Part shown: one piece after another, positions 1 to 64,000 of the stretch
How the letters are laid out: every line of letters begins with the position of its first letter
How positions within the stretch are numbered: the first letter of the stretch is position 1
The notes under the pieces: model-generated
What the model was told of the DNA's origin: nothing
Seen by the model: the letters and a program-made list of their open reading frames with translations, nothing else
The model's database searches: none
Sequence record: MN988561.1
Direction: 5' to 3' (one strand)
Length of the DNA: 64,000 nucleotides
Made by a program: the position numbers and the translations under genes

Positions 1-186
1 GGAAGCTGGGAAGTTCCTGATGGTGAAGACGATGATGGAGACTACGACTTTGAAGTCTTGACATCTAAATCGTCTAAGTCACTTCAGAACATTGTTGAGC
101 CTATCATTAAGAAATATCCAAGTCTAGATATCTACTATCAAACTGGAGAGAAGAATTATATTACTGTTCATGCTACTGTAAAGTAG
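1..186 (+). CDS. C-terminal part of a hypothetical protein running in from upstream
   Basis: Frame 1 is open from base 1 (GSWEVPDGEDDDGDYDF...VHATVK) to TAG at 184-186, just before the tRNA. Confidence 0.6.
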   Translation, partial: GSWEVPDGEDDDGDYDFEVLTSKSSKSLQNIVEPIIKKYPSLDIYYQTGEKNYITVHATVK

Positions 187-196
187 TTGACAGTAT

Positions 197-281
197 GTCG
201 GTATGGCGGAATTGGTAGACGCCCTGGTTTTAGGTACCAGTGTCGAAAGACGTGTAGGTTCGAGTCCTATTACCGACACCA
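197..281 (+). tRNA. trnL: tRNA-Leu(UAG), class II, CCA encoded
   Basis: GTCGGTA/TACCGAC acceptor, D-loop GAATTGGTAGAC, CTGGT-TT TAG GT-ACCAG anticodon arm, long variable arm, GTAGG-TTCGAGT-CCTAT T-arm, ACCA end. Confidence 0.95.
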
Positions 282-287
282 AATTAT

Positions 288-422
288 GACTTGATGTTGC
301 GAAAGAAATGGTTACTTCGTATTCCAAACGAGAAATGTAGGTATCGAATCCTGCTATCCTAATAGGATATCGTCTAAGATAGGACGCTAAAATTTCCATT
401 TCTGACACTATCTCATCAAGTC
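288..422 (+). ncRNA. Y RNA/YrlA-like unit 1 with permuted tRNA module
   Basis: Outer stem GACTTGATG/CATCAAGTC, TTGCGA...ATCT loop, inner stem AGAAATGG/CCATTTCT; cargo is T-arm GTAGG-TATCGAAT-CCTGC, then TATCCTA/TAGGATA acceptor, then D-arm GTCTAAGATAGGAC. Confidence 0.8.
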
Positions 423-430
423 TCATATTC

Positions 431-513
431 AGATCTTGACGTTGCGACTAGTATCGGATACTTCGCTTTGGTTGCTAAAAACTCCGATGCAATATACTAT
501 CTCGTCAAGATCT
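431..513 (+). ncRNA. Y RNA-like unit 2, minimal (no tRNA module)
   Basis: AGATCTTGACG/CGTCAAGATCT outer stem, TTGCGA...ATCT loop, GTATCGGA/TCCGATGC inner stem, TACTTCG motif, short apical loop. Confidence 0.75.
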
Positions 514-523
514 TTCAGTTTAT

Positions 524-668
524 CCTAACGTTGCGAATTAAACAGTTACTTCGATATCAAGCAGAAGGTCAATGGTTCGAATCCATTCATGCGACACGCG
601 TTGCATGTAGCTCAGTTGGTTAGAGCGTCCGCCACCACAAGATCTGTTTAAGTCATTATCTCGTTAGG
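524..668 (+). ncRNA. Y RNA/YrlA-like unit 3 with permuted tRNA module
   Basis: CCTAACG/CGTTAGG and TTAAACAG/CTGTTTAA stems; AATGG-TTCGAAT-CCATT T-arm precedes CATGCGA/TTGCATG acceptor and GCTC-AGTTGGTTA-GAGC D-arm. Confidence 0.85.
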
Positions 669-677
669 TCCTTATAA

Positions 678-822
678 CCTAGTGTTGCGATCGGTACAAC
701 TTCATCGCATTGTAAGCCCTGTGTCATTGGTTCAAATCCAATTCCTCCGTCCATCTATCGGAGGATAGCTCAGTCTGGTAGAGCAAGGAAAGTATGTTGT
801 ATCAATATACCATCTCACTAGG
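678..822 (+). ncRNA. Y RNA/YrlA-like unit 4 with permuted tRNA (Thr-UGU-like)
   Basis: CCTAGTG/CACTAGG and GGTACAAC/GTTGTATC stems; ATTGG-TTCAAAT-CCAAT T-arm; TCCTCCG-TCCA-TCTAT-CGGAGGA acceptor; GCTC-AGTCTGGTA-GAGC D-arm. Confidence 0.85.
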
Positions 823-828
823 ATCCTT

Positions 829-960
829 ATCTCATCCACCAACCTCGGTGTAAGAGTGGAAAGAGTTACGTGATCGTATGAGAATACGATCACAGTCATT
901 TAGGTCATGTACCATGTGTACAAGGATCATTCGAAGGTGCTCGTCATCTTCAGCAAATAA
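829..960 (+). other. Structured spacer that does not follow the array scaffold
   Basis: GTGATCGTAT-GAGA-ATACGATCAC perfect 10-bp GNRA hairpin, plus TCCAC/GTGGA and TGTAC/GTACA stems; no GTTGCGA. Confidence 0.4.
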
Positions 961-1104
961 TGTAGAGTTGCGAATATATCAAGTTCATCGCTTACCATAT
1001 ACCAAGCGGGTAGCTCAGTGGTTAGAGCACTAGGATGTAACAGTCGTAGAGGTCGTCGGTTCGAATCCGACTCTAACTTCTTGATATAGACTTATCTCTC
1101 TACA
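961..1104 (+). ncRNA. Y RNA-like unit 5, tRNA module opened within the acceptor stem
   Basis: TGTAGAG/CTCTACA and TATATCAAG/CTTGATATA stems; CGCTT-ACCA-linker-AAGCGGG, then D-arm, distorted anticodon arm and GTCGG-TTCGAAT-CCGAC T-arm. Confidence 0.8.
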
Positions 1105-1113
1105 ACTTTTATA

Positions 1114-1248
1114 TGTACTGTTGCGACTAATACGGTTACTTCGTTGCAAATGAAACATAGGTTCGAATCCTATCCAGAGGATTGTCGTAAGATGACATCT
1201 GGCTGAGCATTGGTGAGCTCATCTCCGTATTAACTACATCTCAGTACA
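1114..1248 (+). ncRNA. Y RNA/YrlA-like unit 6 with permuted tRNA (Cys-GCA-like)
   Basis: TGTACTG/CAGTACA and TAATACGG/CCGTATTA stems; TTGCAAA loop; ATAGG-TTCGAAT-CCTAT T-arm; CCAGA/TCTGG acceptor; GAGC-ATTGGTGA-GCTC D-arm. Confidence 0.85.
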
Positions 1249-1258
1249 ATTACAATTC

Positions 1259-1415
1259 GTACCGTTGCGAATGATATGAATACATCGCTGTAGAACCGAC
1301 GTCGTAAGACATGCTAGTTCAAGTCTAGCTCTCCGTCCCAATACTATGACGGAGATGGTGAAATTGGTAGACACATCGGTAGATAAATCTTCATATCGGC
1401 TTACAATCTCGGTAT
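1259..1415 (+). ncRNA. Y RNA/YrlA-like unit 7 with permuted class II tRNA (Leu/Tyr-like)
   Basis: GTACCG/CGGTAT and GATATGAA/TTCATATC stems; variable arm CGTCGTAAGACAT; GCTAG-TTCAAGT-CTAGC T-arm; TCTCCGT-CCCA...ACGGAGA acceptor; GTGAAATTGGTAGACAC D-arm. Confidence 0.85.
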
Positions 1416-1424
1416 ATCTTAGAC

Positions 1425-1449
1425 GCTATGTTGCGATAGTCCTCATAGC
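1425..1449 (+). promoter_or_regulatory. Minimal TTGCGA hairpin in the Ro60 leader (candidate autoregulatory site)
   Basis: GCTATG-TTGCGA-TAGTCCT-CATAGC lies about 8 nt before the AGGGA SD-like sequence and 20 nt before the ATG at 1470. Confidence 0.5.
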
Positions 1450-1469
1450 ATTATCATAGGGAAAATGTC

Positions 1470-3038
1470 ATGGCTTCGATCAATAATAAGTCAGTTGCTA
1501 ATCTTGCACGTACGGTTGCTCCTAAGGCAGTTGTAGCACCTCGTACATTCACTGGTTTATCTCATAACATTCGTAACAATAATGGTGCGATGGCGTATGA
1601 TATCACTCCTATCGAGCAATTGAGACGTACTGTTCTCTCTTGCATGCTCTGGGAGGATTCTGCATATGAGTCTGGTGAACAGATTGCTAATCGTATTGAA
1701 AGATTGATCGGAGAGTGTGATCCCTCTGATGTAGCACATCTTGCTCGTGAAGCAAGACATATCATGAAGCTACGTCATGTTCCTCTCTTTATGTGCATCA
1801 CGATGCTGAAGTATCCCGAACATAAGAAATATGTTCGTAAGACACTCGCATCAGTTATTGAGCGTCCTGATGAGCTTGGTCAAGCTCTCGCTCTCTACTG
1901 GAAGGATGCTCTTTCTCCTGCTCGTACTACTGAAGATACTGAAATCGGACCTCGAGTTACTTACGTTTCTCAGAGAAAGTCTGATCTGAATCTTCCTCTC
2001 CAACTACGTAGAGGTCTTGAAGATGCTCTACAGAAGTTTGACTCTTATCAGTTGAAGAAGTACCTTATGAAGGACAAGCCTGTCTCTATGGCTGACATTC
2101 TTCGTATCGTCCACCCTAAGGGTAAGACTGATGAGATCAAAGCTACCTATGGCGAAATCGTCAAGGGTACTGCTACTGCACCTGATACATGGGAGTCTCG
2201 TCTCTCATCTTCTGGTAGATCTGAGAAAGCTACAATCTTCACAGATATGCTCGAACGTAACAAATTAGGTGCAATGGCTCTACTGAAGAATCTGCGTGGT
2301 ATGACTGAGGCTGGTGTTGATACCAATCTTATTAATACTGCGATTCAGAAGATGAATACTGAACGTGTTCTTCCTTTCAGATTCCTCACAGCTGCTCGTC
2401 ATGCTCCTCAGTTCAAGTCTAGTCTCGGTGAGGCTATGCTAAAATCTCTGAAGGACATTCAGAATCTGCCTGGTCATACAGTACTACTGATTGACATCTC
2501 AGGTAGTATGGGTGGACGTATTTCAGGTAAGTCTGATCTGAGACGTATTGATGCTGCAGCTGCTATTGCTATCATGTTGAAGGAAATTTGTCAGTCTTCT
2601 GATATGTTTGTCTTCAATTATGGTACGTATCAAGTACGTAACGATAACGTCTTCTGCGTGAATCAACCTACTGCTAACAATCACGGATACTCCAGGATTG
2701 TTGAGAGTACGAGGATCTACAATTACGAAGAAGATGCTGTAGTGAAGAGAGGATTTGATCTATCAGATCTTATCGTCAATTCAGTAGTTGGTGGAACTGA
2801 TCTCCAGCAAGCTGTCAGTTACATCAATAATACTGTAGAGTATGATCGTATGATTATCTTTACAGATGACGAATCATCTACTGTTCCGCCAGCTCCTAGA
2901 GGTCTTTCCTATTCGATCAATGTATCGACTGGAAACTATGGAGTGACGTACGGTGATTATGTCCACATCAACGGATTCTCTGAAGGTGTGATCGGCTATG
3001 TCACTGAGTACGACAAGTACGTGAAGAGTCAGAATTAA
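1470..3038 (+). CDS. rsr: TROVE-domain RNA-binding protein (Ro60/Rsr ortholog) with C-terminal vWA domain
   Basis: EQLRRTVLSCMLWED, TWESRLS, LGAMALLKNLRGM, VLPFRF TROVE motifs; MIDAS DISGS...GGTD...FTDDE. Confidence 0.93.
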   Translation: MASINNKSVANLARTVAPKAVVAPRTFTGLSHNIRNNNGAMAYDITPIEQLRRTVLSCMLWEDSAYESGEQIANRIERLIGECDPSDVAHLAREARHIMKLRHVPLFMCITMLKYPEHKKYVRKTLASVIERPDELGQALALYWKDALSPARTTEDTEIGPRVTYVSQRKSDLNLPLQLRRGLEDALQKFDSYQLKKYLMKDKPVSMADILRIVHPKGKTDEIKATYGEIVKGTATAPDTWESRLSSSGRSEKATIFTDMLERNKLGAMALLKNLRGMTEAGVDTNLINTAIQKMNTERVLPFRFLTAARHAPQFKSSLGEAMLKSLKDIQNLPGHTVLLIDISGSMGGRISGKSDLRRIDAAAAIAIMLKEICQSSDMFVFNYGTYQVRNDNVFCVNQPTANNHGYSRIVESTRIYNYEEDAVVKRGFDLSDLIVNSVVGGTDLQQAVSYINNTVEYDRMIIFTDDESSTVPPAPRGLSYSINVSTGNYGVTYGDYVHINGFSEGVIGYVTEYDKYVKSQN

Positions 3039-3045
3039 GTAGTGA

Positions 3046-3073
3046 GAATTGGGAGTGAAATACCTCCCAATTC
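3046..3073 (+). terminator. Hairpin after the TROVE gene (terminator or processing site)
   Basis: GAATTGGGAG/CTCCCAATTC 10-bp stem followed by CATTTAT. Confidence 0.55.
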
Positions 3074-3086
3074 CATTTATCTAAAT

Positions 3087-3170
3087 GCCCACTTGATGGA
3101 ATTGGTAGACATAAGGCACTTAAAATGCCTAGCTTAATGCGTACCGGTTCGAGTCCGGTAGTGGGTACCA
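3087..3170 (+). tRNA. trnL: tRNA-Leu(UAA), CCA encoded
   Basis: GCCCACT/AGTGGGT acceptor, AGGCA-CT TAA AA-TGCCT anticodon arm, long variable arm, ACCGG-TTCGAGT-CCGGT T-arm, ACCA. Confidence 0.95.
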
Positions 3171-3288
3171 TCAAACTCAACCCCAAAATCACCTAGCCAA
3201 ACTCATTATAAATCATAGGCTTCATGAAGAGACCGATGTATCAGATAAGCTGACAAGCTATCTTGATTTCGTAGAAGGGATTCTCAAC

Positions 3289-3462
3289 ATGCCTAGTCTT
3301 GACTTTGCACAGATAGTACCTGTTGAAGCGACTATTCTGAAAATTGTAGTCATGCCAAAGGATGGGACTTGTTCAGTCTGGTATAGTATTCGCAACACTG
3401 TACATAAGACTGATCTAATCAGAGAAGAAGACAAATGGACGAGAGTAGTAACAGTACATTAG
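3289..3462 (+). CDS. Possible small hypothetical protein (reading frame is open further upstream without an ATG)
   Basis: MPSLDFAQIVPVEATILKIVVMPKDGTCSVWYSIRNTVHK...; overlaps the next gene start. Confidence 0.3.
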   Translation: MPSLDFAQIVPVEATILKIVVMPKDGTCSVWYSIRNTVHKTDLIREEDKWTRVVTVH

Positions 3463-3686
3463 ATGAGTTAGATATCCGTATCTGGATTGCCCTATCTAAC
3501 TTAAAAAGTGCTGTTAATGCTAAAATGAAAGATAGAGGTATATCAAACTATCTTGTTGATCTGAACCTTAAGATCAGCGAACGAGATATTTTGACAGACG
3601 GAAAATTTCACTCTGAATTTCCCATACCTGACTACAAAGATATTGATCCTCAAATCCTGAGCGTTTACATGAGCGAGGATCGTTAG
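3435..3686 (+). CDS. Hypothetical protein
   Basis: 83-aa ORF with AGAAG upstream, followed by a terminator. Confidence 0.6.
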   Translation: MDESSNSTLDELDIRIWIALSNLKSAVNAKMKDRGISNYLVDLNLKISERDILTDGKFHSEFPIPDYKDIDPQILSVYMSEDR

Positions 3687-3714
3687 TCAATTAGTCAATG
3701 TATTGTAATGAATT

Positions 3715-3765
3715 AGCCTAGTTAATATTGATTCTTCGAATTAGTATTAACTAGGCTTTCTTTTT
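3715..3765 (+). terminator. Rho-independent terminator
   Basis: 20-bp stem AGCCTAGTTAATATTGATTC/GAATTAGTATTAACTAGGCT (G-U pairs on the + strand) followed by TTCTTTTT. Confidence 0.8.
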
Positions 3766-3834
3766 GTCCGATAGGTTCAGTTACGCATTATAAGGGATTC
3801 TTTCTTGAAGAAGGTTCCCTCTTGGAGAAGTTAG

Positions 3835-5733
3835 ATGCTAGAATTTGCAGGTAAGTATGAAGATCTGAAGGGTATCGTACCCTCGTCTGTTCATACGATT
3901 GAGGATCTGGAGAATCAGGTCATCGCATGGGCTAAGGCCTATTACGAGAAAGAATCAGAGTTGATTTCTGATGAAGAATTCAATCTCGTTACAGAATATA
4001 TTGCAGAATTCTATCCTAATAGTCTCGTCTTGAAGACTGGATGGGGCTATAGACCTGAAGCTACCGACCATCTTCAGGAGTATCCTCACAAGATTCACGC
4101 TGGATCTCTTGCTAAGATCAAGTATGCGGACGTTAAGTCTGGTAATACGACTTATGATCCTCTATTACGATTCTCTTTGATGCCTAAGGGTGATGGAGGT
4201 AGTGTCGTTGCATACTACCACGAAGGCCTCCTGGAAAGAGCTTTGTCTCGAGGAGATGGAAATGTAGGTCTCGACATCACGAAGAATCTGGTAGCATCTG
4301 GATCTCTTCCTACCAAGATCGAGAACAAGAATATCGAATGGGTACGAGCAGAGTTGATGCTTACCTGGACTGACTATGAAGCTATCGGAGGTAAGCATCC
4401 TCGTAACAAGGCAGTAGGACTTAGTCAGTCTGAGAATGCTGATCCTGAAGAACTAGCATGCTTGAAGTTCGTAGCTTATCAGTCTAATCTAGACTTCGAC
4501 TTCGGTATGGAATTGACTCTTCTCAGGAATCTTGGATTCACAACTGTCAATCATGTCGAGATGAACTGGTCTGAATTCCTTCAGAAGATTGACGATCAAG
4601 TATTCCTAAAGTTATTGAATGAAGATTATCCAACGGATGGTCTTGTCCTTCGATTCAGTGACGATGCTGCAATCGCATTCAAGTTTCCTGATGAACGAGT
4701 TAAGACTAAGATCAAAGACATTGAATGGAATCTGTCGAGAACTGGTCGTATGGTTCCTAAGGCAATCCTGGAACCTGTCAATCTAGCAGGAGCTACGATT
4801 TCCAGAGCGACCTTGAACAACTATGAGTACTTGACTGAACTAGGATGCGGTCCAGGATCTGAAGTTGAGATCATTCGATCTAATCTGATTATCCCTAAGA
4901 TTGTGAAGGTTCTGAATAAGGAACCTGCGAGACGACCACTTGTATGCAATAGATGCTATGAGGTATTGGAGGTCGTAAAGACTGATTTGATGTGCGTCAA
5001 TGAAATGTGCGCATGTCGAGTTATGTCGTCAGTCAATCGTCTCTTTTCATTGACGAAACCTGACGGTATCGGTGGTAGTGCTTGTACGACTCTCGTTAAT
5101 GGTCTTGCAATCGATAGTTGGGAGACTGCTAAGTCAAGACTCATAGATCAAGACGTAACTGGTTTGGATAAGATCTTCGGTACAAAGACTGAGACTAAGA
5201 TTCAGGAAATGATCTCGAAGATCAAGAGTCTGAATCAGATAATCACTGTCAAAGGTGCACTTTATCTCGCGAATATTCCTAAGCTTGGTAATTCGAGTAC
5301 AGGACCTATCGCTGAGAATGTCTCAGTGGATGAATTCTTGACTGCTATTCGTGAAGATGAGATTCCTGTTTCATGGAAGCAGTACTGTGCATCTGAACCT
5401 GCATTCAACAATCTTCGTAAGTCGATTCAACGAATTCGACTGATATTAGACTTCCTTAATTGGAAGGTCAATGCTGTAGTGAAAGTTGAGAAAGTAGAAA
5501 CTCGTCTGAAGTACTGCATGACAGGAACATTTAGTAAGAAGAGATCTGAGCTACAAACTGAGTTCTCTAAGTTAGGTCTTGAATTCGTCGATGTCAAGAA
5601 AGCTCAAGTCTTGATGTGGGATGGAGAAGATCAGAAGAATAAGTATCATACTGCCAAGAAGCTCGGGATTGAGATTATCTCCGAGAAGGAATTCAGAAGT
5701 CGATATGTCCAATCAGAAGAAGCCATCGTATAA
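3835..5733 (+). CDS. ligA: NAD-dependent DNA ligase
   Basis: YY..ISDEEF domain Ia, KGDG motif I, PTDGLV, AIAFKF, SRTG OB fold, Cys4 zinc finger, C-terminal BRCT-like segment. Confidence 0.92.
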   Translation: MLEFAGKYEDLKGIVPSSVHTIEDLENQVIAWAKAYYEKESELISDEEFNLVTEYIAEFYPNSLVLKTGWGYRPEATDHLQEYPHKIHAGSLAKIKYADVKSGNTTYDPLLRFSLMPKGDGGSVVAYYHEGLLERALSRGDGNVGLDITKNLVASGSLPTKIENKNIEWVRAELMLTWTDYEAIGGKHPRNKAVGLSQSENADPEELACLKFVAYQSNLDFDFGMELTLLRNLGFTTVNHVEMNWSEFLQKIDDQVFLKLLNEDYPTDGLVLRFSDDAAIAFKFPDERVKTKIKDIEWNLSRTGRMVPKAILEPVNLAGATISRATLNNYEYLTELGCGPGSEVEIIRSNLIIPKIVKVLNKEPARRPLVCNRCYEVLEVVKTDLMCVNEMCACRVMSSVNRLFSLTKPDGIGGSACTTLVNGLAIDSWETAKSRLIDQDVTGLDKIFGTKTETKIQEMISKIKSLNQIITVKGALYLANIPKLGNSSTGPIAENVSVDEFLTAIREDEIPVSWKQYCASEPAFNNLRKSIQRIRLILDFLNWKVNAVVKVEKVETRLKYCMTGTFSKKRSELQTEFSKLGLEFVDVKKAQVLMWDGEDQKNKYHTAKKLGIEIISEKEFRSRYVQSEEAIV

Positions 5734-6649
5734 AAAGACTTATGAGATTCTAGATCCTAATGATCCTCCTACTCTAGCTAAAGAGACGGAGGATCATTAT
5801 GTATTCTATTGTCCTAATTGTGTTGAGAAAAGAGGAAAGCCTGACAAAGATGGTAGGCTTTATTGGAGTAAGCCTAAGCAGGTAGGCTACTGCTTCAAAT
5901 GCGTCACTTCATTCTTTCCTGCAGCAGATGAAAATCTGACTCCTGAGGAGAATGAGCTCTTCCATATGATTGGACGAACTCTTTCAAAGATGGATAAAGA
6001 CGAGTCAATCGTTGATCCTCCACCTATGGACTTCTCATTCGATGCCCTGGATTACGATCTTCTTACTTATTTGAAGAATCGTAATCCATTTTTGCCGTCT
6101 CTAGTGAAATTGCTCGGATGTAGAGCGTGGTATGGCAAGATTAATGGCGTAGCATTTCCATTTATCTACAAAGATTACGTAGGTAAATTCCAGGTCCGAT
6201 TTGATACCAAGATCAAGGATAAGAGATATTATACATCTCCTGGCAAGGACAAGCTACCGTACTCTCCTACAGGTCTGTTCACTGACTTCAAGTTGAGAGA
6301 TGAACCTACAATCACAATCTGTGAAGGTGTATTCGATGCTATTGCATTGATGATTCTTGGTTATCCTAATCCAATAGCTGTTCTAGGTAAGACATTGACA
6401 GCATTCCAAATCAGACTGTTGAGAACTATGATGCCTTCTAATGCATTCGTAGTAATGGATGATTGGGAGATCTCAAAGGCTATTAAAGGTCAGTTGATGA
6501 GCAATGTAATCTCAATGGAAGATGTTCGAATCGTTTCATACGGTGACGACGTTGATCCTGAAGAGTACCTAGTTGAAGAGATTAAGGATCCTGAGAAATT
6601 CAAAGTATACGCTAGTAATGTCGCAGAGATTATCAAAACGTATTCATAA
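5705..6649 (+). CDS. DNA primase (zinc finger + TOPRIM); start moved to MSNQ
   Basis: CPNC...CFKC zinc-binding domain, ICEGVFDA and VMDD TOPRIM motifs. Confidence 0.85.
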   Translation: MSNQKKPSYKKTYEILDPNDPPTLAKETEDHYVFYCPNCVEKRGKPDKDGRLYWSKPKQVGYCFKCVTSFFPAADENLTPEENELFHMIGRTLSKMDKDESIVDPPPMDFSFDALDYDLLTYLKNRNPFLPSLVKLLGCRAWYGKINGVAFPFIYKDYVGKFQVRFDTKIKDKRYYTSPGKDKLPYSPTGLFTDFKLRDEPTITICEGVFDAIALMILGYPNPIAVLGKTLTAFQIRLLRTMMPSNAFVVMDDWEISKAIKGQLMSNVISMEDVRIVSYGDDVDPEEYLVEEIKDPEKFKVYASNVAEIIKTYS

Positions 6650-7353
6650 TGAAATTCAATATTGTTGAAATGCAAATTGATGGATATCTTCGGAAAGGCT
6701 CACTTCTTCTGACTAAAGAAGATCTGAAGATCCATATTCCTCGTAAGAAACGAGATCATTATATCGGTATCTCGACTATCACAGGATGTGGTAGAATGCT
6801 ATGGATGAATTATTTTCATCCAGAACTCATTAAGTGGCCTGATAATTCCAATAATGATCATAAGAGTGCAAGAATATTTGATTACGGTCATATCGTTGAA
6901 GACATTGTCGTTCAATGTCTTCTTCTAGGTGGAGCTGAGATCACAGGAACTCAAGATCGATACTCAGACTTTGGTGGAGTATTCAAAGGTCACTCAGATG
7001 GTATTATCAACGGGAAGCTCGTTGGTGAAATCAAGTCAATGAACGAAGACTCATTTAATGACTGGATAGAACGAGGTACTCGTAAGTCTAAGTGGGGATA
7101 TTATGTTCAGACTTTGATGTACGAATACTACTCCAAAACGTATGATGGAGTACTCATCTCGGCTAACAAGAATCGTGCCATCATGAAGTGCGAACACATT
7201 CCCTATGACGAAGAAGTAGTCAATTTTCATCTAGAGAAAGCTAAGAATATCGCTGAAGCTAAAAGCATGTGGCATATCGAGAAAGAATTCATTGAACAAG
7301 ATATCGATAAGTGCACATTCTGTCCTCTGAGGAAAGCTTGTCATGGTTACTAA
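6649..7353 (+). CDS. Cas4-like PD-(D/E)XK exonuclease
   Basis: N-terminal GCGR, GHSDG...EIKS, QTLMY, C-terminal CTFCPLRKAC (1+3 Cys pattern). Confidence 0.8.
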   Translation: MKFNIVEMQIDGYLRKGSLLLTKEDLKIHIPRKKRDHYIGISTITGCGRMLWMNYFHPELIKWPDNSNNDHKSARIFDYGHIVEDIVVQCLLLGGAEITGTQDRYSDFGGVFKGHSDGIINGKLVGEIKSMNEDSFNDWIERGTRKSKWGYYVQTLMYEYYSKTYDGVLISANKNRAIMKCEHIPYDEEVVNFHLEKAKNIAEAKSMWHIEKEFIEQDIDKCTFCPLRKACHGY

Positions 7354-7648
7354 AGTAGTCAATATGCACAAAGATCGTCATTTTGATATCGATATCACAC
7401 GCAATGGAATGTATGGCAACCCATTTATTCTTGGTAAAGATGGTGATCGAGTAAATGTAATTAACAAATTTAGAGACTGGATCAAAGGTATTAGTTGTCA
7501 AGAAGTGGAGCCAATTCGACGTAGAAGCATAGTTGAAAGCCTTCCTTCTATGAAGGATAAGGTACTAGGATGTGTATGTGCTCCTAATCCTTGTCATGGT
7601 GATGTTTATGTGGATTTCATTGAAGGAGTTGAAGAGATAATATGTTGA
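7343..7648 (+). CDS. DUF4326 family protein
   Basis: VVN..D.F..DI.R...GNPF...LGCVCAPNPCHGDV signature. Confidence 0.85.
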   Translation: MVTKVVNMHKDRHFDIDITRNGMYGNPFILGKDGDRVNVINKFRDWIKGISCQEVEPIRRRSIVESLPSMKDKVLGCVCAPNPCHGDVYVDFIEGVEEIIC

Positions 7649-8145
7649 AATGGCGTAAGAGATTTCTTAGGTTGGCTAGAGAGGTCGCATCCTGGAGTAA
7701 AGATCCTTCGACAAAAGTTGGATGTGTAGTAGTCGACCCTAAGACTAAGAAGATTATCTCACTCTCATACAATGGATTTCCTCGCAATCATCCTGACGAT
7801 GAAGAGTTGTACAAAGACCGACAGTATAAGCTTGATAATATTATCCATGCAGAGATGAATTCGGTCATCGGTAATGATGTCAACGGGATGGATTTATATG
7901 TCTGGCCATTCTTCTGTTGTTCAAATTGTGCTAAACATGTAGTTCAATCAGGTATTAAGATGGTATGTTCATCTAATCTTACACCTGAAAGATGGATAGA
8001 TGATCTTAACAAATCTAAGAGTATATTTGAAACTAGTGAAGTTGAATATATTATCTTCAAAGATAAATTCCTAGATATGTCCGAAGATGAAATAGAAATC
8101 GAAGTCATAGTAGATGAAGGTTATATTAAACCTGCAAGTTGGTAA
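7642..8145 (+). CDS. dCMP deaminase
   Basis: WSKDPSTKVGC, YNGFP, HAEMN and CCSNC zinc-deaminase motifs. Confidence 0.9.
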   Translation: MLKWRKRFLRLAREVASWSKDPSTKVGCVVVDPKTKKIISLSYNGFPRNHPDDEELYKDRQYKLDNIIHAEMNSVIGNDVNGMDLYVWPFFCCSNCAKHVVQSGIKMVCSSNLTPERWIDDLNKSKSIFETSEVEYIIFKDKFLDMSEDEIEIEVIVDEGYIKPASW

Positions 8146-8147
8146 TA

Positions 8148-9860
8148 ATGGCATCTCGTAGAATTTACAGTCAGCAAGAAATTGATAAGATTACTCCAAT
8201 GGTCTGGAGGGAGATTGATAAACAATTTCCTTTCGATAGTGCTCGTTCAGGTCAGAAAGATCTGATTTTCAGAATTGTTAAAGCTTATATGGAAGGCAAG
8301 AAGTACTTCATTCTTGAAGCTCCTACTGGTACAGGTAAGTCAGTTATTGGTACAACTGCTGCAAAAGTGATTTCAGCACTATTCACTCTAGAAGCAGAAG
8401 ACGATAAGAAGGCTCCTCCTAGCAATAGTTGTGTATGTACTAAGACGAAAGCACTTCAGAAACAGTACTCTGACTCCTTTCCAGATATCGTTACACTCTG
8501 GTCAAAGACAGGATATCCTTGTAACCTAGAACCGTACAATCCGGATGCTTATTACGGATCGTATACATGTTCCAAGAAGTACTGCAAGCTATTCAATGAA
8601 TGTAATTTCAGAGTAGCTCGTGAGAAGTTTAACAGTGCTAGTACTGGTACACTCAACTATGCGTACTACTTGAATTTTCGTCATTATCGATCAAAAGTAC
8701 TAGTGCTTGACGAATGCCATACACTAGAGCAAGTTCTATGCAATCACCTGAGTGTTAAGTTCAATGTAGAATTCACTCATCGTACTCTACAAGTTATGCT
8801 TAAGTACGATTTGATATCCTCTGAACTAGCTTCTAAACTTTATGCACTGCTGACTAATGCGATTTCTATCAAGGATACAATGCCGAGATGGTTTCTTGTT
8901 ATGAAGTCGATCATTCAAGCTATGAAGCCTATTGTATCCCTGATGGTATCGAATTTTAATAGTCTTCAGGATGAAATTGATATGGGTAACTATACAATTG
9001 ATCCTACGGCTAAGAAGAATCTGTACCATCATGCTGGTTTAGTGAATACTCTAGAAGGTAAGTTACAGAAGCTACTTCATTCTTCTGTTGAATGGGTTAT
9101 TTCTGAACGTAAGGACAATGACTTCATTGAATTGAAGCCTGTGGAATTGCATGAAGAGGCACATATTCTATTCAATAGATGTGAGTTCGCAATCTTAATG
9201 TCTGCTACGATCTGTGGTATTCAAGTCTTCGCAGAGAATCTTGGCATCAAGTTACATGAGTATTCATCAACTCAGTTGAATTCTACTGTACCTATTGAGA
9301 ATCGTCGAGTATATTCTGTTGGACTACCTTCATTCTCTCGTGAAACTAAAGAAGAAGTATTTCCACTTTATGTCCATGTTATGGACGAGTTGATTAGTCA
9401 ATTTGCACCTAATGATCGAGGAATCATTCATAGTGTATCTTACGATAATGCGAGATTTATCGTTGATAATTCTAAGCATTCTCACCGTATGAAGATTCCT
9501 GAATCTTACGAATTGATGCATATCAAAGACTATATGTCAATGGAAGATGATCGTATTATCGTGACTCCTGCAGCAATCGAAGGTCTTGATCTTGAAGGTG
9601 ATCTATCCAGATTTCAAGCATTCTTGAAAGTACCTTATCCATATCTTGGAGACAAGTGGGTAGCTCGTAAGAAAGAAATCAGTAATGATTGGTACCTGCG
9701 AGAGACTATCTCAGCTATCGTACAAGGTGCTGGACGAAGCGTTCGTGGTGGTGATGATTATGCTACCACTTTTATTATGGATAGTAATTTTGATCGCTTA
9801 ACTTATCGAGGAGATTTGATTCCTCAATGGTTCAGTGAAGCTATTGTTAAATTAGGTTAA
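8148..9860 (+). CDS. DinG/Rad3-family SF2 helicase
   Basis: EAPTGTGKS, DECH, Cys cluster (Fe-S), MSAT, EGLDL, QGAGRSVR. Confidence 0.88.
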   Translation: MASRRIYSQQEIDKITPMVWREIDKQFPFDSARSGQKDLIFRIVKAYMEGKKYFILEAPTGTGKSVIGTTAAKVISALFTLEAEDDKKAPPSNSCVCTKTKALQKQYSDSFPDIVTLWSKTGYPCNLEPYNPDAYYGSYTCSKKYCKLFNECNFRVAREKFNSASTGTLNYAYYLNFRHYRSKVLVLDECHTLEQVLCNHLSVKFNVEFTHRTLQVMLKYDLISSELASKLYALLTNAISIKDTMPRWFLVMKSIIQAMKPIVSLMVSNFNSLQDEIDMGNYTIDPTAKKNLYHHAGLVNTLEGKLQKLLHSSVEWVISERKDNDFIELKPVELHEEAHILFNRCEFAILMSATICGIQVFAENLGIKLHEYSSTQLNSTVPIENRRVYSVGLPSFSRETKEEVFPLYVHVMDELISQFAPNDRGIIHSVSYDNARFIVDNSKHSHRMKIPESYELMHIKDYMSMEDDRIIVTPAAIEGLDLEGDLSRFQAFLKVPYPYLGDKWVARKKEISNDWYLRETISAIVQGAGRSVRGGDDYATTFIMDSNFDRLTYRGDLIPQWFSEAIVKLG

Positions 9861-9862
9861 TT

Positions 9863-10171
9863 ATGAGCAAATATCGTACAGTACATACTCTCAAAACGCT
9901 TGCACCATTCTACTATGCTGTAATGGGTGGTGAGAAGACATTTGAGATTCGTAAGAATGACCGACAATTTCAGAAGGGTGATCTTCTAGTCCTTGATCTT
10001 TACGAACCAGATGCTCAAACAAAGAATAGTGTGATTAGACCAGTATCTATTTACTGTGAAGTAACTTGGGTACTCGCTGGAGGTCAATTTGGTATTGAGC
10101 CAGGATATGCAGGACTAGCTATTCGTAATCTTGTTTTGCAGGAATTCAACGAATTAAGAGGTCCTTTCTGA
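9863..10171 (+). CDS. ASCH/DUF3850 domain protein
   Basis: HTLKT...FY.AV..GEKTFEIRKNDRQFQKGDLL. Confidence 0.85.
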   Translation: MSKYRTVHTLKTLAPFYYAVMGGEKTFEIRKNDRQFQKGDLLVLDLYEPDAQTKNSVIRPVSIYCEVTWVLAGGQFGIEPGYAGLAIRNLVLQEFNELRGPF

Positions 10172-10178
10172 TATTATT

Positions 10179-10207
10179 CAGCGAATCTGACGTCTAAAAG
10201 CCTTCCT
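10179..10207 (+). promoter_or_regulatory. Conserved bipartite motif copy 1 (candidate phage promoter)
   Basis: CAGCGAA-N10-AAAAGCCTTCCT in the intergenic gap before the HD-PolA operon. Confidence 0.6.
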
Positions 10208-10239
10208 TTCTACGACCCCTTAGATGAGATCGATACTTT

Positions 10240-10899
10240 ATGAAAGACATTGTCTTTAATCCTCTCCTTAAGATCTCTAGTGTGAACCGGTATTCCGGAG
10301 TTTATCTGACCAAGAATGAGTCAGTTTCAGATCACACTACTCAAACTGGATTACTATGTATTCTAGTTGGCAACGAGATCAATAAACGTCTTGCGAAATT
10401 GAAATCCTCTGTTAGAGTGAATCTCGAGAAATTAGCCTACAAGGCTTTAATCCACGATCTCGAGGAATCCAAGACTTGTGACACTCCTAGAAATGTTAAA
10501 TACTTCAATGACTTGATTTATCAAGAATTTGAGAGAAAGGGTGATGAACTATCTGAACTCTATGAATTTCCTGAGCTCTATGAGCAATGGAAAAATGCTA
10601 AGGATAAGACTCTAGAAGGGTATATTCTTAAAATCTGCGATATGATTCATGTCGTACGTAAACTAGTTGATGAAGTTGTACTTCTTGGAAATCTTAACAT
10701 GCTTCAGGTAGCACTGGAGTTGAAGGATCATCTGAAGAAGACTCACGATTATATTAATAAGATTACAGATCTACCTGCTGAAGCGATTGACGTCTTTAAT
10801 GAATTGACGATTTTCTCATTGGATACCGTTAACTATATTCTTAAGAAACATCAATCGGAGATTACAGATTATAACTTTACATCTCTGAAGAGCGCATAA
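10240..10899 (+). CDS. YfbR-like HD-domain 5'-deoxynucleotidase
   Basis: NRYSG, ESVSDHT, LIHDLEE..CD.P..VKYFN, KICD. Confidence 0.85.
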   Translation: MKDIVFNPLLKISSVNRYSGVYLTKNESVSDHTTQTGLLCILVGNEINKRLAKLKSSVRVNLEKLAYKALIHDLEESKTCDTPRNVKYFNDLIYQEFERKGDELSELYEFPELYEQWKNAKDKTLEGYILKICDMIHVVRKLVDEVVLLGNLNMLQVALELKDHLKKTHDYINKITDLPAEAIDVFNELTIFSLDTVNYILKKHQSEITDYNFTSLKSA

Positions 10900-13800
10900 T
10901 GTCCTTAGAAATTGAATCCATTATTAACAAAGTTGATCTGACTAGTGATGTTCGTGTATGTCACATGTGCCCACTAGCTGAGAAGTTTGGTGGATGTGAT
11001 AATCTTGGACGAGTATCTTTTGAGATTGTAGGTCAGAATCCTAAGGTTCTACTTGTAGGTGAAGCACCTGCAGCTGAGGATCTGAAATCTGAACGACCAT
11101 TCAGTAGTCAGTCTGGTTCATTCTTGAGAATGGCGATGGCTGAAATTGGCATTAATGATTACGCTCTAGCGAATGTGATCATGTGTCAACCTAAGAGTGT
11201 AAATATCTACACTCCGACTCCTGAAGAGTCCGCTCACTGTAAAGCACATATTCAAAGATTTGTTGAAAAGTACAAACCTGAGACAGTCATCTTGCTCGGA
11301 CGAGGAGCATATGAAGTCATTCTACCAGAGAGTTACTTCGCAGGTCAGTCAGTTACGAATGTAACCAAGAAGAAGGCTATCGAAATTGATGGTGTACGTT
11401 ATGGAGCAGCATTTCATCCATCGTATATCTTCCGTAATGGTGGTAAAGAATCACCACAGTACATCGACTTCTTGAATCGATTGAGACGACTGACTCAGAA
11501 TAGTGTTGATGCAGAATTCATCGTACCGTTTAAGATCGTTAATCTCGATCAACTAGATGAGACTCTCGAAGAGTTTGATGTCTACAAAGAACTAGGCTTC
11601 GACTATGAAGGTACCTCGCTTGATCCGTATGACGTCAATTATCAGGTTCTCGGACTTGGTATGTCATCGATGGACAAGGCAGTTTATATCGACTTTCATC
11701 GAGAGCCTACTCAAGAAGAAAAGAATAAGATATCTGACTTCATTCGTAAGAAGCAGATGTGGGTTTATAACGTCAACTATGAAACCAAAGTTACATGGTC
11801 TAAGTTGAGTAATGATCTTATTCGATTCCACGATGCGATGACTCTTGTAAAGATCGACTGTTCTCCTGGATCACTGAAGGACAATGCTCGTAAATATCTG
11901 AATGCAGAAATCTGGGAAGAGATCGTAGGTAACTTGACTACCTTGTTCTACGATATCTTCCAATTTATGAAGAAGATTGAGGAGAAATCTCCTAAACTAT
12001 ATAATGCTTGTAGACAAGCTAATATGGAGGCGATCTATCTTCTTAAGGAAGATACTGCTGAGAAAATCACTGGTGGTAAGAAGAATCCTAAGGTTACGAG
12101 ATATCGTACCAAGCAGGCAGATCATGCAGACTACATATCTGCTAAGATCTCTGCACTTAGAGAATTCTGCTCTGATGAAGATATCCAACGTGGATTTACT
12201 AAGTTTCCTTACGAGTGGGCAGCTGTTCCTCCGAAGATTCTAGGTGAATACTGCTGCTACGACTCTTATTACACACTAGGTCTTAAGAATCATCTGTGGG
12301 ATAAGTATAAGAGCGTTTACCAGTATTATATCACCCAAGGGTGGCTAGGCTCTACGATGGAGAGCTATGGTCTGAATTGGGATGATGATAAAGCTTCTGA
12401 GCATGAACGATTCTATCTCGTTGAAGCTACGACATGCTTGAATCAGATCATTCAGAAATTGGATTTTGGTGAGAAAACTCTTGATATTCATACAAGAGCA
12501 AGCATGATTTTCAATGACTCTAGTCTTCCTGATGCTAGGAAACTCATTGATCTGAAAGGTATCTTTAATCCAGGTACTCCAGATAAACTTAAACAGAAAC
12601 CCTTCTGGGATAAGTACGTAACTGACTTTACGACTGCAATATCCATCTATCTTGTTCTCAGTGAACAGATTCTAATGTCTCCAATCATTCCTGACCAAGC
12701 GATTGAGTTAGTCGATCGTCAAGATCTCAATAAAGCTATTGAGAATTTGATGTCAGTAGATTGGACTAAGTACGATGGAGTTGATCTTAAGACTGCCAAG
12801 TCAATTCAGAAATTGATGATGGATCTTATTGGTACACTCGATGAGAAGATCGGATGGAAGCTATATGCATTCAGAAGTGATGTTCTAGAGTGGCAATATA
12901 AAGCTCACGAAACGTACGGTGGACTAGATATCGACAATCGTGAGACTTGGACTCCTGAGTTCGAGTTGTTATATCTTCTGAGAAGATATAAAAAGGTTGA
13001 GAAGAGTAAGAATACGTACATCAATGGTAAGGTAGGTAGAGCACGAGTATGGTTGTCGACAGTCGATGATTACCAGAAGCCTCCTGTTCGACTGAAGCGT
13101 TACTTTGATGTTATGGAAGAGAGACAGTGGAAGAAGTATGAACTTCAGCATAACGAGAGATGGATTCTTGATACAGAATTCAATGTTGCTGGTGCAAATA
13201 CTAAACGATGGAAAGCAGCTATTCATACTGTTCCATGGGGATCAGAACTCCGAGAGATCTATGCATCTCGTTGGTGGGATGGTCTGTTTATGCATTACGA
13301 CTACTCTCAGGCAGAAGTTCGAATTCTAGCAGCTATCTCTCAGGATAGAGCACTACTGGAAGCATTCGCTGATCCTGATACTGACATTCACATGTTCGTT
13401 GCATCTCGAATCTGGAAGAAAGATCCTAAGGATGTGACTCCAGCTGAGCGTCGATATGCTAAGGTCTGCTCGTTCTCGATTTTGTACGGTAAGTCTATCG
13501 AAGGATTTGCTACTGAACATACCAAGGGTGATGTTGCAGCAGCTAAGCGTATCTTTGATGACTTCTATGCAGCATTCCCTCAAGTTAAGGAGTGGATTGA
13601 GAAACAGCATAGAGATGCGAAAGTATCTGGTAAGGTCTTTACCTTATTCGGAGATCCTCTGTATCTTGATATGTCGGACCCTAATGGTGCTATGCGTGAT
13701 GCTCAAAACTGGCCAATTCAGTCCTCGAGCAGCTGTGTAGCAGGATGGGCTATCTGGATGAACTACGAGTTTTCTAGAAATAGAAACATTCCGATTCTTC

Positions 13801-14228
13801 CAATGGTCTTTACTCACGACTCTCACGATATGGAATTCAGATGTCAACATCTATTCGAGACGATTGATACTGTTCTCGAAACTGCAGTTGATCTACCTAA
13901 GCGTAGATTTAATCTTCCGATGAAGATCGACTGGGAAATCGGTGTTAATCAGTCTGATGCAATTGAGTTCAAAGAAACATCTCGATTTGATGAAGGTCGA
14001 GGTCGTACGTATCACTTTGAATGCAATGAAAATGCAATGATGCCTGTATTCGATCGTCTAAAGAACTACTTTGACATCGAATATGAAGTCACTTCTAGAG
14101 AGACTGAGAGAGCATCGCTGAAAGAAATGTTCGTTGCAAGACGAGCATTCTCTAAGTATCTTGGTACAGATGTAACCGTCGTAGGTGGTAACCTCAAACT
14201 AGTGAAGAAAAATGGGATAAAAATATGA
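10899..14228 (+). CDS. polA: Family A DNA polymerase with N-terminal family-4 uracil-DNA glycosylase-like domain
   Basis: CHMCPL, GEAP, HPS UDG motifs; FDYE, YNVNYE, YCCYDS exonuclease motifs; DYSQAEVR, RRYAKVCSFSILYG, THDS polymerase motifs A/B/C. Confidence 0.93.
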   Translation: MSLEIESIINKVDLTSDVRVCHMCPLAEKFGGCDNLGRVSFEIVGQNPKVLLVGEAPAAEDLKSERPFSSQSGSFLRMAMAEIGINDYALANVIMCQPKSVNIYTPTPEESAHCKAHIQRFVEKYKPETVILLGRGAYEVILPESYFAGQSVTNVTKKKAIEIDGVRYGAAFHPSYIFRNGGKESPQYIDFLNRLRRLTQNSVDAEFIVPFKIVNLDQLDETLEEFDVYKELGFDYEGTSLDPYDVNYQVLGLGMSSMDKAVYIDFHREPTQEEKNKISDFIRKKQMWVYNVNYETKVTWSKLSNDLIRFHDAMTLVKIDCSPGSLKDNARKYLNAEIWEEIVGNLTTLFYDIFQFMKKIEEKSPKLYNACRQANMEAIYLLKEDTAEKITGGKKNPKVTRYRTKQADHADYISAKISALREFCSDEDIQRGFTKFPYEWAAVPPKILGEYCCYDSYYTLGLKNHLWDKYKSVYQYYITQGWLGSTMESYGLNWDDDKASEHERFYLVEATTCLNQIIQKLDFGEKTLDIHTRASMIFNDSSLPDARKLIDLKGIFNPGTPDKLKQKPFWDKYVTDFTTAISIYLVLSEQILMSPIIPDQAIELVDRQDLNKAIENLMSVDWTKYDGVDLKTAKSIQKLMMDLIGTLDEKIGWKLYAFRSDVLEWQYKAHETYGGLDIDNRETWTPEFELLYLLRRYKKVEKSKNTYINGKVGRARVWLSTVDDYQKPPVRLKRYFDVMEERQWKKYELQHNERWILDTEFNVAGANTKRWKAAIHTVPWGSELREIYASRWWDGLFMHYDYSQAEVRILAAISQDRALLEAFADPDTDIHMFVASRIWKKDPKDVTPAERRYAKVCSFSILYGKSIEGFATEHTKGDVAAAKRIFDDFYAAFPQVKEWIEKQHRDAKVSGKVFTLFGDPLYLDMSDPNGAMRDAQNWPIQSSSSCVAGWAIWMNYEFSRNRNIPILPMVFTHDSHDMEFRCQHLFETIDTVLETAVDLPKRRFNLPMKIDWEIGVNQSDAIEFKETSRFDEGRGRTYHFECNENAMMPVFDRLKNYFDIEYEVTSRETERASLKEMFVARRAFSKYLGTDVTVVGGNLKLVKKNGIKI

Positions 14229-14956
14229 GTCGAGCAAAATCACTGATCGACATGATTAAAGGAACCAAGAACGAGTCTGGTGACGATGACGACGAAATCT
14301 CAAATCGTCGTCGTGGTGGTACTTGGATTGATCCTCATCATGTTGACGCAGCATCCAAGAATCTGAAGCGTACTCAGTCATTCTACAAGAAGGCTAGTAA
14401 TGCTAGCTCAGTTGAAGATCAAGAGTATTGGTTAGCTCGAGTCTTTAACAAGAATGCTGTTGCTAAGAGAATCTCCTCTGGATTCTATAACAAGGAAGCT
14501 AAGGCAGGAGTCGTAGGCGTCGATGACGTTGAAGATCTGTCAGCATCTCTTGTTACAGGTAATCCAAGAGCATCGGGTCGTGTTACGACTAAGGATCACA
14601 CACGTAATCCTGAAGAGATCTTTGCTGCTAACCAGATCGTTAAAGCTCTCTACGATACGATTGACAAGAAGTGGCCTGGACGTCCTCAGAACAAGATGGT
14701 TCTGACATACTTCCTCAAGGTCAATAAAGCTGATCATCTTATTAACTTTAAGCTTCCATACGATGATCGTGTGGAAGAAATCATCTCTTCTATTGAGAAA
14801 TATGCTAAAGACAATAACTCCAAGATTACTTGGACTACTCCTAAGCAGTTTCAGAATTTTTCAGGTATTGAAGACAGAATGTATGCAAAGGTCATGCAGT
14901 TCCTAGCAGATAATGCTGTAGAATTGGGTGCTCTTATCATTCGAGGTAAGAAATAA
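14225..14956 (+). CDS. Hypothetical protein, weakly sigma-factor-like, with MSRA N-terminal motif
   Basis: DDVEDL and NPEEIF..QIVKALYDTIDK...KMVL resemble ECF sigma region 2 and the entry to region 4; paralogous to 15399-16055. Confidence 0.45.
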   Translation: MSRAKSLIDMIKGTKNESGDDDDEISNRRRGGTWIDPHHVDAASKNLKRTQSFYKKASNASSVEDQEYWLARVFNKNAVAKRISSGFYNKEAKAGVVGVDDVEDLSASLVTGNPRASGRVTTKDHTRNPEEIFAANQIVKALYDTIDKKWPGRPQNKMVLTYFLKVNKADHLINFKLPYDDRVEEIISSIEKYAKDNNSKITWTTPKQFQNFSGIEDRMYAKVMQFLADNAVELGALIIRGKK

Positions 14957-15303
14957 TGGACCAGAGAGTACTTGACGTTCTAGCTCAAGGATATATTAAT
15001 CGTGAGCTTACACTACCAGCCGCTGATCTATCTAAGGCTGTTATTTATATTGTTAATTATCATGTTAGACATAAGACAAGTGGACTGGCAGATCTAAAGA
15101 CTGCTTATGGTAGTCCTGAGTCTTCTAATCTGGCAGTTAGGTTCTACTCTACAGGTCTATTTAATGGTGTTGTAGATAATGATTCTAAGAGCTCAGATCT
15201 ATTCTGGTCTCTATTCAATTCGATGACTACATCTCTGATGATTGAGTCCATCAATGAATCGTTAGCTGAATCCTCGAAAGAAGTTGAAGTGATCGCCGAA
15301 TAA
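14956..15303 (+). CDS. Hypothetical protein
   Basis: 115-aa ORF translationally coupled (TAATG) to the upstream gene. Confidence 0.7.
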   Translation: MDQRVLDVLAQGYINRELTLPAADLSKAVIYIVNYHVRHKTSGLADLKTAYGSPESSNLAVRFYSTGLFNGVVDNDSKSSDLFWSLFNSMTTSLMIESINESLAESSKEVEVIAE

Positions 15304-15398
15304 AGGCGCTTACTTGTTGGGTAAATGGGTGCAGTTAGGCTCTTGGAGGGATTCTTATTCGGTGAGCCCTCCAAGGCTTCCAGAAAGAGGGTAATGTA

Positions 15399-16055
15399 AT
15401 GGCTAGCGATAGACAGATGAAAGGTTACATCTGGGGAGAGCAAATCCTGGATCATGCTCACATTGAGCATTATGCAAGGGCGATGAGATCCGATGATGTA
15501 CGTACCGAGGAGTACTGGTACCAGGCAGTATTTCATGGGAAGAACCACTCTAAGGTTCTTCAGTCGGAAGTCTTTCATAAGAAAATCCGCAACAACGTTA
15601 CAAATAAAGTAGAAGTTGAGACTCTGGTTTCTACTTCTAACTCTGACGTCGTTAATGATGTTCTAGCAGAGGAGAGAAAGAATGAAGTAAAATATTCTCG
15701 AGTTATCGAGGATGATAAGGTCGGTAATATGTCCGACTATCTTCCCGATGCAACTGTTGGGTTCTCAGTTATTATCAGAGAAATAGCTGACAAATGCAAC
15801 GATGATGAAATCAAGGTCCTGAGCTACTTTGTATGTCAGGAACATCTGGATAATATCCTATTCGAGGGGAATTCGATTCATTCATCAAACGATCGCTTCA
15901 ATCGTACGATCCTAGGTATCTGGGAAAAGAATGTGAAGAGCATCAATGATCTGAATCGATTTGTAGGTACTCGTGCTCGTGCTGATAAAGCTAGGTGGAG
16001 ACTCTGCAATCTCTTGAAGAAGGAGTATCCTGAACTCTTGTCAGGAAAACGATGA
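15399..16055 (+). CDS. Hypothetical protein, paralog of 14225-14956, candidate sigma-like factor
   Basis: EEYWYQAVF vs QEYWLARVF; IKVLSYF vs KMVLTYF; similar C-terminal helix-turn-helix-like spacing. Confidence 0.45.
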   Translation: MASDRQMKGYIWGEQILDHAHIEHYARAMRSDDVRTEEYWYQAVFHGKNHSKVLQSEVFHKKIRNNVTNKVEVETLVSTSNSDVVNDVLAEERKNEVKYSRVIEDDKVGNMSDYLPDATVGFSVIIREIADKCNDDEIKVLSYFVCQEHLDNILFEGNSIHSSNDRFNRTILGIWEKNVKSINDLNRFVGTRARADKARWRLCNLLKKEYPELLSGKR

Positions 16056-16291
16056 GTCCATCTAACAAGCCCTATGACCCAAAGTTAGACACAATCATCT
16101 ACGAAAATAGACATCCTGAAACGGGTTTGTGCATCTCGGTGCATAAATACGGAAGCAGTGAACCGAAGATCAAGTTAGGTCCAAGAATCGTCGGTGACGA
16201 CTCCAAACCTGTCTACTTGAAATTAGGTAGAATATCTATAAACGAGTTTTTGTGGATATCCGAGGTCCTAAAACCCTACGTTAAATCTTAG
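16052..16291 (+). CDS. Small protein, possibly PC4/YdbC-like ssDNA-binding fold
   Basis: CISVHKY..SEPKIKL...KLGRISINEF pattern. Confidence 0.4.
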   Translation: MSPSNKPYDPKLDTIIYENRHPETGLCISVHKYGSSEPKIKLGPRIVGDDSKPVYLKLGRISINEFLWISEVLKPYVKS

Positions 16292-16303
16292 AGGATCTAA
16301 AAC

Positions 16304-19300
16304 ATGCAACTTTCTCTGAAGCCAGTCTCTCCAGAATCTGTACTCTTGACTTCACAAGGAGAGGTCAAGTCGTATGAGACTCTGAACTTCAAGACAGGTC
16401 TACCTGTTCGAGACGGTCTCTTGTGCCAGAAGGTATTCGGACCGATTAGAGACTACGTATGTGAATGCGGCAAGTACGATGGTAAGAAATACCAGGGACA
16501 TACTTGTGAGAAGTGCGGTGTTACGGTAGCGAGTTCACGTGCTCGTACTGTGAGAATGGGTCATATTGATCTTCAAGTTCCCATTCTTAATCCGTTGATG
16601 ATCGAGTCGATCGAATCGATTATAGGTCTCCCATCCAGAAAGATGGAGGACTTTATGAAGAACAAGATCTGCCTGAAATTTTCAGCATCTGGTACAGGTA
16701 ATCTTGTTCGTAAGGACGGTACACGAGGTATCGCGTATTTTGTAGATCCTAAGGAATCTGATCCTCGATCTCCTACTCTGCAGCATACGAAGTCGTCTCT
16801 GGTTCTTTATGAACTCTTGACGGATCTCGATATTGAAGAGACGCTCAAAGTCAATGGATCCAAGATCCTGAAGACCTATGTGCAGAAGAACTTCCCTCTT
16901 TCTAATCTCTTCATTCGTTATCTACCGGTATCTCCAGCAGGATACCGTCCAGTCACTCGTATGAGAAACTACTATTCTCAGCATCCCAAGAATGACCTTT
17001 ATCAGAAGATCATTCGACGTACTCTGCGAGTGAAGGAACTGGTTAATATCAATGCAGACTCAATGATTCTTCAGGAAGAGGCAGGCATTCTGTATAAGTC
17101 TGTCGATCAACTCTTCACTGGAGGAGCTCGAGATGGCGATGGGAACCCTCTTCCTGGAACCATTGAGAAGATGATGGGTAAGAGAGGTATTCTCCGAGGA
17201 AATCTTCTCGGTAAGCGTACCGACTACTCTGGACGTTCAGTTATCACTTCAGCAGGTGATCGTGTAGAAGTGGACCAGATTGGTCTACCTCGTAAGATGG
17301 CATACATCTTGTTTCGTCCTTTCATTCTCCGTTATCTGATGACGGAGTATCTGGATCATTATACTGAAGCACTGAAGCACTACGAGAAGAAGACTGTTAT
17401 CGCACTGAAGTCTCTCGAGATGGTAGCTAAGGATTATCCGATCATCATGAATCGTGCTCCTACGCTTCATAGATACGGTGTAATGTCTTTCCGTACCAAG
17501 TTGGTAAATGGTAAGGCTATCCTCGTTCATCCGATTGTATGTTCTCCATTCAATGCAGACTTCGACGGAGATACTGTAGCTATCCACTTGCCTCTTTCAG
17601 CTAAGTCTGTTCAGGAGTGCAAAGATTATCTCATGCCTCAGAACAATCTCCTGTCTTCACTTGATGGTGATCCGATCATCAATATGTCGCACGAGATGGT
17701 TATCGGTCTTGCTATCATGTCTCGTATTAAGGATCATGATAAGGGATTCGGTACATTCCGACGTATGGATGAGCTCGAGTATCTTCATACTGTCACCAAT
17801 CCTCAGACTAGCCGTCCTACACTTGAGATCTACGATAGAATCAAGTGGAAAGATGAACGAGGAGTGACAGAGACGTGCTATGGTCGACTTCTTCTCGAGC
17901 AGACATTCAAGACCAAGAATCTTCCGAAGGACTTCTCTAAGAAGACTATTCGTCGGATGATCAGTGATGCGTACGACAAGCTTGGACCTGATGAACTGAT
18001 TAAGGTACTGGATGTAGCTACTCAGCTTTCATTCAAGTATGCTACGAACTCTGGTTTCTCAGTTTCGATTGATGATTGTAAGGTACCTTCTACGAAACCT
18101 GCTAAGATTGCGAAAGCTAGAGAGCAGGAAGCTGAGAATTATCGTCAATTCGATAACAATGAAATCAATCTTGCAGAGCGTCGAGAGAACAATATTCGTC
18201 TCTGGAACGATGTCTTTGAAGATCTTCATCACGATTGGATGAAAGAAGCAGGTGAGGACAATCCGGTAGTTCTTATGTATACTACTGGTGCTCGTGTTAG
18301 TAAGTCTCAGGTCAATCAGATCGGAGTCGCTAAGGGTCTTGTATCCAATGCACTCAATCAGATCATCGAGAAGCCTATGGTTAACTCCTTCCGTGAAGGA
18401 TTGTCGACGTTTGAGTACTTTGCATCTTGCTCTGGATCTCGTAAGTCCATGGCAGACAAGAAGAATCTGACTCCCAAGTCTGGTTATCTTACACGTCGAA
18501 TGATTACTGCTAGCCGAGATTTCTTCATTAATTCAGATGATTGTGGTACCGATAAGGGTATCATGCGTACGATGAAGTCCTCGTATGGACGTTATCGTTG
18601 CGACAATGGTGAGATGATTGGTACGAACAATAGTGAAGAACTCGTTAAGGTTCGTAGTCCGATTCATTGTGAGTCGCATGGTGGTATCTGCGTTAAGTGC
18701 TACGGTATTGATCCTGCTAAGCGTAAGATCGTCACGAAGGGGTCCAACGTAGGAGCTATTGCAGCTCACTCGTTGACTGAATCTACAACTCAGATGACGA
18801 TGCGTACCTTCCATACATCTGGTGCAGTCGTTCTGAAGGATAGTCCGATGGTCATTACTGCCCAGAAGGATGGTAAGATCAGCTGGGATACTCTTCATCC
18901 TGTCTACAGCAAGATTCATGTTGTTGCAGATATGGAAGATTGGGATACACCTCTCAATGATCGATTGACGTATACAGTTCATAACAAGATGTCTCGCATT
19001 CTTGTTAAGGATGGTCAGTCTGTCAAGAAGGGTGATCCTCTAGCGATCTACGTTGATGAAGATCTTGAGAGCGACGACGTCAGTGGATCGCTCCCTAAGA
19101 TTGAATCTCTGTATGAAGGTCGAGTACCTCCGAAAGCGTACAAGTCAGTTATCTCGAAGGTAGCTGGTAAGATTGGTATTAACATCGGAGATGAAGGTCT
19201 TAAGATCTTCGTTGATGGTGAATACCAAGGTACTGCTCATCCTAAGACTCCGGTATTCGTTGCTCAAGGTCAGTATGTTGAAGCTGGTCAGACTCTCTCG

Positions 19301-19687
19301 TTTGGTTCTCCAGACGTAGTAGGTTTGTTCAAGGAGACAAAGGATCTTGATCTCGCTTACAAGGTCTTTGAGAAGACTCTGATGGATATCTACAATAAGG
19401 AAGGTCTCCAGCCAGTACCAACTCATTCGGAGATGATCTTCAGAGCGATGTCTAATCTGGTATACACCGAGAGTGGTCCTTATGGTCTTCGATCCCATGG
19501 AGACAAGGGTAGCATTATGCTGAAGGGTATTACTCAGATTGGTGCGAATCATCCGTCCTGGTTGAAGTCAATCGGATTCGGATGGGTAGCTCAGACGATC
19601 AGAACTTCTGCTGTGAATCTTGCTACCACGTACGATCTTCCTACCGAACGTCTGATGTCTGGTGAATTGATTTACGAGGATAAATAA
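16304..19687 (+). CDS. rpoC: Phage-encoded multisubunit RNA polymerase beta-prime subunit
   Basis: CECGKY/CEKC zinc finger, NLLGKRTDYSGRSVI, NRAPTLHR, catalytic NADFDGD, bridge helix SGYLTRR, trigger loop TQMTMRTFH. Confidence 0.95.
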   Translation: MQLSLKPVSPESVLLTSQGEVKSYETLNFKTGLPVRDGLLCQKVFGPIRDYVCECGKYDGKKYQGHTCEKCGVTVASSRARTVRMGHIDLQVPILNPLMIESIESIIGLPSRKMEDFMKNKICLKFSASGTGNLVRKDGTRGIAYFVDPKESDPRSPTLQHTKSSLVLYELLTDLDIEETLKVNGSKILKTYVQKNFPLSNLFIRYLPVSPAGYRPVTRMRNYYSQHPKNDLYQKIIRRTLRVKELVNINADSMILQEEAGILYKSVDQLFTGGARDGDGNPLPGTIEKMMGKRGILRGNLLGKRTDYSGRSVITSAGDRVEVDQIGLPRKMAYILFRPFILRYLMTEYLDHYTEALKHYEKKTVIALKSLEMVAKDYPIIMNRAPTLHRYGVMSFRTKLVNGKAILVHPIVCSPFNADFDGDTVAIHLPLSAKSVQECKDYLMPQNNLLSSLDGDPIINMSHEMVIGLAIMSRIKDHDKGFGTFRRMDELEYLHTVTNPQTSRPTLEIYDRIKWKDERGVTETCYGRLLLEQTFKTKNLPKDFSKKTIRRMISDAYDKLGPDELIKVLDVATQLSFKYATNSGFSVSIDDCKVPSTKPAKIAKAREQEAENYRQFDNNEINLAERRENNIRLWNDVFEDLHHDWMKEAGEDNPVVLMYTTGARVSKSQVNQIGVAKGLVSNALNQIIEKPMVNSFREGLSTFEYFASCSGSRKSMADKKNLTPKSGYLTRRMITASRDFFINSDDCGTDKGIMRTMKSSYGRYRCDNGEMIGTNNSEELVKVRSPIHCESHGGICVKCYGIDPAKRKIVTKGSNVGAIAAHSLTESTTQMTMRTFHTSGAVVLKDSPMVITAQKDGKISWDTLHPVYSKIHVVADMEDWDTPLNDRLTYTVHNKMSRILVKDGQSVKKGDPLAIYVDEDLESDDVSGSLPKIESLYEGRVPPKAYKSVISKVAGKIGINIGDEGLKIFVDGEYQGTAHPKTPVFVAQGQYVEAGQTLSFGSPDVVGLFKETKDLDLAYKVFEKTLMDIYNKEGLQPVPTHSEMIFRAMSNLVYTESGPYGLRSHGDKGSIMLKGITQIGANHPSWLKSIGFGWVAQTIRTSAVNLATTYDLPTERLMSGELIYEDK

Positions 19688-19690
19688 AGG

Positions 19691-19888
19691 ATGCAAGACC
19701 TATCTCAACTATGTGAAGTTGAGATGGAGAAGTTAGTTGAAATACTAATGAGATCGACTCACTTGACACTCGACGGTGTTGAGCTGAGTCGATCTCATGA
19801 ATATCATAATAGCCCATCTGTCTCTACAATTAAAACTCATAAAGTCCTTGATGACTCATACATTACAGTTAGACTGAAATATGTATAA
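19691..19888 (+). CDS. Hypothetical protein
   Basis: 65-aa ORF with AAGG SD, coupled to neighbours. Confidence 0.55.
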   Translation: MQDLSQLCEVEMEKLVEILMRSTHLTLDGVELSRSHEYHNSPSVSTIKTHKVLDDSYITVRLKYV

Positions 19889-20594
19889 CTTGCAATACGA
19901 TGATGGAATTCTTAAATCAAATAGGGAGTCTCTCGTAAACATACGAGCTCCATTCTTCAAACGGATTGATCGACGATCTCGCAAGTCGTCCATCGAGAGA
20001 TTAATGATCTCACCTGATACAACAAGAAATTGTAGTCAGATTAAGAGATTTCTCGTTCCGTTCAACGATAAGTACTTGTACAGCATGCATGTGACTTATC
20101 GTGACGACTTAAAGTGTCAATCTATTTATGACACTAACAAGTCTCTCAAGCGAATCCTCCGATCTAAAATGTTAATGTCAGCTGTGAACAGGATAAATGA
20201 GTATCCTCAACTCAAAGCAGACATATTGTCTGTAATCAAGCTTGTAGTTAATTCTTGGGAGTTTGATGGTCTTATCACAGACATTGAATGGCTCCAGGAT
20301 GAAAATCTACTGGATACTGTGATATCTAAGTGGAAACTGAAGAAGTACGAATCCTCTACAGAGCGAGGGTCAGTGATCAATCTCTTAATAAAGAGTTTTG
20401 ATGGAGTTCCACTTAATCTTCTATCTCATCTAGAGATGAAGAAAATCAGTATTGAGGATACTGACATTGAGGACGTTAAGTTTAAATGTCCTCTGATATT
20501 AATGCGATCGAATTCATCTTGTGCAGGATTCATATCTAAGTCCTTGGATAAAGGACTACCTGTGAGTCTGTTCAAGATTGATATAAAAGAGTAA
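19881..20594 (+). CDS. Hypothetical protein
   Basis: 237-aa ORF ending at the convergent terminator. Confidence 0.7.
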   Translation: MYNLQYDDGILKSNRESLVNIRAPFFKRIDRRSRKSSIERLMISPDTTRNCSQIKRFLVPFNDKYLYSMHVTYRDDLKCQSIYDTNKSLKRILRSKMLMSAVNRINEYPQLKADILSVIKLVVNSWEFDGLITDIEWLQDENLLDTVISKWKLKKYESSTERGSVINLLIKSFDGVPLNLLSHLEMKKISIEDTDIEDVKFKCPLILMRSNSSCAGFISKSLDKGLPVSLFKIDIKE

Positions 20595-20650
20595 AAATAA
20601 AGGCCACTAGGCGGGACCCTTCTCGGAGGATTCACCTAGTGGCCTATTTT
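20593..20650. terminator. Bidirectional terminator between convergent early and late units
   Basis: AGGCCACTAGG/CCTAGTGGCCT stem with an A-tract on the left and a T-tract on the right. Confidence 0.8.
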
Positions 20651-20656
20651 TGTGTC

Positions 20657-20911
20657 TTATGGAAGAAGTGGTACGAAACTCTTCAGCTTATTGTACACAT
20701 CATCCTGCTTACCCATTTCAGTCGAATACTTATCAAGAATCGTCTGATTATCTGGGAATTCATTACCTTGATTAGCTACCCAGTCGACATAATCATGCCA
20801 ATCCTGGTCATCGTGAAGATCACGATGCTGCTTAATCAGATTTGCATATTCAGCATCTGTGAATTCATGCAATGATGAAAGCTTCTCAAGAATGTCTTTA
20901 GCTCTACTCAT
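20657..20911 (-). CDS. Small acidic protein with MSRA N-terminal motif (candidate internal head protein)
   Basis: GGAG-N6-ATG start giving MSRAKDILEKLSSLHE. Confidence 0.7.
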   Translation of the reverse strand: MSRAKDILEKLSSLHEFTDAEYANLIKQHRDLHDDQDWHDYVDWVANQGNEFPDNQTILDKYSTEMGKQDDVYNKLKSFVPLLP

Positions 20912-20922
20912 ATTAATCTCCG

Positions 20923-21378
20923 TCAAGCTACTACAGCGAGTTCATTACTTGGTACTTCATGAACGTCACCATCGACTTCGATCATGCAGATTTCACCGTT
21001 CACTTTAAGAACAGTGCCTGTACCGTGAACTGATTCAACAGTGTTATTAAGAAGGATCTCACGACCATTCTTATCTTCGCATTCGATGAATGCTCTCTGA
21101 CCATTGTCAGGAGTGTAATCAGGAGCTTTACCTGTTACGCCATCTGCATTCACATTGTTCCAGTGACCGTATGCGTCAAAGTATAGTACGTCGAGATCCG
21201 AACTATCTTGGAACTTGTCACGTTCAGCCATAGCATCCTTGAAAGGCATTGCTAGAGGACCTAGGATAACTTTATTGTTGGTACGATTAACAATGTACGT
21301 ACCAATGCGTTTACTGGTATCTTCGTCGATACCTGTGATCTTTGACAGATCACTAATCAGACCTGATGCTCTGCTCAT
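20923..21378 (-). CDS. Hypothetical protein with MSRA motif and C-terminal SH3/Tudor-like beta segment
   Basis: MSRASGLISDLSKITGIDE start; AGGA SD. Confidence 0.7.
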   Translation of the reverse strand: MSRASGLISDLSKITGIDEDTSKRIGTYIVNRTNNKVILGPLAMPFKDAMAERDKFQDSSDLDVLYFDAYGHWNNVNADGVTGKAPDYTPDNGQRAFIECEDKNGREILLNNTVESVHGTGTVLKVNGEICMIEVDGDVHEVPSNELAVVA

Positions 21379-21406
21379 ATTAAATATCCTTGTTAGCGTT
21401 TATGAC

Positions 21407-21706
21407 TTAGAGACCAGCAGCCTTGCGCTTTCTCATAGTCATTTGACGCTTACGAGAGATAGCAGCTTGCTGTCCTCTCTTCTTACGAGCACCCATCTTC
21501 GCAGCCTTACGCTTAGCGATGATCTCACCGGCACTCATCTTGACGCAAGTCTTACCATCAATCTTGTAACCTGGAGGGCAATCAAGAATAACACTCTTGG
21601 CTCCACCTCTGAATGTTACTTTCTTCTTAGGAGCAGCTTCACTAGCTGGAATAGAAGACTCATAGTAAGCATCAATTTTAGTGATCAAATCTGCAGATTT
21701 AGACAT
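21407..21706 (-). CDS. Prohead core protein, T4 gp68-like
   Basis: Basic C-terminus RKRQMTMRKRKAAGL resembles the gp68 tail; CPPGYK motif; MSKSADLI start. Confidence 0.6.
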   Translation of the reverse strand: MSKSADLITKIDAYYESSIPASEAAPKKKVTFRGGAKSVILDCPPGYKIDGKTCVKMSAGEIIAKRKAAKMGARKKRGQQAAISRKRQMTMRKRKAAGL

Positions 21707-21774
21707 AATGTACATCCATTTTAGTTTATTTAATGAGGATTATCACTTTACACAATTATAAAGTGTGCACAAAG

Positions 21775-21803
21775 AGGAAGGCTTATGTCGCCTTCCTTCG
21801 CTG
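21775..21803 (-). promoter_or_regulatory. Conserved bipartite motif copy 2, overlapping a terminator-like hairpin
   Basis: CAGCGAA-N10-ATAAGCCTTCCT on the - strand upstream of the three MSR-motif genes; AGGAAGGC/GCCTTCCT also pair. Confidence 0.6.
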
Positions 21804-21818
21804 AATCCTTAGCTTTAT

Positions 21819-23663
21819 TTACGTTATTAACTTATTCTTCTCACTAGCAGGTATCCCATTAGCGATTCGATCCATCATTATAGGATACGGATGAACACCA
21901 TCTTGTGTAACACTAGGTCGTACAATAGATCCTACAGGTAAAATTGCAGCACGTGGAATTGAGAGTATAAGAGTATTTCCACTAACACTTAGAATAGTAG
22001 TCGTAGATAGTCTAGCAATTCCATCAGGCGCTGCATAAGTATTGATTTCTTGTTCTCCTCTAAACAAGTTAGCATTAGCAACTTGAATAGATGAATAAGT
22101 TTCTACTCCATCAGTACCAGCTTGGACAGTGACAGTTGTGCTAGGTAGTTCTAACGTACCTGGCCATGCACCACCCTTTACACTTGATACCCATGCGTAA
22201 TAAGTATCAATAGAATCATCGCAACATGATGATGTCTTTGCTAAGATATCATTTCTCAGGCGCCATTTACCACTATTGTCTGTTCCATCAGCAGGCCATG
22301 AATTCTGAGATGAGTATGTCTGGAATTCTGCCTGAAGATATAGATTACTAGCAGTGATCGACCCTGTAGCAGGAGTCGTAGCAGACCCTGCAAAGTTATA
22401 AGTGAAACTATTTGGACCTGTGACTGTTATAATCACATTACCATTGTACTCAGTTTGAGTAGCTCCACCAATCGTAACTGTTTGACCTGTTACAAGTCCG
22501 TTAGTACCAGAAGCGATAGCCGCAGTTACAACAGTTCCTACAGATGTCAATGTGACAGTACGTGTAGTCACTGTACGACCGAGAGGGGTCGTCGCAACGA
22601 TCTTAACACCTGGATAACGTGCACGTAGTCTGGTAACCAAGCTGCGGTAATTGGTATTGAAGAATGTCGTATAAACTGTACTAGTATCATTCTGACCCAT
22701 CTGATTCAAGATAACAGTAAAAGGTTTCTTATTGTTATTGAATGCAGTGATTTCATCAAGAATTGCCCATCGACGAGTAGCAATCGTACTACCACTACCT
22801 GTAAGTTCGAGTACAGAGTGTGATCCTGGCATACCAATCATAAAGTGAGGAAGACGTCCAATACCGTCTGCTTTATCTAGCCATCTACGTAACCATCCTA
22901 AGTTACCTCGAGCATCAGCACCTGCACTATATTCTTGACGAGCTTCACCGATACTATCAACGACTGCTAGTACTACAGGTCGACCATCCCAGTCACCTTT
23001 AGCAACCATAAAATCAGGACCGTAGTATGCTGGTTGAGTTACTAGAATGTAATTTATATCGAGTGATGCAGTGCAGTCTGCAAGTGGTGTATCTTTATAA
23101 GCTAGAAGTGTATTGAGATCACTAGCGCCCCATATTCTTTCACCACGATGTTTCTGAATACGATATACTGGCCAGACTTTCTCACCTACTGCAGTATGAT
23201 AGAAAGTCCAAATTTCCATCTCACTTTCAGGAGCAACATCGCGTAGAACTAATTCATCCGTCCATGCACCATTACTCTGGTCAGCAATTGTTATAGTATC
23301 TAGACCTGAGAACTTGCACTGATAGAATACGCCAGCAACTTTGATAAACAAAGCATCGACTACTACAGAGTTACCAGGAGTACCAATTGTACCAGTTACA
23401 ACTGTTTCTTGAGGTGAATTTCCACCTTCTGTTGCAGCGAATCCAGATAGATGGAATTTGAATGAACGTGTTGCATATGAAGGAGTATTTACAATAATCT
23501 TACTGCAAAGATAGTTCGTGCCAGATGCTGCTGTAACTAAGTTACCAGATGGTACACGATTTCTAGTTGCAAAGAACATATAGCGACTAGGATCAACTGG
23601 ACGAGCTCTTCGTCCATTAAATGCAGTATTAACAATTTTTAATGATTTTTTGGATATAGCCAT
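21819..23663 (-). CDS. Virion-associated SGNH/GDSL esterase-like protein with inserted beta-barrel
   Basis: VDS block I, GQND block III, DGVHP block V; MAISK start. Confidence 0.7.
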   Translation of the reverse strand: MAISKKSLKIVNTAFNGRRARPVDPSRYMFFATRNRVPSGNLVTAASGTNYLCSKIIVNTPSYATRSFKFHLSGFAATEGGNSPQETVVTGTIGTPGNSVVVDALFIKVAGVFYQCKFSGLDTITIADQSNGAWTDELVLRDVAPESEMEIWTFYHTAVGEKVWPVYRIQKHRGERIWGASDLNTLLAYKDTPLADCTASLDINYILVTQPAYYGPDFMVAKGDWDGRPVVLAVVDSIGEARQEYSAGADARGNLGWLRRWLDKADGIGRLPHFMIGMPGSHSVLELTGSGSTIATRRWAILDEITAFNNNKKPFTVILNQMGQNDTSTVYTTFFNTNYRSLVTRLRARYPGVKIVATTPLGRTVTTRTVTLTSVGTVVTAAIASGTNGLVTGQTVTIGGATQTEYNGNVIITVTGPNSFTYNFAGSATTPATGSITASNLYLQAEFQTYSSQNSWPADGTDNSGKWRLRNDILAKTSSCCDDSIDTYYAWVSSVKGGAWPGTLELPSTTVTVQAGTDGVETYSSIQVANANLFRGEQEINTYAAPDGIARLSTTTILSVSGNTLILSIPRAAILPVGSIVRPSVTQDGVHPYPIMMDRIANGIPASEKNKLIT

Positions 23664-23694
23664 AACATCAACTCTCAGATTTATCCATGATTAC

Positions 23695-24972
23695 TTATAG
23701 AGGAGCAAGTCTCACGTAGTTAGGTGGGACCCAATAAGGATCTAGCATAGGAGCCATAGCTGCAGCGAAGTATGGTGCCATGTTAGCATGATCTGTTTGC
23801 CCAGGGTGAATTGTATCTGACGGATACGAATTAGGATCTCCCTGATATGGTCTCATATCGATCGCAACATCACAATATCCATCAGCTCCTGATAGAATCC
23901 AATTGTTGTAATCATTCTTTACAGTATTCTGAGCACCTGTGAACGTTCCACGATTCAAGCAGCAGACTGCTACCATAAGTAGCGGGAGTCCATAAGGTCC
24001 GATTGTATTCTTAACTGCAGTAGCAATTGAGATGAAGTCAGCTTTGATCGCTGCTAATGTTCTATTTGCTGCAATATCGTTAGTAATACATTGTAGAATT
24101 ACACAAGTTAGCAGGTCAAGATTGACCCATTGAAGAGGAGCGAGTGCAGGAGTCTGAAGTTGCATTTTATTAGCATCAACAGCAGCAAACTGCCATACAA
24201 ACGTCTCTCCATTAATATTATTTAATCCACGTTTGATGTAACCACCAGTCGTTCCTGTATTGGTATCATTGAGATACTGAGCAATACTGTCACCGATGAC
24301 TCTACAAGCAGCCATAGGAACATCAGGAATTCCTGTAATCATCCATGGCCATACAGCGTTACCTCCACCAGATCCAGATGCATTCATAGCACCTACGCTA
24401 TTAACCTGAGCACCACCTACTGTACGAAATCCTTGTGATGATGGGCCAACCATGTTGACACCATTAATATTGTCAAGCGCTGGATCGAATACTCCAGTCG
24501 TAGCATTCTTTACAGTTCTAGTACCTCTGGTGAAGATCTGACTATTAGCAAGAGCAAATGCTCCAACAATATTGTCAGTTTCAATCAATCCACCACTGAC
24601 TAGATCTTTAGATATCGCACCACTATAGGTTGCAGGATACGTAGTTGATCCAATTTCAATTGCACGCCTCCAGATACTTGTAGCAGCAGGAGATGCAACT
24701 TCTGCTCCAGATCCAGGTGTCAGTCTTGCTTGTATATCCTGAATTCTAAGATCTTTAATATTAGCTCGCCCGATTTTATGAGCATTTCTAACTTGGTTAG
24801 CAGTATACGATCCACCTGAAGCCATTAATGATGGAGCTAGGTTAGGAGTTGCGCACCAACTAGCTACAAGTTGTCTTTTAGTAGGTGTAGGTCGAACTAA
24901 AGGTCGATTATTGTTGCGAGGATTTATTAAGATTAATTTTGACTTCAATAATCTGGTTTTAGAGATTGCCAT
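23695..24972 (-). CDS. Virion-associated SGNH/GDSL esterase-like protein
   Basis: IGDSI, ITND, DTIHP; MAISK start. Confidence 0.75.
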   Translation of the reverse strand: MAISKTRLLKSKLILINPRNNNRPLVRPTPTKRQLVASWCATPNLAPSLMASGGSYTANQVRNAHKIGRANIKDLRIQDIQARLTPGSGAEVASPAATSIWRRAIEIGSTTYPATYSGAISKDLVSGGLIETDNIVGAFALANSQIFTRGTRTVKNATTGVFDPALDNINGVNMVGPSSQGFRTVGGAQVNSVGAMNASGSGGGNAVWPWMITGIPDVPMAACRVIGDSIAQYLNDTNTGTTGGYIKRGLNNINGETFVWQFAAVDANKMQLQTPALAPLQWVNLDLLTCVILQCITNDIAANRTLAAIKADFISIATAVKNTIGPYGLPLLMVAVCCLNRGTFTGAQNTVKNDYNNWILSGADGYCDVAIDMRPYQGDPNSYPSDTIHPGQTDHANMAPYFAAAMAPMLDPYWVPPNYVRLAPL

Positions 24973-24998
24973 AATGCTATCCTTAATGAGATATAAAT

Positions 24999-25028
24999 GT
25001 TAGTAGGTGAAATTTTCCACCTACTAAC
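24999..25028 (-). terminator. Terminator-like hairpin
   Basis: GTTAGTAGGTG/CACCTACTAAC stem followed by ATTTATAT on the - strand. Confidence 0.6.
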
Positions 25029-25043
25029 AGATTTGAGAGTCTA

Positions 25044-27404
25044 TTAACTCTGTATGTATCTCCAGCAATATCCGTCATCATAACGAGCAGGTACAGCTAC
25101 TGTTGCTCCATTTGAGAGCGTATAAACTACAGCACATGATACAGTTGGTGTGTTACGATATGTTGGCATATTCGGATTAACAACTTGTCCAGCAGGAATA
25201 ATGAACGTCAATCCTGTTTCATTAAGGACTTTCTGGTCATTAATTAGCCATTGAACAACAGATGTTGCTCCAGCAATTTCAGGAACAGTCACTGTCAGAG
25301 TAGATCCTGCAGTCATCGTACCAGAGATTGTAGGTTTAACTACAGGATCAGTAGTCGTTACTGAATTAACGAAATTAGGACCCTTCGTGAATGCAGGGTA
25401 GTCTGGTGTGACGAATGTACCACTAGCGTTTGTATAACCGGTAGCTGCTCCACCACTTCCTGAGAATCCATTATTGTTATTCTGTTCAGCGATATTGTCT
25501 GTAACGAACCCTGTTGCAGGACGGTCTTGCTTGAAGAATGCTTTATTCTTACGCGTATGGTTATAAAGGATTTCATAGTCCATACGCTGCCATCCACCGT
25601 CTGGGTCATCATATCCAGATAGTGCCATAGCAAACCAGTTACCTTCGATACGATTGAAAATCCATCGTTGATCACGAGTATGAATGATTGCACCAGTACC
25701 GATACCGAATGAGTTATCATTCAATATAGCACCACGAAGATAGTTATCACGTACGGTAACGAGACTTGATAGTGATGACAAGCAGAAGTAGTTACCTTCA
25801 CAGTCGTTACGTTCGAATAGAACTCTACTTGCACCTTCAATAACGCAGTTACCTTTAAGAGCATTCGAAAGTACTGAGTGTCTGAAGATATTGTCTGAGA
25901 CTTCTACGTCAGCAGGTTCCATACCAGACTTGCGTTCGGAGGTGATCTGAAGATTATCTGCTCCAGTACCTGTAGGAATACCAAACTTACACCAACGAAC
26001 TCGACCTTGTCTCCATTTACGGAGATACATTCCGTCACCGTCAATACCATCAACAAGTGTACAATGATAGATATTACTATTAACGAATCCATGTAAGTAG
26101 ATACCGTTACCGTACTGACTATTCTTCTCAATCTGGAGTCGCAAGAATGTACTTCCTGTACCATCCGTAAGACTGATCGCTCGTTGTGTGCCAGTAATCT
26201 TCAGATCTTTAAGAATAACGTTAGTTAATGTACCAGATACTGATGCACCAATTGCAAATCCACTTGGAACTGTGGTTATAAAGTGAGGAGGTGGTTGTGA
26301 AGGGTCACCATAAGCTTGAATTGTTGTATAATTGCGAAGTGCGTGACCTGTTGTAGTCGTAGGAGTATCGTAAACAGTACCACGCTTATACATCGTGATA
26401 TATGTACTGAAAACGTCTGCTCCTCGAATACCATTAGCCTTACCAAAGGTCTTGAATGGAGTAGCAGGAGTCTTACCATTGTTAAGACTATCGTCACCAT
26501 TGACACTATCAACGAAGTAGGTTCTTGTTAGTCCAGCAGTCGGTACAAGAGTAATAGGAACAATTGTGCTCTGACTTCCAGCAATATTAGATGCTGTGAT
26601 CGTTACATAATAAGTTCCTGCAGCTTTTGCTGAATTGACAAGAGTGATCATACCTGTACTTGCATCAATAGCAAAATCAACATCATCAATTGAATAAGTG
26701 ACTGCAGGTTTAGGTGAATTCAATGCAAGGACACGTCCTACACTCGTACCAGATGCAGCACCTTGAGTTATATACATATAACCTAGGTATCCATACTTAC
26801 CATTCTTCTCACTATCAACCCATGTCGTATAAGAAGGAGGCATCTGAGGAGCTTCATTAGGCTTATCTGTAGTAACACTAATCGTATTACTGATGATTTC
26901 GATGAATCCACTAGCTACCGTACCAGCAGTTACACGGAATTGATAAGTACCATCTTCTAACACGTCTTGGAATACGTGAGTAGAATTACCAGAAATATCT
27001 GACAATTCTGAACCGTCAACGATCCATTCTGTATTACCGAAAACTCTATATTCATAAACTATGATTCTATCATTGACAGGAGCGCCATTCTCTAGATATA
27101 GATTAGAACTAAGAGTAGGGTGGATAGTATTTTGCGGACTAGTACCTGTAATTTTTAGACGTGCCAAGGAGATCTCCATATCTGTAACTTTAGGAATATT
27201 GATTTTGTCGTATTCACGAGCTTTAATCTCAACACTTCCTGGTGGTAAATTTGAGAACGATACAGACCAGTCCCCATTCTCGTCTGCTACGATAGAATAA
27301 GTATTTGATCCTATCGTACCCTTAACGCGCTTCCCAGGAGTAGCTTTACCATGGACTGTTGCAGTATTACCTGAAGCATTTTTAGATGTAATTGATATAG
27401 CCAT
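25044..27404 (-). CDS. Appendage protein: Ig-like and cadherin-like domains plus right-handed beta-helix (depolymerase-like)
   Basis: ADENGDWSV Ig motif, FAIDASTGMIT cadherin motif, FVDSVNGDD...PFKT and Asn/Gly ladder repeats. Confidence 0.7.
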   Translation of the reverse strand: MAISITSKNASGNTATVHGKATPGKRVKGTIGSNTYSIVADENGDWSVSFSNLPPGSVEIKAREYDKINIPKVTDMEISLARLKITGTSPQNTIHPTLSSNLYLENGAPVNDRIIVYEYRVFGNTEWIVDGSELSDISGNSTHVFQDVLEDGTYQFRVTAGTVASGFIEIISNTISVTTDKPNEAPQMPPSYTTWVDSEKNGKYGYLGYMYITQGAASGTSVGRVLALNSPKPAVTYSIDDVDFAIDASTGMITLVNSAKAAGTYYVTITASNIAGSQSTIVPITLVPTAGLTRTYFVDSVNGDDSLNNGKTPATPFKTFGKANGIRGADVFSTYITMYKRGTVYDTPTTTTGHALRNYTTIQAYGDPSQPPPHFITTVPSGFAIGASVSGTLTNVILKDLKITGTQRAISLTDGTGSTFLRLQIEKNSQYGNGIYLHGFVNSNIYHCTLVDGIDGDGMYLRKWRQGRVRWCKFGIPTGTGADNLQITSERKSGMEPADVEVSDNIFRHSVLSNALKGNCVIEGASRVLFERNDCEGNYFCLSSLSSLVTVRDNYLRGAILNDNSFGIGTGAIIHTRDQRWIFNRIEGNWFAMALSGYDDPDGGWQRMDYEILYNHTRKNKAFFKQDRPATGFVTDNIAEQNNNNGFSGSGGAATGYTNASGTFVTPDYPAFTKGPNFVNSVTTTDPVVKPTISGTMTAGSTLTVTVPEIAGATSVVQWLINDQKVLNETGLTFIIPAGQVVNPNMPTYRNTPTVSCAVVYTLSNGATVAVPARYDDGYCWRYIQS

Positions 27405-27410
27405 CTTATG

Positions 27411-28886
27411 TTATCCATGACTCTTAAGTTCAACTGTAATAAGCATACTATCTGTACCGCTATTAGTGAATGCTGACTGCGGATCTGTATTAACAGGTCC
27501 ATTAGTATCATAAACTGCTAGTCTTGATGTAGACGATGAGTTAGTATGGTCTTGTCTGACTGTCCATGAAGCTCCTATACTACCTAACGTGGTACTACGG
27601 ATAGCAGCCATACAAATCAACCATGAGGTACTATCAGTATTCTGAAGTGCCATAACATCAGCATTCTTACGCGTAGTTCCTGAAGCTGCGAATACAGTAT
27701 TAATTGCACCTATTGGTGCAGCATTGTTTGCACCTCTATACACCATTACTACAGTATCTGTAGCACTTGTTGAAACGATAGAAGGTTCTGAGCTAGTAGC
27801 AGCCACCTTCCAGAAGACTCTACCTAGATAACCACCAGCACTTAAGAAAGCACTAGTAGCAGTCCAACCTGAAGGTAGTGTGAATGTTCCTCCATCACGG
27901 AATACACATGCTACAAATAGGTCACCCGCTTGGTGAGTAGGCATAGCTACAGTAGAAACACCCATTGCAGATGATACGAACGTAATTGCATCATCGATCG
28001 TAATAGAGTCGAGTGCTTCTTCACCTACTGGAAAGTCAGTAACCATCAAGTCAGCTAGATTGTAGCTACCTGCTGGTAGATCTTCTGTGTATGTATAAGT
28101 CCAATCACCTTCTGCATCTGTAACTGCTGTGCCATTTTCTGTACCACTAGGCATAAGGAAGTGAATCGTAAGACCTGATACACCTGTATTTGATCGAACG
28201 TAACCTGTTAATGTAGGTCTAGTATTCGTTGTGATATTACCTGAAGAAACCGGTACACCGTCAATCGCAGATAGGTACAGACCTTCTACTTCAGTAGCTG
28301 TAATCAAAATTGTCAATGTTCTACCTGCTGTCGTAGTAACAAGTAGTTCAGTCGACCCTACTGTTACTGGACTCTCTCCTTTAAGAATTCTATTAGTAGT
28401 ATCACTGAATGTGAATCGGCCATCATCTGGAGAGATGCTAAAGATCTTCTCATCAGCACCTATATCAAGACCTGTCAAGGTAGCGATAGTTGTTCCTTCG
28501 AGATCGTCAATGGTAAGAGTACCAGTAGTAGGTCCTAATACACCTTCGATCGTATTAACAACGTTAATTGTAAAGGTACGGATAACAGGAAAATCTATTC
28601 CGTTATCAGCTTGAATCGTGACTGTGTGTGAACTATTAGTTTCAAAATCTAATGAGCCACTAAGTCGTAGAGTTTTATTAACTAGAGAGAATTTGTTGTC
28701 TGGATCATCAATTTTAGTAAAGATATAATTAGCTTGTCCACCTGTAATTGACAGATGTCCAATGACTGAATTATTCAAAGAATTCTCGAATATTGTAGCA
28801 TTAGAAAGATAAATTGTACCAGGCAGTCTCGTAGATTTAACGATACTGTTACCGAGAATTCTAATAAATTTCTTGGATATAGTCAT
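27411..28886 (-). CDS. Appendage protein with cadherin and Big (Ig) domains
   Basis: LDFETNSSHTVTIQA cadherin motif, TNTRPTLTG and TDAEGDWTYT Big motifs; start probably MTISKK after GGAGG. Confidence 0.7.
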   Translation of the reverse strand: MTISKKFIRILGNSIVKSTRLPGTIYLSNATIFENSLNNSVIGHLSITGGQANYIFTKIDDPDNKFSLVNKTLRLSGSLDFETNSSHTVTIQADNGIDFPVIRTFTINVVNTIEGVLGPTTGTLTIDDLEGTTIATLTGLDIGADEKIFSISPDDGRFTFSDTTNRILKGESPVTVGSTELLVTTTAGRTLTILITATEVEGLYLSAIDGVPVSSGNITTNTRPTLTGYVRSNTGVSGLTIHFLMPSGTENGTAVTDAEGDWTYTYTEDLPAGSYNLADLMVTDFPVGEEALDSITIDDAITFVSSAMGVSTVAMPTHQAGDLFVACVFRDGGTFTLPSGWTATSAFLSAGGYLGRVFWKVAATSSEPSIVSTSATDTVVMVYRGANNAAPIGAINTVFAASGTTRKNADVMALQNTDSTSWLICMAAIRSTTLGSIGASWTVRQDHTNSSSTSRLAVYDTNGPVNTDPQSAFTNSGTDSMLITVELKSHG

Positions 28887-28917
28887 TTCAGGTATCTTAC
28901 CTCCGAACATAGAATAG

Positions 28918-28948
28918 TGACGCTACTTACATCGTGTAAGTAGCGTCA
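28918..28948. terminator. 14-bp perfect intergenic hairpin
   Basis: TGACGCTACTTACA-TCG-TGTAAGTAGCGTCA. Confidence 0.55.
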
Positions 28949-28954
28949 TATTAC

Positions 28955-29620
28955 TTACACTTCGATGGTATGAAGAGTTACCTTATAAACTTCGCTATTA
29001 GCTGCAGGTGTATAAGCTCCAGCAGTAACAAGATAAGCGAATAGATCTGTACCTGTGGTACGAATCTGCTTACCAATGTTATTAACTTCGACGTATAGAG
29101 TTGAACCGATCAGAACAGGCGTACCTAGATCGACGTATCCAAGGAATGATGGACGATCAGTTGCATCGAATACGAATGCTCCATTATCTGCAACAGCAGA
29201 TCCTGGTGTTGCACTGTAAAGATATAGTCTGAAAGAAGTCATACCTGCTGGAACAGATGCAATATCGAGTTCCAGCTGTGTACCTGTAACAAGGAGAGCT
29301 CCTGCAGCAGATCTTACAGCAGCAAACGTAAGAGGTCCACCTACAACGTCGTTAGCAGCATATGCGTTCATATCTGCAGGACGTGTAATAGTTAGAGCAA
29401 CATCCTTAGCAGATGATGTCTGGTTGACAGGTAGAGTATCTTGGTTACTTGCGAGAACTACAGGTAGAGATGCAGTCTTAGTCTGTTGACCAAACGTCAG
29501 ATCTGCTGCTGCACCATCAGCTCCAATAGCTACCTTAATTCTTTGATAGAGTACGCCACCAACATCGTCAGCAGCGATTGTTGCACCATTACCTGGTGTT
29601 ACACTCATATTATCAGCCAT
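28955..29620 (-). CDS. Putative virion structural protein
   Basis: MADN...ATIAADDVGGVLYQRIKV type N-terminus; late-gene context. Confidence 0.6.
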   Translation of the reverse strand: MADNMSVTPGNGATIAADDVGGVLYQRIKVAIGADGAAADLTFGQQTKTASLPVVLASNQDTLPVNQTSSAKDVALTITRPADMNAYAANDVVGGPLTFAAVRSAAGALLVTGTQLELDIASVPAGMTSFRLYLYSATPGSAVADNGAFVFDATDRPSFLGYVDLGTPVLIGSTLYVEVNNIGKQIRTTGTDLFAYLVTAGAYTPAANSEVYKVTLHTIEV

Positions 29621-29634
29621 TTTCGTATCCTAAT

Positions 29635-29946
29635 TTAGCTGTTTAACAATAGAAGACCACGGTATGTACTACCGGAGGTCGGTGGTGAAGTATTTTGACC
29701 TGCATAGGTCATGAGTAGTGTTAGTCCCATAGGACGTCCTACTCTGTCATCTACAGGAGGCGTGTCACCTGCTGTATAAGTCAATAACAATAGAAGTCCT
29801 AGAGACTTACCTGTTAAACTCGGATCTGGAGGATCAGGAGGATCTACAGGCGTTCCAGGACTATCAATTGTAGTCGAAGAGTATTGGTAGCCGTAACTGA
29901 ACACTCCTTTGACTCCTTGGAATTCGTTAAATATAACGCCAACCAT
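29635..29946 (-). CDS. Small Pro-rich putative virion protein with repeated GLLLLLTY motif
   Basis: GKSLGLLLLLTY, GRPMGLTLLMTY, YRGLLLLNS. Confidence 0.6.
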   Translation of the reverse strand: MVGVIFNEFQGVKGVFSYGYQYSSTTIDSPGTPVDPPDPPDPSLTGKSLGLLLLLTYTAGDTPPVDDRVGRPMGLTLLMTYAGQNTSPPTSGSTYRGLLLLNS

Positions 29947-29986
29947 CTTATGTCCTACTCAGAGATTTGAATCTCTATAAGATTCA

Positions 29987-30328
29987 TTAGTCGTGTTCTA
30001 CGTGAATTTCGACACCAGTACCTACAACTGATACAATTCTTCTAACAAATTTTGGTAGAATCCATGCTCCTTGTGGACGTTTATATGTCTGAGGTTCACT
30101 ATCTTCATTACTGATTGGGACTACAGTGATTTCAGCTACGATACCCGATGGAACATAGATATCCAATGCCTTACCATAAATTGGTAATTCTTTATTACCT
30201 ATCATTTCCGATGTAAGTAGATATGATTTTGTAGACTGATGAGTTCTTCTCTTCTCACCAAGGTTGTAGAGATTAGACTCTCTATCGCTATACCAACCAG
30301 ATGGATCTTTTTCTATGTCGTAAGGCAT
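29987..30328 (-). CDS. Hypothetical protein
   Basis: 113-aa ORF in the late operon. Confidence 0.65.
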   Translation of the reverse strand: MPYDIEKDPSGWYSDRESNLYNLGEKRRTHQSTKSYLLTSEMIGNKELPIYGKALDIYVPSGIVAEITVVPISNEDSEPQTYKRPQGAWILPKFVRRIVSVVGTGVEIHVEHD

Positions 30329-30343
30329 CGAATCTATTCCGTA

Positions 30344-30620
30344 TCACTGATTAAAATATTTTATGACACCATCGTAGANNNNNNNNNNNNNNNNNNNTAC
30401 CAAGATGAACTTCGATAGCTAGATCCGGATTGATTTCGTTGATGCGAGTAACCTTGTCTAAAAGCTTACCTTCAACAACGTGAATCTGGTAAATCGACGG
30501 ATCGAACTTAAGTTTTAATTGATCTACAATTTTGACTACTTCGTCGTATTCGACGTAGCCATTTTTAGATACTCCACGATAATTCTCATAATGACCAGGA
30601 CTGATGGCAATAACCTTCAT
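30344..30620 (-). CDS. N-acetylmuramoyl-L-alanine amidase (Amidase_3), middle lost in N-gap
   Basis: IAISPGH, E, AIEVHL; after the gap another frame reads YDGVIKYFNQ-stop. Confidence 0.75.
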
Positions 30621-30629
30621 TTTATATCT

Positions 30630-30932
30630 CTACTTTTTCTTCTTGTGACGGTATGCGTCTAATTGTGTTTCTAATCTACCAGCGTAGTTAGAAAGAATTT
30701 CTATAGACATTAATGCAGCTTTAGCTACACTAGGTGAACTTGTATCGAAGTCTTCAGTACTTAAACTTGTGATAGGTAGCTTAGGTCTGACATTCTTAGG
30801 TGGCTCAGGCCAGTCTTGTACAACGACTTTCTCGACGACCTTGACTGGAGGCGGGAGAGGCGTCCGTGACTTGCTCGTACTTACACAAGAACTCAGAAGA
30901 ATTACAGGAATCATTGCATATACGTACTTCAT
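30630..30932 (-). CDS. Outer-membrane lipoprotein spanin (Rz1/o-spanin-like)
   Basis: Signal peptide with LLSSC lipobox, Pro-rich body, follows a coiled-coil gene. Confidence 0.75.
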   Translation of the reverse strand: MKYVYAMIPVILLSSCVSTSKSRTPLPPPVKVVEKVVVQDWPEPPKNVRPKLPITSLSTEDFDTSSPSVAKAALMSIEILSNYAGRLETQLDAYRHKKKK

Positions 30933-31255
30933 TGTCCTGATTCCCACTTATTACCTAGCTTATTACCCTCTTCTTTGAGCCATTTCATAGATTCTTGACA
31001 AGAATTGCCAATAACTGCTGAAGATAGTTCACTTAGAAGGTGATTATGCTCGATATCTTTCTTATTAATGACCGTTTCAGAGTCTTCGAGATTCTTCATA
31101 AGATCTCTCTTATTCGCCTCAAGAGCGCTGATTTTCTCGTTATTAAGAGTGACAACTTCTGACATTTGATTGTAAGAATTCTGCCACTGTTTGATAGCTT
31201 CATCTTTGATTTCAATCGTCATAGCAGAATTAACTAATTGAGTCTTAAGACTCTT
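30929..31255 (-). CDS. Inner-membrane spanin (Rz/i-spanin-like), start lost in gap
   Basis: Long coiled coil ending SC..SM.WL; overlaps the o-spanin start. Confidence 0.6.
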   Translation of the reverse strand, partial: KSLKTQLVNSAMTIEIKDEAIKQWQNSYNQMSEVVTLNNEKISALEANKRDLMKNLEDSETVINKKDIEHNHLLSELSSAVIGNSCQESMKWLKEEGNKLGNKWESGQ

Positions 31256-31274
31256 NNNNNNNNNNNNNNNNNNN

Positions 31275-31486
31275 GTTGCCAGAAGCATACGAATCTTCGA
31301 ACCACTTAATTTGTTATCCTGAGGATCAACAATTAAATCTGTAAGATCGATGTTAGGATACTTTCTGGATGAATGCAATTTGAGGATAACCATGATAGCT
31401 ACCACAAGAACTACAACGAGACTGAATGCTCGCTCTGACATCCACCCAGAGATGTCATGAATTAAATTGAATAGTGCGTCATCCAT
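31275..31486 (-). CDS. Holin-like membrane protein, end lost in gap
   Basis: Transmembrane segment FSLVVVLVVAIMVIL, then DLIVDPQDNKLSGSKI. Confidence 0.5.
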
Positions 31487-31494
31487 AATAGTTC

Positions 31495-32274
31495 CTATGA
31501 ATATTTCTCCTTGAGAGTTTTCATGGAGATCATTTGATGGTCGATGATCTTACCTTCACCAACTCGTAATCTACAAATTCCGTATGTCCAACCAGTAGCA
31601 CTTAGTCCAGCGTAGTGTTCAACTTCTCCATCAGGTAGAGAGGTGCCGACATTGAACACTTGAACAGATTGATTAGAACCAATCTTAGCTTCATGGTGAA
31701 TACGGTGACGATGAGTGTGTCCTAGAACGACTGAGAAGAGAGTATCTCTTGCGATCGCTGCTTCGACATTCTTACCTTTATAAGGTACACCCATCGTATT
31801 GAATGGAACATGAGTAAATCCTACTCCACCTAAGAATAGAAATTTACCGTATGCGGATACATTAAAATTGTATCTGGCGTATAATTGCTCGATGAGAAGA
31901 CCGAAATGACCACACTCCTTTGGTCTAGCTTTAGCTTCTCGATGAGCTCTGTCCTCGTGATTTCCTAGTGTAATATGGCGTTCGACTTCTGTATGAGATG
32001 GAGCTTCTTTATCAAACATATAAAGAGCTTCTTCACCAGCACTAATATCGTCCATAAAAGTTGGACGTTCAAGATCCTCTTTGGATCCAGGCAATTGATG
32101 CCTAGACAAACTATCGAGAGATAGAAAGTCACCTATGCTAACAACACAGTCAGATGGATTGGCAGATAGATAACGACCGATCCAAGTCATTCTTTCATTG
32201 GATCTTTTGGGACTGACGTGAGCATCAGCGATGACCACCACGTCTTGAGATTTGTCGTCAGTAGATTTAATCAC
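31495..32274 (-). CDS. Calcineurin-like metallophosphoesterase
   Basis: ADAH, GDF, GNHE, FTH, GHTH. Confidence 0.88.
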   Translation of the reverse strand: MIKSTDDKSQDVVVIADAHVSPKRSNERMTWIGRYLSANPSDCVVSIGDFLSLDSLSRHQLPGSKEDLERPTFMDDISAGEEALYMFDKEAPSHTEVERHITLGNHEDRAHREAKARPKECGHFGLLIEQLYARYNFNVSAYGKFLFLGGVGFTHVPFNTMGVPYKGKNVEAAIARDTLFSVVLGHTHRHRIHHEAKIGSNQSVQVFNVGTSLPDGEVEHYAGLSATGWTYGICRLRVGEGKIIDHQMISMKTLKEKYS

Positions 32275-32338
32275 GGAATAATCCTTAAGGAGACATTAGA
32301 GAGGTCACAAGAATGTGACCTCTCCCTCGTCAATTCAA

Positions 32339-32944
32339 CTACGCAAGTACTGAATTAAACTTCTGAGCGTAAGTTGCTACATCTTTGGCTCGATCGAGAC
32401 CATTGATGATTCTTCTTGCATTTACCCAGTCAGTTGTATTAGAGTTAAAGTAATTCTCTAGAGATACTCCTGTGAAGTCACCTCTAGTGCTCTGCCCCTT
32501 AGTCATTCCTTCAATCATGATTCTAGCAGCGATCTTAGGATCCATTGCTAGTTCAGGATTGCCTACCAGATCAACTCCTAGGAGTTTACCCATATTTAAA
32601 TAGTTATTGTACCATGTAAGTTGTACATATCCTCGTCCACAGTACTTAGCTCCATCGCCTGGATTTTTATTACCCATTTGAAGAGCTAACTTAGGACGAG
32701 TCCCCTTGATGTCGTACATCTTGGTATAATAAGCATTGCCACCATACTCCTTAACAGGGAGCATAGTCTTAGCAGTTTCATGATAAGCAGTTGCTAACAT
32801 GTAAGCTGCCCATCTTGTATCTTCTACTTCAGCCTCGATTTCTCCAAGAATGAAGTTTAATCCATTAACTTGAGATTGAGTCAATGAAGTGAAGAGACCA
32901 TTCTTCTTAATGCCATCGTAAAATTTTTCACGATTGATTAACAT
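32339..32944 (-). CDS. Glycoside hydrolase family 19 endolysin
   Basis: ATAYHETA, YCGRGYVQLTW..NY, ARRIING. Confidence 0.9.
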   Translation of the reverse strand: MLINREKFYDGIKKNGLFTSLTQSQVNGLNFILGEIEAEVEDTRWAAYMLATAYHETAKTMLPVKEYGGNAYYTKMYDIKGTRPKLALQMGNKNPGDGAKYCGRGYVQLTWYNNYLNMGKLLGVDLVGNPELAMDPKIAARIMIEGMTKGQSTRGDFTGVSLENYFNSNTTDWVNARRIINGLDRAKDVATYAQKFNSVLA

Positions 32945-32957
32945 ATTGCACCTATCG

Positions 32958-33311
32958 CTAAGGGTTAATCTTACTGTTCAAGGTCTGGATCTGTACCTTC
33001 AGATTATCATTCTCTAATTTAAGATCACTGATTTCATCTAGAAGAAACTTAACTTGCATCTCTAATTTGGCACTATCTGCAATAGCCTTGTTACGCTCTT
33101 CATTCAGCTTGTCAGTTCTAGCTTCAAGTTCTAGTACTCTTTTAACGAGACTATCTCTGTAACTATCAAATGACTCCGTGGCACGATCATCTCTCAGATC
33201 TCGCTTAACCATACGGAATGCTTTGTAAGAACCTCCAATTATTAGAGCAGCACACGATCCGACTGCAGCCCAGAATCCTCCTGAAGCATCGGTCGGTAAA
33301 AAGTCCACCAT
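32958..33311 (-). CDS. Single-TM coiled-coil protein (holin/antiholin-like)
   Basis: N-terminal hydrophobic helix plus heptad repeat, next to the endolysin. Confidence 0.55.
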   Translation of the reverse strand: MVDFLPTDASGGFWAAVGSCAALIIGGSYKAFRMVKRDLRDDRATESFDSYRDSLVKRVLELEARTDKLNEERNKAIADSAKLEMQVKFLLDEISDLKLENDNLKVQIQTLNSKINP

Positions 33312-33313
33312 GG

Positions 33314-33775
33314 CTATTCTCCAACAGATTTATCGATTTTATTTTTATCAAATCTTAAGAAGTCCCACCAAGCAGCAACCATAACAATTGCAGTATCCAT
33401 TACTGCAGCAGCTGGAGGATATTTAGAGCTGATACAGGATAGAGATACAAATGTCCATACTGCACATGAAAAGAATTTGATGAGGAGTTCAAATTTGAAT
33501 GTCTTCTTACTCGATACACGATAAAATCTCCACAATTGAATCGATGCGAGAAAGAAGAATAGCAATACCCATTGAATCTCAGACAGGATAGAACTCATTA
33601 ATCCGTAGACAGGTCTGTCAGGACTCATTGTCTGTCCAGGTAAAGCTAATGAAATTGCCCAGAGATATCCTGACATAATCGAACAGATTATGGCAGGACT
33701 TGTGTCAGCATTTTTAACTGTTGATGAGAATGCATAATATATCTCAAATATATTATTTTTAAAATGGCTTAACAT
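33314..33775 (-). CDS. Multi-TM membrane protein (holin-like), fused in the ORF track to the upstream gene
   Basis: ATG overlaps the TGA of the DAEL-stop frame (TGATG); 3-4 hydrophobic segments. Confidence 0.65.
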   Translation of the reverse strand: MLSHFKNNIFEIYYAFSSTVKNADTSPAIICSIMSGYLWAISLALPGQTMSPDRPVYGLMSSILSEIQWVLLFFFLASIQLWRFYRVSSKKTFKFELLIKFFSCAVWTFVSLSCISSKYPPAAAVMDTAIVMVAAWWDFLRFDKNKIDKSVGE

Positions 33776-34696
33776 CACAACTCCGCATCTAAGCTGAATG
33801 CAAACGTATTTGTAACCGAATGAGTAAAGTACATCCCCAGTCGCGAATACTTGTGTATTTCCATTTGCAGCCGTACCAATCCATGAAATCGATGGAACTG
33901 TTCTCATTGGAGTTGGCGTGATATGGACTGTATAGTTTCCAGCATTACCAACAGTTACAGGATATTTTATATAGTATCTGTAGCAGAGCAAAGTTTCAGT
34001 TATAAGTGGACGCTCATAGAATGGATCCGACTCACTTGTGGCATCACCTTCAACTAGAGATACTCTAGCGATATCGAATGTCCCTGACTGTTGACCTAAG
34101 CTGACAGTATTCGCGTTCCAATTTGATCCTGCATCGAACCAAAATCTTAACCCTAAATAATTATCAGGATTCGATCCTAAAGTTTTACCGCTGATCGACG
34201 GGATATTAACAGTATACGAGAATTTCTGCCAGCTAGTACTCAGAAGAACTTTCTTAGGAGCAAAATCAACATTCGATGAGGGAGATCCACCAGTACCGAA
34301 TACTTGAACTAGATCTACAGCAATATTTTTAGCTGAGTCAGCCTTAGCATAAAATGTAATAGTAGCTCTCTTTCCGACGAGCGTTCGTACATTTTCAATC
34401 TTTTGATGCTTTAATACATAATTTCCTGCACCTGCAACTGATGTTACTACTGTTCTTGAGAAGTAAATCGGTTCGCCAGGTACTTCAGTCTGACCTACTG
34501 TAAATGGTTGCTGCGAATGAGTCTTTGTTGATCCTACATGAGTATTAGCCCATCTATCGTCAGATCCATAGTCTGCAGTTGTCTGAGAAGTAGCACGTTG
34601 CCAGATTCTAAAATCACCATTAATAATTTTATTTCTTGATGGATCTGAGATCGGTATACTAGCTCGACCTGCTAATAATGTATTTTTACTAGTCAT
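33775..34696 (-). CDS. Tail fibre-associated carbohydrate-binding-like protein with apparent 1-nt frameshift
   Basis: RNKIINGDFRIWQR motif; removing one G at 33835-33838 restores ...GMYFTHSVTNTFAFSLDAEL-stop. Confidence 0.7.
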
Positions 34697-34716
34697 TTAA
34701 TTATCCTCAGGTCCGA

Positions 34717-36024
34717 TCAGAATTCCCACATCACATTAGCATTACCTGTCATCGTAGGAGTACCACTAACAGTAGTTAATCTTAGTGATGCTAACTCACC
34801 TGGTAGTGTGACTTGAGCATTACCTCGAGAGTTACCACTACCTTGATAAGTTCCATCCACTGTCATCATCCAAGTACTAGCACCTGCCGATCCAGTTACT
34901 CTATTAATGACTACAGTCACTGATGCATAAGTAGAGACTGTAGTTCCACTAATAAAATTTAATCCTAGTGTATTCATAACAGCACTGCTCATACTACTAA
35001 CACCTAAATTAGTAATAACCCCAGTGTAGCCTGTAGTAACAATACCGGTTGAAATTCCCAATTGGAGAATAGGAATCTGATTAGCACTTAATGTTAATGT
35101 AGGAATTATAACAGTAAGTCTATTAATCGCAGGAGGTAGATTCGGCCAATCAATGAAAGTACCTGACAAAGTTGTCACTGCATTTCTCTTTAGACCTTTA
35201 GTAGTCTGGAGATTTACGACATCATTAGTCAGATTTGATAAGTTGATTGTTGCGATGTCGACTGGTGCATTATAAGCTTTAATCCAGTAAGTAACAGTAA
35301 TGTTAACAGGTCGAGTTTCACTAGCAGTACGTGGAGTACCATTAACACCATCAGTTACAGGATCTCCTGTACTTCTTGAGCCACTACCGTACGAGTTAGG
35401 ATCGTTTGAACCTGCTTGGACAATACCTGTAGTCGTCGATACGTTACTAACTACGAATCTATGACCTTGGAATGCATCCTGTTGAGTTGATCCAAATACA
35501 CGACCTGAGTCAACAGTCTGACCAGGAGTCCATCCTCGCATGAAGTAACCACCCATGTCGGGAAGGAGAGGATCTCCATTTCCATTTAAGGGTCTACCAA
35601 TCGTGATCAGATGAGCTCTGAGTTCAGGATATGTACTCGTAACTGCTGCACCATTCATCAGTAGACATCCAGGAGGAGGCGTCGTGTCACTACCAAACAT
35701 AGTAACGATCTCACCTACTCTACGTCCAACAGATGCCTGAAGATCTGATACTGACTTAGTTATAGCAGTTGATCCATATGATCTAATGACAACATTGTCA
35801 TTTGCATTTCGACCATCAATTAAAGTAACAGTTGATGGAGTAGCGAATACGATATCTGACTGGAGAATCAGAATACCATTGATGAAGATATCGTAATTGT
35901 AAGGATCTATACTTAAAATTCTGCCGTCATTTGAGACGCCACTGAATACAGTTTGACCCTCGGTCGCAGTAAATGAATAGTCAGATCGAGCTACTAAATT
36001 TGGTCTATTTCCGAGATAGGTCAT
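34717..36024 (-). CDS. Tail fibre protein with collar domain
   Basis: VGEIV...PPGCLLMNG...DMGGYFMRG...QQDAFQGH...ETRPVNI. Confidence 0.85.
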   Translation of the reverse strand: MTYLGNRPNLVARSDYSFTATEGQTVFSGVSNDGRILSIDPYNYDIFINGILILQSDIVFATPSTVTLIDGRNANDNVVIRSYGSTAITKSVSDLQASVGRRVGEIVTMFGSDTTPPPGCLLMNGAAVTSTYPELRAHLITIGRPLNGNGDPLLPDMGGYFMRGWTPGQTVDSGRVFGSTQQDAFQGHRFVVSNVSTTTGIVQAGSNDPNSYGSGSRSTGDPVTDGVNGTPRTASETRPVNITVTYWIKAYNAPVDIATINLSNLTNDVVNLQTTKGLKRNAVTTLSGTFIDWPNLPPAINRLTVIIPTLTLSANQIPILQLGISTGIVTTGYTGVITNLGVSSMSSAVMNTLGLNFISGTTVSTYASVTVVINRVTGSAGASTWMMTVDGTYQGSGNSRGNAQVTLPGELASLRLTTVSGTPTMTGNANVMWEF

Positions 36025-36041
36025 TGATCAAAATCCAATTA

Positions 36042-36548
36042 TTAATCAGTCCAGTATTCATCGTCTGCAAAATTATAAGGAATAGGATCCATTGCTTTAA
36101 TCGTCCAAGATTTGTCGTAAAGATACGATACATATGCAGTGGACTTTAAGAATAATTCAACGATTTGACCAGGAGTGAGATTCTGAGTTGCGTTATTGGC
36201 ATCTCTAAAAGGTGTGATTGTTGTTGTATCACCCATAGCGATTCGACTAGAAGCTACAGAGAATAGTGACTGAAGATTTCTGGTATCTTGTGTCGTACCT
36301 GTTATAGGAATAGTCCCTATTCCAGTTACTTGAATCGAAATCCCTTGAGCAATACGTCTCTCTCGTTCTGCGTTAATTTGATTAGAAGTAGGTCTAGGTG
36401 GAGCGTATGGAGCAATCTCATTTCCTTGATTTACCCAATCTTCTACCATTTGACGATAACGATTTCCCATATCATCAGGAATCACGAAAGTCTGACCATC
36501 AATATCTGCTTGAATGGACCCACTTTCTAAGTATCTTACATTTTCCAT
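36042..36548 (-). CDS. Tail fibre assembly chaperone-like (DUF4376-like)
   Basis: INAERERRIAQG, FRDANN, follows a fibre gene. Confidence 0.65.
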   Translation of the reverse strand: MENVRYLESGSIQADIDGQTFVIPDDMGNRYRQMVEDWVNQGNEIAPYAPPRPTSNQINAERERRIAQGISIQVTGIGTIPITGTTQDTRNLQSLFSVASSRIAMGDTTTITPFRDANNATQNLTPGQIVELFLKSTAYVSYLYDKSWTIKAMDPIPYNFADDEYWTD

Positions 36549-36561
36549 CTGNNNNNNNNNN

Positions 36562-37607
36562 ATTCAGCATCAGCTGTGTAGTTAAATTGGTAATAACCAC
36601 TCGAACTTGTTGCATTAGCAGTTTGATACACTCTAAAATGTCGAGGATTCTGGTCATCAACAAACACTGAACTAGGAAAACTACTAACATTTGTTATACT
36701 GACCCCAACCGTAGGTATTGTTCTCATCTGAACAGGAAGATAGACCATTTGAGTATATGCAGCACCTGATGATACATCACCTTGCCATGTTATATTATAT
36801 AGTGAATTTACATAATATCTTTGACATAGCATAATTTCTTGAGTAATGGGTCTAGCAGAAAAAGGATCAGTCTCAAATTGAGCATCACCTTCGACAACTG
36901 ATACGTGAGATAAATCAAAAGTCCCAGACTGTTGACCTAAATTACTAGCACGTGCTGCGAATGTCGACCCTGCATCAAACCAGAATCCTAGAATCAATGA
37001 GTGATTTCCATCGCTACCTAGAGTTTTCCCTGAGATTGATGGAAGACTCGTAACTATAGTATACTTCTTCCATGAAGATGTAAGTGCAACTAGACCTAGT
37101 GGAATCGAAACTGCAGCTGAAGGTGATCCACCACTACCAAAACTCTGATAAAATTCAACAGCGATGTTTCGACTGGTATCAGCTTTAGCATAAAATGTAA
37201 GTGTTACAGTTTTATTAGCTAAATAGTGAACACCTTCGATTGCCTGTGACTTTAGTGCGTAATTTCCAGATCCTGCAACAGATGTGACCACTGTACGACT
37301 GAAGTAAGACGGACTATTAGGAACCTCAGTATGTCCTAGTGTAAATGATTGACGAGAGGCTGTCTTAGTCGATCCGATATTAAGATTATTCCATCTATCA
37401 TCTGAACCATAACCAGAAGATGTCTGTNNNNNNNNNNCTAAACCATATATCAAAATTACCGTTGATAATCTTATTTCTAAATCCTGATACATTATCAATT
37501 AAGAGATTAGCACGTGATTTAGGAAGAGATACGAGGTCACTTAGATTATTAGAACTATCTAATTTACCATAAGCAACTTCAGGAGTTTCTGCTCCAATAT
37601 ATGACAT
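36562..37607 (-). CDS. Tail fibre-associated protein, paralog of 33775-34696 (interrupted by two gaps)
   Basis: MSYIG...RNKIINGNFDIW / YGSDDRW...YFSRTVVTSVAG...TADAE. Confidence 0.7.
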
Positions 37608-37620
37608 TAACTACTCTCCA

Positions 37621-37938
37621 TCAAAGATACATAAGCATCAATCGATGCAGCTGTACTGGATACAATATATAANNNNNNNNNNNNNNNNNNNNNNNNNNNN
37701 NNNNNNNNNNNNNNNNNNNNNNNNNNNNNNNNNNNNNNNNNGGAGCATTCTTAACAATATAAATATTGTTAGTTCCATCGTTGACATACACGTCGACATT
37801 TACAGATGCGATCAGTAGGTTAGCGACTGAAAATCCGATAACTGTAGCTGTAGTACTAGCTGGTACGTTGTAGTTAGAAATCTTAACAGGAGTCGTACCG
37901 ATTACTCTACTGTTAATAGATTTAAATACAGTAGCCAT
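37621..37938 (-). CDS. Small tail/baseplate-associated protein (gap inside)
   Basis: YNVPASTTATVIGFSVAN motif typical of myovirus fibre clusters. Confidence 0.6.
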   Translation of the reverse strand: MATVFKSINSRVIGTTPVKISNYNVPASTTATVIGFSVANLLIASVNVDVYVNDGTNNIYIVKNAXXXXXXXXXXXXXXXXXXXXXXXXYILYPVQLHRLMLMYL

Positions 37939-37942
37939 TTTA

Positions 37943-38173
37943 TTATCCTAACGCAATAGCCATAGCAATTGCAGTTGAAGTATCCGATACAGAGTTCGCA
38001 TCAATCGCAGTAGATAACTCTGCAAGTGTATCACGACTAGCAGGTGCACTACCCTTGATCGTATTGATCTTATCTGTTACAACAGTATTAACAAATTCTG
38101 TCGTAGCTACTCGGCTGGAACTATTATTATTCTCAGCAGTTATTCCGACGAATGGTGGAACTGATAGTGGCAT
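37943..38173 (-). CDS. Small tail-fibre-related protein
   Basis: NSSSRVATTEFV, APASRDTLAEL, AIAMAIALG C-terminus. Confidence 0.65.
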   Translation of the reverse strand: MPLSVPPFVGITAENNNSSSRVATTEFVNTVVTDKINTIKGSAPASRDTLAELSTAIDANSVSDTSTAIAMAIALG

Positions 38174-38177
38174 TGTA

Positions 38178-38863
38178 TTATCCTCTAATCCCTTCTAGAA
38201 CAATATTTCCAGTGATGTTACCTGCAGATGCAATAAATCTAATAGCATTTTGACTACCTGTTAAAGTAGCTGACTTAGACGCTAGTGTAACTCCTGCATG
38301 CAAGCTACTTGTAACTAGTCCTGTAAAGTGGGTAATCATATACTTGATAGTTGATGCTTTATTAAGATTAATCAACGTTGCAGTAATCAGAGAAGGATCA
38401 TTAGCCAATGTAGTAACTGTCATTTGATAACCAACTGCAGTACTTGAGGTACCATTTACAACTGCTGTACTATATCCATAATAAGCCAAAGAATGATTTC
38501 CACTCGTTGTGAATGTCGATCCGTTATCTGAACTTAATTGAATAAATCCTAAACCACCTGAAGTCAGTGCTAAGTCACCAACAATTCTCAGAGTCTTAAA
38601 TGCTGCTAGATTAGTAATAGGAAAGTTTGCAACGTTCGTAAATGAGTAAGATCCAATAAGTTCCCAGGCATTAGGTCTAAATACTTTCGTGCCAGTCCCA
38701 TCACCTACTGCTATAGAGTTATCGTCGGTATCCCATTCCATCACACCCTCTTCGGTTGGAAGAGATGATGTGCTTTGAGTGAGAATAATCTTAGGACTCG
38801 ATAAAGTTTTATTAGTAAGTGTTTCAGATCCAGTCAAGGATGCTTTGGCGTCTAAACTTGACT
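38178..38863 (-). CDS. Tail-fibre-related protein, start lost in gap
   Basis: ETLTNKTL motif, AIRF..SAGNITG.I.LEG C-terminal domain. Confidence 0.6.
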
Positions 38864-38893
38864 NNNNNNNNNNNNNNNNNNNCTCCTGAAGAG

Positions 38894-38924
38894 AAGGAGA
38901 TAGGATTTAAGATCCTATCTCCTT
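38894..38924 (-). terminator. Terminator-like hairpin
   Basis: AAGGAGATAGGAT/ATCCTATCTCCTT 13-bp stem followed by CTCTT on the - strand. Confidence 0.6.
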
Positions 38925-38929
38925 ATGTC

Positions 38930-39157
38930 TTAGACTTCGTCCCAGGTAAACTCACCCTTGTATCTAAATCTCTTACCAGTATCGTTTTCGACAACAATCG
39001 TACCGCGTACAGGATTCATTGTCTTACGATCTTCAGAAGATCTGTACAGAAGAGAAGGTTCACTTGCAGATACCTCTACGAATGTATGAGTGTACTCAAT
39101 AACTCGCGTAGGATCTTCTTGTCCAAGTTCTGGTTTGACTTCAGTTTTCTTAGCCAT
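38930..39157 (-). CDS. Hypothetical protein
   Basis: 75-aa ORF with AAGGT SD. Confidence 0.6.
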   Translation of the reverse strand: MAKKTEVKPELGQEDPTRVIEYTHTFVEVSASEPSLLYRSSEDRKTMNPVRGTIVVENDTGKRFRYKGEFTWDEV

Positions 39158-39166
39158 ATTTACACC

Positions 39167-42100
39167 TTAAGAGATTGTAAGTCTGATATTACGAATTGCA
39201 GGAGCAGTTGTAAAGTCAGTCTTGTCTAGAGTTAATCTCAGTCGACTTGCGTTAGCAGCCAGACCTGTATACGTGTAGACTGAAGTCGTCCACTCGTTAC
39301 CGATTTGAGTACTAGATACGAAAGTCATTGAGGCAAACGATGAGTTAGCCAACTGGACTGATGGTTGGAAGGTTGACCCTGTAGGAACATACTGATCGAT
39401 AACGAGCTTGAGAGTCGCTGGCGTAGTAGATCCATTAGGAATGTCAAACTGACGAGAAGTATACGTACCAGGCTTAACAGGTGTTCCACCATATAAGCAG
39501 AGACCCTTTCCGATAATCGGAGACTTGTTAGTAGATGATGAGATCATATCTACTTTAAGTAGAACCGTACCAGAAAGTGGGACTGTATAGAGAGGAATAC
39601 CAGGAGTGATATCGTACTGAGTACCTGCTTGATCCTGAAGATAGAATCTTGCTGTTGTACTCTGAGGAACCGTAATCGTCTCGTCTGATAGAACCCAATC
39701 AGAGATTGAGGTCAATCCTGTTAGAGTTAGAAGTGTAGCTGTCGCAGTTCCACTAGTGTAGACAGCTTTTCTCAGAATCATCGTCAAGTCAGAGTCCTGG
39801 AATGCAGTCCATGTAGACTCGTTAGCCGAGACTTGGAATACACCACCATAAGGCTGCTGAGTGACACGCTTCTGAGTAAGCATATCATTGTAACCGAGTT
39901 TAGCAATACCTACTGAACCAGCAGGTTGAGATGTAAGTACAACAAGTGCCTTTTCATCACCTCGGGATACAGGAATTGGAGACTCGAATGAAATCTTATT
40001 CCAACCTGCTACAACACTGGCTTTCTTGATACGACCAGACTCTGACTGCGTAGCAGATAGAGGAATACCGTATTCAGCTTCTGCTACCTTGGTAACGATA
40101 TCGTCATCTGGCAGCTCTGTAACATACAATGATACAGATGTCAAGTCACCGTCATCTTCATCCAGAACGAATGTTTCAGCGATCGGATCGTAATAAACAA
40201 CTTCAGTAGTAGCCGTCGTCATAACACGGAGGACCGCACTGGCAGTTGTATTACTCGACAGTCCTACACCTTTGATCTCGTAATTGTTAGTAGGCGTACC
40301 TGCTGCAACTGAGAGGTTATAAGTGTAAGCACCGCTACCATCTGCTGTTACGTTCTGACTGATGGAACGATACGTAATATGAATCGTTTCACCTGGAGCA
40401 AATCCTAAGAATCGAGCCTGAACAGTTTCTGTTGTGATCGTACTAGTCTTAGTTTGAGACGTCAACGGAGTTGAGAACAGATCACGAATTGTATTCCAAA
40501 CGTTCTTCTTCCAAGATCCTGTAGCAGATGGAATTGTACGGTATTGATACCAGATCGTAGTCTGCGTGATATTGGATGGAGTTAACTGGAGCTGACCAAT
40601 AGGAGGTGCACCTGCAACTGCATAAGGATTGATCTTCTGACTAGTCGTAACTTGTGTCTGACTAATTACATCAGTTTCCGTGAATGGAAGAGTTGTAGTA
40701 GCAGATGTAACACCAAGTCTGTTGTATGTTGAATCAAGAATCAGAGATTCAAGATACAGAATCATATTGTTAGTAAGACCCAGGTCTTGCTTAACATTCG
40801 ACTTCAAGTTATCAACGAACAGATTTCTCTTGTTAGTTGTCGGATCTGTTGAACGTGCACTATCCATTAGCGATAGAGTTGCAACATTATCTTCAACTGA
40901 GAAGAGTCTTGATTTCAGACTATTCAGTTCTGACTGCGGAATATTAGTAACGGTATCTGCAGTAATTACAGGATTCGAACCATTGATCAATTCGATCGTG
41001 AACAGTGAAAGAGCATTGCTCAGATACTGCGGAGGATTATAAGTTGTATAACCTGGAGTACCTCTACTGATAACGAACTGCTTGTTCTCAGTAATACTGA
41101 GACGATCAATACGTTTCAAGAAGTAGTCGTAGTCAACGTAGAACACACTACCATTAACAAGAACGTTACTTGAATCAAGAACGACTCCTAGACCGTCACC
41201 TGAAATCGTAGGTACGAACGTCGAGATGTAAGTATAAGTTACAGTGTAGGTTGAACCTGGAGCAGGTTCAGCACCACCTGGAGACCAGTTAATACTATCA
41301 CCTGATACAATGTAATCTGTGTTTACAACGTAAGTCGTACCACCTTGTGTAACGGATGATACTGCAAGAACTGGAGTATCTGGCAGTACGTCAATCGCTC
41401 CTGAGAAGCTACCGTGCGTAATCGTACGAGTTACAGACTTAGTACCTTGAATACGAGTTACTGTATTGATCTTATTGTATCGAAGATTGTACGTTGCACT
41501 ACCTGTGTAGGTATATGGTTCACCAGCTACTGCACGATTGTCAACAACAGGGTCGAATAGAACCTTCTGCTGAGTTTCAATGATAACTGGTACACCATTC
41601 ACACGAGCTTTACCAGAACTGATATTAACAATCGCAGAATTACTACCATCGAATGAGTCAAACGATGCACTCATACCATAAAGAACAGTACTACCACGAG
41701 TTTCTCTATCGTACTGGTTAAGAAGCTTATTCATAACCAAGGATACATCATCAGTCTGACGAGAGATCGTCTGAATGACACCATCAACAATAGTGATAAT
41801 CGGGAAGAATACTTCATCACCGGTTAGCTCACCTTGTGCGATCCATCTTGCAGACATCTTCTCGCGCATAGCACCTGGCTGACCTACGTTAGGAGATGCA
41901 GGATCTGGCTCGAGAATGAGAGGATCTTCAAGTTCAGTGATGAGAACAGTCTTAGCAGCAACACCTACAACGTAGGTGCCAGTTGCAGTAATCGGAACTA
42001 CTCGAGTAGGTACTTGAGCGGTTACACCATCAAGATATACCGTAGCATTCTTAAGAGTGATACCTGTAGTTGTAACAGCTTCAACTTCACCACCAGTAAG

Positions 42101-42277
42101 AATGCTACCGTTAGTGACAAGCTGAGTTAGAATGAGCTTTAGATCGTTTCTAATCGACTCCTGAATTTCATTCAATTCAGCTGCTTGTAGACCACTACCT
42201 GCAAGGAATAGAAGACGACTATAATTCTTAGTCGCATCAAATCTATTAAAATATGCGTTAGGAGGCGTATATGTCAT
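39167..42277 (-). CDS. Large baseplate/tail protein (DUF4815-like)
   Basis: FDATKNYSRLLF..G..LQAAELNEIQ N-terminus; DPIAETF; QDSDLTM. Confidence 0.8.
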   Translation of the reverse strand: MTYTPPNAYFNRFDATKNYSRLLFLAGSGLQAAELNEIQESIRNDLKLILTQLVTNGSILTGGEVEAVTTTGITLKNATVYLDGVTAQVPTRVVPITATGTYVVGVAAKTVLITELEDPLILEPDPASPNVGQPGAMREKMSARWIAQGELTGDEVFFPIITIVDGVIQTISRQTDDVSLVMNKLLNQYDRETRGSTVLYGMSASFDSFDGSNSAIVNISSGKARVNGVPVIIETQQKVLFDPVVDNRAVAGEPYTYTGSATYNLRYNKINTVTRIQGTKSVTRTITHGSFSGAIDVLPDTPVLAVSSVTQGGTTYVVNTDYIVSGDSINWSPGGAEPAPGSTYTVTYTYISTFVPTISGDGLGVVLDSSNVLVNGSVFYVDYDYFLKRIDRLSITENKQFVISRGTPGYTTYNPPQYLSNALSLFTIELINGSNPVITADTVTNIPQSELNSLKSRLFSVEDNVATLSLMDSARSTDPTTNKRNLFVDNLKSNVKQDLGLTNNMILYLESLILDSTYNRLGVTSATTTLPFTETDVISQTQVTTSQKINPYAVAGAPPIGQLQLTPSNITQTTIWYQYRTIPSATGSWKKNVWNTIRDLFSTPLTSQTKTSTITTETVQARFLGFAPGETIHITYRSISQNVTADGSGAYTYNLSVAAGTPTNNYEIKGVGLSSNTTASAVLRVMTTATTEVVYYDPIAETFVLDEDDGDLTSVSLYVTELPDDDIVTKVAEAEYGIPLSATQSESGRIKKASVVAGWNKISFESPIPVSRGDEKALVVLTSQPAGSVGIAKLGYNDMLTQKRVTQQPYGGVFQVSANESTWTAFQDSDLTMILRKAVYTSGTATATLLTLTGLTSISDWVLSDETITVPQSTTARFYLQDQAGTQYDITPGIPLYTVPLSGTVLLKVDMISSSTNKSPIIGKGLCLYGGTPVKPGTYTSRQFDIPNGSTTPATLKLVIDQYVPTGSTFQPSVQLANSSFASMTFVSSTQIGNEWTTSVYTYTGLAANASRLRLTLDKTDFTTAPAIRNIRLTIS

Positions 42278-42351
42278 TTTATCCTCAGAATGTCATAACT
42301 ATTTCGTAGAACTCTCTAGTTGAAGAGTTTCTAATAATAGGAGAAACGTTC

Positions 42352-43110
42352 TCANNNNNNNNNNNNNNNNNNNGAACCCTTATCGGAGACTTCACTTGGT
42401 ATTAGGTATTGCTTATTCTCATTACCTGCTGTAGGTACTGTACTAATAAATATACCGTATTGATAGATAGTATTATTAGGCGCATCTGTGAGATCGTAAG
42501 CAATATAAGCGTAGATATATTTCGTCGGAGTTAATGACTCAGCCCATCGTCCCTGGTTTGTAACATACGCACCATTCACATCAGGTTTAACATACTTAAC
42601 ACTCATAACTTTTCTACGACCAAGTTCTCTATAAAGACCTTCATAGGTCAATAGAGGACTTGGAGGGGATGTAGTCCAAAGTGCAGAAGAAGTAGTGTTA
42701 ACAGTCGGTATTGAAACAGTACCGACTGTAACTGAACCGTTATCAATCCATTCAGCAGCAGTAACTGTTACAAGATACTTGTAATCATTTGATGCTGTTC
42801 TACCATAAACTTTGTAGGATTTAGCACCAGATACTGCACTCCAAGTCAACTTGATTGAACTACCAACTGAACTTAGAGTGAATGCAATAGCAGAAGATCC
42901 CGTAGTTTCTCCAGCATCTGTCGTACAAGTAACCTTGTAAGTATAACTTCCCAGAGGAAGCGTTCCTGCAACAGCTGATAGTGTGGCAGCTCCACTTGTC
43001 GGAGGGTCCATGTAAGGAGGGATATCTCCCCATGCAAGGTACAGTTGCTGATCTTTAATCGATTTAGCGATCGCAACGTGACCTGTATTGGTTAGCACCA
43101 TAAAAGCCAT
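42352..43110 (-). CDS. Baseplate wedge protein (gp8-like), end in gap
   Basis: MAFMVLTNTGHVAIAK..LYLAWGD, RELGRRK; baseplate context. Confidence 0.6.
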   Translation of the reverse strand: MAFMVLTNTGHVAIAKSIKDQQLYLAWGDIPPYMDPPTSGAATLSAVAGTLPLGSYTYKVTCTTDAGETTGSSAIAFTLSSVGSSIKLTWSAVSGAKSYKVYGRTASNDYKYLVTVTAAEWIDNGSVTVGTVSIPTVNTTSSALWTTSPPSPLLTYEGLYRELGRRKVMSVKYVKPDVNGAYVTNQGRWAESLTPTKYIYAYIAYDLTDAPNNTIYQYGIFISTVPTAGNENKQYLIPSEVSDKGXXXXXXX

Positions 43111-43122
43111 AATTAACTCCAA

Positions 43123-43448
43123 TTATAGAACAGTAAGATAGATACTGTTGAACTTCTTACCAAAATTCAAGGTACCTCCACTGCTCTGATCGCCAGCGAG
43201 TGTAGGTGTTGTAATCGCATCTACATCTGCACTAATACCATGTCGATACATCGCGATGTGATTAGTTCTTAAAGTTTCAGCTCTATCTAGCATCGACTTA
43301 CCGAGTACGAAGTTATGCGAAAGTGATTTATCTTGCCATGAATAATTTATGTTACCATCAAGTGGTCTTAGATCCTGGTCAAGCTTACTTTCATCAAGTG
43401 TGAAAGCATAGATATTATGACGTCTACGTCTGATATCGAATGCGAACT
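43123..43448 (-). CDS. C-terminal fragment of another baseplate gene whose start is lost in the gap
   Basis: Open frame FAFDIRRRRHNIYAFTLDES...FNSIYLTVL-stop after the N-run. Confidence 0.55.
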
Positions 43449-43467
43449 NNNNNNNNNNNNNNNNNNN

Positions 43468-44453
43468 TAACTGAGAAGTGGTCTTTTCTGGTCTGTAACG
43501 TATGCGAGATCAACAGTACAACACGTATTTTGTCTCTTCACTGCATAACTTGAGATGATACCTGCATAAGATAGCGAGATGCTATTATAGTCCGCTAGTG
43601 TAATTAGACGTCTTTTAGTCGTGAAGTATCCTGGAGCGACTGATTTCAGTTTCTCGAGACTGTCTTCATTAGATCCATAAGAGAGAATTGTACCAGATAA
43701 GACTTCACCAGCATTGAATGTCAACTGAGATAGATCCAAACTCAGATCTTCAGTAGCTGCTCCAGGTTGAATGTATTCAACTTTAACGATATCGCCATTG
43801 TTAAGTTTCATCCCTAGATCGTCATCACCAAAGATGAAGTAGGTACCTGCCGTATAAGTTCTTTCTAGAACATCAGCATCAACTAGATCTTCAGCATTTC
43901 GTACAACAGTTACAAGTTCGTCATTTACCATGACGTTGTAGAGATTGTTGTCAATGGTGTCTTCAACAAGAAATCGTTCGAATACTTTCGTACTTGTAGA
44001 AGTGAATTGTACTGACTTCCAGAGACCAATAACTACATCAACAGTATTCTGACCAGCAACAAATCCTGTATCAGATAGAATCGAAAGAAACTCACCTCGA
44101 TAGTTACCGATCGGAGTCTCTTTGGTCCACTGAACAGGATTAGTTAATGTGAATGTAATTCTGAATCTAGGTGCTGCCATTCTATTGACATTGTAACCTA
44201 GAGTCGTTGACAATCCTACTACTGAAGATCGTAGTCGAGCAGTATCAATGTAGGCCTCTCTACGATTAGCAGATGCCATGTAGCTCAAGAATGATCCAAG
44301 ACCTGCAGCGAGTTCGATGGTGGTCATACCAGCACCACCCTCGTAGAAGTCTTTCCATCTTCTCTGGTAGTCGTTCAGTGACTGAACATATGTCTTCAAG
44401 TCGTTTCTGATAGACTCAAAGGAGATTGAAGTAGGATTGATAATATTACTCAT
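43468..44453 (-). CDS. Baseplate wedge subunit (T4 gp6-like), end lost in gap
   Basis: FESIRNDLK, EAYIDTARLRSSV..L...LGY, RRLITLADY. Confidence 0.85.
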
Positions 44454-44818
44454 TTGGACAGTCCTATGACTTGTTCAAATCTATCGTCTCCTAGTCCGAC
44501 GACCTCAAATACAAGATATACTCGATAGATATGATTATCGTAATCCGGATCAACACTAGATCTTGATGTGTCCAGAATTACTCTAGGCTCCCATCTGTAG
44601 ATAGCTTCGACGATTTCGTTATACATCTGAAACGCGAGAGCTTCAGTCATAGGTTCGAAAAGTAAGTCTTCCAGATTAGATCCGAAGTCTGCTAGGAATA
44701 GTCTCGTATTTTTACTCGTGGTTAGGATCGATATGATTGATTGTTTGATCGAATCAATATCGTAAACGTAATTAGATTTCAACGATTGATTGATATCGGA
44801 GTAAACATAATACTGCAT
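44450..44818 (-). CDS. Baseplate wedge/sheath initiator (gp25-like)
   Basis: SIKQSI..IL.T....RLF..DFGS.L..LLFEP...WEPRV. Confidence 0.9.
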   Translation of the reverse strand: MQYYVYSDINQSLKSNYVYDIDSIKQSIISILTTSKNTRLFLADFGSNLEDLLFEPMTEALAFQMYNEIVEAIYRWEPRVILDTSRSSVDPDYDNHIYRVYLVFEVVGLGDDRFEQVIGLSK

Positions 44819-44819
44819 G

Positions 44820-45428
44820 TCAATTCAGATTAATCTTATCACCAGTAACATTGATTTCTCCATTACTGGTAACATTAATCTCTCCCTCTGCACTAATGTT
44901 AATCGTACCTTTGAGACTGAGACTCAAGGAGCCATCCTTCTCAATTTTCATATTCAACTTAGGCTCGTCAGACGATTGAGTAGAAGAAGACCCTTCATCT
45001 TCTTCAGTAGCCATGTGGATGTACTCTGCAGTACCTTTCTTCTTATTCTGTCGATAGACATTACCAGAAGTATCTCTCCAACCATAGCTCTCAGGATAAT
45101 CTTCGTCGAAATCTCCTGTAGACTCTTTCTCACTCTGCCAATGACCTGAGTAGAATGGCTGATAAACATTACCATGAGGAAAGGTAACAGATAGATGTGA
45201 TCCAATCACTGGCACACTAAACTGACTACCTTTTCCAGACCCTCCTTGGAAGGTAGGTTGATTAGGATAAACCCATGGAAGGTCTTCAGTATTACCTTTG
45301 TAAATACCATCAATCGTGACTTTAACTCGACCTAGCTTCTTAGGGTCTTTGTTGTCAACAACAGTACCCTTCTGAGGCTTATTCAAATTATTAGTCTTGC
45401 TCATCCACTCTGCTGGTTTTAGAAGCAT
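44820..45428 (-). CDS. Baseplate central spike (gp5/Vgr OB-fold)
   Basis: GTVVDNKDPKKLGRVKV, LPW, PVIGS.L.V.F..G...QP, beta-repeat C-terminus. Confidence 0.85.
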   Translation of the reverse strand: MLLKPAEWMSKTNNLNKPQKGTVVDNKDPKKLGRVKVTIDGIYKGNTEDLPWVYPNQPTFQGGSGKGSQFSVPVIGSHLSVTFPHGNVYQPFYSGHWQSEKESTGDFDEDYPESYGWRDTSGNVYRQNKKKGTAEYIHMATEEDEGSSSTQSSDEPKLNMKIEKDGSLSLSLKGTINISAEGEINVTSNGEINVTGDKINLN

Positions 45429-46005
45429 TAATTATTTCCTACTGCACCGTTCATAGCTTCACGATTCNNNNNNNNNNNNNNNNNNNAGGAAAATTCTTAG
45501 ACCCTAAGTCGGATCTCGTCCACAATTCATTAACGAATGATTTATCTGTGATACTATGTTGGATCCAATTTTGAATATCTGAAGATGCTGAGATATCGAA
45601 ATCTGGAATAAAGTGCTTGCTAACAATTTGACTCATTGTAGCAATAGCTGACTGCTTAGGGGTGACCATAACATCGGTACCAGTTAGGTATTCGATTCTA
45701 TCGTACAACCCCTTCACAGTCATAATATAACTCGAACCTGAACGTCTTGAAAGCTCTTTCTTCATAGGCTTCAATCTCATGTTCGACAGTTCTAAGGTAT
45801 CCAATCCCATCGCGGCGTTGATGACAGATTTCTCATTCATATGAGAGATAACTTCGTCACTATCAGACTCGAATGTCAACTCGAAAGTTGGTAAAGTATT
45901 ACCAGCTTCTTCGACGACCATGAATCTCTTTAGATCTGAGTTACCGAGAAAGTTACGTCCATTGATATCGAATGATGCGACATACTGACCTTTAACACCT
46001 ATCAT
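45428..46005 (-). CDS. Baseplate hub protein (gp27-like), mostly lost in gap
   Basis: Position between gp53-like and gp5-like genes; beta-rich N-terminus. Confidence 0.55.
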
Positions 46006-46015
46006 CTTAAGTCCT

Positions 46016-46363
46016 CTACGATGAAACTCCTGGCACTAGCGAGAAGTAGATATTCTCAAGCGTTGATACACTTGGATAACGGATAACTGTACCTGTAACA
46101 ATATCCTCAGGATCTACAATATCGTTGTAGAGCATGAGGATCCACCAATACTGAGAATAACCTAGACCATAGATCTTCTCAGAAATCAGGTCAGGACGAC
46201 CGTCCTCACTCGTGACAGTGAAGACACCATATTTACCGATAGTTCTCAGTTTATCCATAAATGTCGAATCAAGGATATCGTACATGTCCTCTGAATAAGG
46301 CATAAACTTTGCTTGATCGTATCTATTGATAACATTAGCGTCGTAATTGATTTTGAATGCCAT
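46016..46363 (-). CDS. Baseplate wedge protein gp53-like (LysM-like)
   Basis: DGRPDLISEKIYG..YWWILMLYNDI.DP. Confidence 0.85.
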   Translation of the reverse strand: MAFKINYDANVINRYDQAKFMPYSEDMYDILDSTFMDKLRTIGKYGVFTVTSEDGRPDLISEKIYGLGYSQYWWILMLYNDIVDPEDIVTGTVIRYPSVSTLENIYFSLVPGVSS

Positions 46364-46372
46364 TTACGACTC

Positions 46373-47056
46373 CTAACGAATGTTGTCCAAGAACCATCCT
46401 TGTACTTCCTTCTTAGTAGGAAGTATTGCAGGTTGGAATTGGAGAGTTACCTTAGCATAAAGTGGTTTATTCGTACCCTTCACAGTCTCTTTCGAGAATA
46501 CTGTAGATACACTCATCAGTACGAGACGACTAGCTCTAAACCAATTGGCATATTGGATTGACCATGTCCCACGTAATGAATTTCTGAATGAGTCTTCTCC
46601 AACATTAGCATCAATATCTGGTGTCCATCCGTCCATACTAATATCAACAATCTTCGAGCTATATCCATAAGGTGCTTGAAGGAGTGGAAAGGAGTATTCA
46701 GGAGTAACACCACCATAGAGATATTTAATATCGTCAAAGATATTAACATTTCTATTGTAAGTGATGAGAGTGATAGGGATTACGAACGTCGGTTTACTTG
46801 AACCATTCCATCTCGATAGTGTCTGCTGGAGTGACTTAACAACTCTCTGAGTCATACCGAATGGATTGGTAGCTGCATTTAAGAATTTACTGGCTGCTTC
46901 ACCTAGACTGGCTGAGTCTGCATCGCTGAATTCACTAGTAATGTCGAAGCCAAAATCGGCTTCGACAAGTGCAGTGATGGCTCTACCTGGACCAGCAATC
47001 ATAACTGTAGCATTTCCATTTTTCTTAAGAGATTCTACATAGAGAGATTTTGTCAT
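46373..47056 (-). CDS. Tail tube initiator/baseplate-tube junction (gp48/54-like)
   Basis: Position after the tape measure; tube-fold-like pattern. Confidence 0.5.
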   Translation of the reverse strand: MTKSLYVESLKKNGNATVMIAGPGRAITALVEADFGFDITSEFSDADSASLGEAASKFLNAATNPFGMTQRVVKSLQQTLSRWNGSSKPTFVIPITLITYNRNVNIFDDIKYLYGGVTPEYSFPLLQAPYGYSSKIVDISMDGWTPDIDANVGEDSFRNSLRGTWSIQYANWFRASRLVLMSVSTVFSKETVKGTNKPLYAKVTLQFQPAILPTKKEVQGWFLDNIR

Positions 47057-50000
47057 CCTAGAAACATCTGTTGGAACATAGATATACCAAGATCGTCGAT
47101 AGAGTTCTTCGTGTCCTTAGCAGTGGATGTATTCATAGCAGTCTGAAGACTAGCTGGAGCAGCTGCAGCAGGAGCTTGAGATATATTTGGTGCAACAGTA
47201 GGTGGTTGTATTCTGTTGACGTTAGGCATATCCATCTGAGGGACAACTGTAGTTCTCACTTTTCTAGGATCTGTACCCTGAGGAGTGAAATTAGGTCCGT
47301 TCAGATAAGCATCTGCTTCAGCATCAGTATACTTGTACTCAGGATTGACTCCTGCAAGACCTTGATCAATAAGTCTCTGAGACTCCTTCGATACAATAGG
47401 TCCACCTTCGTTATTGTAATTCCAGAATTTAGCACGATCGGTATGTTTATCCATATGGATACCACCACCGCTCATCTGCATTCCTACTCCACCATAACCT
47501 GAAGCAATATATCCTTGACTTACTCTTGCATATTCTTCTTGAGAGATCTGCTTGCCATCAGGTCCGATAATCTTAAGGTCTGCAGCACCTCCATGGTCGT
47601 GACGAGTTGATCCTGTACGAGGACCTCCTTCTTCCTTACCATTTTGACCGCCACTATATACCTCTACACGGTATCCTGGACCTAGAGTCTTGTAAACACT
47701 TCTGGCAATATTTCTCTTCAGATCAGGTTCAATACCTTGCTTACGAATACCAGCTGTCTGACCTTGATTCTCTGAAACAATCTTATCTACACCTGCTGAT
47801 CCTTGACCTGGACCAAAGTTAGGCATCATAAGGGACATTCCAGATCCAGGACTTGCACCTAATAAATTGAAATTAGGCTTACCAGAAGCTTGAGTATCGT
47901 TAAGATACTGGCTACGTTTACCTATTTCACCTGAAGGATTCTGAGGTCTCTCAAACCCACTAATATGTGCAGACATTGCCTCTGCAGCAGTTGTGGCAGA
48001 CATGATCTTAGCATTGGCTCTAGATTCAGATCCTAACATCTCTTGACGATAGTACTGTTGTTGAACACCAACGTCAGTCCAATCTTTTCCTTGAGATGCA
48101 GCGAACTTCTTCAGATCAGTGAATCTCGTAGATCCATTTCTGGAACTATCGTGCCACTGAGCAGTACCACCTGATTCACCGTCAACGTCATTAGCATTGT
48201 AAGCAGCAGAATTCAGACCAGATCCACTCTCGCCTCTCATCGAAGCGATTTCACCTCTAGCTTGTTCAGGAGTTCTTCCTAGTCCACCTTGAGATACTGG
48301 TTTGGTTAAGAAATCATACCAACTCTTAACGTTGTCATTAGCGCCTGATCCACTGATACCTGGTTTAGACAAGTCTTGAGCAGATGCTCCTAACATCTTG
48401 AAGTTACTACCAGATGATCCTGAGAATCCTGCAGATTGAGGCATATTGCTATTGGAGAAACTCCCTTTACCATCTCCTAAGAATCCGGAGTTGAATAAGT
48501 TAGCTCTCTGTCTTTCAGCAGCAATCTGTTGAGGAGTCTTAGCTGAACGACCTGATCTTCTTGATCGACCTGATCCTCCACCACCTCCAGATCCTGTCGA
48601 ACTTGATCCTCCTAATCCAGGAAGACCATCTGCAGGATTATAACTGATTCCTGATGCAGATACACCTGCTCCAGGATAATTAGGTAAACCTGAATTGAAA
48701 TTCAAGCGAGGATTAAGTTCTTTAGCTATCTTCTTAGCTAAGTCTTCTCTTTCCTTCTCTCTTTCTCTATTCAATTGACTTTCAGATTTACGAGAATCTT
48801 CAAGTGACTTCTGACCGAGTCCGAGCCAGCTTCTAGGAGTACCTATATTGTCAAGGATCCATTTGTCCAGACCTTCAGCACTCTTACTGTTCTTCTCAAT
48901 AAACTTCTGAAGTTCTTTAGGGTCAGTAGGTATTTCATCTACAAGACTGTATGCTGTATAAGCTCCGATGAGTGGAACTGCTTTACCTAGGACCTTACCA
49001 AGTATAGAAGACGATCCTTTGAAGATACCTCCAACAGATCCTCCTTTACCTTTCAGCCATCCTAAGAGTCCACCTCCACCAGCTGCTCCTCCACCAATTC
49101 CGAGAGCATCCTTCCAATTCAATCCACTTCCGTCAGCAATACCTGCTAACATACCTAGTAGACCTTTGGATGCTTTCTTTTCACGAAGACTATCTGAGAT
49201 GTTGTCTCTATTAATAGCTTCACTGATTTCAGAGATAGACTTCTCTTCAAGACGAATCTGCGTCATTTGATTGTTGATCATCTTGGTCTGAGTAACCTCA
49301 GATTCTTTAAGTTGATCAATAACCGTCTTGTTAGACTTAGCTAGACTCTGAATTCCTGTCTTGATATCTTCAAGATTTTCAGAGTCATCTTCTTGACGTT
49401 TCTCATCTGCAACACTAGACTCTTTATCTACACTTGCAAACTTATTCAGATAGTCCTTCTTAGAATATCTGCCACGGAGCTTACCTAGTCCGACTTTAGT
49501 GACACCAGATAATCGATCGGATATTCCAAGAATATCATCAATACCGTGAAGTCCTAGTGAACCAAAACCTACTCCGTAGATATCCTTAATGAGATCGTCA
49601 GGATTGAATCGACCTGGATTTTTCAGGAATGCATCTTTAAATTTCTCGCTACCGACTCTTCGATTATCGAGATTGATACGTTCTCTGTGAGAGTAGAGTG
49701 ACAGGTCAGAGGATCTTTTCAGATCCATGACACTGATCTTCTTTGATTGCTGTTCTAATTTCTTGATAGCTGCATCAAGATTTTGATTAGAGCGATCTTG
49801 ATCATATATACTATATGATCCTGAGACTCCACTTTTGGATAGAACTTCAGCATCCTTAACGAGATCTGCTACACGTGATCGTAACTTACGAATAGAGATA
49901 GCGTCTGAACGATCGAGATCTCTTTTATGCTTATAGATCTTCTCGTTCAGACGAGCTAGTTCATTGAAGTCAGATTGACTTAATCTACGATTAGTCTCAG

Positions 50001-50145
50001 CGTCGAATTTACGAAGATTATTCATCGTCATCTTAAATTCGACGAGTTCTTCTTCGACCTCAAGTCTCAGTTTTCTGAGTTCTTTATCTGAGATTTTAGA
50101 TCCATTATCTTTGTCGGGATGAGATCCCTCGCGGGTCGTTACCAT
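47053..50145 (-). CDS. Tape-measure-like protein with tail lysozyme and M15-like peptidase domains
   Basis: Helical N-half; GES..N...G.AQW...R...FERP lysozyme-like; RHDHGGAAD...IHMD peptidase-like. Confidence 0.75.
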   Translation of the reverse strand: MVTTREGSHPDKDNGSKISDKELRKLRLEVEEELVEFKMTMNNLRKFDAETNRRLSQSDFNELARLNEKIYKHKRDLDRSDAISIRKLRSRVADLVKDAEVLSKSGVSGSYSIYDQDRSNQNLDAAIKKLEQQSKKISVMDLKRSSDLSLYSHRERINLDNRRVGSEKFKDAFLKNPGRFNPDDLIKDIYGVGFGSLGLHGIDDILGISDRLSGVTKVGLGKLRGRYSKKDYLNKFASVDKESSVADEKRQEDDSENLEDIKTGIQSLAKSNKTVIDQLKESEVTQTKMINNQMTQIRLEEKSISEISEAINRDNISDSLREKKASKGLLGMLAGIADGSGLNWKDALGIGGGAAGGGGLLGWLKGKGGSVGGIFKGSSSILGKVLGKAVPLIGAYTAYSLVDEIPTDPKELQKFIEKNSKSAEGLDKWILDNIGTPRSWLGLGQKSLEDSRKSESQLNREREKEREDLAKKIAKELNPRLNFNSGLPNYPGAGVSASGISYNPADGLPGLGGSSSTGSGGGGGSGRSRRSGRSAKTPQQIAAERQRANLFNSGFLGDGKGSFSNSNMPQSAGFSGSSGSNFKMLGASAQDLSKPGISGSGANDNVKSWYDFLTKPVSQGGLGRTPEQARGEIASMRGESGSGLNSAAYNANDVDGESGGTAQWHDSSRNGSTRFTDLKKFAASQGKDWTDVGVQQQYYRQEMLGSESRANAKIMSATTAAEAMSAHISGFERPQNPSGEIGKRSQYLNDTQASGKPNFNLLGASPGSGMSLMMPNFGPGQGSAGVDKIVSENQGQTAGIRKQGIEPDLKRNIARSVYKTLGPGYRVEVYSGGQNGKEEGGPRTGSTRHDHGGAADLKIIGPDGKQISQEEYARVSQGYIASGYGGVGMQMSGGGIHMDKHTDRAKFWNYNNEGGPIVSKESQRLIDQGLAGVNPEYKYTDAEADAYLNGPNFTPQGTDPRKVRTTVVPQMDMPNVNRIQPPTVAPNISQAPAAAAPASLQTAMNTSTAKDTKNSIDDLGISMFQQMFLG

Positions 50146-50288
50146 TCTTCATCTCCTCTTGGAGTCTCTCGTAGATGTAGGTAGCTTCCACATAGTCAAG
50201 GGATTTCAGACTCATAGGATCAGCGTTCAGGTAGAATGCCAAACCGAACGACATTTCTAACAGACTCTGCGGATTGACGAAAGGGAAA
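50105..50288 (-). CDS. +1 frame extension of the tail assembly chaperone (G/GT-type product)
   Basis: TTT CCC TTT C site, then 60 open codons LLEMSFGLAFYLNAD...YIYERLQEEMK; not in the ORF track. Confidence 0.6.
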
Positions 50289-51005
50289 TATCAAATCATT
50301 GATATCCTCCATCGCCAAATGGTTATCCGCACCACAATGACTACATTTAGTTTCGATTGATTGTCTGCCAAGATACATCATCTTGTCTACGTAATTGAGC
50401 ATATCAAGAAGATCGCCTGTAGCGTTCTCGATAATGCCCTTTGCTGTACTATAAGGCAGGTTACTTACAGATCTCGCGAAAATCTCGAGACCTTTATCCT
50501 CGTCTTCATCTTCATCAAAGTCGATCTTTAGATAGTTACCGACTGAGAGTGGCATAATGTGTAAATCAATGTCATCTCCGACAGGGATCACAGCAGGTAG
50601 TGCTGGAACTTGAATATCGGAGAATTCAATATTTGACAATTCATGTGTTTGAGAATTTGATTCTTCGCACGAATTGCATCTAAATCTGCTGGTAAACTTA
50701 GTATGGGAGAATGAAGAGATCTTTCTCAGAGATGAGACATAGAGAAAATCGTAATACGACAGATCGTTCTTATCGAATCCCTCTGTAGTAATGCCGTCCA
50801 GTACGAATAGGAATCGATCTCGTAAGCTCAATTTGGATGAGCTGAACTTCTGAAGTTCACCGTAAGTGAATGGAACATACTTAACGGTCGAGCCCTTCGG
50901 GTATGGAAGGAACTTGGATGGCAGATCTCTTACTTGAATAATAGGTAGATGTGACTTATCAGATGCTGCTTTAGTTAAGTCAGCTAAATTGTCTATGACT
51001 TTCAT
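50220..51005 (-). CDS. Tail/baseplate hub assembly chaperone (gp26/gp51-like)
   Basis: CNSC and CSHC zinc pairs; immediately upstream of the tape measure. Confidence 0.75.
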   Translation of the reverse strand: MKVIDNLADLTKAASDKSHLPIIQVRDLPSKFLPYPKGSTVKYVPFTYGELQKFSSSKLSLRDRFLFVLDGITTEGFDKNDLSYYDFLYVSSLRKISSFSHTKFTSRFRCNSCEESNSQTHELSNIEFSDIQVPALPAVIPVGDDIDLHIMPLSVGNYLKIDFDEDEDEDKGLEIFARSVSNLPYSTAKGIIENATGDLLDMLNYVDKMMYLGRQSIETKCSHCGADNHLAMEDINDLIFPFRQSAESVRNVVRFGILPER

Positions 51006-51030
51006 TTCTGTTTATCCTCTAGAAATAGCG

Positions 51031-51516
51031 TTAGCTATCTTGATGCCCTACAACGTTGAATGCAACAGAGTAGAGCTTTAAATCTGCTTGTGAGTTCAAA
51101 GATTCCTGAACATTACCATCTGGGTAAGCAAAGTATGTAGTTGACTTAATGATATTCTTCTTAGTATCCAACTTACACACGATAATCTCTCTGGCAGCAT
51201 CGTCAATGCACATAACGCCATCAGAGTCGTCGTAGATTTCATCGTGCCATGCTTGTAACCATGTTGATAATGATTTCTTAACATTATCTGCAAATGTCAT
51301 CTGAAGTTCAGGAGTCGAACTATTTTGAGGAAACTTGTACTGCTTGAGAAAGAATGGAGTAGTGAATGAAGAACTAAAGATTCTATTCTCAGTAATATCA
51401 ACTGCAGGAAACCATGCGTTGAAAGGTGATGGTGCAGAGGGAATACGAATATCCCAGAGGTTAGTCGTACCCCACTGCACTTCACGTAGTTGATCAATGG
51501 ACTTGAGGAATGGCAT
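51031..51516 (-). CDS. Tail tube-like protein (second tube paralog)
   Basis: Tube-fold pattern LQMTFAD...W..W...I...G; next to the tube gene. Confidence 0.65.
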   Translation of the reverse strand: MPFLKSIDQLREVQWGTTNLWDIRIPSAPSPFNAWFPAVDITENRIFSSSFTTPFFLKQYKFPQNSSTPELQMTFADNVKKSLSTWLQAWHDEIYDDSDGVMCIDDAAREIIVCKLDTKKNIIKSTTYFAYPDGNVQESLNSQADLKLYSVAFNVVGHQDS

Positions 51517-51548
51517 TGGATAATCTCCTTATGACATTCCTCGTCGCA

Positions 51549-52076
51549 TTATAGAGGAGTGTCTTCAAAGTAATCATACGAGATAGTGAGCGTAGGCTTC
51601 AGGATGTCCGCAGACTGACCCTGTAGCTGACCACCAGCATCGTAGTCTTCGAGATAACAACCTAGTAGGTTGTACTCCCAGATGGGAACGTCTCTACGGT
51701 TGAGACGTTCGATCTTAATCATGCATTCAACCTGAGATTTCTCTTGCTGAACACCTGTCTTCGTTTCAGAGCAGATTTCTCTCCAGTTACGAATGAACGT
51801 AGAGATCTTGTTGTCGACCGATTCGTTCATTGTAAGAGTAATCGTACCAGAAGGTAGATAGAGACCTGGCTGCTTAACGCGATGACCTCGGATCATGATT
51901 TCAGTTGATGTACCAGTCGACTTAGGAATGTCGGTTGATTCACAACGTAAGTTCAGATCCTGAAAGGTTACAGTTCTAGCTAAAGCTCTCGGAAACGTGA
52001 CGAATGTCAAGTTCCAGTTAACTGTAGTAGCCCAGTCACCTACATTTCTAACATTTTCAATAGTTGGACGAGCCAT
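51549..52076 (-). CDS. Tail tube protein (gp19-like)
   Basis: LRCESTDIP, GTITLT..E.VD..I..F...WR, LTISYDYF. Confidence 0.85.
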   Translation of the reverse strand: MARPTIENVRNVGDWATTVNWNLTFVTFPRALARTVTFQDLNLRCESTDIPKSTGTSTEIMIRGHRVKQPGLYLPSGTITLTMNESVDNKISTFIRNWREICSETKTGVQQEKSQVECMIKIERLNRRDVPIWEYNLLGCYLEDYDAGGQLQGQSADILKPTLTISYDYFEDTPL

Positions 52077-52090
52077 CTTATATTATCTCC

Positions 52091-53920
52091 TTAAACTGCT
52101 GCCTGAGCAAGCTTAAATTCAGTACCCTTACGAGTAACGATAAGCGAGCATGGGATTTCTTCAACAGATTCAACAGGCTTAATAAAGACGTCAACAATTA
52201 GCTTGTGATTACTAATATCATCGTCGCTATTGTTATCGGTATCGCACTGTACTCTGTACTCATAGATACCTCTTCTCGAGACGTACGATTCGAGTGCAGC
52301 AGATACCATTGATCTGACGAGAGATCTTGTAGTATCGTCGTTGACTTCGAATAGGAATTCTTCGAGAGCTTCCTTGAGAGAAGGCTCGATTGAGATGAGA
52401 AGTAGTCTTGTATTGAGACGATCCAGAGTCGAAGGAGTAGCAAGAAGTGTCTTCTGCCCCCATACAACGATACCTCTACCAGGAGCGAATCTGAGAGGAT
52501 TGATACCGTTATCGTACAGGTAGTCCATCTCACCCTTGGTGAATCTGCGACGAACATCGATAACGTTTAGAACACCTCTACGGAAACCAGCAACTGGGAA
52601 CCATAGTTCATAGTTGTCTGCAGTTTCAGATACGAGACCTGCTACGAAACCGTCTGGAGAGACATAAAGATCACGGTCGTTGTAACGATCGTAAATCTTG
52701 ACGTGAGTCGTATAAATTGCAGCATATGATGAATTAGCATTCAGAGTGTAATTCTTGTATGCAACGATCTGATTCAGATAGTCACTATCATCTTCTGCAG
52801 AATAAGGTGTTGAGAGAATAGCTACACAATCCATTCTGGCTGTGCAGATATCAATCATTGCCTTATGATAGTTGACAGTAGCACGACCACCGTCAATCAG
52901 AAGAGTCATCGGATTGCTGTCAGGATTAGCTAGAGTCTGGAGAGCCAGAATACAATCACTGTCAGTTGCAGCAGAACCATCAGCACCACCTACAATTGCT
53001 AGTGCAACAGCTTGATCCTTGATCGCTCCAGTAACAGAGGGATTATCTACTGCTCTAATATAATTGGACGATGCTAGAACATCTTCCAGATAGATATTAT
53101 TGTTGTAGCCATCCTTGGTACCAGGAGTCTTCGAGCAGATGAAGGATTCAACATACGTATTCATATTGTCTTTCTTGAAGACCTGAATAGCGAATGTACC
53201 TGTCTGTCTTGTGAACTCAGTGGCTGGACGAATCGAGAAAGTACCACTACCTGCAGTTGTTAGTACGATTGCAGTACCAGCTACAGCTAGATCTGCAGAA
53301 GCAGCAAGCTTAATAGTGGTAGCAGATACTCTGATTGCAAAGTAGGTCGTAGCTGAATCAAGAGGAGCAGGAAGCGTTGCTGTAGAACTTAATCTAACAG
53401 GATATCCTGTACCCCAGTCTTGTGTTACTGTCCAGATACCTGTACCTTGAACAACTGTCGCAGTTTCAAGAGCTTTGTAATTAAAGATTTTGATACGTAG
53501 ATCGTTGTTCCATGCTCCAGGGTTAGAACCTACAATCGTGAACGATTCAGTGCTAAAAGAGTGAGCATCAACATCGACTTCACCAGCTGAGAATGAAGAG
53601 TTAGCCGTAGCATTAGATGCTGGCTCGACCTTCAGACCACCAGTCAACATGCCTGTAGTGCTAGGTCTAACTGTCCAGACTTTATTACTCTTCTGGAGAG
53701 CAGCTAGAACTGAATAGTGAGCATTGTCAAAACCTACTCCAACAGTCTCGTTAGGAGTAAACGTCTTTAGAAATTGAGTATCAGAAGTACTTAGGACTGC
53801 CTTATTAACAGGACCCTTCTTAGCTCCAGGAACAACTACACCGATGTACAGTCCAGGGAAACTAGGAACTCTAGTACTTATATCAATTTCTTTAATTTGT
53901 GCATAAGGAGCTGCCATCAT
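52091..53920 (-). CDS. Contractile tail sheath protein (gp18-like)
   Basis: KGPVNKAVL, WFPVAGFRRG, GINP, WGQKTL, RLNTRLLL, FEVND. Confidence 0.93.
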   Translation of the reverse strand: MMAAPYAQIKEIDISTRVPSFPGLYIGVVVPGAKKGPVNKAVLSTSDTQFLKTFTPNETVGVGFDNAHYSVLAALQKSNKVWTVRPSTTGMLTGGLKVEPASNATANSSFSAGEVDVDAHSFSTESFTIVGSNPGAWNNDLRIKIFNYKALETATVVQGTGIWTVTQDWGTGYPVRLSSTATLPAPLDSATTYFAIRVSATTIKLAASADLAVAGTAIVLTTAGSGTFSIRPATEFTRQTGTFAIQVFKKDNMNTYVESFICSKTPGTKDGYNNNIYLEDVLASSNYIRAVDNPSVTGAIKDQAVALAIVGGADGSAATDSDCILALQTLANPDSNPMTLLIDGGRATVNYHKAMIDICTARMDCVAILSTPYSAEDDSDYLNQIVAYKNYTLNANSSYAAIYTTHVKIYDRYNDRDLYVSPDGFVAGLVSETADNYELWFPVAGFRRGVLNVIDVRRRFTKGEMDYLYDNGINPLRFAPGRGIVVWGQKTLLATPSTLDRLNTRLLLISIEPSLKEALEEFLFEVNDDTTRSLVRSMVSAALESYVSRRGIYEYRVQCDTDNNSDDDISNHKLIVDVFIKPVESVEEIPCSLIVTRKGTEFKLAQAAV

Positions 53921-53937
53921 TATCTCCGTTGGTATAC

Positions 53938-54369
53938 TTAGAAGCGTACGAAGCTAATGGCGCTAGGTAGCTCTTCTTCAATCAACTCTTCGGTCAAATC
54001 TAAGGCATTCCCTCTTGCAGGAATGAAAATATTAGTAGAGTCGTACTTAAGTGTAATAGGGTAGTCTGCTCTAGAATAGAGGTTGATCTTAGTCNNNNNN
54101 NNNNNNNNNNNNNCAAAGTTAGCAGGGATACCTGTAGGATAGACTCTAGAAATCCAGGAAGGCTTCTCGTCGGGAGGGAATACATAAGGCGTAGAAGGAA
54201 TATAACGATATAACTTCTTCGTAATAGGCTTATGCTTTTCGTAATACTTTAGACTACGCTTTACAATAAGCCAGAATCTATTCATATCGAAGTTGATAAG
54301 ACTGATATCACCGACGATGAATTGTCCTGTTTCAAGTAACATATAGTCAATTATCTCGGTGAGTTTCAT
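53938..54369 (-). CDS. Neck/head-completion protein (gp13-like), gap inside
   Basis: IIDY.L...G N-terminus; position between head and sheath genes. Confidence 0.5.
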   Translation of the reverse strand: MKLTEIIDYMLLETGQFIVGDISLINFDMNRFWLIVKRSLKYYEKHKPITKKLYRYIPSTPYVFPPDEKPSWISRVYPTGIPANFXXXXXXXTKINLYSRADYPITLKYDSTNIFIPARGNALDLTEELIEEELPSAISFVRF

Positions 54370-54371
54370 TA

Positions 54372-54689
54372 TCAGTCATCCTCGTCGTCTGAATCAACTT
54401 CTTCAGTGTAGGATACGCCAGCATCATCGAGCTTAGACTTCAGAGTTTCATAGAAGCTCTGAGCATCTTCAACACTCATCTTGACAACGCAGTCATAGAT
54501 TCCAAGTTCTCCTGTATCGTCAACAGAAGCTAGCTGATCAGCTACCCAGTCTTCAATCTCTTCAGGAGCATCTTCCATTGAATCAACAATATTCTCGCAT
54601 GCGATAGCGATCGCATCCAGTGTATCTTCATCATCTTCAACGATGGCATTAGGATACACCTTGTTAAGTAGTTCACTAGAACGCGACAT
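54372..54689 (-). CDS. Highly acidic small protein with MSRS motif (prohead core/internal protein candidate)
   Basis: MSRSSELLNKVYPNAIVE then Asp/Glu-rich sequence. Confidence 0.65.
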   Translation of the reverse strand: MSRSSELLNKVYPNAIVEDDEDTLDAIAIACENIVDSMEDAPEEIEDWVADQLASVDDTGELGIYDCVVKMSVEDAQSFYETLKSKLDDAGVSYTEEVDSDDEDD

Positions 54690-54701
54690 TCTAATCTCCA
54701 A

Positions 54702-55208
54702 TTACTTCAAAATCTTCATCTGAACAAGTCTGCCTGTAAGCGTCATAAGATGCTTACACATACCAGGAGCATGTTCTTTATTACGTTCAGGGTAATTCGT
54801 AGTTTTACGTACGTATGGCTTCATTGGAGGACCTGACAATGTCTTGTTCTCCTTATTCCAGTATCCCCATGTATAATAAAAGTCGTCACAAGTACAACGT
54901 ACCTGAGCACGAGCTTTTCTCATATCAATCTGCTTAGCGAACTTATATTCACCATCACCTAAACTGACAGTCAATGGAAATTCAGCTGATTGCATATCTG
55001 AATACTGAACATCGAAGATCGTCATCGTCAACGAGTACAGCTTAGTGCTCTGAGCGAGAGCTTTGACAGACAGTGTCTTGTTATTGATGACAGGTGTCAT
55101 GTCGACGATCGAGACTTTTCTCTTATCGCCAGTAGCATGACCAAGTACGTCCTTACCTTTAGTCAACTCGAACAGAGTAGCTTGAATTTTAGGAGTCTTA
55201 TCTGCCAT
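54702..55208 (-). CDS. SWIM zinc-finger protein
   Basis: VRCTCDDF...GMCKHL. Confidence 0.75.
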   Translation of the reverse strand: MADKTPKIQATLFELTKGKDVLGHATGDKRKVSIVDMTPVINNKTLSVKALAQSTKLYSLTMTIFDVQYSDMQSAEFPLTVSLGDGEYKFAKQIDMRKARAQVRCTCDDFYYTWGYWNKENKTLSGPPMKPYVRKTTNYPERNKEHAPGMCKHLMTLTGRLVQMKILK

Positions 55209-55218
55209 CTACGAGACC

Positions 55219-55554
55219 TTACTTCTTGTTCTCAGCTGCTTTCTTAGCAGCTTCTTCGTCAGCTTTCTTCTTAGCTGCAGCTGCTTCATCGGCCTTCTTC
55301 TTAGATTCAGCAGCTAGTCTCTCTGCTTCTTCCTTAGCCTTCTTAGCATTAGCTGCTGCCTTCTCTACTTCTTCCTTGCTAGGCATAGGTTCAAGTACGA
55401 GATCGAAATCCTTGACATAATCCTGAAGCACTAGATATTCTTCATTAGAGATATTCTCCTTGGAAGTCTTAGACTCAAGATAGAATACAAGTCCGAGATC
55501 TGGACGATTGAAGAATAGTGCGCCTGCAGAATTATTAGTTAGTTTGTAAGCCAT
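55219..55554 (-). CDS. Small protein with Ala/Lys/Glu-rich repeat tail
   Basis: True start MAYKLTNN after GAGGA; KKKADEAAAAKKKADEEAAKK. Confidence 0.7.
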   Translation of the reverse strand: MAYKLTNNSAGALFFNRPDLGLVFYLESKTSKENISNEEYLVLQDYVKDFDLVLEPMPSKEEVEKAAANAKKAKEEAERLAAESKKKADEAAAAKKKADEEAAKKAAENKK

Positions 55555-55614
55555 AATAAATCCTCTATTTATATTCAGAATGAGTAGCGATCTACTTATT
55601 ATAAATATAAAGAA

Positions 55615-55640
55615 TGAGGTGGATCTTTCGACCCACCTCA
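55615..55640 (-). terminator. Terminator after the major capsid gene
   Basis: GAGGTGGGTC-GAAA-GATCCACCTC followed by ATTCTTT. Confidence 0.8.
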
Positions 55641-55646
55641 CTAAAA

Positions 55647-57059
55647 TTATGCCGTAATCGTGATCTTCGTGATGAAGTTCGGTACGAGAACGTCGATAGC
55701 AGCCCATACTGCAGCAGCACGCTGGTTGATGAGCGGGTTAACGCCACCAGGTAGAGCTGAAGTAACAACGAGCGGCATGTACGGAGCGTACACGAGTGCA
55801 GACTCGAACGGAGATACTGCATTGTACATGCAGAGGATGGTGTCTGCGTTCAGAACGTTACCGTTAGGAACACGAACAACAGTCATACCGTCGAGAGTAC
55901 CGAAGATGTGAGGACCAATGGTCGAACCATCAGAGATCTTCACGAATCCAGGAAGCGTCTGGATGATAGCTGCAGCGTTACGTCCAGCGATCATGACGTT
56001 AACAGTACCACGACCAGCTACTGAGAGGATGTTAGCTTCTGCAACAGAAAGCTGATCCTTCAGAGACTGCTTGTGTTCGAAGTACGATACACCATCAGGT
56101 GCAGTCTTCGACCAGTTAACGTTACCGATAGCCTTAGCAGCTAGCTGAGCAATACCTGTGTTAACAGTTTCAGCGTTGATAGCTGATACGAGGTCGGTAG
56201 CAACTTCGTCTTCAGCGATCATGCCGAAACGACGACGTAGAGCATATGACTGCTCAAGACCGATGGTATCCTTCAGAGCGAATACGCGAGCATTAACGCT
56301 CTTCGTATCGAGCTTGAAGAGGATCTTCGGAATATCAGTCGAAGCTTCGAAGTCCGTAGCGAAGGTTAGAACGATGTTCTTACCAGCGGTAGGGTTAGCA
56401 GCGAAGTTAAGAACTACAGCACCAGTCGTGTAGTTAACGGTACCAGAGATACCGCGACCTAGGATATTACCCAGACCGTCATCGATAGAAGCTGGCAGAC
56501 CAGATACAGTTGTTTCAACTGTCAGCGATCCTGGACGAATCGGAGGATTCGAGATCGTGATGTTGTAAGCAAGCTGTGCATCAACAGTAACAACTGGAGC
56601 CATCGTTAGACGGTCACCAGCGAAGCCCTGAGGAGCTACCTGTTCGATGTCAGTCGCACCAGCGATCATCTGACCTGCAGTAACGTTACCACGAGTCGTC
56701 TGAGCGATGACGTTCTTGTAGTATACAGTACCGCGTTCTTCATCGATCGGCTGAACCGATGCGATAGCTGAAAGTGGCGATGTACCATAAGCTACAGTGA
56801 TAACGTCGAATGCAACGTTAGGGATCTTACCTAGCTGAGCTAGTGTACCGTCTTCTTCGCAGAGAGCCTTATAGACTTCGAAAGATTCGAGCTGCTTACC
56901 AAGAGCGTATACGTCCTGAGCAGTGATCGAACGAACCTTCGAAAGTACAGATTTACTTTCAAGAGACTCAACGAAGGTACGGTACTGCTTGAGATAACGC
57001 TCAGCGTCCTTCTCAACCTTCTGACCCTTCAGTTGTTCAGCAATAGAGATGTCACTCAT
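55647..57059 (-). CDS. Major capsid protein (T4 gp23-like)
   Basis: SVQPI....G.VYY, ARVFALK, DLVSAINAE, YAPYMPL; strong codon bias. Confidence 0.93.
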   Translation of the reverse strand: MSDISIAEQLKGQKVEKDAERYLKQYRTFVESLESKSVLSKVRSITAQDVYALGKQLESFEVYKALCEEDGTLAQLGKIPNVAFDVITVAYGTSPLSAIASVQPIDEERGTVYYKNVIAQTTRGNVTAGQMIAGATDIEQVAPQGFAGDRLTMAPVVTVDAQLAYNITISNPPIRPGSLTVETTVSGLPASIDDGLGNILGRGISGTVNYTTGAVVLNFAANPTAGKNIVLTFATDFEASTDIPKILFKLDTKSVNARVFALKDTIGLEQSYALRRRFGMIAEDEVATDLVSAINAETVNTGIAQLAAKAIGNVNWSKTAPDGVSYFEHKQSLKDQLSVAEANILSVAGRGTVNVMIAGRNAAAIIQTLPGFVKISDGSTIGPHIFGTLDGMTVVRVPNGNVLNADTILCMYNAVSPFESALVYAPYMPLVVTSALPGGVNPLINQRAAAVWAAIDVLVPNFITKITITA

Positions 57060-57079
57060 TATTTTGTATTCCTATTAAA

Positions 57080-57973
57080 TTACTTAGAGAATGATTCCAT
57101 GAGACGGCTGGTCAGACTTCCACCACGTGTGCGGAGCTCAGATTCCTGATGATCTTCATTTAGAGATTCATTCTGGACTGGCTTCTTAGTCTTACTAGTT
57201 GCATCGTAACGATCAGCAACTGCATCACCCTTGATTGATTCAAGGAGAGACTTAGTTTCTGAAACACCATGCTTCTTGACCATTGCCTCAACTGCTTCGG
57301 ACTTAACTCCGAATTCGGTAGCGATAGATTCAACATCCTTACGGAATGCTTCATCCTTAGACTTAGAAACGATAGACTCAGTCATATCGAAAGCCTTAGA
57401 GATGTCTTCTGGCGTACCTAATGCAGCATAGCTCTCTAGGGTAGCCTTCAGATTCTTAATTTCTTCAGGATTACCTAGTGCCTCGTATTTACCGAGGGAT
57501 TCAAGCTTACTACCTAGCTCTTCAAGATTGCCAAGTTCAGAATAGTTACTGACAACATCTAGCATCCCACTGAGTTCGTCAGGAGATCCAAGATCCTTGT
57601 AATCTTCTACCAGAGTGTCGATACGGTTGAAAGCCTCAGTGAGCTCTTCTGGAGTACCAAACTCTTTATACTGAACAAGCATAGCTTCAGCTTCATCTAG
57701 AGCCTTAGCAACCTGTTCAGCTGTACCTAGATCCTTGTATCCAGATACGGTTGTCTGGAGATCAGCGACCTGACCTTCGAGAACAGTAACCTTGCGATTA
57801 CTATTAGCGACGGACTCTTCAAGTCTACCGATTTCCTTGTCCTTGAGTGCAATCGACTGACTAAGTGCATCAGCTTCATTCGTCTTAGACTTAACTGTGT
57901 TCAGAGCCTCATCAAGTGCTAGCTGGAGCTTAGCCTTGTCCTTTGAGAGAGACTCTAGTAATTCTGTGCTCAT
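57080..57973 (-). CDS. Nested in-frame scaffold protein
   Basis: Internal GGAG-N6-ATG giving MSTELLES at codon 207. Confidence 0.6.
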   Translation of the reverse strand: MSTELLESLSKDKAKLQLALDEALNTVKSKTNEADALSQSIALKDKEIGRLEESVANSNRKVTVLEGQVADLQTTVSGYKDLGTAEQVAKALDEAEAMLVQYKEFGTPEELTEAFNRIDTLVEDYKDLGSPDELSGMLDVVSNYSELGNLEELGSKLESLGKYEALGNPEEIKNLKATLESYAALGTPEDISKAFDMTESIVSKSKDEAFRKDVESIATEFGVKSEAVEAMVKKHGVSETKSLLESIKGDAVADRYDATSKTKKPVQNESLNEDHQESELRTRGGSLTSRLMESFSK

Positions 57974-58591
57974 GTTATTCTCCGAAATATTATCATCGGT
58001 ATCGATGTTGTCTTGGTTTTCACTTTCGACTAGTACAGGAATAGCCGTCGGTACTCCTGGTCTCTGCACAAAGTCGAATCCTTCTAACTTAAACGTATCA
58101 GGATCTATGACCTTGGAACCACTCTTGGTTGTTCCCTTGTACTCACCAGTTGCTCTTGAAGATACTTTAAGTCGAACTCCACCACGTAGTAGTGCATTTA
58201 GATTGCGACCAGCATCAGTATTTAGGACCTGGATTTCTCCCATCCCAACACCTGTATCTTCGTCGATCCAAAGCTTAGTGACTTTGTGACTTGCTTTACC
58301 TTCAAGTAATGATTGATCATCGAGAGGTTGCTCGTGACCAATTGTACCTAATACTTCACCGTAGGACATTCTTTCGGCACTCTCGAAGATCGCTTTCTCC
58401 CAGAGCTTGTCTGAATAGAATCGACCGTTGAGAGACTCACCGTTAACTGTAAAGAATGGTCCTGCGACTCTCGCTAGGATATTGACACCGTCAACAACAC
58501 GATCTTCTTCCGACTCAGTCATAACCGTCCAAGGCTTCATATGCTTAGGATCGATATTGAATGAGTCAACGATCAGTTTCTTTTCAGACAT
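57080..58591 (-). CDS. Prohead protease (gp21-like) fused to scaffold
   Basis: NGRFY, GHE, SHKV, VSSRATG, FDFVQRPG, then coiled coil. Confidence 0.9.
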   Translation of the reverse strand: MSEKKLIVDSFNIDPKHMKPWTVMTESEEDRVVDGVNILARVAGPFFTVNGESLNGRFYSDKLWEKAIFESAERMSYGEVLGTIGHEQPLDDQSLLEGKASHKVTKLWIDEDTGVGMGEIQVLNTDAGRNLNALLRGGVRLKVSSRATGEYKGTTKSGSKVIDPDTFKLEGFDFVQRPGVPTAIPVLVESENQDNIDTDDNISENNMSTELLESLSKDKAKLQLALDEALNTVKSKTNEADALSQSIALKDKEIGRLEESVANSNRKVTVLEGQVADLQTTVSGYKDLGTAEQVAKALDEAEAMLVQYKEFGTPEELTEAFNRIDTLVEDYKDLGSPDELSGMLDVVSNYSELGNLEELGSKLESLGKYEALGNPEEIKNLKATLESYAALGTPEDISKAFDMTESIVSKSKDEAFRKDVESIATEFGVKSEAVEAMVKKHGVSETKSLLESIKGDAVADRYDATSKTKKPVQNESLNEDHQESELRTRGGSLTSRLMESFSK

Positions 58592-59300
58592 CCTGAATCT
58601 CCATTAGGGACTTCAGATAGTCAACATTTGACTTCATCTCAAGTATTTTAAAGTACTTAACGAGCATTCCATATGTCAGGTCTTCATTGACATCCTGTGA
58701 CTCTAATTGAGAAGATAACTCTTCTGGTTCGAAATCCACGACTGTCGATAACGCTGATAATACCTCAACTTGTTCTACAAGTCTCAGTAGTAATTCGAGT
58801 TCGTCATATGAAATGTCTTCATACTTGCCATCATGAACTTTCTGTTCAAGAGAAGCAAGGTGAGGTAGCGAATACTCAAGAAGAAAATCGAAATCTACAT
58901 CTTCATCCATGCTCGATCGGTAATATTCACCTTCGATGAATAGATGAGTACGTAGAGAACTTAATGCTTTAAGAGTCTCGTACTTCGTATTATCAATACT
59001 CTCGAATCTATTGGTAATACGAGTAGCAAGAAATCGACCGAGTTGTCGATGGAATTTCTTACCTTCAGTGGACTTATGCCACTTTCGTACACCTTTCAGA
59101 TGCGAGTATCTATGTCTTCTCCAGCTAGCTTTGCCTATCTGAGACCTTCTGAAATCTTTTACTTTAGATACCAGAGTTTTACGATTCTTAAGGAATATTT
59201 CATGCAGATCGTCAGGGATCGTGTCCTGACCGATAAGATCTATTCTCTCCATTTCTGTACAGAATAGAGACCTATCAAGATCTGATTTGAACTTGACCAT
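58584..59300 (-). CDS. Head morphogenesis-associated hypothetical protein
   Basis: Basic RRSQIGKASWRRHRYSHLKGVRKWHKS segment plus acidic C-terminus; between portal and protease. Confidence 0.65.
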   Translation of the reverse strand: MVKFKSDLDRSLFCTEMERIDLIGQDTIPDDLHEIFLKNRKTLVSKVKDFRRSQIGKASWRRHRYSHLKGVRKWHKSTEGKKFHRQLGRFLATRITNRFESIDNTKYETLKALSSLRTHLFIEGEYYRSSMDEDVDFDFLLEYSLPHLASLEQKVHDGKYEDISYDELELLLRLVEQVEVLSALSTVVDFEPEELSSQLESQDVNEDLTYGMLVKYFKILEMKSNVDYLKSLMEIQDV

Positions 59301-59369
59301 GATTATATCCTACACGGAGGGTCGTGCTACCGTCCCTCCTCCTGGAGTTATCTGAGGATTAAACGACTA

Positions 59370-60914
59370 TTAAGATGGTGCTGAACCATCGTCGTCTTTA
59401 CTATCCGAATCTTTAACAATCTTAGGTTCTAATTTAGAAGTCTTGGGACTGGGTTGATTCGTATTTCGGCTATTGCCTTTATGTTCACCATCGTATTTCA
59501 AGAAGTTCAGCTTATCCTGAAGGAATGTCTTCAAGGCATCTTCGTCAACAATATCATTCAGACCTGCCTCTTCAATGTCATTCAAGAAGGTGAAAGTATT
59601 ACGCAACATACCAACGGTAGCGTCATGATACTCTAGCTTCTCGAGTTCGTCAACATTGACTGTTTCATTAAGGAACTGAACTTCTAGATCTGCGAGAGTT
59701 ACATCGCGAGTAGCAGTACAATTCTTCAAGTGAGTTAAGCAGATTTGAAGAACACCAGATGCAATACTGTTCTGGATGGCTTTAATCTTACGCAGATATC
59801 TAGCGTACTTCTTAATAGTCTCTGTCTTGGATGCTCCACCGAAGAAGAGCTCTGTAGGGAATCCAATTGATGTACAGATTACGTCTCGAGTATCTCGAAT
59901 CGTATTCATAACGTCACTGACATTACTATTATTTCGAACGTCGATATTCTGCATACCACCTTTACCAGCAAAGGTAGGTACAACTTTAATTCGACCTGCA
60001 ACAGTTAGAATATCTGATGCAGTCAACATTCCTGACTGTGGATCAACAGCAATCTTCTTATTGAAGAGATTTTCATACTCTCTCGCAATATTGAATGCTT
60101 CCTTAGGGTCAGTTGATGCAGGAACTTCTACACCAACGATAGATCCAGCTGTAATATCGGAAAGCTTAACTGCAGGAATCAATTTCTCAAGAAGTTGTAG
60201 CTCCTTGATCTTTGATAGAACTCCGAACAGAATAGGCTTGCCAATACGAGCATGAGATGGTAGCTGAGATAGTCCTTCAATTTTGGACAATTCCTGCTTC
60301 TCATGTTCTGAGAATGTAGGTACTCTGATCTTGCGACCAGAAAGAATAAAGTGAGCGATCTCGTGAGGATCTTTCAATTCATAAGAATCTTGATTAGAAC
60401 GATTCTTAGTCTTGACAAGAAACTTGAACGGATAACCCTGACGATAAAATCCGAGAATTGCTGATGGATTCAGATCGTCAGTAATTTCAGTCACACCCTT
60501 ACCAGGTTGGATTGTCATACGAAGAGGGTACTCACCATATGAAAGCAAGTCTGGCGTAATATCATTTACGATATTATCAAGGTCGAACATCTTCTGAAAC
60601 TTCTCAAGTTCTCTATTGTACTTCTCATTAGGAGAAGTAACTTTGAGAATCTCACCTGAACTGATGTCTGGAGTGAGAGCGTCTTCAGAGATATTTGTGA
60701 GAAGAGCATCAACCAAATAATAACCTTTGACCTGATTGAACTCTTTAAGGTAATCATCTCTCGAATTCACTGCTGACGTGAAGACAGATGCCATAGCACT
60801 AGCTACAACTGGAGATGCTTTAGGAGTTGCACCTGTAGACTTCTTAGCTACAGGTGCAGGAGTAGTCTTGGCTTCGAATACTGAGCCATATAGTCTTTCA
60901 AAGAGTCCTGCCAT
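59370..60914 (-). CDS. Portal protein (T4 gp20-like)
   Basis: Size, position, DLLSYGE, EIAHF, YARYL. Confidence 0.85.
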   Translation of the reverse strand: MAGLFERLYGSVFEAKTTPAPVAKKSTGATPKASPVVASAMASVFTSAVNSRDDYLKEFNQVKGYYLVDALLTNISEDALTPDISSGEILKVTSPNEKYNRELEKFQKMFDLDNIVNDITPDLLSYGEYPLRMTIQPGKGVTEITDDLNPSAILGFYRQGYPFKFLVKTKNRSNQDSYELKDPHEIAHFILSGRKIRVPTFSEHEKQELSKIEGLSQLPSHARIGKPILFGVLSKIKELQLLEKLIPAVKLSDITAGSIVGVEVPASTDPKEAFNIAREYENLFNKKIAVDPQSGMLTASDILTVAGRIKVVPTFAGKGGMQNIDVRNNSNVSDVMNTIRDTRDVICTSIGFPTELFFGGASKTETIKKYARYLRKIKAIQNSIASGVLQICLTHLKNCTATRDVTLADLEVQFLNETVNVDELEKLEYHDATVGMLRNTFTFLNDIEEAGLNDIVDEDALKTFLQDKLNFLKYDGEHKGNSRNTNQPSPKTSKLEPKIVKDSDSKDDDGSAPS

Positions 60915-60922
60915 TTGCTTCT

Positions 60923-62758
60923 CTACTTGTAAACTTGGAAGTCACTCGTACCTAGAATGCCTTCATAACTATTAGTAGGCTTACTACTTGAAGCGATAGC
61001 CTCAATGAATTCTTCCGTTGTCGTATTCGCACGATAACGATTCATACCGAGTTTAGCGCTCCAGATAGATCCGCAGATAGCATCAGCACCGTCTTTACTA
61101 CCTTCCATAGGATGGTCGACCTTACGAGTACCGACTTCAAGTTCTTTCAATTCTTTACTTAGGATAGGATGCTTGATCCCATGCCATCTACTCTCAAGAA
61201 TCGCAAGCTTGAATTCATTGTAAGGATCGAAAGTTCTATCGCAAGATAGAAGTTCAGTATTGAAACCTTCTAGGAGCAAGTCCTGTCGAAGATTTGTTGA
61301 CTGATAACCATCAGTAGTAATGCAAGTGACTGGATAACCTCGAGCTCGAAGATCAATCATAAGATTCTTGATCTTATAAATTGGTACTTCTTGACCGATA
61401 CGCGCCTCGATGTACATGACAAAGTCAGTACTGTATACCGGTGAGGACTCAACGATCTCCTTACCTGCGATAGCGTCAAATCGCTTCGTAGTAATGATAC
61501 CATCAAGTCTCGTCGATGCAATACCAGTTTTATCGTGTTTGATACCAAGGTCAACATGAATAAATCTCGGACGACGATCCTTGTCAAGTTTAGTGAAGTC
61601 AATAAACTCAATCAATCTCTCATTCGGATTGAAGAAGTCAACAGATACCACATCCTTGTGAACAGGATTATCTTTCTTGAAGGACTCTTCGATCTTCTCC
61701 ACTGATGGAATGAATCGATGAGCTGCCTGAGTACTCTTACCAGCGATGTCCTGAAGTGCTCGGTAAATATCTTTCTCGAAGTTTACCTGATACTCAATTG
61801 GGACATCCATGATGTAGGATTCGTCAATACCAATCGTTCCAGTTTGTGGAGTGATAATGAACGGATCCTTGAATTGGTTACCTACGAATACCTTAAAGGT
61901 CTGACCAGAATACTGAATCTTCCACGGAGGGAGAACCTTCCAGATCGGGTTGTCCCAAATTCTAATCTTAGGATCGTCTTCTCTGCCCTTAAGTAGATAA
62001 TCTTCGATGAATGAACCTGAGTCAGTCTTCGAGGAATCGATCCACATACGTCCTGGGTACGATTCATTCTTCATGAAACGTGACTGGAGACGAGCTAGAA
62101 CACCGTTATAGTTCTCGACTGCCTGACCTGCAACCTTATTCTGGAAGTTAATTTCCGATAGAATAGTTGAGAAGACAGCTTTACCGAGAACGTCTGATGG
62201 ACGAGAACCTGTAATGATATCGATATTGTTAGGAAGAATCGACAACTTACCTGAAGTCTTCTTCATCTCCGATTTGAAGAATGGTGAATTCTTAAGGTAT
62301 GTAATAATCTGATCGTAAAGAACAGTACCAGCTAGACTCTTCGTAGCGTTCATCAGAGCCAAGACGATCTTGGTACTCTTGATGAGATTATACTTTTCAT
62401 GCGGATCCTTAAGATACAGCAACTTACATAGATCGTAAGTCACACCTGCAAGTGCGCATGTAGACTTACCTTGACCGATCGATCCTGTAAGAACGATCTC
62501 AAGATAAGGTGAGAAGAATGGATTTGGGTAGATCTCATAAAGAGCGCTACGCCAGATCGGATAGGTATTGTCACCAAACATGTCACCCATGAAGTAATCA
62601 TCATCGATGAATTTGTCAATGGTAGGTGGAGCATCTACGTACCCTCCCATTTTAGCGAGAGTACGTAGTGTTTCAGTCTTACCATGAGCAGCCATGAGAT
62701 TCTGTACAAGAGCTCCCATCGACTGATCAACAGGACTCGTGTTATTCTCAGTGCTCAA
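60923..62758 (-). CDS. Terminase large subunit
   Basis: TGSIGQGKS Walker A, ILSE Walker B variant, HVDLG, KVDHP..GSKD.ADA nuclease motifs. Confidence 0.92.
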   Translation of the reverse strand: MSTENNTSPVDQSMGALVQNLMAAHGKTETLRTLAKMGGYVDAPPTIDKFIDDDYFMGDMFGDNTYPIWRSALYEIYPNPFFSPYLEIVLTGSIGQGKSTCALAGVTYDLCKLLYLKDPHEKYNLIKSTKIVLALMNATKSLAGTVLYDQIITYLKNSPFFKSEMKKTSGKLSILPNNIDIITGSRPSDVLGKAVFSTILSEINFQNKVAGQAVENYNGVLARLQSRFMKNESYPGRMWIDSSKTDSGSFIEDYLLKGREDDPKIRIWDNPIWKVLPPWKIQYSGQTFKVFVGNQFKDPFIITPQTGTIGIDESYIMDVPIEYQVNFEKDIYRALQDIAGKSTQAAHRFIPSVEKIEESFKKDNPVHKDVVSVDFFNPNERLIEFIDFTKLDKDRRPRFIHVDLGIKHDKTGIASTRLDGIITTKRFDAIAGKEIVESSPVYSTDFVMYIEARIGQEVPIYKIKNLMIDLRARGYPVTCITTDGYQSTNLRQDLLLEGFNTELLSCDRTFDPYNEFKLAILESRWHGIKHPILSKELKELEVGTRKVDHPMEGSKDGADAICGSIWSAKLGMNRYRANTTTEEFIEAIASSSKPTNSYEGILGTSDFQVYK

Positions 62759-62766
62759 GTGAAATC

Positions 62767-63270
62767 CTATTCTTCAGTTGTTTTCTTAGGTGGAGCAGCT
62801 ACAGCATTAACATTCAAGTTAGATAGAATCGCAGAGACGATCGCTTGAACGTCGGTACCTGCTTGAGTCTTATCTGCTGGATCAGTTGCAGCTAGAGCGA
62901 GTAGCTGAGCTTCAACATTACCCCAGTCGATTGACTTAAGAGTCGATCTAACATAAGACGAAGATTCGTTAAGTGCTTCAACACCCATCTTGTAGAGACC
63001 AACCAGTTTGGAGGGTTCTAGATTACGAATCGTATCTTCACTGAAGACCTGACTTTCAAGATTATATACAAGCGCAGATAGATTCGAGACTCTCTTAGCC
63101 TGAACTTCTGCTAGACCGAAGAGGGCCAGTTGAAGACCGACCTCCTTGATTCTCCAGTCATTGAATCCATTTACCTTACGATCGACAAGCTGAATAGCGT
63201 AGTCAATCGATTTCGTTAATTCTGGTGCTTGGGAACTTTCTGAGAATTCATCAGCCAGATCATCACTCAT
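62767..63270 (-). CDS. Terminase small subunit candidate
   Basis: Helical 167-aa protein directly upstream of the large terminase; AAGGAG SD. Confidence 0.55.
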   Translation of the reverse strand: MSDDLADEFSESSQAPELTKSIDYAIQLVDRKVNGFNDWRIKEVGLQLALFGLAEVQAKRVSNLSALVYNLESQVFSEDTIRNLEPSKLVGLYKMGVEALNESSSYVRSTLKSIDWGNVEAQLLALAATDPADKTQAGTDVQAIVSAILSNLNVNAVAAPPKKTTEE

Positions 63271-63295
63271 CAGGTTCTCCTTAATTGAATAAAGT

Positions 63296-63321
63296 TGGTG
63301 TCCCGATTTCTCAGGACACCA
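63296..63321 (-). terminator. Terminator-like hairpin just upstream of the small terminase RBS
   Basis: TGGTGTCCTGA-GAAA-TCGGGACACCA followed by ACTTTATT (G-U pair on the - strand). Confidence 0.7.
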
Positions 63322-63354
63322 TAGTATTATTACATTATATAAATGCCCTTATAA

Positions 63355-63640
63355 ACTGGGCGCTACTAAAAATTGATAAAGGGAGGAGATCAAATAACTT
63401 TGACGAGGATAGTTACGATCTCCTCCCATGCTACTCAGAAAGAGGAGTAGCCACTCAGGCGACAAGACAGACTAGAGAGCTCCAGCACAAACTCAATCTA
63501 GCGAAACGTCTCGTCAGCCAACTACCAAGGAGAGGTTCCCAGTAAGAAGCGCTTCTCATGTATTATGAAAGCTAGTTCTTCCAGAAGGGTTACCTTAAAG
63601 AACTTTCCGACCGGCGTATTGCGGCGCACCCTTCTTCTGA
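63355..63640 (-). ncRNA. Unassigned multi-helix structured RNA candidate
   Basis: ACTGGG/CCCAGT closing stem enclosing GACGAGAC/GTCTTGTC, GCTACTC/GAGTAGC and GGGAGGAGATCG/TGATCTCCTCCC helices; AGAAGGGT/ACCCTTCT domain upstream. Confidence 0.5.
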
Positions 63641-63733
63641 GGAGGACCGACTTACATTATCAATTATTGGATAATTGTATAATAACTCACGACAAAATAA
63701 AACGCTCTTTCTTTCTTGATTCACGGTTACCTA

Positions 63734-63762
63734 CAGCGAATTGAGCTCTCAAAAGCCTTCCT
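63734..63762 (+). promoter_or_regulatory. Conserved bipartite motif copy 3
   Basis: CAGCGAA-N10-AAAAGCCTTCCT pointing out of the window. Confidence 0.6.
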
Positions 63763-63949
63763 CTACGTAATGCCAGGACCCTCCTTATTATCACATGACA
63801 TTCCACACGAGATTGCATTCGCATTATTCTTATTATAAGAATTGTAATAGACTTTATTACTTATCTCGATTTATCCTACCTTATGGAATTTCATTTTCTC
63901 CTTATTAAAATAAAAATTTTACGAATTTTCACGATCTGACTTTCTTAAT

Positions 63950-64000
63950 TAGTTATTATATTATAATAATTATAATTATTATATAATTATTATAATAAGA
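63950..64000. repeat. A/T-only low-complexity tract with 22-bp perfect palindrome
   Basis: TATAATAATTATAATTATTATA at 63962-63983. Confidence 0.6.

What the first reader, a model, noticed from the sequence alone, without database searches (positions are those of the whole stretch)
10179..10207. Recurrent bipartite motif CAGCGAA-N10-A(A/T)AAGCCTTCCT at three operon heads
Seen: exact spacing in three intergenic copies. These are at 10179-10207 (+, before HD/PolA), 21775-21803 (-, before the three MSR-motif genes) and 63734-63762 (+, pointing out of the window). Eighteen positions are identical and two copies extend to ATTCAGCGAA. It does not resemble sigma70, sigma54 or T4 late promoters. Inference: a promoter for the phage RNA polymerase with one of the sigma-like paralogs, or an operator.
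Basis: partly seen in the sequence, partly recalled or inferred. Interest (0 to 1): 0.72.

Follow-up and report, generated by a model that had tools for sequence, protein, structure and literature searches.

The report
Phage middle-gene promoter motif family
The three-copy motif is part of a family of about 35 identically oriented signals placed just upstream of genes all over this Rhizobium phage genome, most likely a phage-specific promoter class read by an RNA polymerase that the phage remodels with its own beta-prime subunit and a sigma-like protein.

Summary
The window is the last 64 kb of Rhizobium phage RHph_TM61 (Kleczkowskaviridae, Cuauhnahuacvirus). A matrix built from the motif finds about 35 copies in the 203-kb genome. 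All are co-oriented with the local genes and 30 lie at gene junctions. The core typically ends 27-34 nt before the next start codon, and 10 and 18 nt before two tRNA genes.

The motif is bipartite, AGCGAA-N13-AGCCTTCCT-N2-TT, and has no obligatory hairpin. In sister phage Y65 the two boxes are conserved while the spacers mutate. In copy 1, 8 of 13 spacer bases changed without any change in length.

A second, related motif (class B, 19 copies) precedes the early small-ORF region, the ligase gene and the beta-prime operon.

The phage encodes a bacterial-type beta-prime but no detectable beta. Next to it are two paralogous ~220-aa orphan proteins. The modelled C-terminal domain of one resembles sigma region 4.

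The distant Vibrio phage Va2 shares the beta-prime, the factor family and a core motif of the same shape (AACCTTGCT-N3-TG), also upstream of its genes.

Best reading: a middle-class promoter for a phage-modified polymerase. This is inferred; no start sites have been mapped. An RNA-level element or an activator box remain possible.

The parts
10174..10214 (+). Class A motif copy 1 (finding 10179-10207). Box 1 ATTCAGCGAA, 13-nt spacer, core AGCCTTCCTTTCT. It heads the operon HD 5'-deoxynucleotidase, UDG-PolA, 243-aa factor paralog and 115-aa ORF. The core ends 33 nt before the ATG at 10240.
   Evidence: (40.8 bits). In Y65, 8 of 13 spacer bases differ while both boxes and the spacing are unchanged.
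21768..21808 (-). Class A motif copy 2 (finding 21775-21803). It is the only copy in the minus-strand structural block, upstream of three small genes: the prohead-core/scaffold-like gene 21407-21706, then 20923-21378 and 20657-20911.
   Evidence: 43.4 bits; PHROG head scaffolding match for 21407-21706. Identical in Y65.
63729..63769 (+). Class A motif copy 3 (finding 63734-63762), in the divergent region between the late (-) and early (+) gene blocks. The record is circular. About 260 nt of AT-rich, palindrome-rich DNA follows, then a class B motif at record 24-69 and gene 001 at record 83.
   Evidence: (31.5 bits).
5423..5463 (+). Class A motif copy 4, degenerate (CAACGAA...TTAGACTTCCT). It lies inside the 3' part of the NAD-ligase gene, upstream of the primase gene.
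   Evidence: 3 mismatches; 29.9 bits. 100% conserved in Y65.
3769..3814 (+). Class B motif copy (CGATAGGTTCAGTTA...GGGATTCTTTCTTGAAG), 20 nt upstream of the ligase gene (3835).
   Evidence: (45.1 bits; shuffle maximum 8.3).
15323..15368 (+). Class B motif copy upstream of the operon holding the 218-aa factor, a 79-aa ORF, beta-prime, a 65-aa ORF and a 237-aa ORF.
   Evidence: (51.5 bits). A similar element lies upstream of the homologous gene in metagenome contigs L034 and L035.
15399..16055 (+). 218-aa orphan protein, a candidate promoter-specificity factor. It has two helical domains; the C-terminal domain (about 110-218) resembles sigma region 4 and related helix-turn-helix domains.
   Evidence: AF2 model, pLDDT 82. 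The leading VIA-align matches are almost all sigma region 4 (27 of the first 29 rows), Z 4.5-6.5. A family member sits immediately upstream of beta-prime in 6 of 6 metagenome contigs and near it in Va2. No Pfam or PHROG hit.
14225..14956 (+). 243-aa paralog of the 218-aa protein. It is the third gene of the operon headed by motif copy 1.
   Evidence: hhalign 97.1% probability, E 6.8e-11 over 135 columns. hmmsearch E 1.1e-13. BLASTP E 6e-5.
16304..19687 (+). Phage-encoded RNA polymerase beta-prime homolog (1127 aa, Rpb1 domains 1-5). No beta homolog is detectable in the genome.
   Evidence: RpoC query E 3.4e-152; RpoB query finds nothing below E 3 by phmmer and nothing at E up to 1 by tblastn.

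Best explanation
The motif is one class ('class A', about 35 copies) of phage-specific promoters in Rhizobium phage RHph_TM61, most likely the middle class. It drives replication, nucleotide-metabolism and tRNA genes and a few others.

It is bipartite. An upstream box (ATT-C-AGCGAA) and a core (A-GCCTTCCT-N2-TT) are separated by a fixed 13-nt spacer, about 21 bp centre to centre. Transcription would start at the purine-rich positions about 5-10 nt downstream of the core, giving roughly 20-nt leaders.

Inferred mechanism: the host RNA polymerase core has its beta-prime replaced by the phage beta-prime homolog. This enzyme is directed to the motif by one of two paralogous ~220-aa phage proteins. 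Their sigma-4-like C-terminal helix-turn-helix would read the upstream box, as ECF-type sigma factors read a -35 element.

A sister motif (class B, 19 copies, same architecture but different specificity positions) heads the early small-ORF region, the ligase gene and the operon holding the 218-aa factor and beta-prime. This suggests a cascade from class B to class A.

Shown here: the family, its orientation and placement, the selection on the boxes, and the co-occurrence with the beta-prime and factor module. Inferred: that it initiates transcription, where the start site lies, and which proteins read it.
For: - Family size: the matrix scan finds 36 hits at 18 bits or more. One is a tRNA T-arm false positive, so 35 are credible. 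The best shuffled genome scored 17.9 bits.
- Orientation: 34 copies lie on the + strand inside the + gene block and 1 on the - strand inside the - block, so 35 of 35 are co-oriented with their genes.
- Placement: 30 of 35 lie at gene junctions in a genome that is about 90% coding.
- Distance to the gene: the core ends 27-34 nt before the annotated start codon in 10 copies. It ends 10 nt and 18 nt before the mature 5' ends of tRNA-Ser and tRNA-Asn. The distance to the downstream gene is tighter than the distance to the upstream stop codon.
- Column profile: C8 is present in 34 of 35 copies. A25, C28, T29, T30 and C31 are present in 35 of 35. Positions 38-43 are purine-rich.
- No shared fold: RNA folds are heterogeneous, and copies 1 and 3 fold no better than shuffles (z = +0.4 and +0.3). 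The test of own-copy against cross-copy stems gives p about 0.05.
- Selection, TM61 against Y65: the boxes carry 6 substitutions in 700 nt, the spacers 19 in 455, and the flanks differ at 2.8%. In copy 1, 8 of 13 spacer bases are replaced with no indel and intact boxes.
- Sister class B has 19 copies, all on the + strand, at 33-62 bits against a shuffle maximum of 8.3. Its matrix aligns with class A (p about 0.007).
- Vibrio phage Va2 has a beta-prime 28.6% identical and the same factor family. It carries 29 coding-strand copies of GAACCTC-N4-ACCTTGCT-N3-TGA, most of them about 30-45 nt upstream of start codons. Its matrix aligns with class A (p about 0.003).
- Factor and beta-prime: the factor family is linked to beta-prime in 6 of 6 metagenome contigs and has a sigma-4-like fold. 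Beta-prime is present and beta is absent.
- Timing: in the distant relative YerA41, RNA-seq places RNA polymerase subunits and ligase early, and 5'-deoxynucleotidase and DNA polymerase in the middle class (PMC7354516). This matches the class B / class A partition in TM61.
Against: - No transcription start sites, transcriptome or biochemistry exist for this phage or its genus.
- All genes in each block are co-directional, so a transcribed RNA element would show the same orientation and placement.
- The sigma-4 resemblance is modest (Z 4.5-6.5) and is shared with LuxR-type helix-turn-helix domains. The tool itself warns that Z under 8 can reflect a common arrangement. Foldseek found nothing significant, and the N-terminal domain has no sigma-2 match.
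- Three copies are followed by a strong terminator-like hairpin before the next gene: record 17088 (sequence) and record 65484 and 82253. This is odd for a simple mRNA promoter.
- Va2 has one factor gene but at least three intergenic motif classes, so there is no simple one-factor-one-motif rule.
- That a lone beta-prime assembles with host subunits is an assumption.
Confidence: 0.6

Rival explanations
1. Activator-dependent promoter without a new sigma. One or both boxes are bound by a phage DNA-binding activator, and the 218- or 243-aa helix-turn-helix proteins would be that activator. The activator recruits RNA polymerase carrying a host sigma factor, as MotA/AsiA do at T4 middle promoters. 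The motif is then an activator box plus an unusual -10 region.
For: The C-terminal domain also matches LuxR/GerE-type response-regulator helix-turn-helix domains (rows 28, 34, 35). No sigma-2-like domain was recognised. All the placement, orientation and selection evidence fits this reading equally well.
Against: No TAnnnT or other sigma-70 -10 element lies at a fixed distance from the boxes. Sigma-70-like sites are depleted in the region: 16 found against 31.6 expected. The strict linkage of the factor gene to beta-prime suggests a polymerase-bound partner rather than a free activator.
Confidence: 0.17
2. RNA-level element. The motif is transcribed within long polycistronic RNAs and acts in the 5' untranslated region of the next gene. 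It could be a processing site for a phage or host endoribonuclease, a binding site for a translational regulator, or an anti-Shine-Dalgarno (CCUUCC) occluder.
For: All copies lie in the sense orientation inside co-directional gene arrays and close to ribosome-binding sites. CCUUCC is complementary to GGAAGG-type Shine-Dalgarno sequences, and one copy (record 52492) can pair with its own ribosome-binding site (sequence). A subset of copies sits inside hairpins. The copies cluster around tRNA genes, where processing occurs.
Against: There is no conserved secondary structure. Copies 1 and 3 fold no better than shuffles, and the stems are barely above the cross-copy control. The hairpin of copy 1 is destroyed in Y65 while the boxes persist. 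Two boxes at a fixed distance of two helical turns, across a freely mutating spacer, is typical of duplex DNA recognition. Most copies have no complementary Shine-Dalgarno sequence downstream. No Rfam family matches.
Confidence: 0.15
3. Repeated recombination or mobility cassette, or a DNA-level site unrelated to expression (replication priming, packaging, modification target), whose position near genes is incidental.
For: TM61 has two copies 92 nt apart where Y65 has one, which is consistent with recombination between copies. Copy 3 lies beside an AT-rich palindromic region.
Against: The 35-of-35 co-orientation with genes includes a strand switch in the minus block. The spacing to start codons and tRNA 5' ends is tight, and the same layout is seen in Va2. 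None of this is expected for such sites. Recombination between repeated promoters is a known side effect, not a rival function.
Confidence: 0.03

Closest known systems
ECF (group 4) sigma-factor promoters, e.g. sigma-E GGAACTT-N16-TCAAA or EcfG GGAAC-N16-17-CGTT (consensus recalled from memory)
   Same: Bipartite with a fixed spacer and about 21-22 bp between box centres. The best structural matches of the 218-aa protein's C-terminal domain are ECF sigma region 4 domains.
   Different: The box sequences are unrelated (AGCGAA / AGCCTTCCT). The candidate factor has no sequence similarity to the sigma-70 family (no Pfam hit) and no recognisable sigma-2 domain. The partner polymerase would carry a phage beta-prime.
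Phage-encoded sigma factors and their promoters (SPO1 gp28 AGGAGA-N17-TTTNTTT; SPO1 gp33/34; T4 gp55 TATAAATA) (from memory)
   Same: A phage-specific promoter class unlike host promoters, used to time gene expression. The SPO1 middle class also has a pyrimidine-rich downstream element.
   Different: Those factors act on unmodified host core enzyme. Here a phage beta-prime is genetically coupled to the factor, and the consensus differs.
T4 middle promoters (MotA box at -30 plus a sigma-70 -10, with AsiA) (from memory)
   Same: A middle-gene class in a T4-related myovirus with an upstream box read by a phage protein. Copies lie internal to and between early transcription units.
   Different: No sigma-70-type -10 element is present. 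No MotA or AsiA homolog was found among the ORFs searched, and none is annotated.
Jumbo-phage multisubunit RNA polymerases and their promoters (phiKZ, AR9; PMC7598289)
   Same: The phage encodes beta-prime-like polymerase parts and has its own promoter motifs found upstream of operons. In AR9, promoter recognition depends on the modified base content of the phage DNA.
   Different: Those phages encode complete, split beta and beta-prime sets and do not use host core. Their promoters are short AT-rich -10-type or TSS-proximal motifs, not a 35-bp bipartite element. TM61 has one full-length, bacterial-like beta-prime and no beta.
PeSL cassettes of T4-type phages (early promoter plus stem-loop, proposed to drive modular shuffling; Arbiol et al. 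2010, from memory)
   Same: A repeated promoter-like motif, often combined with a variable stem-loop, lies between small ORFs of the plastic early region. This is especially true of class B. There is evidence of deletion or duplication between copies.
   Different: PeSL promoters are sigma-70-type. These motifs are not.

Membership tests
Sigma-70-type promoter | TTGACA-like and TATAAT-like hexamers 16-18 bp apart | tested here: not met
   The consensus scan finds no site overlapping copies 1-3. The nearest is a 9/12 match downstream of copy 2. Sites are depleted overall: 16 against 31.6 expected.
T4-type late promoter (gp55) | TATAAATA at -10, with no -35 element | tested here: not met
   The column profile of 35 copies has no A/T-rich octamer. 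The core is AGCCTTCCT.
Sigma-54 promoter | GG at -24 and GC at -12, 10 bp apart (TGGCAC-N5-TTGC) | tested here: not met
   No such dinucleotide pair is conserved in the profile.
ECF-sigma-type bipartite promoter (works-like, not membership) | Two conserved boxes with a fixed spacer of about 16-17 bp, and a spacer free to vary | tested here: met
   The spacing is invariant in all 35 gapless copies. The spacer mutates about five times faster than the boxes between TM61 and Y65, and copy 1 has 8 of 13 spacer changes with no indel.
ECF-sigma-type bipartite promoter (works-like, not membership) | Recognised by a sigma-70-family protein with sigma-2 and sigma-4 domains | tested here: inconclusive
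   The candidate 218-aa protein has a C-terminal domain matching sigma-4 at Z 4.5-6.5. It has no Pfam Sigma70_r2 or r4 hit, no sigma-2 match and no significant Foldseek hit.
Promoter (any class) | A primary transcript 5' end at a fixed short distance downstream | not testable with these tools
   No transcriptome for Cuauhnahuacvirus was found in the literature searches. There is only indirect support from the spacing to start codons and tRNA 5' ends.
Intrinsic terminator | G+C-rich hairpin followed by a T-run | tested here: not met
   No terminator-like site lies at copies 1-3. Only a minority of copies sit in or near such hairpins.
Structured cis-regulatory RNA (Rfam family or conserved fold) | Conserved secondary structure with covarying pairs, or a match to a curated family | tested here: not met
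   No Rfam match at gathering threshold. The folds are heterogeneous. The own-against-cross stem test gives p about 0.05 for class A.
Operator of a dimeric repressor | Dyad symmetry between half-sites | tested here: not met
   The two boxes (AGCGAA and AGCCTTCCT) are neither direct nor inverted repeats of each other. The orientation is strictly directional.

The most novel reading that the evidence does not exclude
A clade of myoviruses swaps only the beta-prime subunit of the host RNA polymerase for its own. The clade includes Rhizobium Cuauhnahuacvirus, Vibrio phage Va2 and uncultured relatives, and is probably allied to the phages that carry the SP15/YerA41-type UDG-PolA and T-hypermodified DNA. 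The hybrid enzyme would be paired with an orphan family of ~220-aa factors ending in a sigma-4-like domain. It would read bipartite promoters with a T/C-rich core (RCCTTSCT), possibly in hypermodified-thymidine form. In TM61 two factor paralogs and two related promoter classes (B, then A) would form a self-contained temporal cascade that is orthogonal to host transcription.
Probability: 0.3. Interest if true: 0.85.

Novelty: new variant of a known kind. Interest (0 to 1): 0.62.

Why it matters
Phage-specific promoter classes are a known kind of element, so the motif as such is not exotic. Three things make it worth following up.

- It gives a ready genome-wide map of two probable transcription classes in a phage family (Kleczkowskaviridae) for which the only related paper found (phiM9, PMC4621102) describes no promoter motif and leaves late transcription unexplained.
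- It is tied to an unusual gene set: one bacterial-type beta-prime gene with no beta, always next to an orphan protein with a sigma-4-like domain. If these form a hybrid polymerase, this would be a way of taking over host transcription that was not found described in the papers searched.
- The same phages carry the UDG-PolA fusion linked to T-hypermodified DNA. The T-rich promoter core may therefore be read in modified form, which would connect DNA hypermodification with transcription specificity, as in AR9.

The motif and factor pairs could also serve as orthogonal expression parts for rhizobia.

Tried and rejected
- **Exact-pattern scan of IMG/VR** with AGCGAA-N13-AGCCTTCCT: 15 contigs with one match each, none with several, so chance level and uninformative.
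- **The search for related loci**: the beta-prime protein found no relatives in IMG/VR. The factor alignment was too divergent to be used.
- **Metagenome contigs of factor homologs**: all are 1-2 kb, too short to test for class A copies.
- **A common RNA or DNA hairpin enclosing the core**: attractive by eye (for example record 137543 and 82253), but not general. Class A gives p about 0.05 and class B p about 0.01, and copies 1 and 3 fold like shuffles. Rejected as a defining feature.
- **ESM Atlas look-alikes of the 243- and 218-aa proteins**: scores 0.56-0.70, poor stored models, no usable lead.
- **Foldseek against PDB and AFDB-SwissProt**: nothing with E below 2.
- **Pfam and PHROG searches of the ORFs around beta-prime**: no informative hits except beta-prime itself and a scaffold-like small gene.
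- **Pfam on ten large hypothetical proteins, searching for a beta subunit**: none found.
- **A one-paralog-one-motif rule**: contradicted by Va2, which has one factor gene and at least three motif classes.
- **A late-promoter motif for the minus-strand structural block**: none convincing by eye.
Full report
**Identity of the window.** Megablast places the window at 100% identity on Rhizobium phage RHph_TM61 (MN988561.1). The record is 202,964 bp, circular, and marked a 'partial genome' with N runs. The phage belongs to Kleczkowskaviridae, genus Cuauhnahuacvirus. Window position plus 138,964 gives the record position, and the window runs to the end of the record. I fetched the rest of the record and joined it to the window. 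Genes 1 to about 159.5 kb are all on the + strand. They comprise small early ORFs, nucleotide metabolism, replication, a tRNA cluster, PolA and beta-prime. The remaining 43 kb is the structural block on the - strand.

**The observation.** Shuffled sequence gives 0.04 matches at up to 3 mismatches. A fourth, degenerate copy lies at 5428-5456, inside the ligase gene.

**Genome-wide family.**
- A position matrix seeded on mismatch hits and iterated finds 36 sites at 18.3-44.2 bits. The best site in ten shuffled genomes scored 8.5-17.9 bits.
- One site is the T-arm of tRNA-Ser and I discard it, leaving 35.
- Thirty-four copies are on the + strand within the + block. The single - strand copy (copy 2 of the finding) is within the - block. 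Orientation therefore follows the genes in 35 of 35.
- Against the annotation and an independent ORF map, 30 copies lie in intergenic DNA or overlap only the last few codons of the upstream gene. Five are internal to genes: 008, 029, the vWA gene 244, a homing endonuclease gene, and the ligase.
- The distance from the last T of CCTTCCT to the next annotated start codon is 27-34 nt in ten copies (30 nt in five of them). It is 10 nt to the mature 5' end of tRNA-Ser and 18 nt to tRNA-Asn.
- The distance to the upstream stop codon is looser, from -8 to +41 nt relative to the motif start. The element is therefore anchored to the downstream gene.
- Only one copy lies in the 43-kb structural block. 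Copies are densest between 52 and 150 kb, upstream of thyX, the primase-helicase, a 5'-3' exonuclease, the gyrase region, several tRNAs, the dUTPase and RNR unit, and HD-PolA.

**Anatomy.** The column profile of the 35 copies reads (G)ATT-c-AGCGAA, then a 13-nt spacer with a weak central RGSGTC, then A-GCCTTCCT-t-n-TT, then a purine-rich stretch.
- The C of AGCGAA is present in 34 of 35 copies. The A, and the central C-T-T-C of the core, are present in 35 of 35.
- The box centres are about 21 bp apart, which is two helical turns.
- All copies align without gaps.

**Is it a structure?**
- By eye several copies place the core in the loop of a hairpin.
- Folding eight copies gives heterogeneous results. 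Copies 1 and 3 fold no better than shuffles (z = +0.4 and +0.3).
- I compared each copy's own 5' and 3' arms against arms swapped between copies. The excess is weak: mean score 11.3 against 10.6, permutation p about 0.05.
- No Rfam family matches at gathering threshold.
- I treat the motif as a linear, duplex-type signal, with local hairpins as an optional extra.

**Selection.** RHph_Y65 is the most divergent member of the genus (96.9% identity over 4 kb). I fetched 167 kb of it and aligned every copy with 120-nt flanks.
- The 20 conserved columns carry 6 substitutions in 700 nt (0.9%).
- The 13 spacer columns carry 19 in 455 nt (4.2%).
- The flanks differ at 2.8%.
- Copy 1 is a natural experiment. 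TCTGACGTCTAAA has become ATTCGGCTCTGAG, with 8 of 13 positions changed. There is no indel, ATTCAGCGAA and AGCCTTCCTTTCTACG are unchanged, and the weak hairpin of the TM61 copy is lost.
- Where TM61 has two copies 92 nt apart (record 129877 and 129969), Y65 has one. This suggests recombination between copies.

**A sister motif.** Listing all + strand gaps of at least 45 nt revealed a second element, class B: (G)ATAGGT(T/G)CA(C/G)TTA-GGTC-N-(A/G)GGATTCTTCTTTGAAGGG.
- It has 19 copies at 33-62 bits, against a shuffle maximum of 8.3, all on the + strand.
- Sixteen lie in the first 62 kb, between small early ORFs, including one 14 nt upstream of gene 001.
- The other three lie upstream of gene 250, of the ligase (window 3769-3814) and of the 218-aa ORF that opens the beta-prime operon (window 15323-15368).
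- Class B is also conserved against Y65: 8 substitutions in 870 nt, against 2.5% in the flanks.
- The class A and B matrices align in register better than column-shuffled controls (p about 0.007). They share GAT, TTA-GGTC, TTC-T and TT-G at the same offsets and differ in the two boxes.
- Class B has somewhat more hairpin signal than class A (p about 0.01).

**The polymerase genes.**
- The ORF at 16304-19687 has Rpb1 domains 1-5 (E 1e-30 to 1e-5). It is 33% identical to enterobacterial RpoC.
- A bacterial RpoB query, run with phmmer at maximum sensitivity against all ORFs of at least 50 aa and with tblastn against the genome, finds nothing below E = 3 in TM61 and nothing below E = 0.29 in Va2.
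- Ten large hypothetical proteins have no Rpb2 domain.
- The phage therefore encodes beta-prime alone.
- Within the phage collection this protein is at least 99.7% identical only inside the genus. The next relatives are 24-31% identical: Vibrio phages Va2, 1.031.O and 150E35-1, E. coli phages IME392 and EP_H11, then YerA41, Carin-5 and RP13.
- In IME392 the neighbourhood is the same: helicase, PolA, then beta-prime, then polX and ligase.

**The 'sigma-like paralogs'.**
- The 218-aa ORF (15399-16055) and the 243-aa ORF (14225-14956) are paralogs. Evidence: BLASTP E 6e-5, hhalign 97.1% probability with E 6.8e-11 over 135 columns, and hmmsearch E 1.1e-13. The 237-aa ORF downstream of beta-prime is unrelated.
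- An exhaustive profile search finds 43 representative relatives of about 210-230 aa. None has a relevant Pfam domain.
- In six metagenome contigs a family member is followed immediately by a beta-prime homolog 41-73% identical to TM61's. In one of them (L034) the order 243-aa paralog, 115-aa ORF, family member, beta-prime is kept.
- Va2 has one member, also just upstream of its beta-prime.
- An AlphaFold model built on 34 sequences has mean pLDDT 82 and two helical domains.
- Foldseek finds nothing significant.
- The Foldseek-independent search of 48,161 chains returns sigma region 4 domains in 27 of the first 29 rows for residues about 110-218. Examples are ECF SigL, SigH, SigB, CnrH, RpoE, E. 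coli sigma-E region 4 on -35 DNA, T. aquaticus SigA, SigW and SigK. Z is 4.5-6.5 with 55-83 aligned residues.
- The Z values are modest, and LuxR-type helix-turn-helix domains also appear. The safe statement is a sigma-4/LuxR-like helix-turn-helix on a protein that is genetically locked to beta-prime.

**Co-occurrence in a distant phage.** I joined the Va2 genome (128,360 bp, all genes on the + strand) from four pieces.
- It shares with TM61 the structural module, helicases, ligase, an MreB-like ATPase, beta-prime (28.6%) and the factor.
- ACCTTGC occurs 32 times on the + strand. Twenty-nine of these carry the extended context GAACCTC-N4-(A)ACCTTGCT-N3-TG(A/T)A, and most lie about 30-45 nt upstream of start codons. 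The 12 - strand occurrences have no such context.
- The Va2 matrix aligns with class A better than every column-shuffled control (p about 0.003). Compare ATA-GCCTTCCT-tct-TGT with TAA-ACCTTGCT-ctg-TGA.
- Va2 also has a class-B-like element, with one copy in front of its beta-prime, and a third class in front of structural genes.
- The motif type thus travels with the beta-prime and factor module across phages that share no DNA similarity.

**Timing by analogy.** YerA41 is a distant relative in the same hit list. Its RNA-seq time course puts RNA polymerase subunits and DNA ligase in the early class, and 5'-deoxynucleotidase and DNA polymerase in the middle class (PMC7354516, Table 3). In TM61 the ligase and the beta-prime operon have class B motifs, and the 5'-deoxynucleotidase-PolA operon has class A copy 1. 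This fits class B as early and class A as middle, and it fits beta-prime and the 218-aa factor being made before class A is used. The 243-aa paralog lies in a class A operon and could serve a later step. That is speculation.

**Mechanism proposed.**
- Class A is a bipartite promoter.
- The sigma-4-like domain of a phage factor reads AGCGAA.
- The core AGCCTTCCT-N2-TT plays the part of a -10 and discriminator region.
- Initiation occurs in the purine-rich positions about 5-10 nt downstream. This matches the 10-nt gap to tRNA-Ser and leaders of about 20 nt.
- The enzyme would be host beta, alpha and omega with the phage beta-prime.
- Shown: the family, its geometry, the selection and the co-occurrence. 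Inferred: initiation, the start position, the reader proteins and the hybrid enzyme.

**What does not fit.**
- Three copies are followed by a strong terminator-like hairpin before the next gene: record 17088 (sequence) and record 65484 and 82253. They may make short RNAs, act as attenuators, or be overlapping terminator-promoter units.
- Copy 3 points into about 260 nt of AT-rich, palindromic DNA with no ORF, ahead of the class B motif of gene 001.
- How class B would be read at the very start of infection is unknown. A virion-borne factor, as in YerA41, is one possibility.

**Literature.** The phiM9 paper notes an RpoE-like sigma and the absence of gp33 in phiM9 and P10VF, and describes no promoter motif (PMC4621102). 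No paper in the library deals with Cuauhnahuacvirus transcription. The jumbo-phage polymerase review covers only complete split beta and beta-prime sets (PMC7598289).

**Verdict.** It is a genome-wide, oriented cis-element under selection. The most likely reading is a phage middle promoter class (confidence about 0.6 for the full statement, higher for 'promoter of some kind'). The polymerase and factor attribution is plausible and testable but unproven.

Noticed in passing
window 3769-3814 and 15323-15368 (+); 17 more copies at record 24-107904: A second strongly conserved intergenic motif ('class B'): GATAGGT(T/G)CA(C/G)TTA..GGTC..GGGATTCTTCTTTGAAGGG. It has 19 copies, all on the + strand. 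It precedes early small ORFs, the ligase and the beta-prime operon, and its core often lies inside a variable hairpin.
   Followed up: yes
window 16304-19687 (+): A full-length bacterial-type RNA polymerase beta-prime homolog with no beta homolog anywhere in the genome. The same is true of Vibrio phage Va2. This suggests a hybrid enzyme with host subunits.
   Followed up: partly
window 10240-14228 (+): The PolA carries an N-terminal uracil-DNA-glycosylase domain and is preceded by an HD 5'-deoxynucleotidase. This is the arrangement of the SP15/YerA41/Carin-5 polymerase family, which is linked to T-hypermodified phage DNA (PMC13697223). The record's 13 N runs and 'partial genome' status may reflect DNA that is hard to sequence.
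   Followed up: partly
window 539-653, 718-792, 1009-1073 (+), upstream of TROVE gene 1470-3038: Sub-threshold Rfam YrlA (Y RNA-like) matches (36-37 bits, E about 1e-6) and a tRNA-like element that ARAGORN does not call lie upstream of a Ro60/TROVE gene. This looks like a phage-borne Ro60 and Y RNA module, flanked by tRNA-Leu genes.
   Followed up: partly
window 63950-64000 (+) and the start of the record: An extremely AT-rich stretch of overlapping palindromes (TATTATAATAATTATA / TATAATTATTATAATA) lies at the junction of the divergent late and early gene blocks. It is a candidate origin or regulatory region, and motif copy 3 points into it.
   Followed up: no
record 129877 and 129969 (outside the window; L005 36977 and 37069): TM61 has two class A copies 92 nt apart where Y65 has a single hybrid copy. 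This is consistent with deletion or duplication by recombination between motif copies.
   Followed up: partly
record 17088, 65484, 82253 (outside the window): These class A copies are followed within about 30-60 nt by strong terminator-like hairpins with T-runs, before the next gene. They are possible short non-coding transcripts, attenuators, or overlapping terminator-promoter units.
   Followed up: no
L022 (E. coli phage IME392), intergenic regions near PolA, beta-prime and ligase: A different recurrent intergenic motif, AAAGGCTGTTAA(A/T)nTGG (3 copies in 21 kb), occurs in another lone-beta-prime phage. Its beta-prime gene is split into three pieces by inserted ORFs.
   Followed up: no
L021, L023-L025 (Vibrio phage Va2): Besides the class-A-like ACCTTGCT motif, Va2 has two more classes. 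One is AGTAGTA..hairpin..TATAATTATTA, in front of the terminase, portal and other structural genes. The other is class-B-like: CCTnAGAAGGGTT-N5-AAnCCCTTAGTnnTGtAAGGG, including a copy upstream of its beta-prime.
   Followed up: partly
window 9500-22500: Sigma-70-type consensus sites are about half as frequent as in shuffled sequence (16 against 31.6, sd 5.9). This suggests avoidance of host-type promoters.
   Followed up: no

What the first reader, a model, noticed from the sequence alone, without database searches (positions are those of the whole stretch)
14225..54689. Shared N-terminal MS(R/K)(A/S)xx(L/I)(I/L)...E motif on five scattered proteins: candidate capsid-targeting propeptide
Seen: MSRAKSLIDMIKGTKNE (14225), MSRAKDILEKLSSLHE (20911), MSRASGLISDLSKITGIDE (21378), MSKSADLITKIDAYYE (21706) and MSRSSELLNKVYPNAIVE (54689). 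Each is an amphipathic helix with a Glu at position 16-19, and the bodies are otherwise unrelated. Known: T4 internal proteins use a short N-terminal targeting sequence removed by gp21 after Glu. One carrier here is gp68-like, and the phage has a gp21-type protease. Inference: a new packaging signal marking the injected proteome, potentially useful for cargo loading.
Basis: partly seen in the sequence, partly recalled or inferred. Interest (0 to 1): 0.75.

Follow-up and report, generated by a model that had tools for sequence, protein, structure and literature searches.

The report
Shared capsid-targeting leader on phage proteins
A Rhizobium phage puts the same 13-19-residue N-terminal helix on a dozen otherwise unrelated small proteins, most likely as an address label that loads them into the forming head before a T4-type protease cuts it off; the principle is known from phage T4, but this label and its wide use in a little-studied phage group are new.

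Summary
All five N-termini are at the stated coordinates, none touches an assembly gap, and the motif is far from chance: 10 strict matches genome-wide against 0.13 expected.

The window is the last 64 kb of Rhizobium phage RHph_TM61. The near-identical complete genome RHph_Y65 carries 12 such proteins, not five. Conservation is at protein level, because the codons differ. The bodies are unrelated.

Four lines of evidence tie the leader to the head:
- One carrier is a gp68-like prohead core protein, and its orthologues in Ralstonia phage RP13 and Acinetobacter phage Ab1-TPeters carry the leader too.
- The phage has a gp21-family (Peptidase_S77) protease fused to a scaffold.
- In metagenomic relatives, at least 8 leader genes per 20 kb are interleaved with portal, protease, capsid and sheath genes.
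- In Yersinia phage YerA41, all six leader-type proteins are late and were found in virions by published mass spectrometry.

In RP13 and YerA41 the motif that ends the leader recurs in the capsid protein's N-terminal region. In RP13 it also sits near the scaffold's C-terminus. That is the pattern expected of protease sites.

Best reading: a T4-CTS-like targeting propeptide, a new member of a known kind. Cleavage, packaging and injection are untested for this phage.

The parts
14225..14956 (+). Carrier 1 (243 aa, EVB64_321). Leader is residues 1-17 (14225-14275) and ends K-N-E|S. An acidic linker follows, then a basic body.
   Evidence: The body has no homologue outside the genus. It is a weak paralogue of the leaderless gene at 15399-16055 (E 6e-5). 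It overlaps the stop of the DNA polymerase gene.
20657..20911 (-). Carrier 2 (84 aa, EVB64_328). Leader is residues 1-16 (20864-20911) and ends L-H-E|F. The body is acidic.
   Evidence: Third gene of the trio that opens the late (-) strand block.
20923..21378 (-). Carrier 3 (151 aa, EVB64_329). Leader is residues 1-19 (21322-21378) and ends I-D-E|D. The body is acidic.
   Evidence: AlphaFold without an alignment was uninformative (pLDDT 45.6).
21407..21706 (-). Carrier 4 (99 aa, EVB64_330, annotated 'prohead core protein'). Leader is residues 1-16 (21659-21706) and ends Y-Y-E|S. The body is a very basic gp68-like domain with a CPxGYK...C motif.
   Evidence: phrog_3503 at E 3.4e-12. tblastn homologues lie in the portal-to-protease slot of Vibrio K469 and Pseudomonas Cygsa01. 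It is homologous to RP13 ORF67 (E 5e-6), which also carries the leader.
54372..54689 (-). Carrier 5 (105 aa, EVB64_368). Leader is residues 1-18 (54636-54689) and ends I-V-E|D. The body is extremely acidic (net charge -26). It is the third gene downstream of the major capsid gene.
1..186 (+). C-terminal end of a sixth carrier (EVB64_306, equal to Y65 gp352, 214 aa). Its leader, which ends L-N-E|T at residue 13, lies just upstream of the window.
57080..58591 (-). Prohead protease-scaffold fusion (503 aa). The gp21-family protease domain covers residues 41-184 and a coiled-coil half follows. It is the presumed processing enzyme and the presumed docking partner of the leaders.
   Evidence: Pfam Peptidase_S77 at 34.7 bits against a cut-off of 27. 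phrog_207 at E 1e-33. The C-terminal region carries Q-N-E-S and L-N-E-D.
55647..57059 (-). Major capsid protein (470 aa), the presumed fellow substrate. It has I-A-E at residues 6-8 and a conserved hydrophobic-L-E-S near residue 35.
   Evidence: The I-x-E at residues 6-8 is kept in four of the six metagenomic relatives aligned (L028, L029, L031; L-R-E in L018), but not in L027 or L021. The cleavage sites themselves are not determined.
15399..16055 (+). Leaderless weak paralogue of the body of carrier 1. It shows the leader is an add-on module.
   Evidence: BLASTP E 6e-5, residues 54-108 against 25-79.
59370..60914 (-). Portal protein. Together with the conserved 238-aa gene at 58584-59300 it frames the head-gene block in which relatives insert leader genes.
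   Evidence: In L028, L029 and L031 leader genes lie between the portal and the 238-aa gene or the protease.

Best explanation
The N-terminal 13-19 residues form a lineage-specific capsid-targeting propeptide of the T4 CTS type. The consensus is M-S-K/R-A-x-D/E-L/I-L/I-x-K-L/I/V-x-E, an amphipathic helix.

Proposed mechanism:
1. While the prohead core assembles, the helix docks its carrier onto a common partner. The most likely partner is the coiled-coil scaffold half of the S77 protease-scaffold fusion.
2. Proteins with unrelated bodies are thereby enclosed by the capsid shell.
3. The gp21-family protease then cuts after a Glu that usually has a hydrophobic residue at P3. This removes the leader and frees the mature protein.
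4. Some carriers, such as the basic gp68-like protein, are structural core parts. Others are cargo that may stay with the DNA and enter the host.

Shown: the motif; its non-randomness; selection at protein level; its modularity; its presence on the gp68-like core protein in three phages; the embedding of leader genes in head-gene clusters; virion association in YerA41; the protease family; and co-variation of the leader-end motif with a motif in the capsid protein's N-terminal region in RP13 and YerA41 (in RP13 also at one site near the scaffold C-terminus).

Inferred: docking, cleavage, packaging and ejection in this phage.
For: 1. Twelve carriers with unrelated bodies share the leader, and their codons differ, so selection acts on the peptide.

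2. Modularity. The body of carrier 1 has a leaderless paralogue. gp68-like bodies in Vibrio and Pseudomonas phages have other N-termini. A zinc-ribbon body shared by L027, L028 and L031 (E 2e-9) carries an 'MRLID...' leader in L027 and the 'MSKA...' leader in L028 and L031. Leaders therefore evolve in concert within a phage, as expected for one shared partner.

3. Anchor to the prohead core. The gp68-like protein carries the leader here, in RP13 (ORF67) and in Ab1-TPeters. The gp67-slot protein of Cygsa01 starts with the same motif.

4. Synteny. In L028, L029 and L031 (capsid protein 50-67% identical), at least 8 leader genes per ~20 kb lie between portal, protease-scaffold, capsid and sheath genes, including the slot that holds genes 67/68 in T4.

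5. Experiment in a relative. YerA41 genes 003-006, 008 and 009 are the leader-type proteins. All six are 'late' and particle-associated by LC-MS/MS (PMC7354516 Table S2). That is 6/6 against 5/19 other late proteins of 180 aa or less; my hypergeometric p is 0.003. For the four strict leaders p is 0.03.

6. Protease-site logic. T4 gp21 cuts after L/I-x-E, and T4 propeptides are 10-19 residues long (PMC9026906). Of 46 leaders from 7 phages, 39 have [LIVMFY]-x-E ending at residues 9-19. In RP13, [IV]NE[SA] has 19 hits in long ORFs, 13 of them in the ~12-kb head block. They fall at leader ends, at residues 11 and 43 of the capsid protein, and at 482/509 of the protease-scaffold. In YerA41 the leader end KKFE recurs as KKYE and KKFE in the capsid N-terminus.

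7. An S77 protease is present.

8. Cargo in relatives includes enzymes, as for T4 Alt and IPI. RP13 ORF132 is an Acb1 anti-CBASS homologue at 55 bits. Others are a GNAT, an AAA ATPase and a CCA-type nucleotidyltransferase.
Against: There is no proteomic or N-terminal data for this phage or its genus.

Eight of the 12 carriers sit on the + strand among replication, tRNA and early-type genes. I found no promoter motif that would show late expression.

In this phage the leader-end motif is loose: LNE, IHE, LTE, IDE, IVE, YYE, KNE, THE, and none in gp182. Unlike in RP13, no crisp motif clusters in head proteins.

YerA41 particles contain 63 proteins, many of them replication enzymes, so 'particle-associated' is a lenient criterion there.

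The YerA41 leader scores only 6-12 bits with the Rhizobium matrix, so homology of the two leader types is plausible but not proven.

gp182's 'leader' overlaps a DUF6171 match, so it may be a chance member.
Confidence: 0.65

Rival explanations
1. The helix is a shared docking module for a hub that is not the capsid, such as the phage RNA polymerase, a host factor or a phage protease or chaperone. It would tag a set of cytoplasmic small proteins and enzymes for regulation or localisation, not packaging.
For: Eight of 12 carriers lie in early/middle-type regions. Carrier 1 sits between the DNA polymerase and RNAP beta' genes, and RP13 ORF143 lies just upstream of RNAP beta'. Leader-bearing bodies in relatives are cytoplasmic enzyme types: Acb1, GNAT, AAA and a CCA-adding enzyme. 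T4 Acb1 is not known to be packaged (my own knowledge).
Against: It does not explain four things: why the gp68-like core protein carries the leader in three phages; why leader genes are packed into head-gene clusters; why all six YerA41 leader proteins are late and in particles; and why leader ends copy a motif found in the capsid protein's N-terminal region, and in RP13 also near the scaffold C-terminus.
Confidence: 0.15
2. All carriers are assembly-only core or scaffold accessories. The leader binds the core, but the proteins are degraded and expelled at maturation like T4 gp67/gp68 fragments. Nothing is delivered to the host and there is no 'injected proteome'.
For: One carrier is gp68-like. 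T4 gp67 and gp68 are cut into fragments that mostly leave the head (PMC9026906, PMC5694885). Several carriers are small and highly charged, like scaffolding parts. RP13 ORF66 and ORF69 have extra internal [IV]NES sites.
Against: YerA41 leader proteins are detectable in mature particles. Enzyme cargos such as Acb1, GNAT and AAA make little sense as disposable scaffold. Bodies turn over between lineages much as T4 internal proteins do.
Confidence: 0.12
3. It is a paralogous gene family. One ancestral small gene duplicated many times, the C-terminal parts diverged beyond recognition, and the N-terminus is kept for folding or oligomerisation with no addressing role.
For: Carriers occur as tandem arrays: 20657-21706 here, 4-5 in a row on the 181-kb and 237-kb contigs (L044, L051), and YerA41 205c-211c.
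Against: Bodies belong to unrelated, independently recognisable families: gp68-like, zinc ribbon/DUF6171, Acb1, GNAT, AAA and PolyA_pol. Those families exist elsewhere without the leader. The same body carries different leaders in different lineages.
Confidence: 0.06
4. It is a nucleotide-level element, such as a shared translation-initiation region, a regulatory RNA site or a recombination hotspot, and the peptide is a by-product.
For: The motif sits exactly at start codons. An 11-mer occurs only twice in the genome, about 25 nt upstream of two carriers.
Against: Synonymous codons differ freely among carriers. Ser is AGC/AGT/TCA/TCT/TCG, Arg/Lys is AGA/CGA/CGT/AAA/AAG, and Leu/Ile is equally mixed. 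The upstream regions share nothing beyond a ribosome-binding site.
Confidence: 0.02

Closest known systems
T4 capsid targeting sequence (CTS) of internal proteins IPI, IPII, IPIII and Alt (Mullaney & Black 1996; reviewed in PMC9026906, PMC3012670, PMC5694885)
   Same: Both are short N-terminal peptides (10-19/20 residues in T4, 13-19 here) shared by otherwise unrelated proteins of one phage. Both end in hydrophobic-x-Glu, the gp21 site L/I-x-E. Both sit in a phage with a gp21-family protease and a scaffolding core. In both, cargo genes are scattered and turn over fast between relatives, and the cargo includes enzymes and, in T4, anti-restriction proteins.
   Different: The sequence and minimum length differ (13 residues against 10). 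There are more carriers per genome: 12 here, and at least 8 per 20 kb in relatives. The same leader is also on the gp68-like core protein. The protease is fused to the scaffold. The leader consensus changes between lineages (MSKA..., MSRIS...KKFE, MRLVD...). Targeting and cleavage are not demonstrated. I did not compare the letters with the T4 CTS.
T4 prohead core proteins gp67 and gp68
   Same: Carrier 4 belongs to the gp68-like family (phrog_3503), whose members lie between the portal and protease genes in T4-like gene order. The gp67-slot protein of Pseudomonas phage Cygsa01 (phrog_4097, related to phrog_1064 'prohead') begins with the same MSKA..II..L.E motif.
   Different: Here the gp68-like gene has moved about 36 kb away from the head genes, to the start of the late strand. 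In RP13 and Ab1-TPeters it lies after the capsid gene. There is no direct BLAST match to T4 itself; the link rests on profile family, synteny and others' annotation.
Propeptides of inner-body and ejection proteins in phiKZ, 201phi2-1 and SPN3US, cut by a gp21-related protease at S/A/G-x-E or A-x-E (PMC5694885, PMC7411985)
   Same: A prohead protease cuts after Glu. Propeptides are thought to target proteins into the head. Diverged paralogues keep identical N-terminal 15 residues (SPN3US gp53 and gp54).
   Different: Those propeptides are mostly longer than 100 residues and sit on paralogous families. Here the leaders are short, T4-like, and sit on unrelated bodies.

Membership tests
T4-type capsid targeting propeptide (CTS) | A short N-terminal peptide shared by otherwise unrelated proteins of the same phage | tested here: met
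   There are 12 carriers. The matrix score gap is 19.6 bits or more against 8 or less. Bodies are unrelated by BLASTP.
T4-type capsid targeting propeptide (CTS) | The peptide ends in the prohead protease site (T4: L/I-x-E, cut after Glu) within about 10-20 residues | tested here: inconclusive
   Nine of 12 carriers have [LIVMFY]-x-E ending at residues 9-19. In the window these are LHE, IDE, IVE and YYE, but one carrier has KNE. Across phages the count is 39/46. The true specificity of this protease is unknown.
T4-type capsid targeting propeptide (CTS) | The phage has a gp21-family protease and a scaffolding core | tested here: met
   Peptidase_S77 scores 34.7 bits against a cut-off of 27, with a coiled-coil C-terminal half. 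phrog_207 matches at E 1e-33.
T4-type capsid targeting propeptide (CTS) | Carriers are present in virions | not testable with these tools
   No proteome exists for this genus. In the relative YerA41, 6/6 leader-type proteins are particle-associated (PMC7354516 Table S2).
T4-type capsid targeting propeptide (CTS) | The peptide is removed in the mature virion | not testable with these tools
   Only indirect evidence exists. Leader-end motifs recur in the capsid protein's N-terminal region in RP13 and YerA41, and in RP13 at one site near the protease-scaffold C-terminus. In this phage no such motif clusters.
T4-type capsid targeting propeptide (CTS) | The peptide alone is enough to package a foreign protein | not testable with these tools
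   This needs a leader-reporter fusion experiment.
T4-type capsid targeting propeptide (CTS) | Sequence similarity to the T4 CTS itself | not tested
   I made no comparison with the T4 peptide. By the published description the length and key positions differ.
gp68-like prohead core protein (phrog_3503), for the gene at 21407-21706 | A profile match, plus homologues in the portal-to-protease slot of T4-like head modules | tested here: met
   phrog_3503 matches at E 3.4e-12. Homologues in Vibrio K469 and Pseudomonas Cygsa01 lie in that slot. The family is annotated 'gp68-like' or 'prohead core protein' in Ackermannviridae. There is no direct hit to T4.
Peptidase S77 (T4 gp21 prohead protease), for the gene at 57080-58591 | A Pfam match above the gathering score | tested here: met
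   34.7 bits against a cut-off of 27, residues 41-184. I did not inspect the catalytic residues.

The most novel reading that the evidence does not exclude
The leader could be a clade-wide, lineage-co-evolving address label. With it, the 'RP13-like' phages with hypermodified DNA and their metagenomic relatives would preload capsids with a large, fast-changing set of proteins. That set would include counter-defence enzymes such as the leader-bearing Acb1 anti-CBASS homologue of RP13, delivered as protein together with the DNA. If so, the packaged and injected proteome could be read directly from sequence, and the label could be reused to load chosen cargo.
Probability: 0.3. Interest if true: 0.75.

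Novelty: new member of a known kind. Interest (0 to 1): 0.58.

Why it matters
If the leader works as proposed, the proteins a phage packs into its head can be listed from the genome alone for a whole, barely studied clade. That clade includes RHph, RP13, YerA41, Carin-5 and many large metagenomic phages.

It also gives concrete candidates for proteins delivered with the DNA. Among them is an Acb1-type anti-CBASS enzyme in RP13, which would mean some counter-defence arrives ready-made.

Different leaders on orthologous bodies offer a natural experiment on how an address label and its receptor co-evolve.

It would also provide a second, independent CTS for loading foreign proteins into phage heads, outside T4.

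Tried and rejected
- Nucleotide-level element: rejected, because the codons differ.
- Late-promoter search: TATAAATA and TTAAATAA-type words, and upstream regions of late genes and carriers, gave no usable consensus. One 11-mer is shared by two carriers. Expression timing of the + strand carriers stays open.
- Crisp cleavage motif in this phage: [LIV]NE[STA] does not cluster in head proteins, unlike in RP13.
- Function of the bodies: Pfam and PHROGs found nothing for 10 of the 12 carriers. tblastn of the 243-aa carrier hits only the genus.
- AlphaFold of two carriers without alignments: pLDDT 45.6 and 38.2, so I ran no fold search. The one hint is that residues 3-12 of carrier 1 are modelled as a helix followed by coil.
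- The search for homologous proteins with the Cygsa01 gp67-slot protein returned only close relatives.
- A degenerate DNA pattern scan of viral contigs gave 18 loci. Most are single, probably chance or unrelated hits. Three are true clusters.
- My first guess was that Ab1-TPeters CDS0153 is the positional counterpart of carrier 5. That was wrong: it is the gp68-like orthologue.
- Literature searches found no paper on the virion proteome of Kleczkowskaviridae or Cuauhnahuacvirus.

Full report
**What the window is.** The 64-kb window is identical to the last 64 kb (138965-202964) of Rhizobium phage RHph_TM61, MN988561.1. This is a ~203-kb myovirus of Kleczkowskaviridae, genus Cuauhnahuacvirus. 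Its sister isolates are at least 99% identical. One of them, RHph_Y65 (NC_070967.1), is complete and gap-free, and I fetched it whole as L003-L007. The genus belongs to the 'RP13-like' group of phages with a UDG-fused family-A DNA polymerase and thymidine-hypermodified DNA (PMC12686479). The late (-) strand carries a T4-like head module: terminase, portal, a conserved 238-aa gene, a protease-scaffold fusion and the major capsid protein.

**Gaps first.** None of the five genes contains an unread base. Flank mapping onto Y65 shows that the N runs are placeholders hiding 12 to 1490 bp. ORFs that cross them, such as 53938-54369 next to carrier 5, are artefactual joins. The finding itself is unaffected. 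The hidden stretches in Y65 hold no further carrier.

**The observation.** The five N-termini are exactly where stated, and GenBank uses the same ATG starts. In six frames of the window, MS[RK][AS] occurs six times, and five of these are the reported gene starts.

Genome-wide in Y65 the strict pattern ^MS[RK][AS]..[LIV][LI] is met by 10 of 448 first-ATG N-termini. After shuffling each column the expectation is 0.13, and none of 5000 shuffles reached 10.

A position matrix built from the leaders separates 12 carriers (19.6-33.5 bits) from every other true N-terminus (8 bits or less). In Y65 names these are gp182, gp200, gp202, gp213, an unannotated 85-aa ORF at 130992, gp357, gp352, gp339, gp332, gp331, gp330 and gp286. 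The last five are the window's genes. The C-terminal end of gp352 is window 1-186.

Codons for the conserved residues differ freely between carriers, so the conservation is in the peptide and not the DNA. Residues 2-13 have a helical hydrophobic moment above at least 92% of shuffles in 11 of 12 carriers; the gp68-like carrier is the exception. After removing 20 residues, no two bodies are alike (best BLASTP E 0.2). Their net charges range from +19 to -26.

**The leader is a module.** Three results show this.
- The body of carrier 1 (14225) has a weak paralogue two genes downstream at 15399-16055. It lacks the leader and the acidic linker (E 6e-5).
- The body of carrier 4 (21706) matches the gp68-like family phrog_3503 (E 3e-12). 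Its tblastn homologues in Vibrio phage K469 and Pseudomonas phage Cygsa01 lie between portal and protease, the place of genes 67/68 in T4, and have quite different N-termini. The family is annotated 'gp68-like' or 'prohead core protein' in Ackermannviridae.
- A zinc-ribbon body shared by three metagenomic relatives (E 2e-9) carries an 'MRLID...' leader in L027 and the 'MSKA...' leader in L028 and L031. L027's other small head-cluster genes all start with the L027 type.

So unrelated bodies within a phage share a leader, and related bodies in different phages carry different leaders. That is concerted evolution, and it is what one common binding partner per phage would produce.

**Link to the head.**
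1. The phage encodes a gp21-family protease: Pfam Peptidase_S77 at 34.7 bits against a cut-off of 27, and phrog_207 at E 1e-33. It is fused to a coiled-coil scaffold-like half.
2. The gp68-like core protein carries the leader in three phages: this one, Ralstonia phage RP13 (ORF67, E 5e-6 to carrier 4) and Acinetobacter phage Ab1-TPeters (CDS0153, E 6e-19 to ORF67). The gp67-slot protein of Cygsa01 begins with the same motif and hits phrog_4097. The Vibrio gp67-like protein hits that family too, together with phrog_1064 'prohead'.
3. RP13's capsid protein is 34% identical. RP13 has at least 8 leader proteins, five of them in the head block, including one between portal and protease.
4. Three viral contigs with capsid proteins 50-67% identical (L028, L029, L031) each have at least 8 leader genes within ~20 kb. 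These are interleaved with portal, the 238-aa gene, protease-scaffold, capsid, two conserved head-tail genes and sheath. A degenerate DNA scan found further tandem arrays on a 181-kb and a 237-kb contig.
5. Yersinia phage YerA41 (capsid protein 32% identical) has its own version, MSRIS.LNKKFE(A/S), on four proteins, plus two weaker ones. All lie just upstream of the portal. By length and order these are genes 003-006, 008 and 009 of the published Table S2. All six are 'late' and particle-associated by LC-MS/MS (PMC7354516). Among the other late proteins of 180 aa or less, only 5 of 19 were detected. My hypergeometric p is 0.003 for six, and 0.03 for the four strict ones.

**Link to cleavage.** T4 gp21 cuts after L/I-x-E, and T4 head proteins have 10-19-residue targeting propeptides (PMC9026906; PMC5694885). 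Of 46 leaders from seven phages, 39 have [LIVMFY]-x-E ending at residues 9-19, most often at 13.

In RP13 the leaders end in [IV]-N-E-[SA]. That four-residue word has 19 hits in the genome's long ORFs, 13 of them in the ~12-kb head block. They fall at leader ends, at residues 11 and 43 of the capsid protein, at 482/509 of the protease-scaffold, and inside two small head-cluster proteins.

In YerA41 the leader end KKFE recurs as KKYE and KKFE in the first 37 residues of the capsid protein. A leader-end motif that changes between phages together with the motif in the capsid protein's N-terminal region is what a shared protease would produce.

In the Rhizobium phage itself the picture is looser. 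The ends are LNE (twice), IHE, LTE, LSE, LHE, IDE, IVE, YYE, KNE and THE, with none in gp182. No short word clusters in head proteins. The capsid protein does have I-A-E at residues 6-8, and an I/L-x-E at that position is kept in four of six relatives. It also has a conserved hydrophobic-L-E-S near residue 35. The scaffold tail has Q-N-E-S and L-N-E-D.

**What the cargo may be.** Most bodies are orphans. In relatives, leader-bearing bodies include:
- an Acb1 anti-CBASS phosphodiesterase homologue (RP13 ORF132, 55 bits against a cut-off of 27);
- a GNAT acetyltransferase;
- an AAA ATPase;
- a CCA/poly(A)-polymerase-HD enzyme.

Such enzymes fit the T4 precedent, where Alt and IPI are packaged and ejected (PMC9026906, PMC3012670). 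They could equally be read as ordinary cytoplasmic proteins, which keeps the rival 'other hub' reading alive.

**Weighing.** The best explanation is a T4-CTS-like targeting propeptide. It docks carriers on the scaffolding core and is removed by the S77 protease (confidence 0.65). Its weak points are:
- no data from this phage;
- eight carriers on the early/middle strand with unknown timing;
- a loose cleavage motif;
- the lenient YerA41 particle proteome (63 proteins).

The rivals, with my confidence in each:
- a non-capsid hub (0.15);
- assembly-only core accessories with no delivery (0.12);
- a plain paralogous family (0.06);
- a nucleotide-level element (0.02).

**Comparison and novelty.** The principle has been known from T4 since 1996. 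CTS-like peptides on variable internal proteins are described for T-even phages, and long propeptides for phiKZ-like phages.

Five things are new here:
- the peptide itself;
- its presence on the gp68-like core protein as well as on cargo;
- the number of carriers;
- its spread through the RP13-like clade and large uncultured phages;
- the lineage-specific leader swaps on orthologous bodies.

I found no paper that describes it. I file it as a new member of a known kind, of moderate to good interest.

Noticed in passing
window 1009-1073 (+), within the unannotated stretch 282-1469: There is a tRNA-like Rfam match (33.9 bits, model positions 6-65) just upstream of the TROVE/Ro60-like gene at 1470-3038, between two tRNA-Leu genes. 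Bacterial Ro60 partners (YrlA-type Y RNAs) contain a tRNA-like module, so this may be a phage Y RNA.
   Followed up: partly
window 10899-14228 (+): The DNA polymerase has an N-terminal uracil-DNA-glycosylase-like domain. This is the UDG-fused PolA described for phages with thymidine-hypermodified DNA (YerA41, RP13, Carin-5). PMC12686479 lists RHph_TM30 of this genus in that group.
   Followed up: partly
window gaps 30379-54113, e.g. ORF 53938-54369: The N runs are placeholders. Relative to RHph_Y65 they hide 12, 70, 242, 327, 566, 798, 1235 and 1490 bp. ORFs called across them, including several GenBank CDS of TM61, are chimeric.
   Followed up: yes
L014:26518-27105 (Ralstonia phage RP13 ORF132): A leader-bearing protein is an Acb1 anti-CBASS homologue (Pfam PF23474, 55 bits) with a 37-residue N-terminal extension. 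It is a candidate for a pre-packaged counter-defence enzyme.
   Followed up: partly
L028, L029, L031 around 8200-11650: The major capsid genes of these metagenomic relatives are split into two or three pieces by 0.3-1.5-kb insertions, probably introns, inteins or homing-endonuclease genes. RP13 has an HNH gene right after its capsid gene.
   Followed up: no
window 16304-19687 (+): This is a single 1127-aa RNA polymerase beta'-like gene. In RP13 and YerA41 the beta' is split into two genes. The YerA41 RNAP subunits were reported as early-expressed yet particle-associated (PMC7354516).
   Followed up: no
RHph_Y65 137625 (+) and 159854 (-), the latter being window ~21734: The 11-mer ATTAAATAAAC occurs only twice in the 207-kb genome. 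Both copies lie about 25 nt upstream of leader-gene start codons (gp352 and the gp68-like gene). It may be a shared promoter element.
   Followed up: partly
window 54702-55208 (-) and 55219-55554 (-): Two small genes lie between the capsid gene and carrier 5. One has a SWIM-like C-x-C...C-x-H pattern and is conserved in L028, L029 and L031. The other has a long Ala/Lys/Glu-rich tail resembling histone-H1-like or decoration proteins.
   Followed up: no
L010:17858-18073 (RP13 ORF75): The annotated start (17888) is probably wrong. An ATG 30 nt upstream gives a full leader ending A-I-N-E|S, but it overlaps the portal gene by 83 nt.
   Followed up: partly

Follow-up and report, generated by a model that had tools for sequence, protein, structure and literature searches.

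Gene organisation at the beta-prime locus

The window, that is, the whole 64,000-nt stretch of source record MN988561.1 that was analysed, is a genome like that of Rhizobium phage RHph_TM30 (Cuauhnahuacvirus; TM30 below). Two of its open reading frames, gp338 and gp336, are annotated as hypothetical proteins in NC_070966 and are the subject of this study. gp338 (14225–14956, + strand, 243 aa) is opened by a start codon that shares its ATGA with the overlapping stop codon of PolA. A leader, MSRAKSLIDMIKGTKNE (residues 1–17; 14225–14275, +), with a glutamate at position 17 opens the protein as a candidate capsid targeting sequence; behind it come an acidic stretch and a core of roughly residues 28–235. 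This core makes gp338 a divergent member of the same protein family as gp336 (15399–16055, +, 218 aa), the conserved member. Between both paralogs lies gp337 (14956–15303, +), a conserved small protein of 115 aa with homologs at the equivalent position in the related phages L022, L030 and L032. The spacer between gp337 and gp336 (15304–15398, +) contains a 12–13 bp hairpin and a AGGCTTCC box 24 nt 5' of the start codon. We dropped the hairpin as a significant structure, as its fold energy did not rise above that of shuffled sequences (z −0.68). A search of the + strand of the spacers detected no sigma-70-type promoter before gp338 or gp336.

The small open reading frame gp335 (16052–16291, +, 79 aa) separates gp336 from gp334 (16304–19687, +), a full-length RNA polymerase beta-prime homolog of 1127 aa; gp335 is missing at the equivalent position in L022, L028, L030 and L032. 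The module continues 3' of beta-prime with the conserved small protein gp333 (19691–19888, +, 65 aa) and closes with the conserved gp332 (19881–20594, +, 237 aa counted from the given start). The clamp helices of beta-prime, near-invariant in bacteria, differ in the phage clade at most positions. Searches with PF00562 detected no beta gene in any of the five family-bearing phage genomes covered, with TM30 searched in full, or in Ralstonia phage RP13; a very diverged beta gene could escape this profile. The TM30 genome also contains about 30 copies of a bipartite promoter-like motif, GCGAA-N14-AGCCTTCC, which is not of the sigma-70 type and whose downstream box is conserved at syntenic sites in relatives.

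Two distant paralogs and their linkage to beta-prime

A preliminary description of this DNA had regarded gp338 and gp336 as paralogs on the basis of common motifs. These motifs are real: EYW(L/Y)..VF occupies residues 67–74 of gp338 and 38–45 of gp336, and the C-terminal halves share MVLTYF and KVLSYF, respectively. The two proteins are distant paralogs. BLASTP alone connects them weakly (E 6e-5 over 55 aa), so the firmness of the relationship comes from profile methods. Against 2115 six-frame open reading frames of the phage plus two Vibrio phage loci, the family HMM matched only gp336 (E 7.9e-79) and gp338 (E 4.9e-13) in TM30, and hhalign aligned gp338 to the family over 135 columns with 97% probability (E 8.4e-11). 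In a Foldseek search of BFVD, the gp336 model matched the model of a 243-aa gp338-type protein (E 8e-5).

The family comprises unnamed proteins of about 210 aa and falls into 43 clusters at E ≤ 1e-3 among 1.84 billion representative proteins. It is previously undescribed, and our literature search found nothing on gp338, gp336 or the lone beta-prime in these phages, nor did it turn up a proteome of TM30. Other searches recovered little of the family: with gp338 and gp336 as queries, tblastn against the GenBank phages gave matches confined to the same genus, a word-index protein search returned a single relative for each of the two proteins, and a search for related loci in viral contigs yielded no confirmed relative. 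Among GenBank phages, members occur in Cuauhnahuacvirus, in the Vibrio phages Va2, 150E35-1 and 1.031.O and in E. coli phage IME392. Wherever the context is readable, a family gene lies directly upstream of the phage beta-prime gene. In the GenBank phages it always immediately precedes beta-prime or, in IME392, where beta-prime is split, the N-terminal half. In the metagenomic contigs the family gene is followed directly by the N-terminus of beta-prime in 7 of 7 cases, and three longer contigs conserve the order PolA, gp338-like, gp337-like, gp336-like, beta-prime, gp333-like and gp332-like. The gp338-type copy is also conserved in related phages.

Domain structure and likeness to sigma factors

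gp336 is made up of an N-terminal helical domain with an EEYWYQ.VFHG block (residues 5–65), a variable linker (66–115) and, according to the model, a sigma-4-like helix-turn-helix (HTH) domain (116–214). Within the family, conservation is strongest in the N-terminal domain, which is modelled as five short helices across about 55 residues (pLDDT ~90), and not in the HTH. In structure searches with the gp336 model, sigma region 4 accounted for 26 of the 30 top rows, ahead of LuxR-type domains by 1–2 Z units, and all high-ranking matches of the gp336 model were confined to residues 110–218. This comparison shows a sigma-4-like fold in the modelled C-terminal domain. Foldseek with the whole gp336 model returned nothing from the PDB at E ≤ 0.001, for which the two-domain geometry is the probable reason, and the ESM Atlas gave no usable lead for either the whole protein or the N-terminal domain.

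The family is not linked to sigma factors by any sequence method that we tried. Neither gp338 nor gp336 matched Pfam at E ≤ 1 or gave a usable match in NCBIfam and PHROGs, a Pfam scan of 37 family members had no Sigma70_r2 among the 25 families listed, and the Sigma70_r2 (PF04542) and r4_2 profiles had no match in the whole TM30 genome. An hhalign comparison of the family with the recognisable sigma factor of Vibrio phage 150E35-1 gave no signal (0.3% probability), and a search of every PDB chain sequence with the family profile (E ≤ 10) gave only three unrelated chance rows. As modelled, the five short helices of the N-terminal domain do not obviously resemble sigma-2. The earlier proposal of sigma-like proteins is supported by the modelled C-terminal fold of gp336, which matches region 4; these sequence searches found no sigma-2 domain. 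Two stretches of gp338 once thought reminiscent of ECF sigma factors lack support at the sequence level: DDVEDL falls in the variable, low-confidence linker and NPEEIF..IVKALYDTIDK forms helix 1 of the C-terminal domain.

gp338 and gp336 could instead be ordinary DNA-binding regulators, activators or repressors of the beta-prime operon or of a gene class, with a sigma-4/LuxR-type HTH and no role as polymerase subunits. We consider this improbable, given the lead of sigma region 4 over LuxR-type domains and the strict and often overlapping position directly 5' of beta-prime in Rhizobium, Vibrio and E. coli phages, which suggests stoichiometric partners and not regulators. TM30 moreover has about 30 promoter-like sites that are not of the sigma-70 type and no recognisable sigma factor to serve them.

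The same gene order would fit proteins that do not read DNA at all. gp338 and gp336 might attach to phage beta-prime while it is nascent, or to host beta, and either help to build a hybrid enzyme or bar host sigma factors from it. Co-translational pairing with the N-terminus of beta-prime is suggested by the gene order, including that at the N-terminal half of the split beta-prime in IME392, and such assembly or exclusion factors would agree with the superior conservation of the N-terminal domain over the HTH, with the remodelled clamp helices and with the persistence of a gp338 clade that has lost its basic recognition residues. However, the gp336 clade retains an Arg/Lys-rich recognition-helix motif, G-[TS]-R..(D/E).AR, whose conservation would be difficult to account for if no nucleic acid were bound. 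We judge assembly or exclusion factors without DNA reading to be distinctly unlikely.

In the diverged copy, gp338, the N-terminal domain is retained, as is the first half of the C-terminal one. Its model is poor (pLDDT 67.6), and a structure search with it gave generic helical matches only and no sigma match. Without the basic residues of the putative recognition helix, gp338 may not be a promoter-recognition factor. A second classical sigma is a less likely role for the gp338-type copy than that of an alternative factor or of a modulator that binds the polymerase.

A recurrent N-terminal leader

The MSRAKSLI start is present on gp338 and absent from gp336, as had been noted before. It is an instance of a leader, M-S-[RK]-[AS]-x-x-[LIV]-[LI]-x-x-[LIV], which opens ten TM30 open reading frames and none in the reversed genome or in five shuffled genomes. 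The ten carriers are otherwise unrelated, with no similarity past residue 20, and since the codons of the leader vary, it is conserved at the level of protein rather than of nucleotides. One carrier, gp329 (21407–21706, − strand, 99 aa, leader MSKSADLITKIDAYYE), has a PHROG head scaffolding protein match and is annotated as prohead core protein. Three further carriers flank this scaffold/core homolog or lie in the head module, namely gp331 (20657–20911, −, 84 aa, leader MSRAKDILEKLSSLHE), gp330 (20923–21378, −, 151 aa, leader MSRASGLISDLSKITGIDE) and the acidic gp285 (54372–54689, −, 105 aa, leader MSRSSELLNKVYPNAIVE), three genes downstream of the major capsid protein gene. We also looked for a common late-promoter motif (TTAAATAAA) upstream of the leader-bearing genes and discarded it, as it has only two copies in the genome.

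In phage T4, a capsid targeting sequence of 10 residues directs proteins into the head, and the protease gp21 cuts after L/I-X-E (PMC9026906, PMC3012670). TM30 encodes a head maturation protease with a Peptidase_S77 domain of the T4 gp21 type (57080–58591, −; PF03420, 34.7 bits at a cut-off of 27) along with a Gp23-type capsid protein (PF07068, 60.1 bits), and the presence of such a prohead protease makes packaging of gp338 plausible. A [LIV]xE site within 19 residues occurs in 7 of the 10 leader proteins compared with a background of 22%. The recurrent leader that begins with MSRA bears the hallmarks of a capsid targeting sequence of the T4 type, and it probably directs gp338 into the phage head.

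The MS(R/K)(A/S)..LL..L start might instead have another shared N-terminal function, for example that of a degron, of a helix that associates with membranes or of a feature related to translation, and gp338 would then be intracellular like gp336. This would suit the position of gp338 in an operon of replication genes, overlapping the PolA stop, the location of several carriers amid early-region or tRNA genes away from the head genes, and the sequence K-N-E at residues 15–17 of gp338, in which the canonical hydrophobic residue before the glutamate, and with it the [LIV]xE site, is absent. The gp338 orthologs of L028, L030 and L032 have no leader, so packaging would not be a conserved property of the gp338-type paralog. 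On the other hand, a function of this kind accounts poorly for the association of the leader with head genes, the encoded S77 protease, the enrichment of cleavage sites and the conservation as amino acids. In L032, too, the scaffold homolog and its neighbours bear a similar leader. Genes of T4 internal proteins are likewise scattered. Overall we regard a function other than packaging as unlikely, though with an appreciable chance of being correct.

Discussion

The family recalls the group 4 (ECF) sigma factors in several respects: it has about 200 aa, with a variable linker between its two helical domains, its modelled C-terminal four-helix HTH superposes on sigma region 4, and a bipartite promoter-like motif is associated with it. 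Unlike ECF sigma factors, it has no Sigma70_r2, r4 or r4_2 profile match, it carries another conserved motif (EEYWYQ.VFHG) in an N-terminal domain that is shorter and has five short helices, its C-terminal domain has an insertion of about 30 residues, and it goes with a beta-prime that the phage itself encodes and whose clamp helices are remodelled. Phage-encoded sigma factors such as gp36 of phiEco32, gp28 and gp34 of SPO1 and gp55 of T4 bind the unmodified host core, whereas this family comes with a replacement beta-prime; with the exception of T4 gp55, these factors are also recognisable by sigma-70 profiles.

A functional parallel is offered by AR9 gp226 and phiKZ gp68, the fifth subunit of the non-virion RNA polymerases of jumbo phages, which lack sequence similarity to sigma factors and are proposed to confer promoter specificity on a phage polymerase of the multisubunit type, as has been shown for gp226 (PMC7598289). 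However, both proteins are larger, and AR9 and phiKZ encode beta as well as beta-prime, both split, and depend on no host subunit. Similarity to gp226 or gp68 appeared neither in the PDB profile search (E ≤ 10) nor among the top 50 structural rows. With regard to packaging, TM30 resembles T4 in having a short N-terminal leader common to otherwise unrelated proteins, as on T4 internal proteins and Alt, together with a gp21-type protease. T4 Alt is packaged, injected with the DNA and modifies the host RNA polymerase (PMC9026906, PMC3012670). The TM30 leader differs from that of T4 IPIII, and gp338, whose packaging is predicted, is not an ADP-ribosyltransferase like Alt but a paralog of a polymerase-linked factor.

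The preliminary description had gone on to propose a phage sigma switch. The paralogy, the linkage to beta-prime, the region-4-like domain of gp336 and the recurrent leader are in its favour, but the sequence searches found no sigma-2 domain, and gp338 has lost its basic residues. What seems to us quite possible, if still short of probable, is a pair of duplicated beta-prime-linked factors, with gp336 as a specificity subunit and gp338 as a probably packaged modulator or alternative factor. Polymerase binding, promoter recognition, packaging and timing are all matters that we infer. gp336 and gp338 would be ancient duplicates of a two-domain family of about 210 residues that co-evolves with the lone phage beta-prime. 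The latter would replace host beta-prime, yielding a hybrid core with host alpha2, beta and omega, and gp336, translated from the gene just 5', would be the dedicated initiation or specificity subunit of this enzyme. Its sigma-4-like HTH could read the upstream box (xGCGAA) of the bipartite motif, and its conserved N-terminal domain could grip the polymerase, the downstream box (AGCCTTCC) or both. In the TM30 lineage alone, gp338 would have gained the head-targeting leader used on the internal head proteins of the phage, and would probably be packaged in the head and enter the host together with the DNA, in the manner of T4 Alt.

An extension of this scheme is a takeover in two steps, in which gp338, as a sigma-like factor delivered by the virion, would act on the host polymerase immediately upon DNA entry and turn on the operon of beta-prime and gp336, and the hybrid enzyme would then read GCGAA-N14-AGCCTTCC while being blind to host sigma factors. 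We give this extension only a slim chance; if true, subunit swapping in two steps would be a polymerase-remodelling strategy that has been described for no phage.

Three routes are known by which phages redirect transcription: sigma factors of their own, small modifiers of the host enzyme and complete polymerases of their own. A phage that contributes beta-prime alone, along with a private two-domain factor that ends in a sigma-4-like domain, would, if true, add a fourth, the remodelling of the host enzyme through exchange of one catalytic subunit together with the initiation factor. The family offers a concrete handle on this question, as its genes are small, conserved and always beside beta-prime, and its members in Rhizobium, Vibrio and E. 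coli phages make it testable in tractable hosts. The leader, in turn, is a candidate for a capsid-targeting signal beyond the T4 group and could help to find injected proteins in other phages.

A duplicated gene family beside beta-prime

Over positions 14000-20600 the sequence shows 100% identity to the Rhizobium phages RHph_TM30, TM40, TM2_3B and TM61 (Kleczkowskaviridae, Cuauhnahuacvirus; genomes of about 207 kb); the window is not letter-identical to the reference record NC_070966, and coordinate offsets shift along it. The operon runs from PolA, which carries a fused UDG domain and whose stop codon is overlapped by the gp338 start, through gp338, gp337, gp336 and gp335 to gp334, a full-length RNA polymerase beta-prime (1127 aa, Rpb1 domains 1-5). 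Both gp338 (14225-14956, 243 aa) and gp336 (15399-16055, 218 aa) are hypothetical proteins in NC_070966, and neither has a match among Pfam, PHROG or NCBIfam models.

We demonstrate that gp338 and gp336 are paralogs, as the preliminary description had proposed from strings such as EYW..VF, which are indeed present in both; they belong to a protein family of their own. Pairwise BLASTP gives a weak match (E 6e-5 over 55 residues), but three stronger lines settle the matter. First, we built a HMMER profile from gp336 and one relative; among 1.84 billion representative proteins it recovered 43 at E<=1e-3, almost all 205-260 aa long. When the alignment of 37 full-length members was searched against all six-frame ORFs of at least 40 aa in the phage genome, it matched gp336 (7.9e-79), gp338 (4.9e-13) and nothing else. 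Secondly, hhalign aligned gp338 residues 51-195 with family positions 23-176 (97% probability, E 8.4e-11). Finally, the gp336 model matched an independently predicted 243-aa gp338-type model in BFVD (E 8e-5). gp338 consists of the family core plus about 30 extra N-terminal residues comprising MSRAKSLIDMIKGTKNE, an acidic run and N.RRGG. A scan of 37 family members likewise gave no Pfam match among the 25 families listed.

The family is strictly linked to a beta-prime without a beta partner. Seven short metagenomic contigs carry a member, and in all seven the next gene is the start of beta-prime (36-73% identity to that of TM30); three longer contigs hold the whole module of PolA, gp338-like, gp337-like, gp336-like, beta-prime, gp333-like and gp332-like genes, with beta-prime N-terminal regions 42-54% identical to TM30's. 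This common order is found also in a further contig (L022); the duplication is therefore older than this group of phages, and both copies have been maintained. Among GenBank phages, Cuauhnahuacvirus, the Vibrio phages Va2, 150E35-1 and 1.031.O and E. coli phage IME392 carry the family gene, each time immediately 5' of a beta-prime gene, either whole or, where it is split, the part for the N-terminal half. The latter is the arrangement in IME392 (vB_EcoM_IME392), whose 218-aa member lies at 4329-4985 (HMM E 1.7e-9). A beta gene (PF00562, E<=1) was not detected in TM30, Va2, 150E35-1, IME392 or RP13, while the same search matched in 14 of 14 control genomes; given IME392 and Ralstonia phage RP13, phages of this 'beta-prime only' type are spread over several host genera. 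That gp336 and gp338 are assembly or exclusion factors is quite improbable in our judgment.

Around the module, PolA contains an intein in one related contig (L030, 4045-8079) and is split into pieces in another (L028, 2912-7314). The ORF at 19881-20594 (plus strand, 237 aa) can be aligned to its homologs in three related phages from residue 1-2 onwards. gp332, 196 aa in RefSeq, probably starts further upstream than annotated there; the longer start overlaps the end of gp333.

Predicted structures and the sigma question

The AlphaFold2 model of gp336, built on the family alignment, is confident (mean pLDDT 81.8, about 90 in both domains). Five short helices (residues 14-65) make up its N-terminal domain, and a variable linker leads to the helical C-terminal domain (116-214). 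Searched as a whole, the model gave no Foldseek match; upon re-examination of Foldseek's candidates, sigS, sigE and sigH again ranked at the top, and a sigma-4-like fold of the C-terminal domain is well supported at the level of the model. In the gp336 clade the last helix is Arg/Lys-rich with a conserved G-[TS]-R..(D/E).AR, as expected for a recognition helix. We regard it as unlikely that gp336 and gp338 are plain HTH regulators.

The best-conserved block of the family is the N-terminal domain (HY..AL, EEYWYQ.VFHG and EIFQKK.RN, in order), which in the model is unlike the long-helix sigma-2 domain. Atlas searches with the whole protein and with this domain found nothing, hhalign detected no similarity between the family and the sigma factor recognisable in Vibrio phage 150E35-1, and Sigma70_r2 and r4_2 matched nowhere in the TM30 genome. 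Of the sigma-like character attributed to the pair, region 4 stands in gp336 at fold level only and region 2 was not recovered by sequence; neither protein is an established member of the sigma-70 family.

For gp338 the model is less certain: pLDDT is 67.6, with low values beyond residue 199, and structure searches found no sigma match. The gp338 clade conserves N-terminal blocks (N.RRGGTW, HHVD, EYWLARVFN) and the first C-terminal helices (PEEI, MVLTY), but its last helix lacks the basic residues seen in the gp336 clade and has hydrophobic, acidic or neutral ones in their place (G-I-..-M-Y..V..FL); the two clades therefore differ in function. Judged by these residues, gp338 is unlikely to read DNA as gp336 may.

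Promoter-like motif and clamp helices

About 30 genome copies of a bipartite promoter-like motif, xGCGAA-N13/14-AGCCTTCCT, lie mostly upstream of genes, and one heads the operon with PolA, gp338, gp336 and beta-prime. At window 10179-10207 (10186) the spacer differs from NC_070966 with both boxes kept. The downstream box also occurs at syntenic intergenic sites of related contigs (L032, 576 and 12664; L030, 4014 and 14843). Many copies show an inverted repeat around the AGCCTTCC box. The spacer before gp336 (15304-15398) contains a 12-13 bp hairpin, with a fold energy no better than shuffles, and then AGGCTTCC, which differs from the downstream box by one base and sits 24 nt ahead of the start codon. 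Relatives also keep a spacer here, of 61-124 nt.

In bacteria, sigma region 2 docks on the beta-prime clamp helices, which are near-invariant among the bacterial sequences of our alignment. In the phage clade they are altered at most positions (gp334 residues about 228-290; gene 16304-19687), and five residues are missing right after them, in the rudder region. Such a clamp would fit a private partner and a poor affinity for host sigma factors.

A recurrent N-terminal leader

Only gp338 of the pair has the MSRA-type start remarked on earlier, and this is one of ten TM30 ORFs beginning M-S-[RK]-[AS]-x-x-[LIV]-[LI]-x-x-[LIV]. The recurrence is firm, with no occurrence in the reversed or five shuffled genomes. 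Past residue 20 no similarity was found among the ten proteins, and their leader codons differ, so it is the peptide that is under selection. [LIV]-x-E ends at residue 9-19 in seven of the ten (exactly 11-13 in four), compared with a background of 22% of long ORFs. One carrier, gp329, is annotated as prohead core protein and matches a PHROG head scaffolding family; two others adjoin it, gp285 lies in the head module and others, including gp356 and gp351, lie among tRNA genes. Outside the window, an unannotated 85-aa ORF between tRNA-Gln and tRNA-Gly (NC_070966 131177-131434; L010:11177-11434) has the same leader, MSKASEVIKKLNE.

A Peptidase_S77 (T4 gp21) domain is present in the head protease, and a Gp23 domain in the capsid protein. 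T4 gp23 loses a 65-residue propeptide; by analogy, L-C-E at residues 66-68 of the major capsid protein (55647-57059, minus strand), near that cut position, is a possible maturation site. In T4, unrelated internal proteins enter the scaffolding core by means of a capsid targeting sequence of 10 residues, gp21 cleaves after L/I-X-E, and injected Alt acts on host RNA polymerase (PMC9026906, PMC3012670). The leader set, protease and capsid protein of TM30 match this internal-protein scheme, but the gp338 leader departs from it, ending K-N-E. Moreover, gp338 orthologs in three related contigs (L028, L030, L032) have different starts without the leader, even if in L032 the scaffold homolog and the genes next to it bear a similar one. 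Both points would favour a leader that is not a packaging signal, a separate question; weighed against the gp329 scaffold match, the S77 protease, the [LIV]-x-E enrichment and the peptide-level selection, we find this rather doubtful. Since P0002, a relative 76% identical to gp338, has the leader and those orthologs do not, its presence on the gp338-type paralog is a recent acquisition in the TM30 lineage.

The preliminary description had read the pair as a sigma switch. We tentatively propose a combined mechanism in which gp336 would serve as the specificity subunit of a hybrid polymerase, gp338 would be a modulator packaged in the virion and injected, and the two may act at different times.
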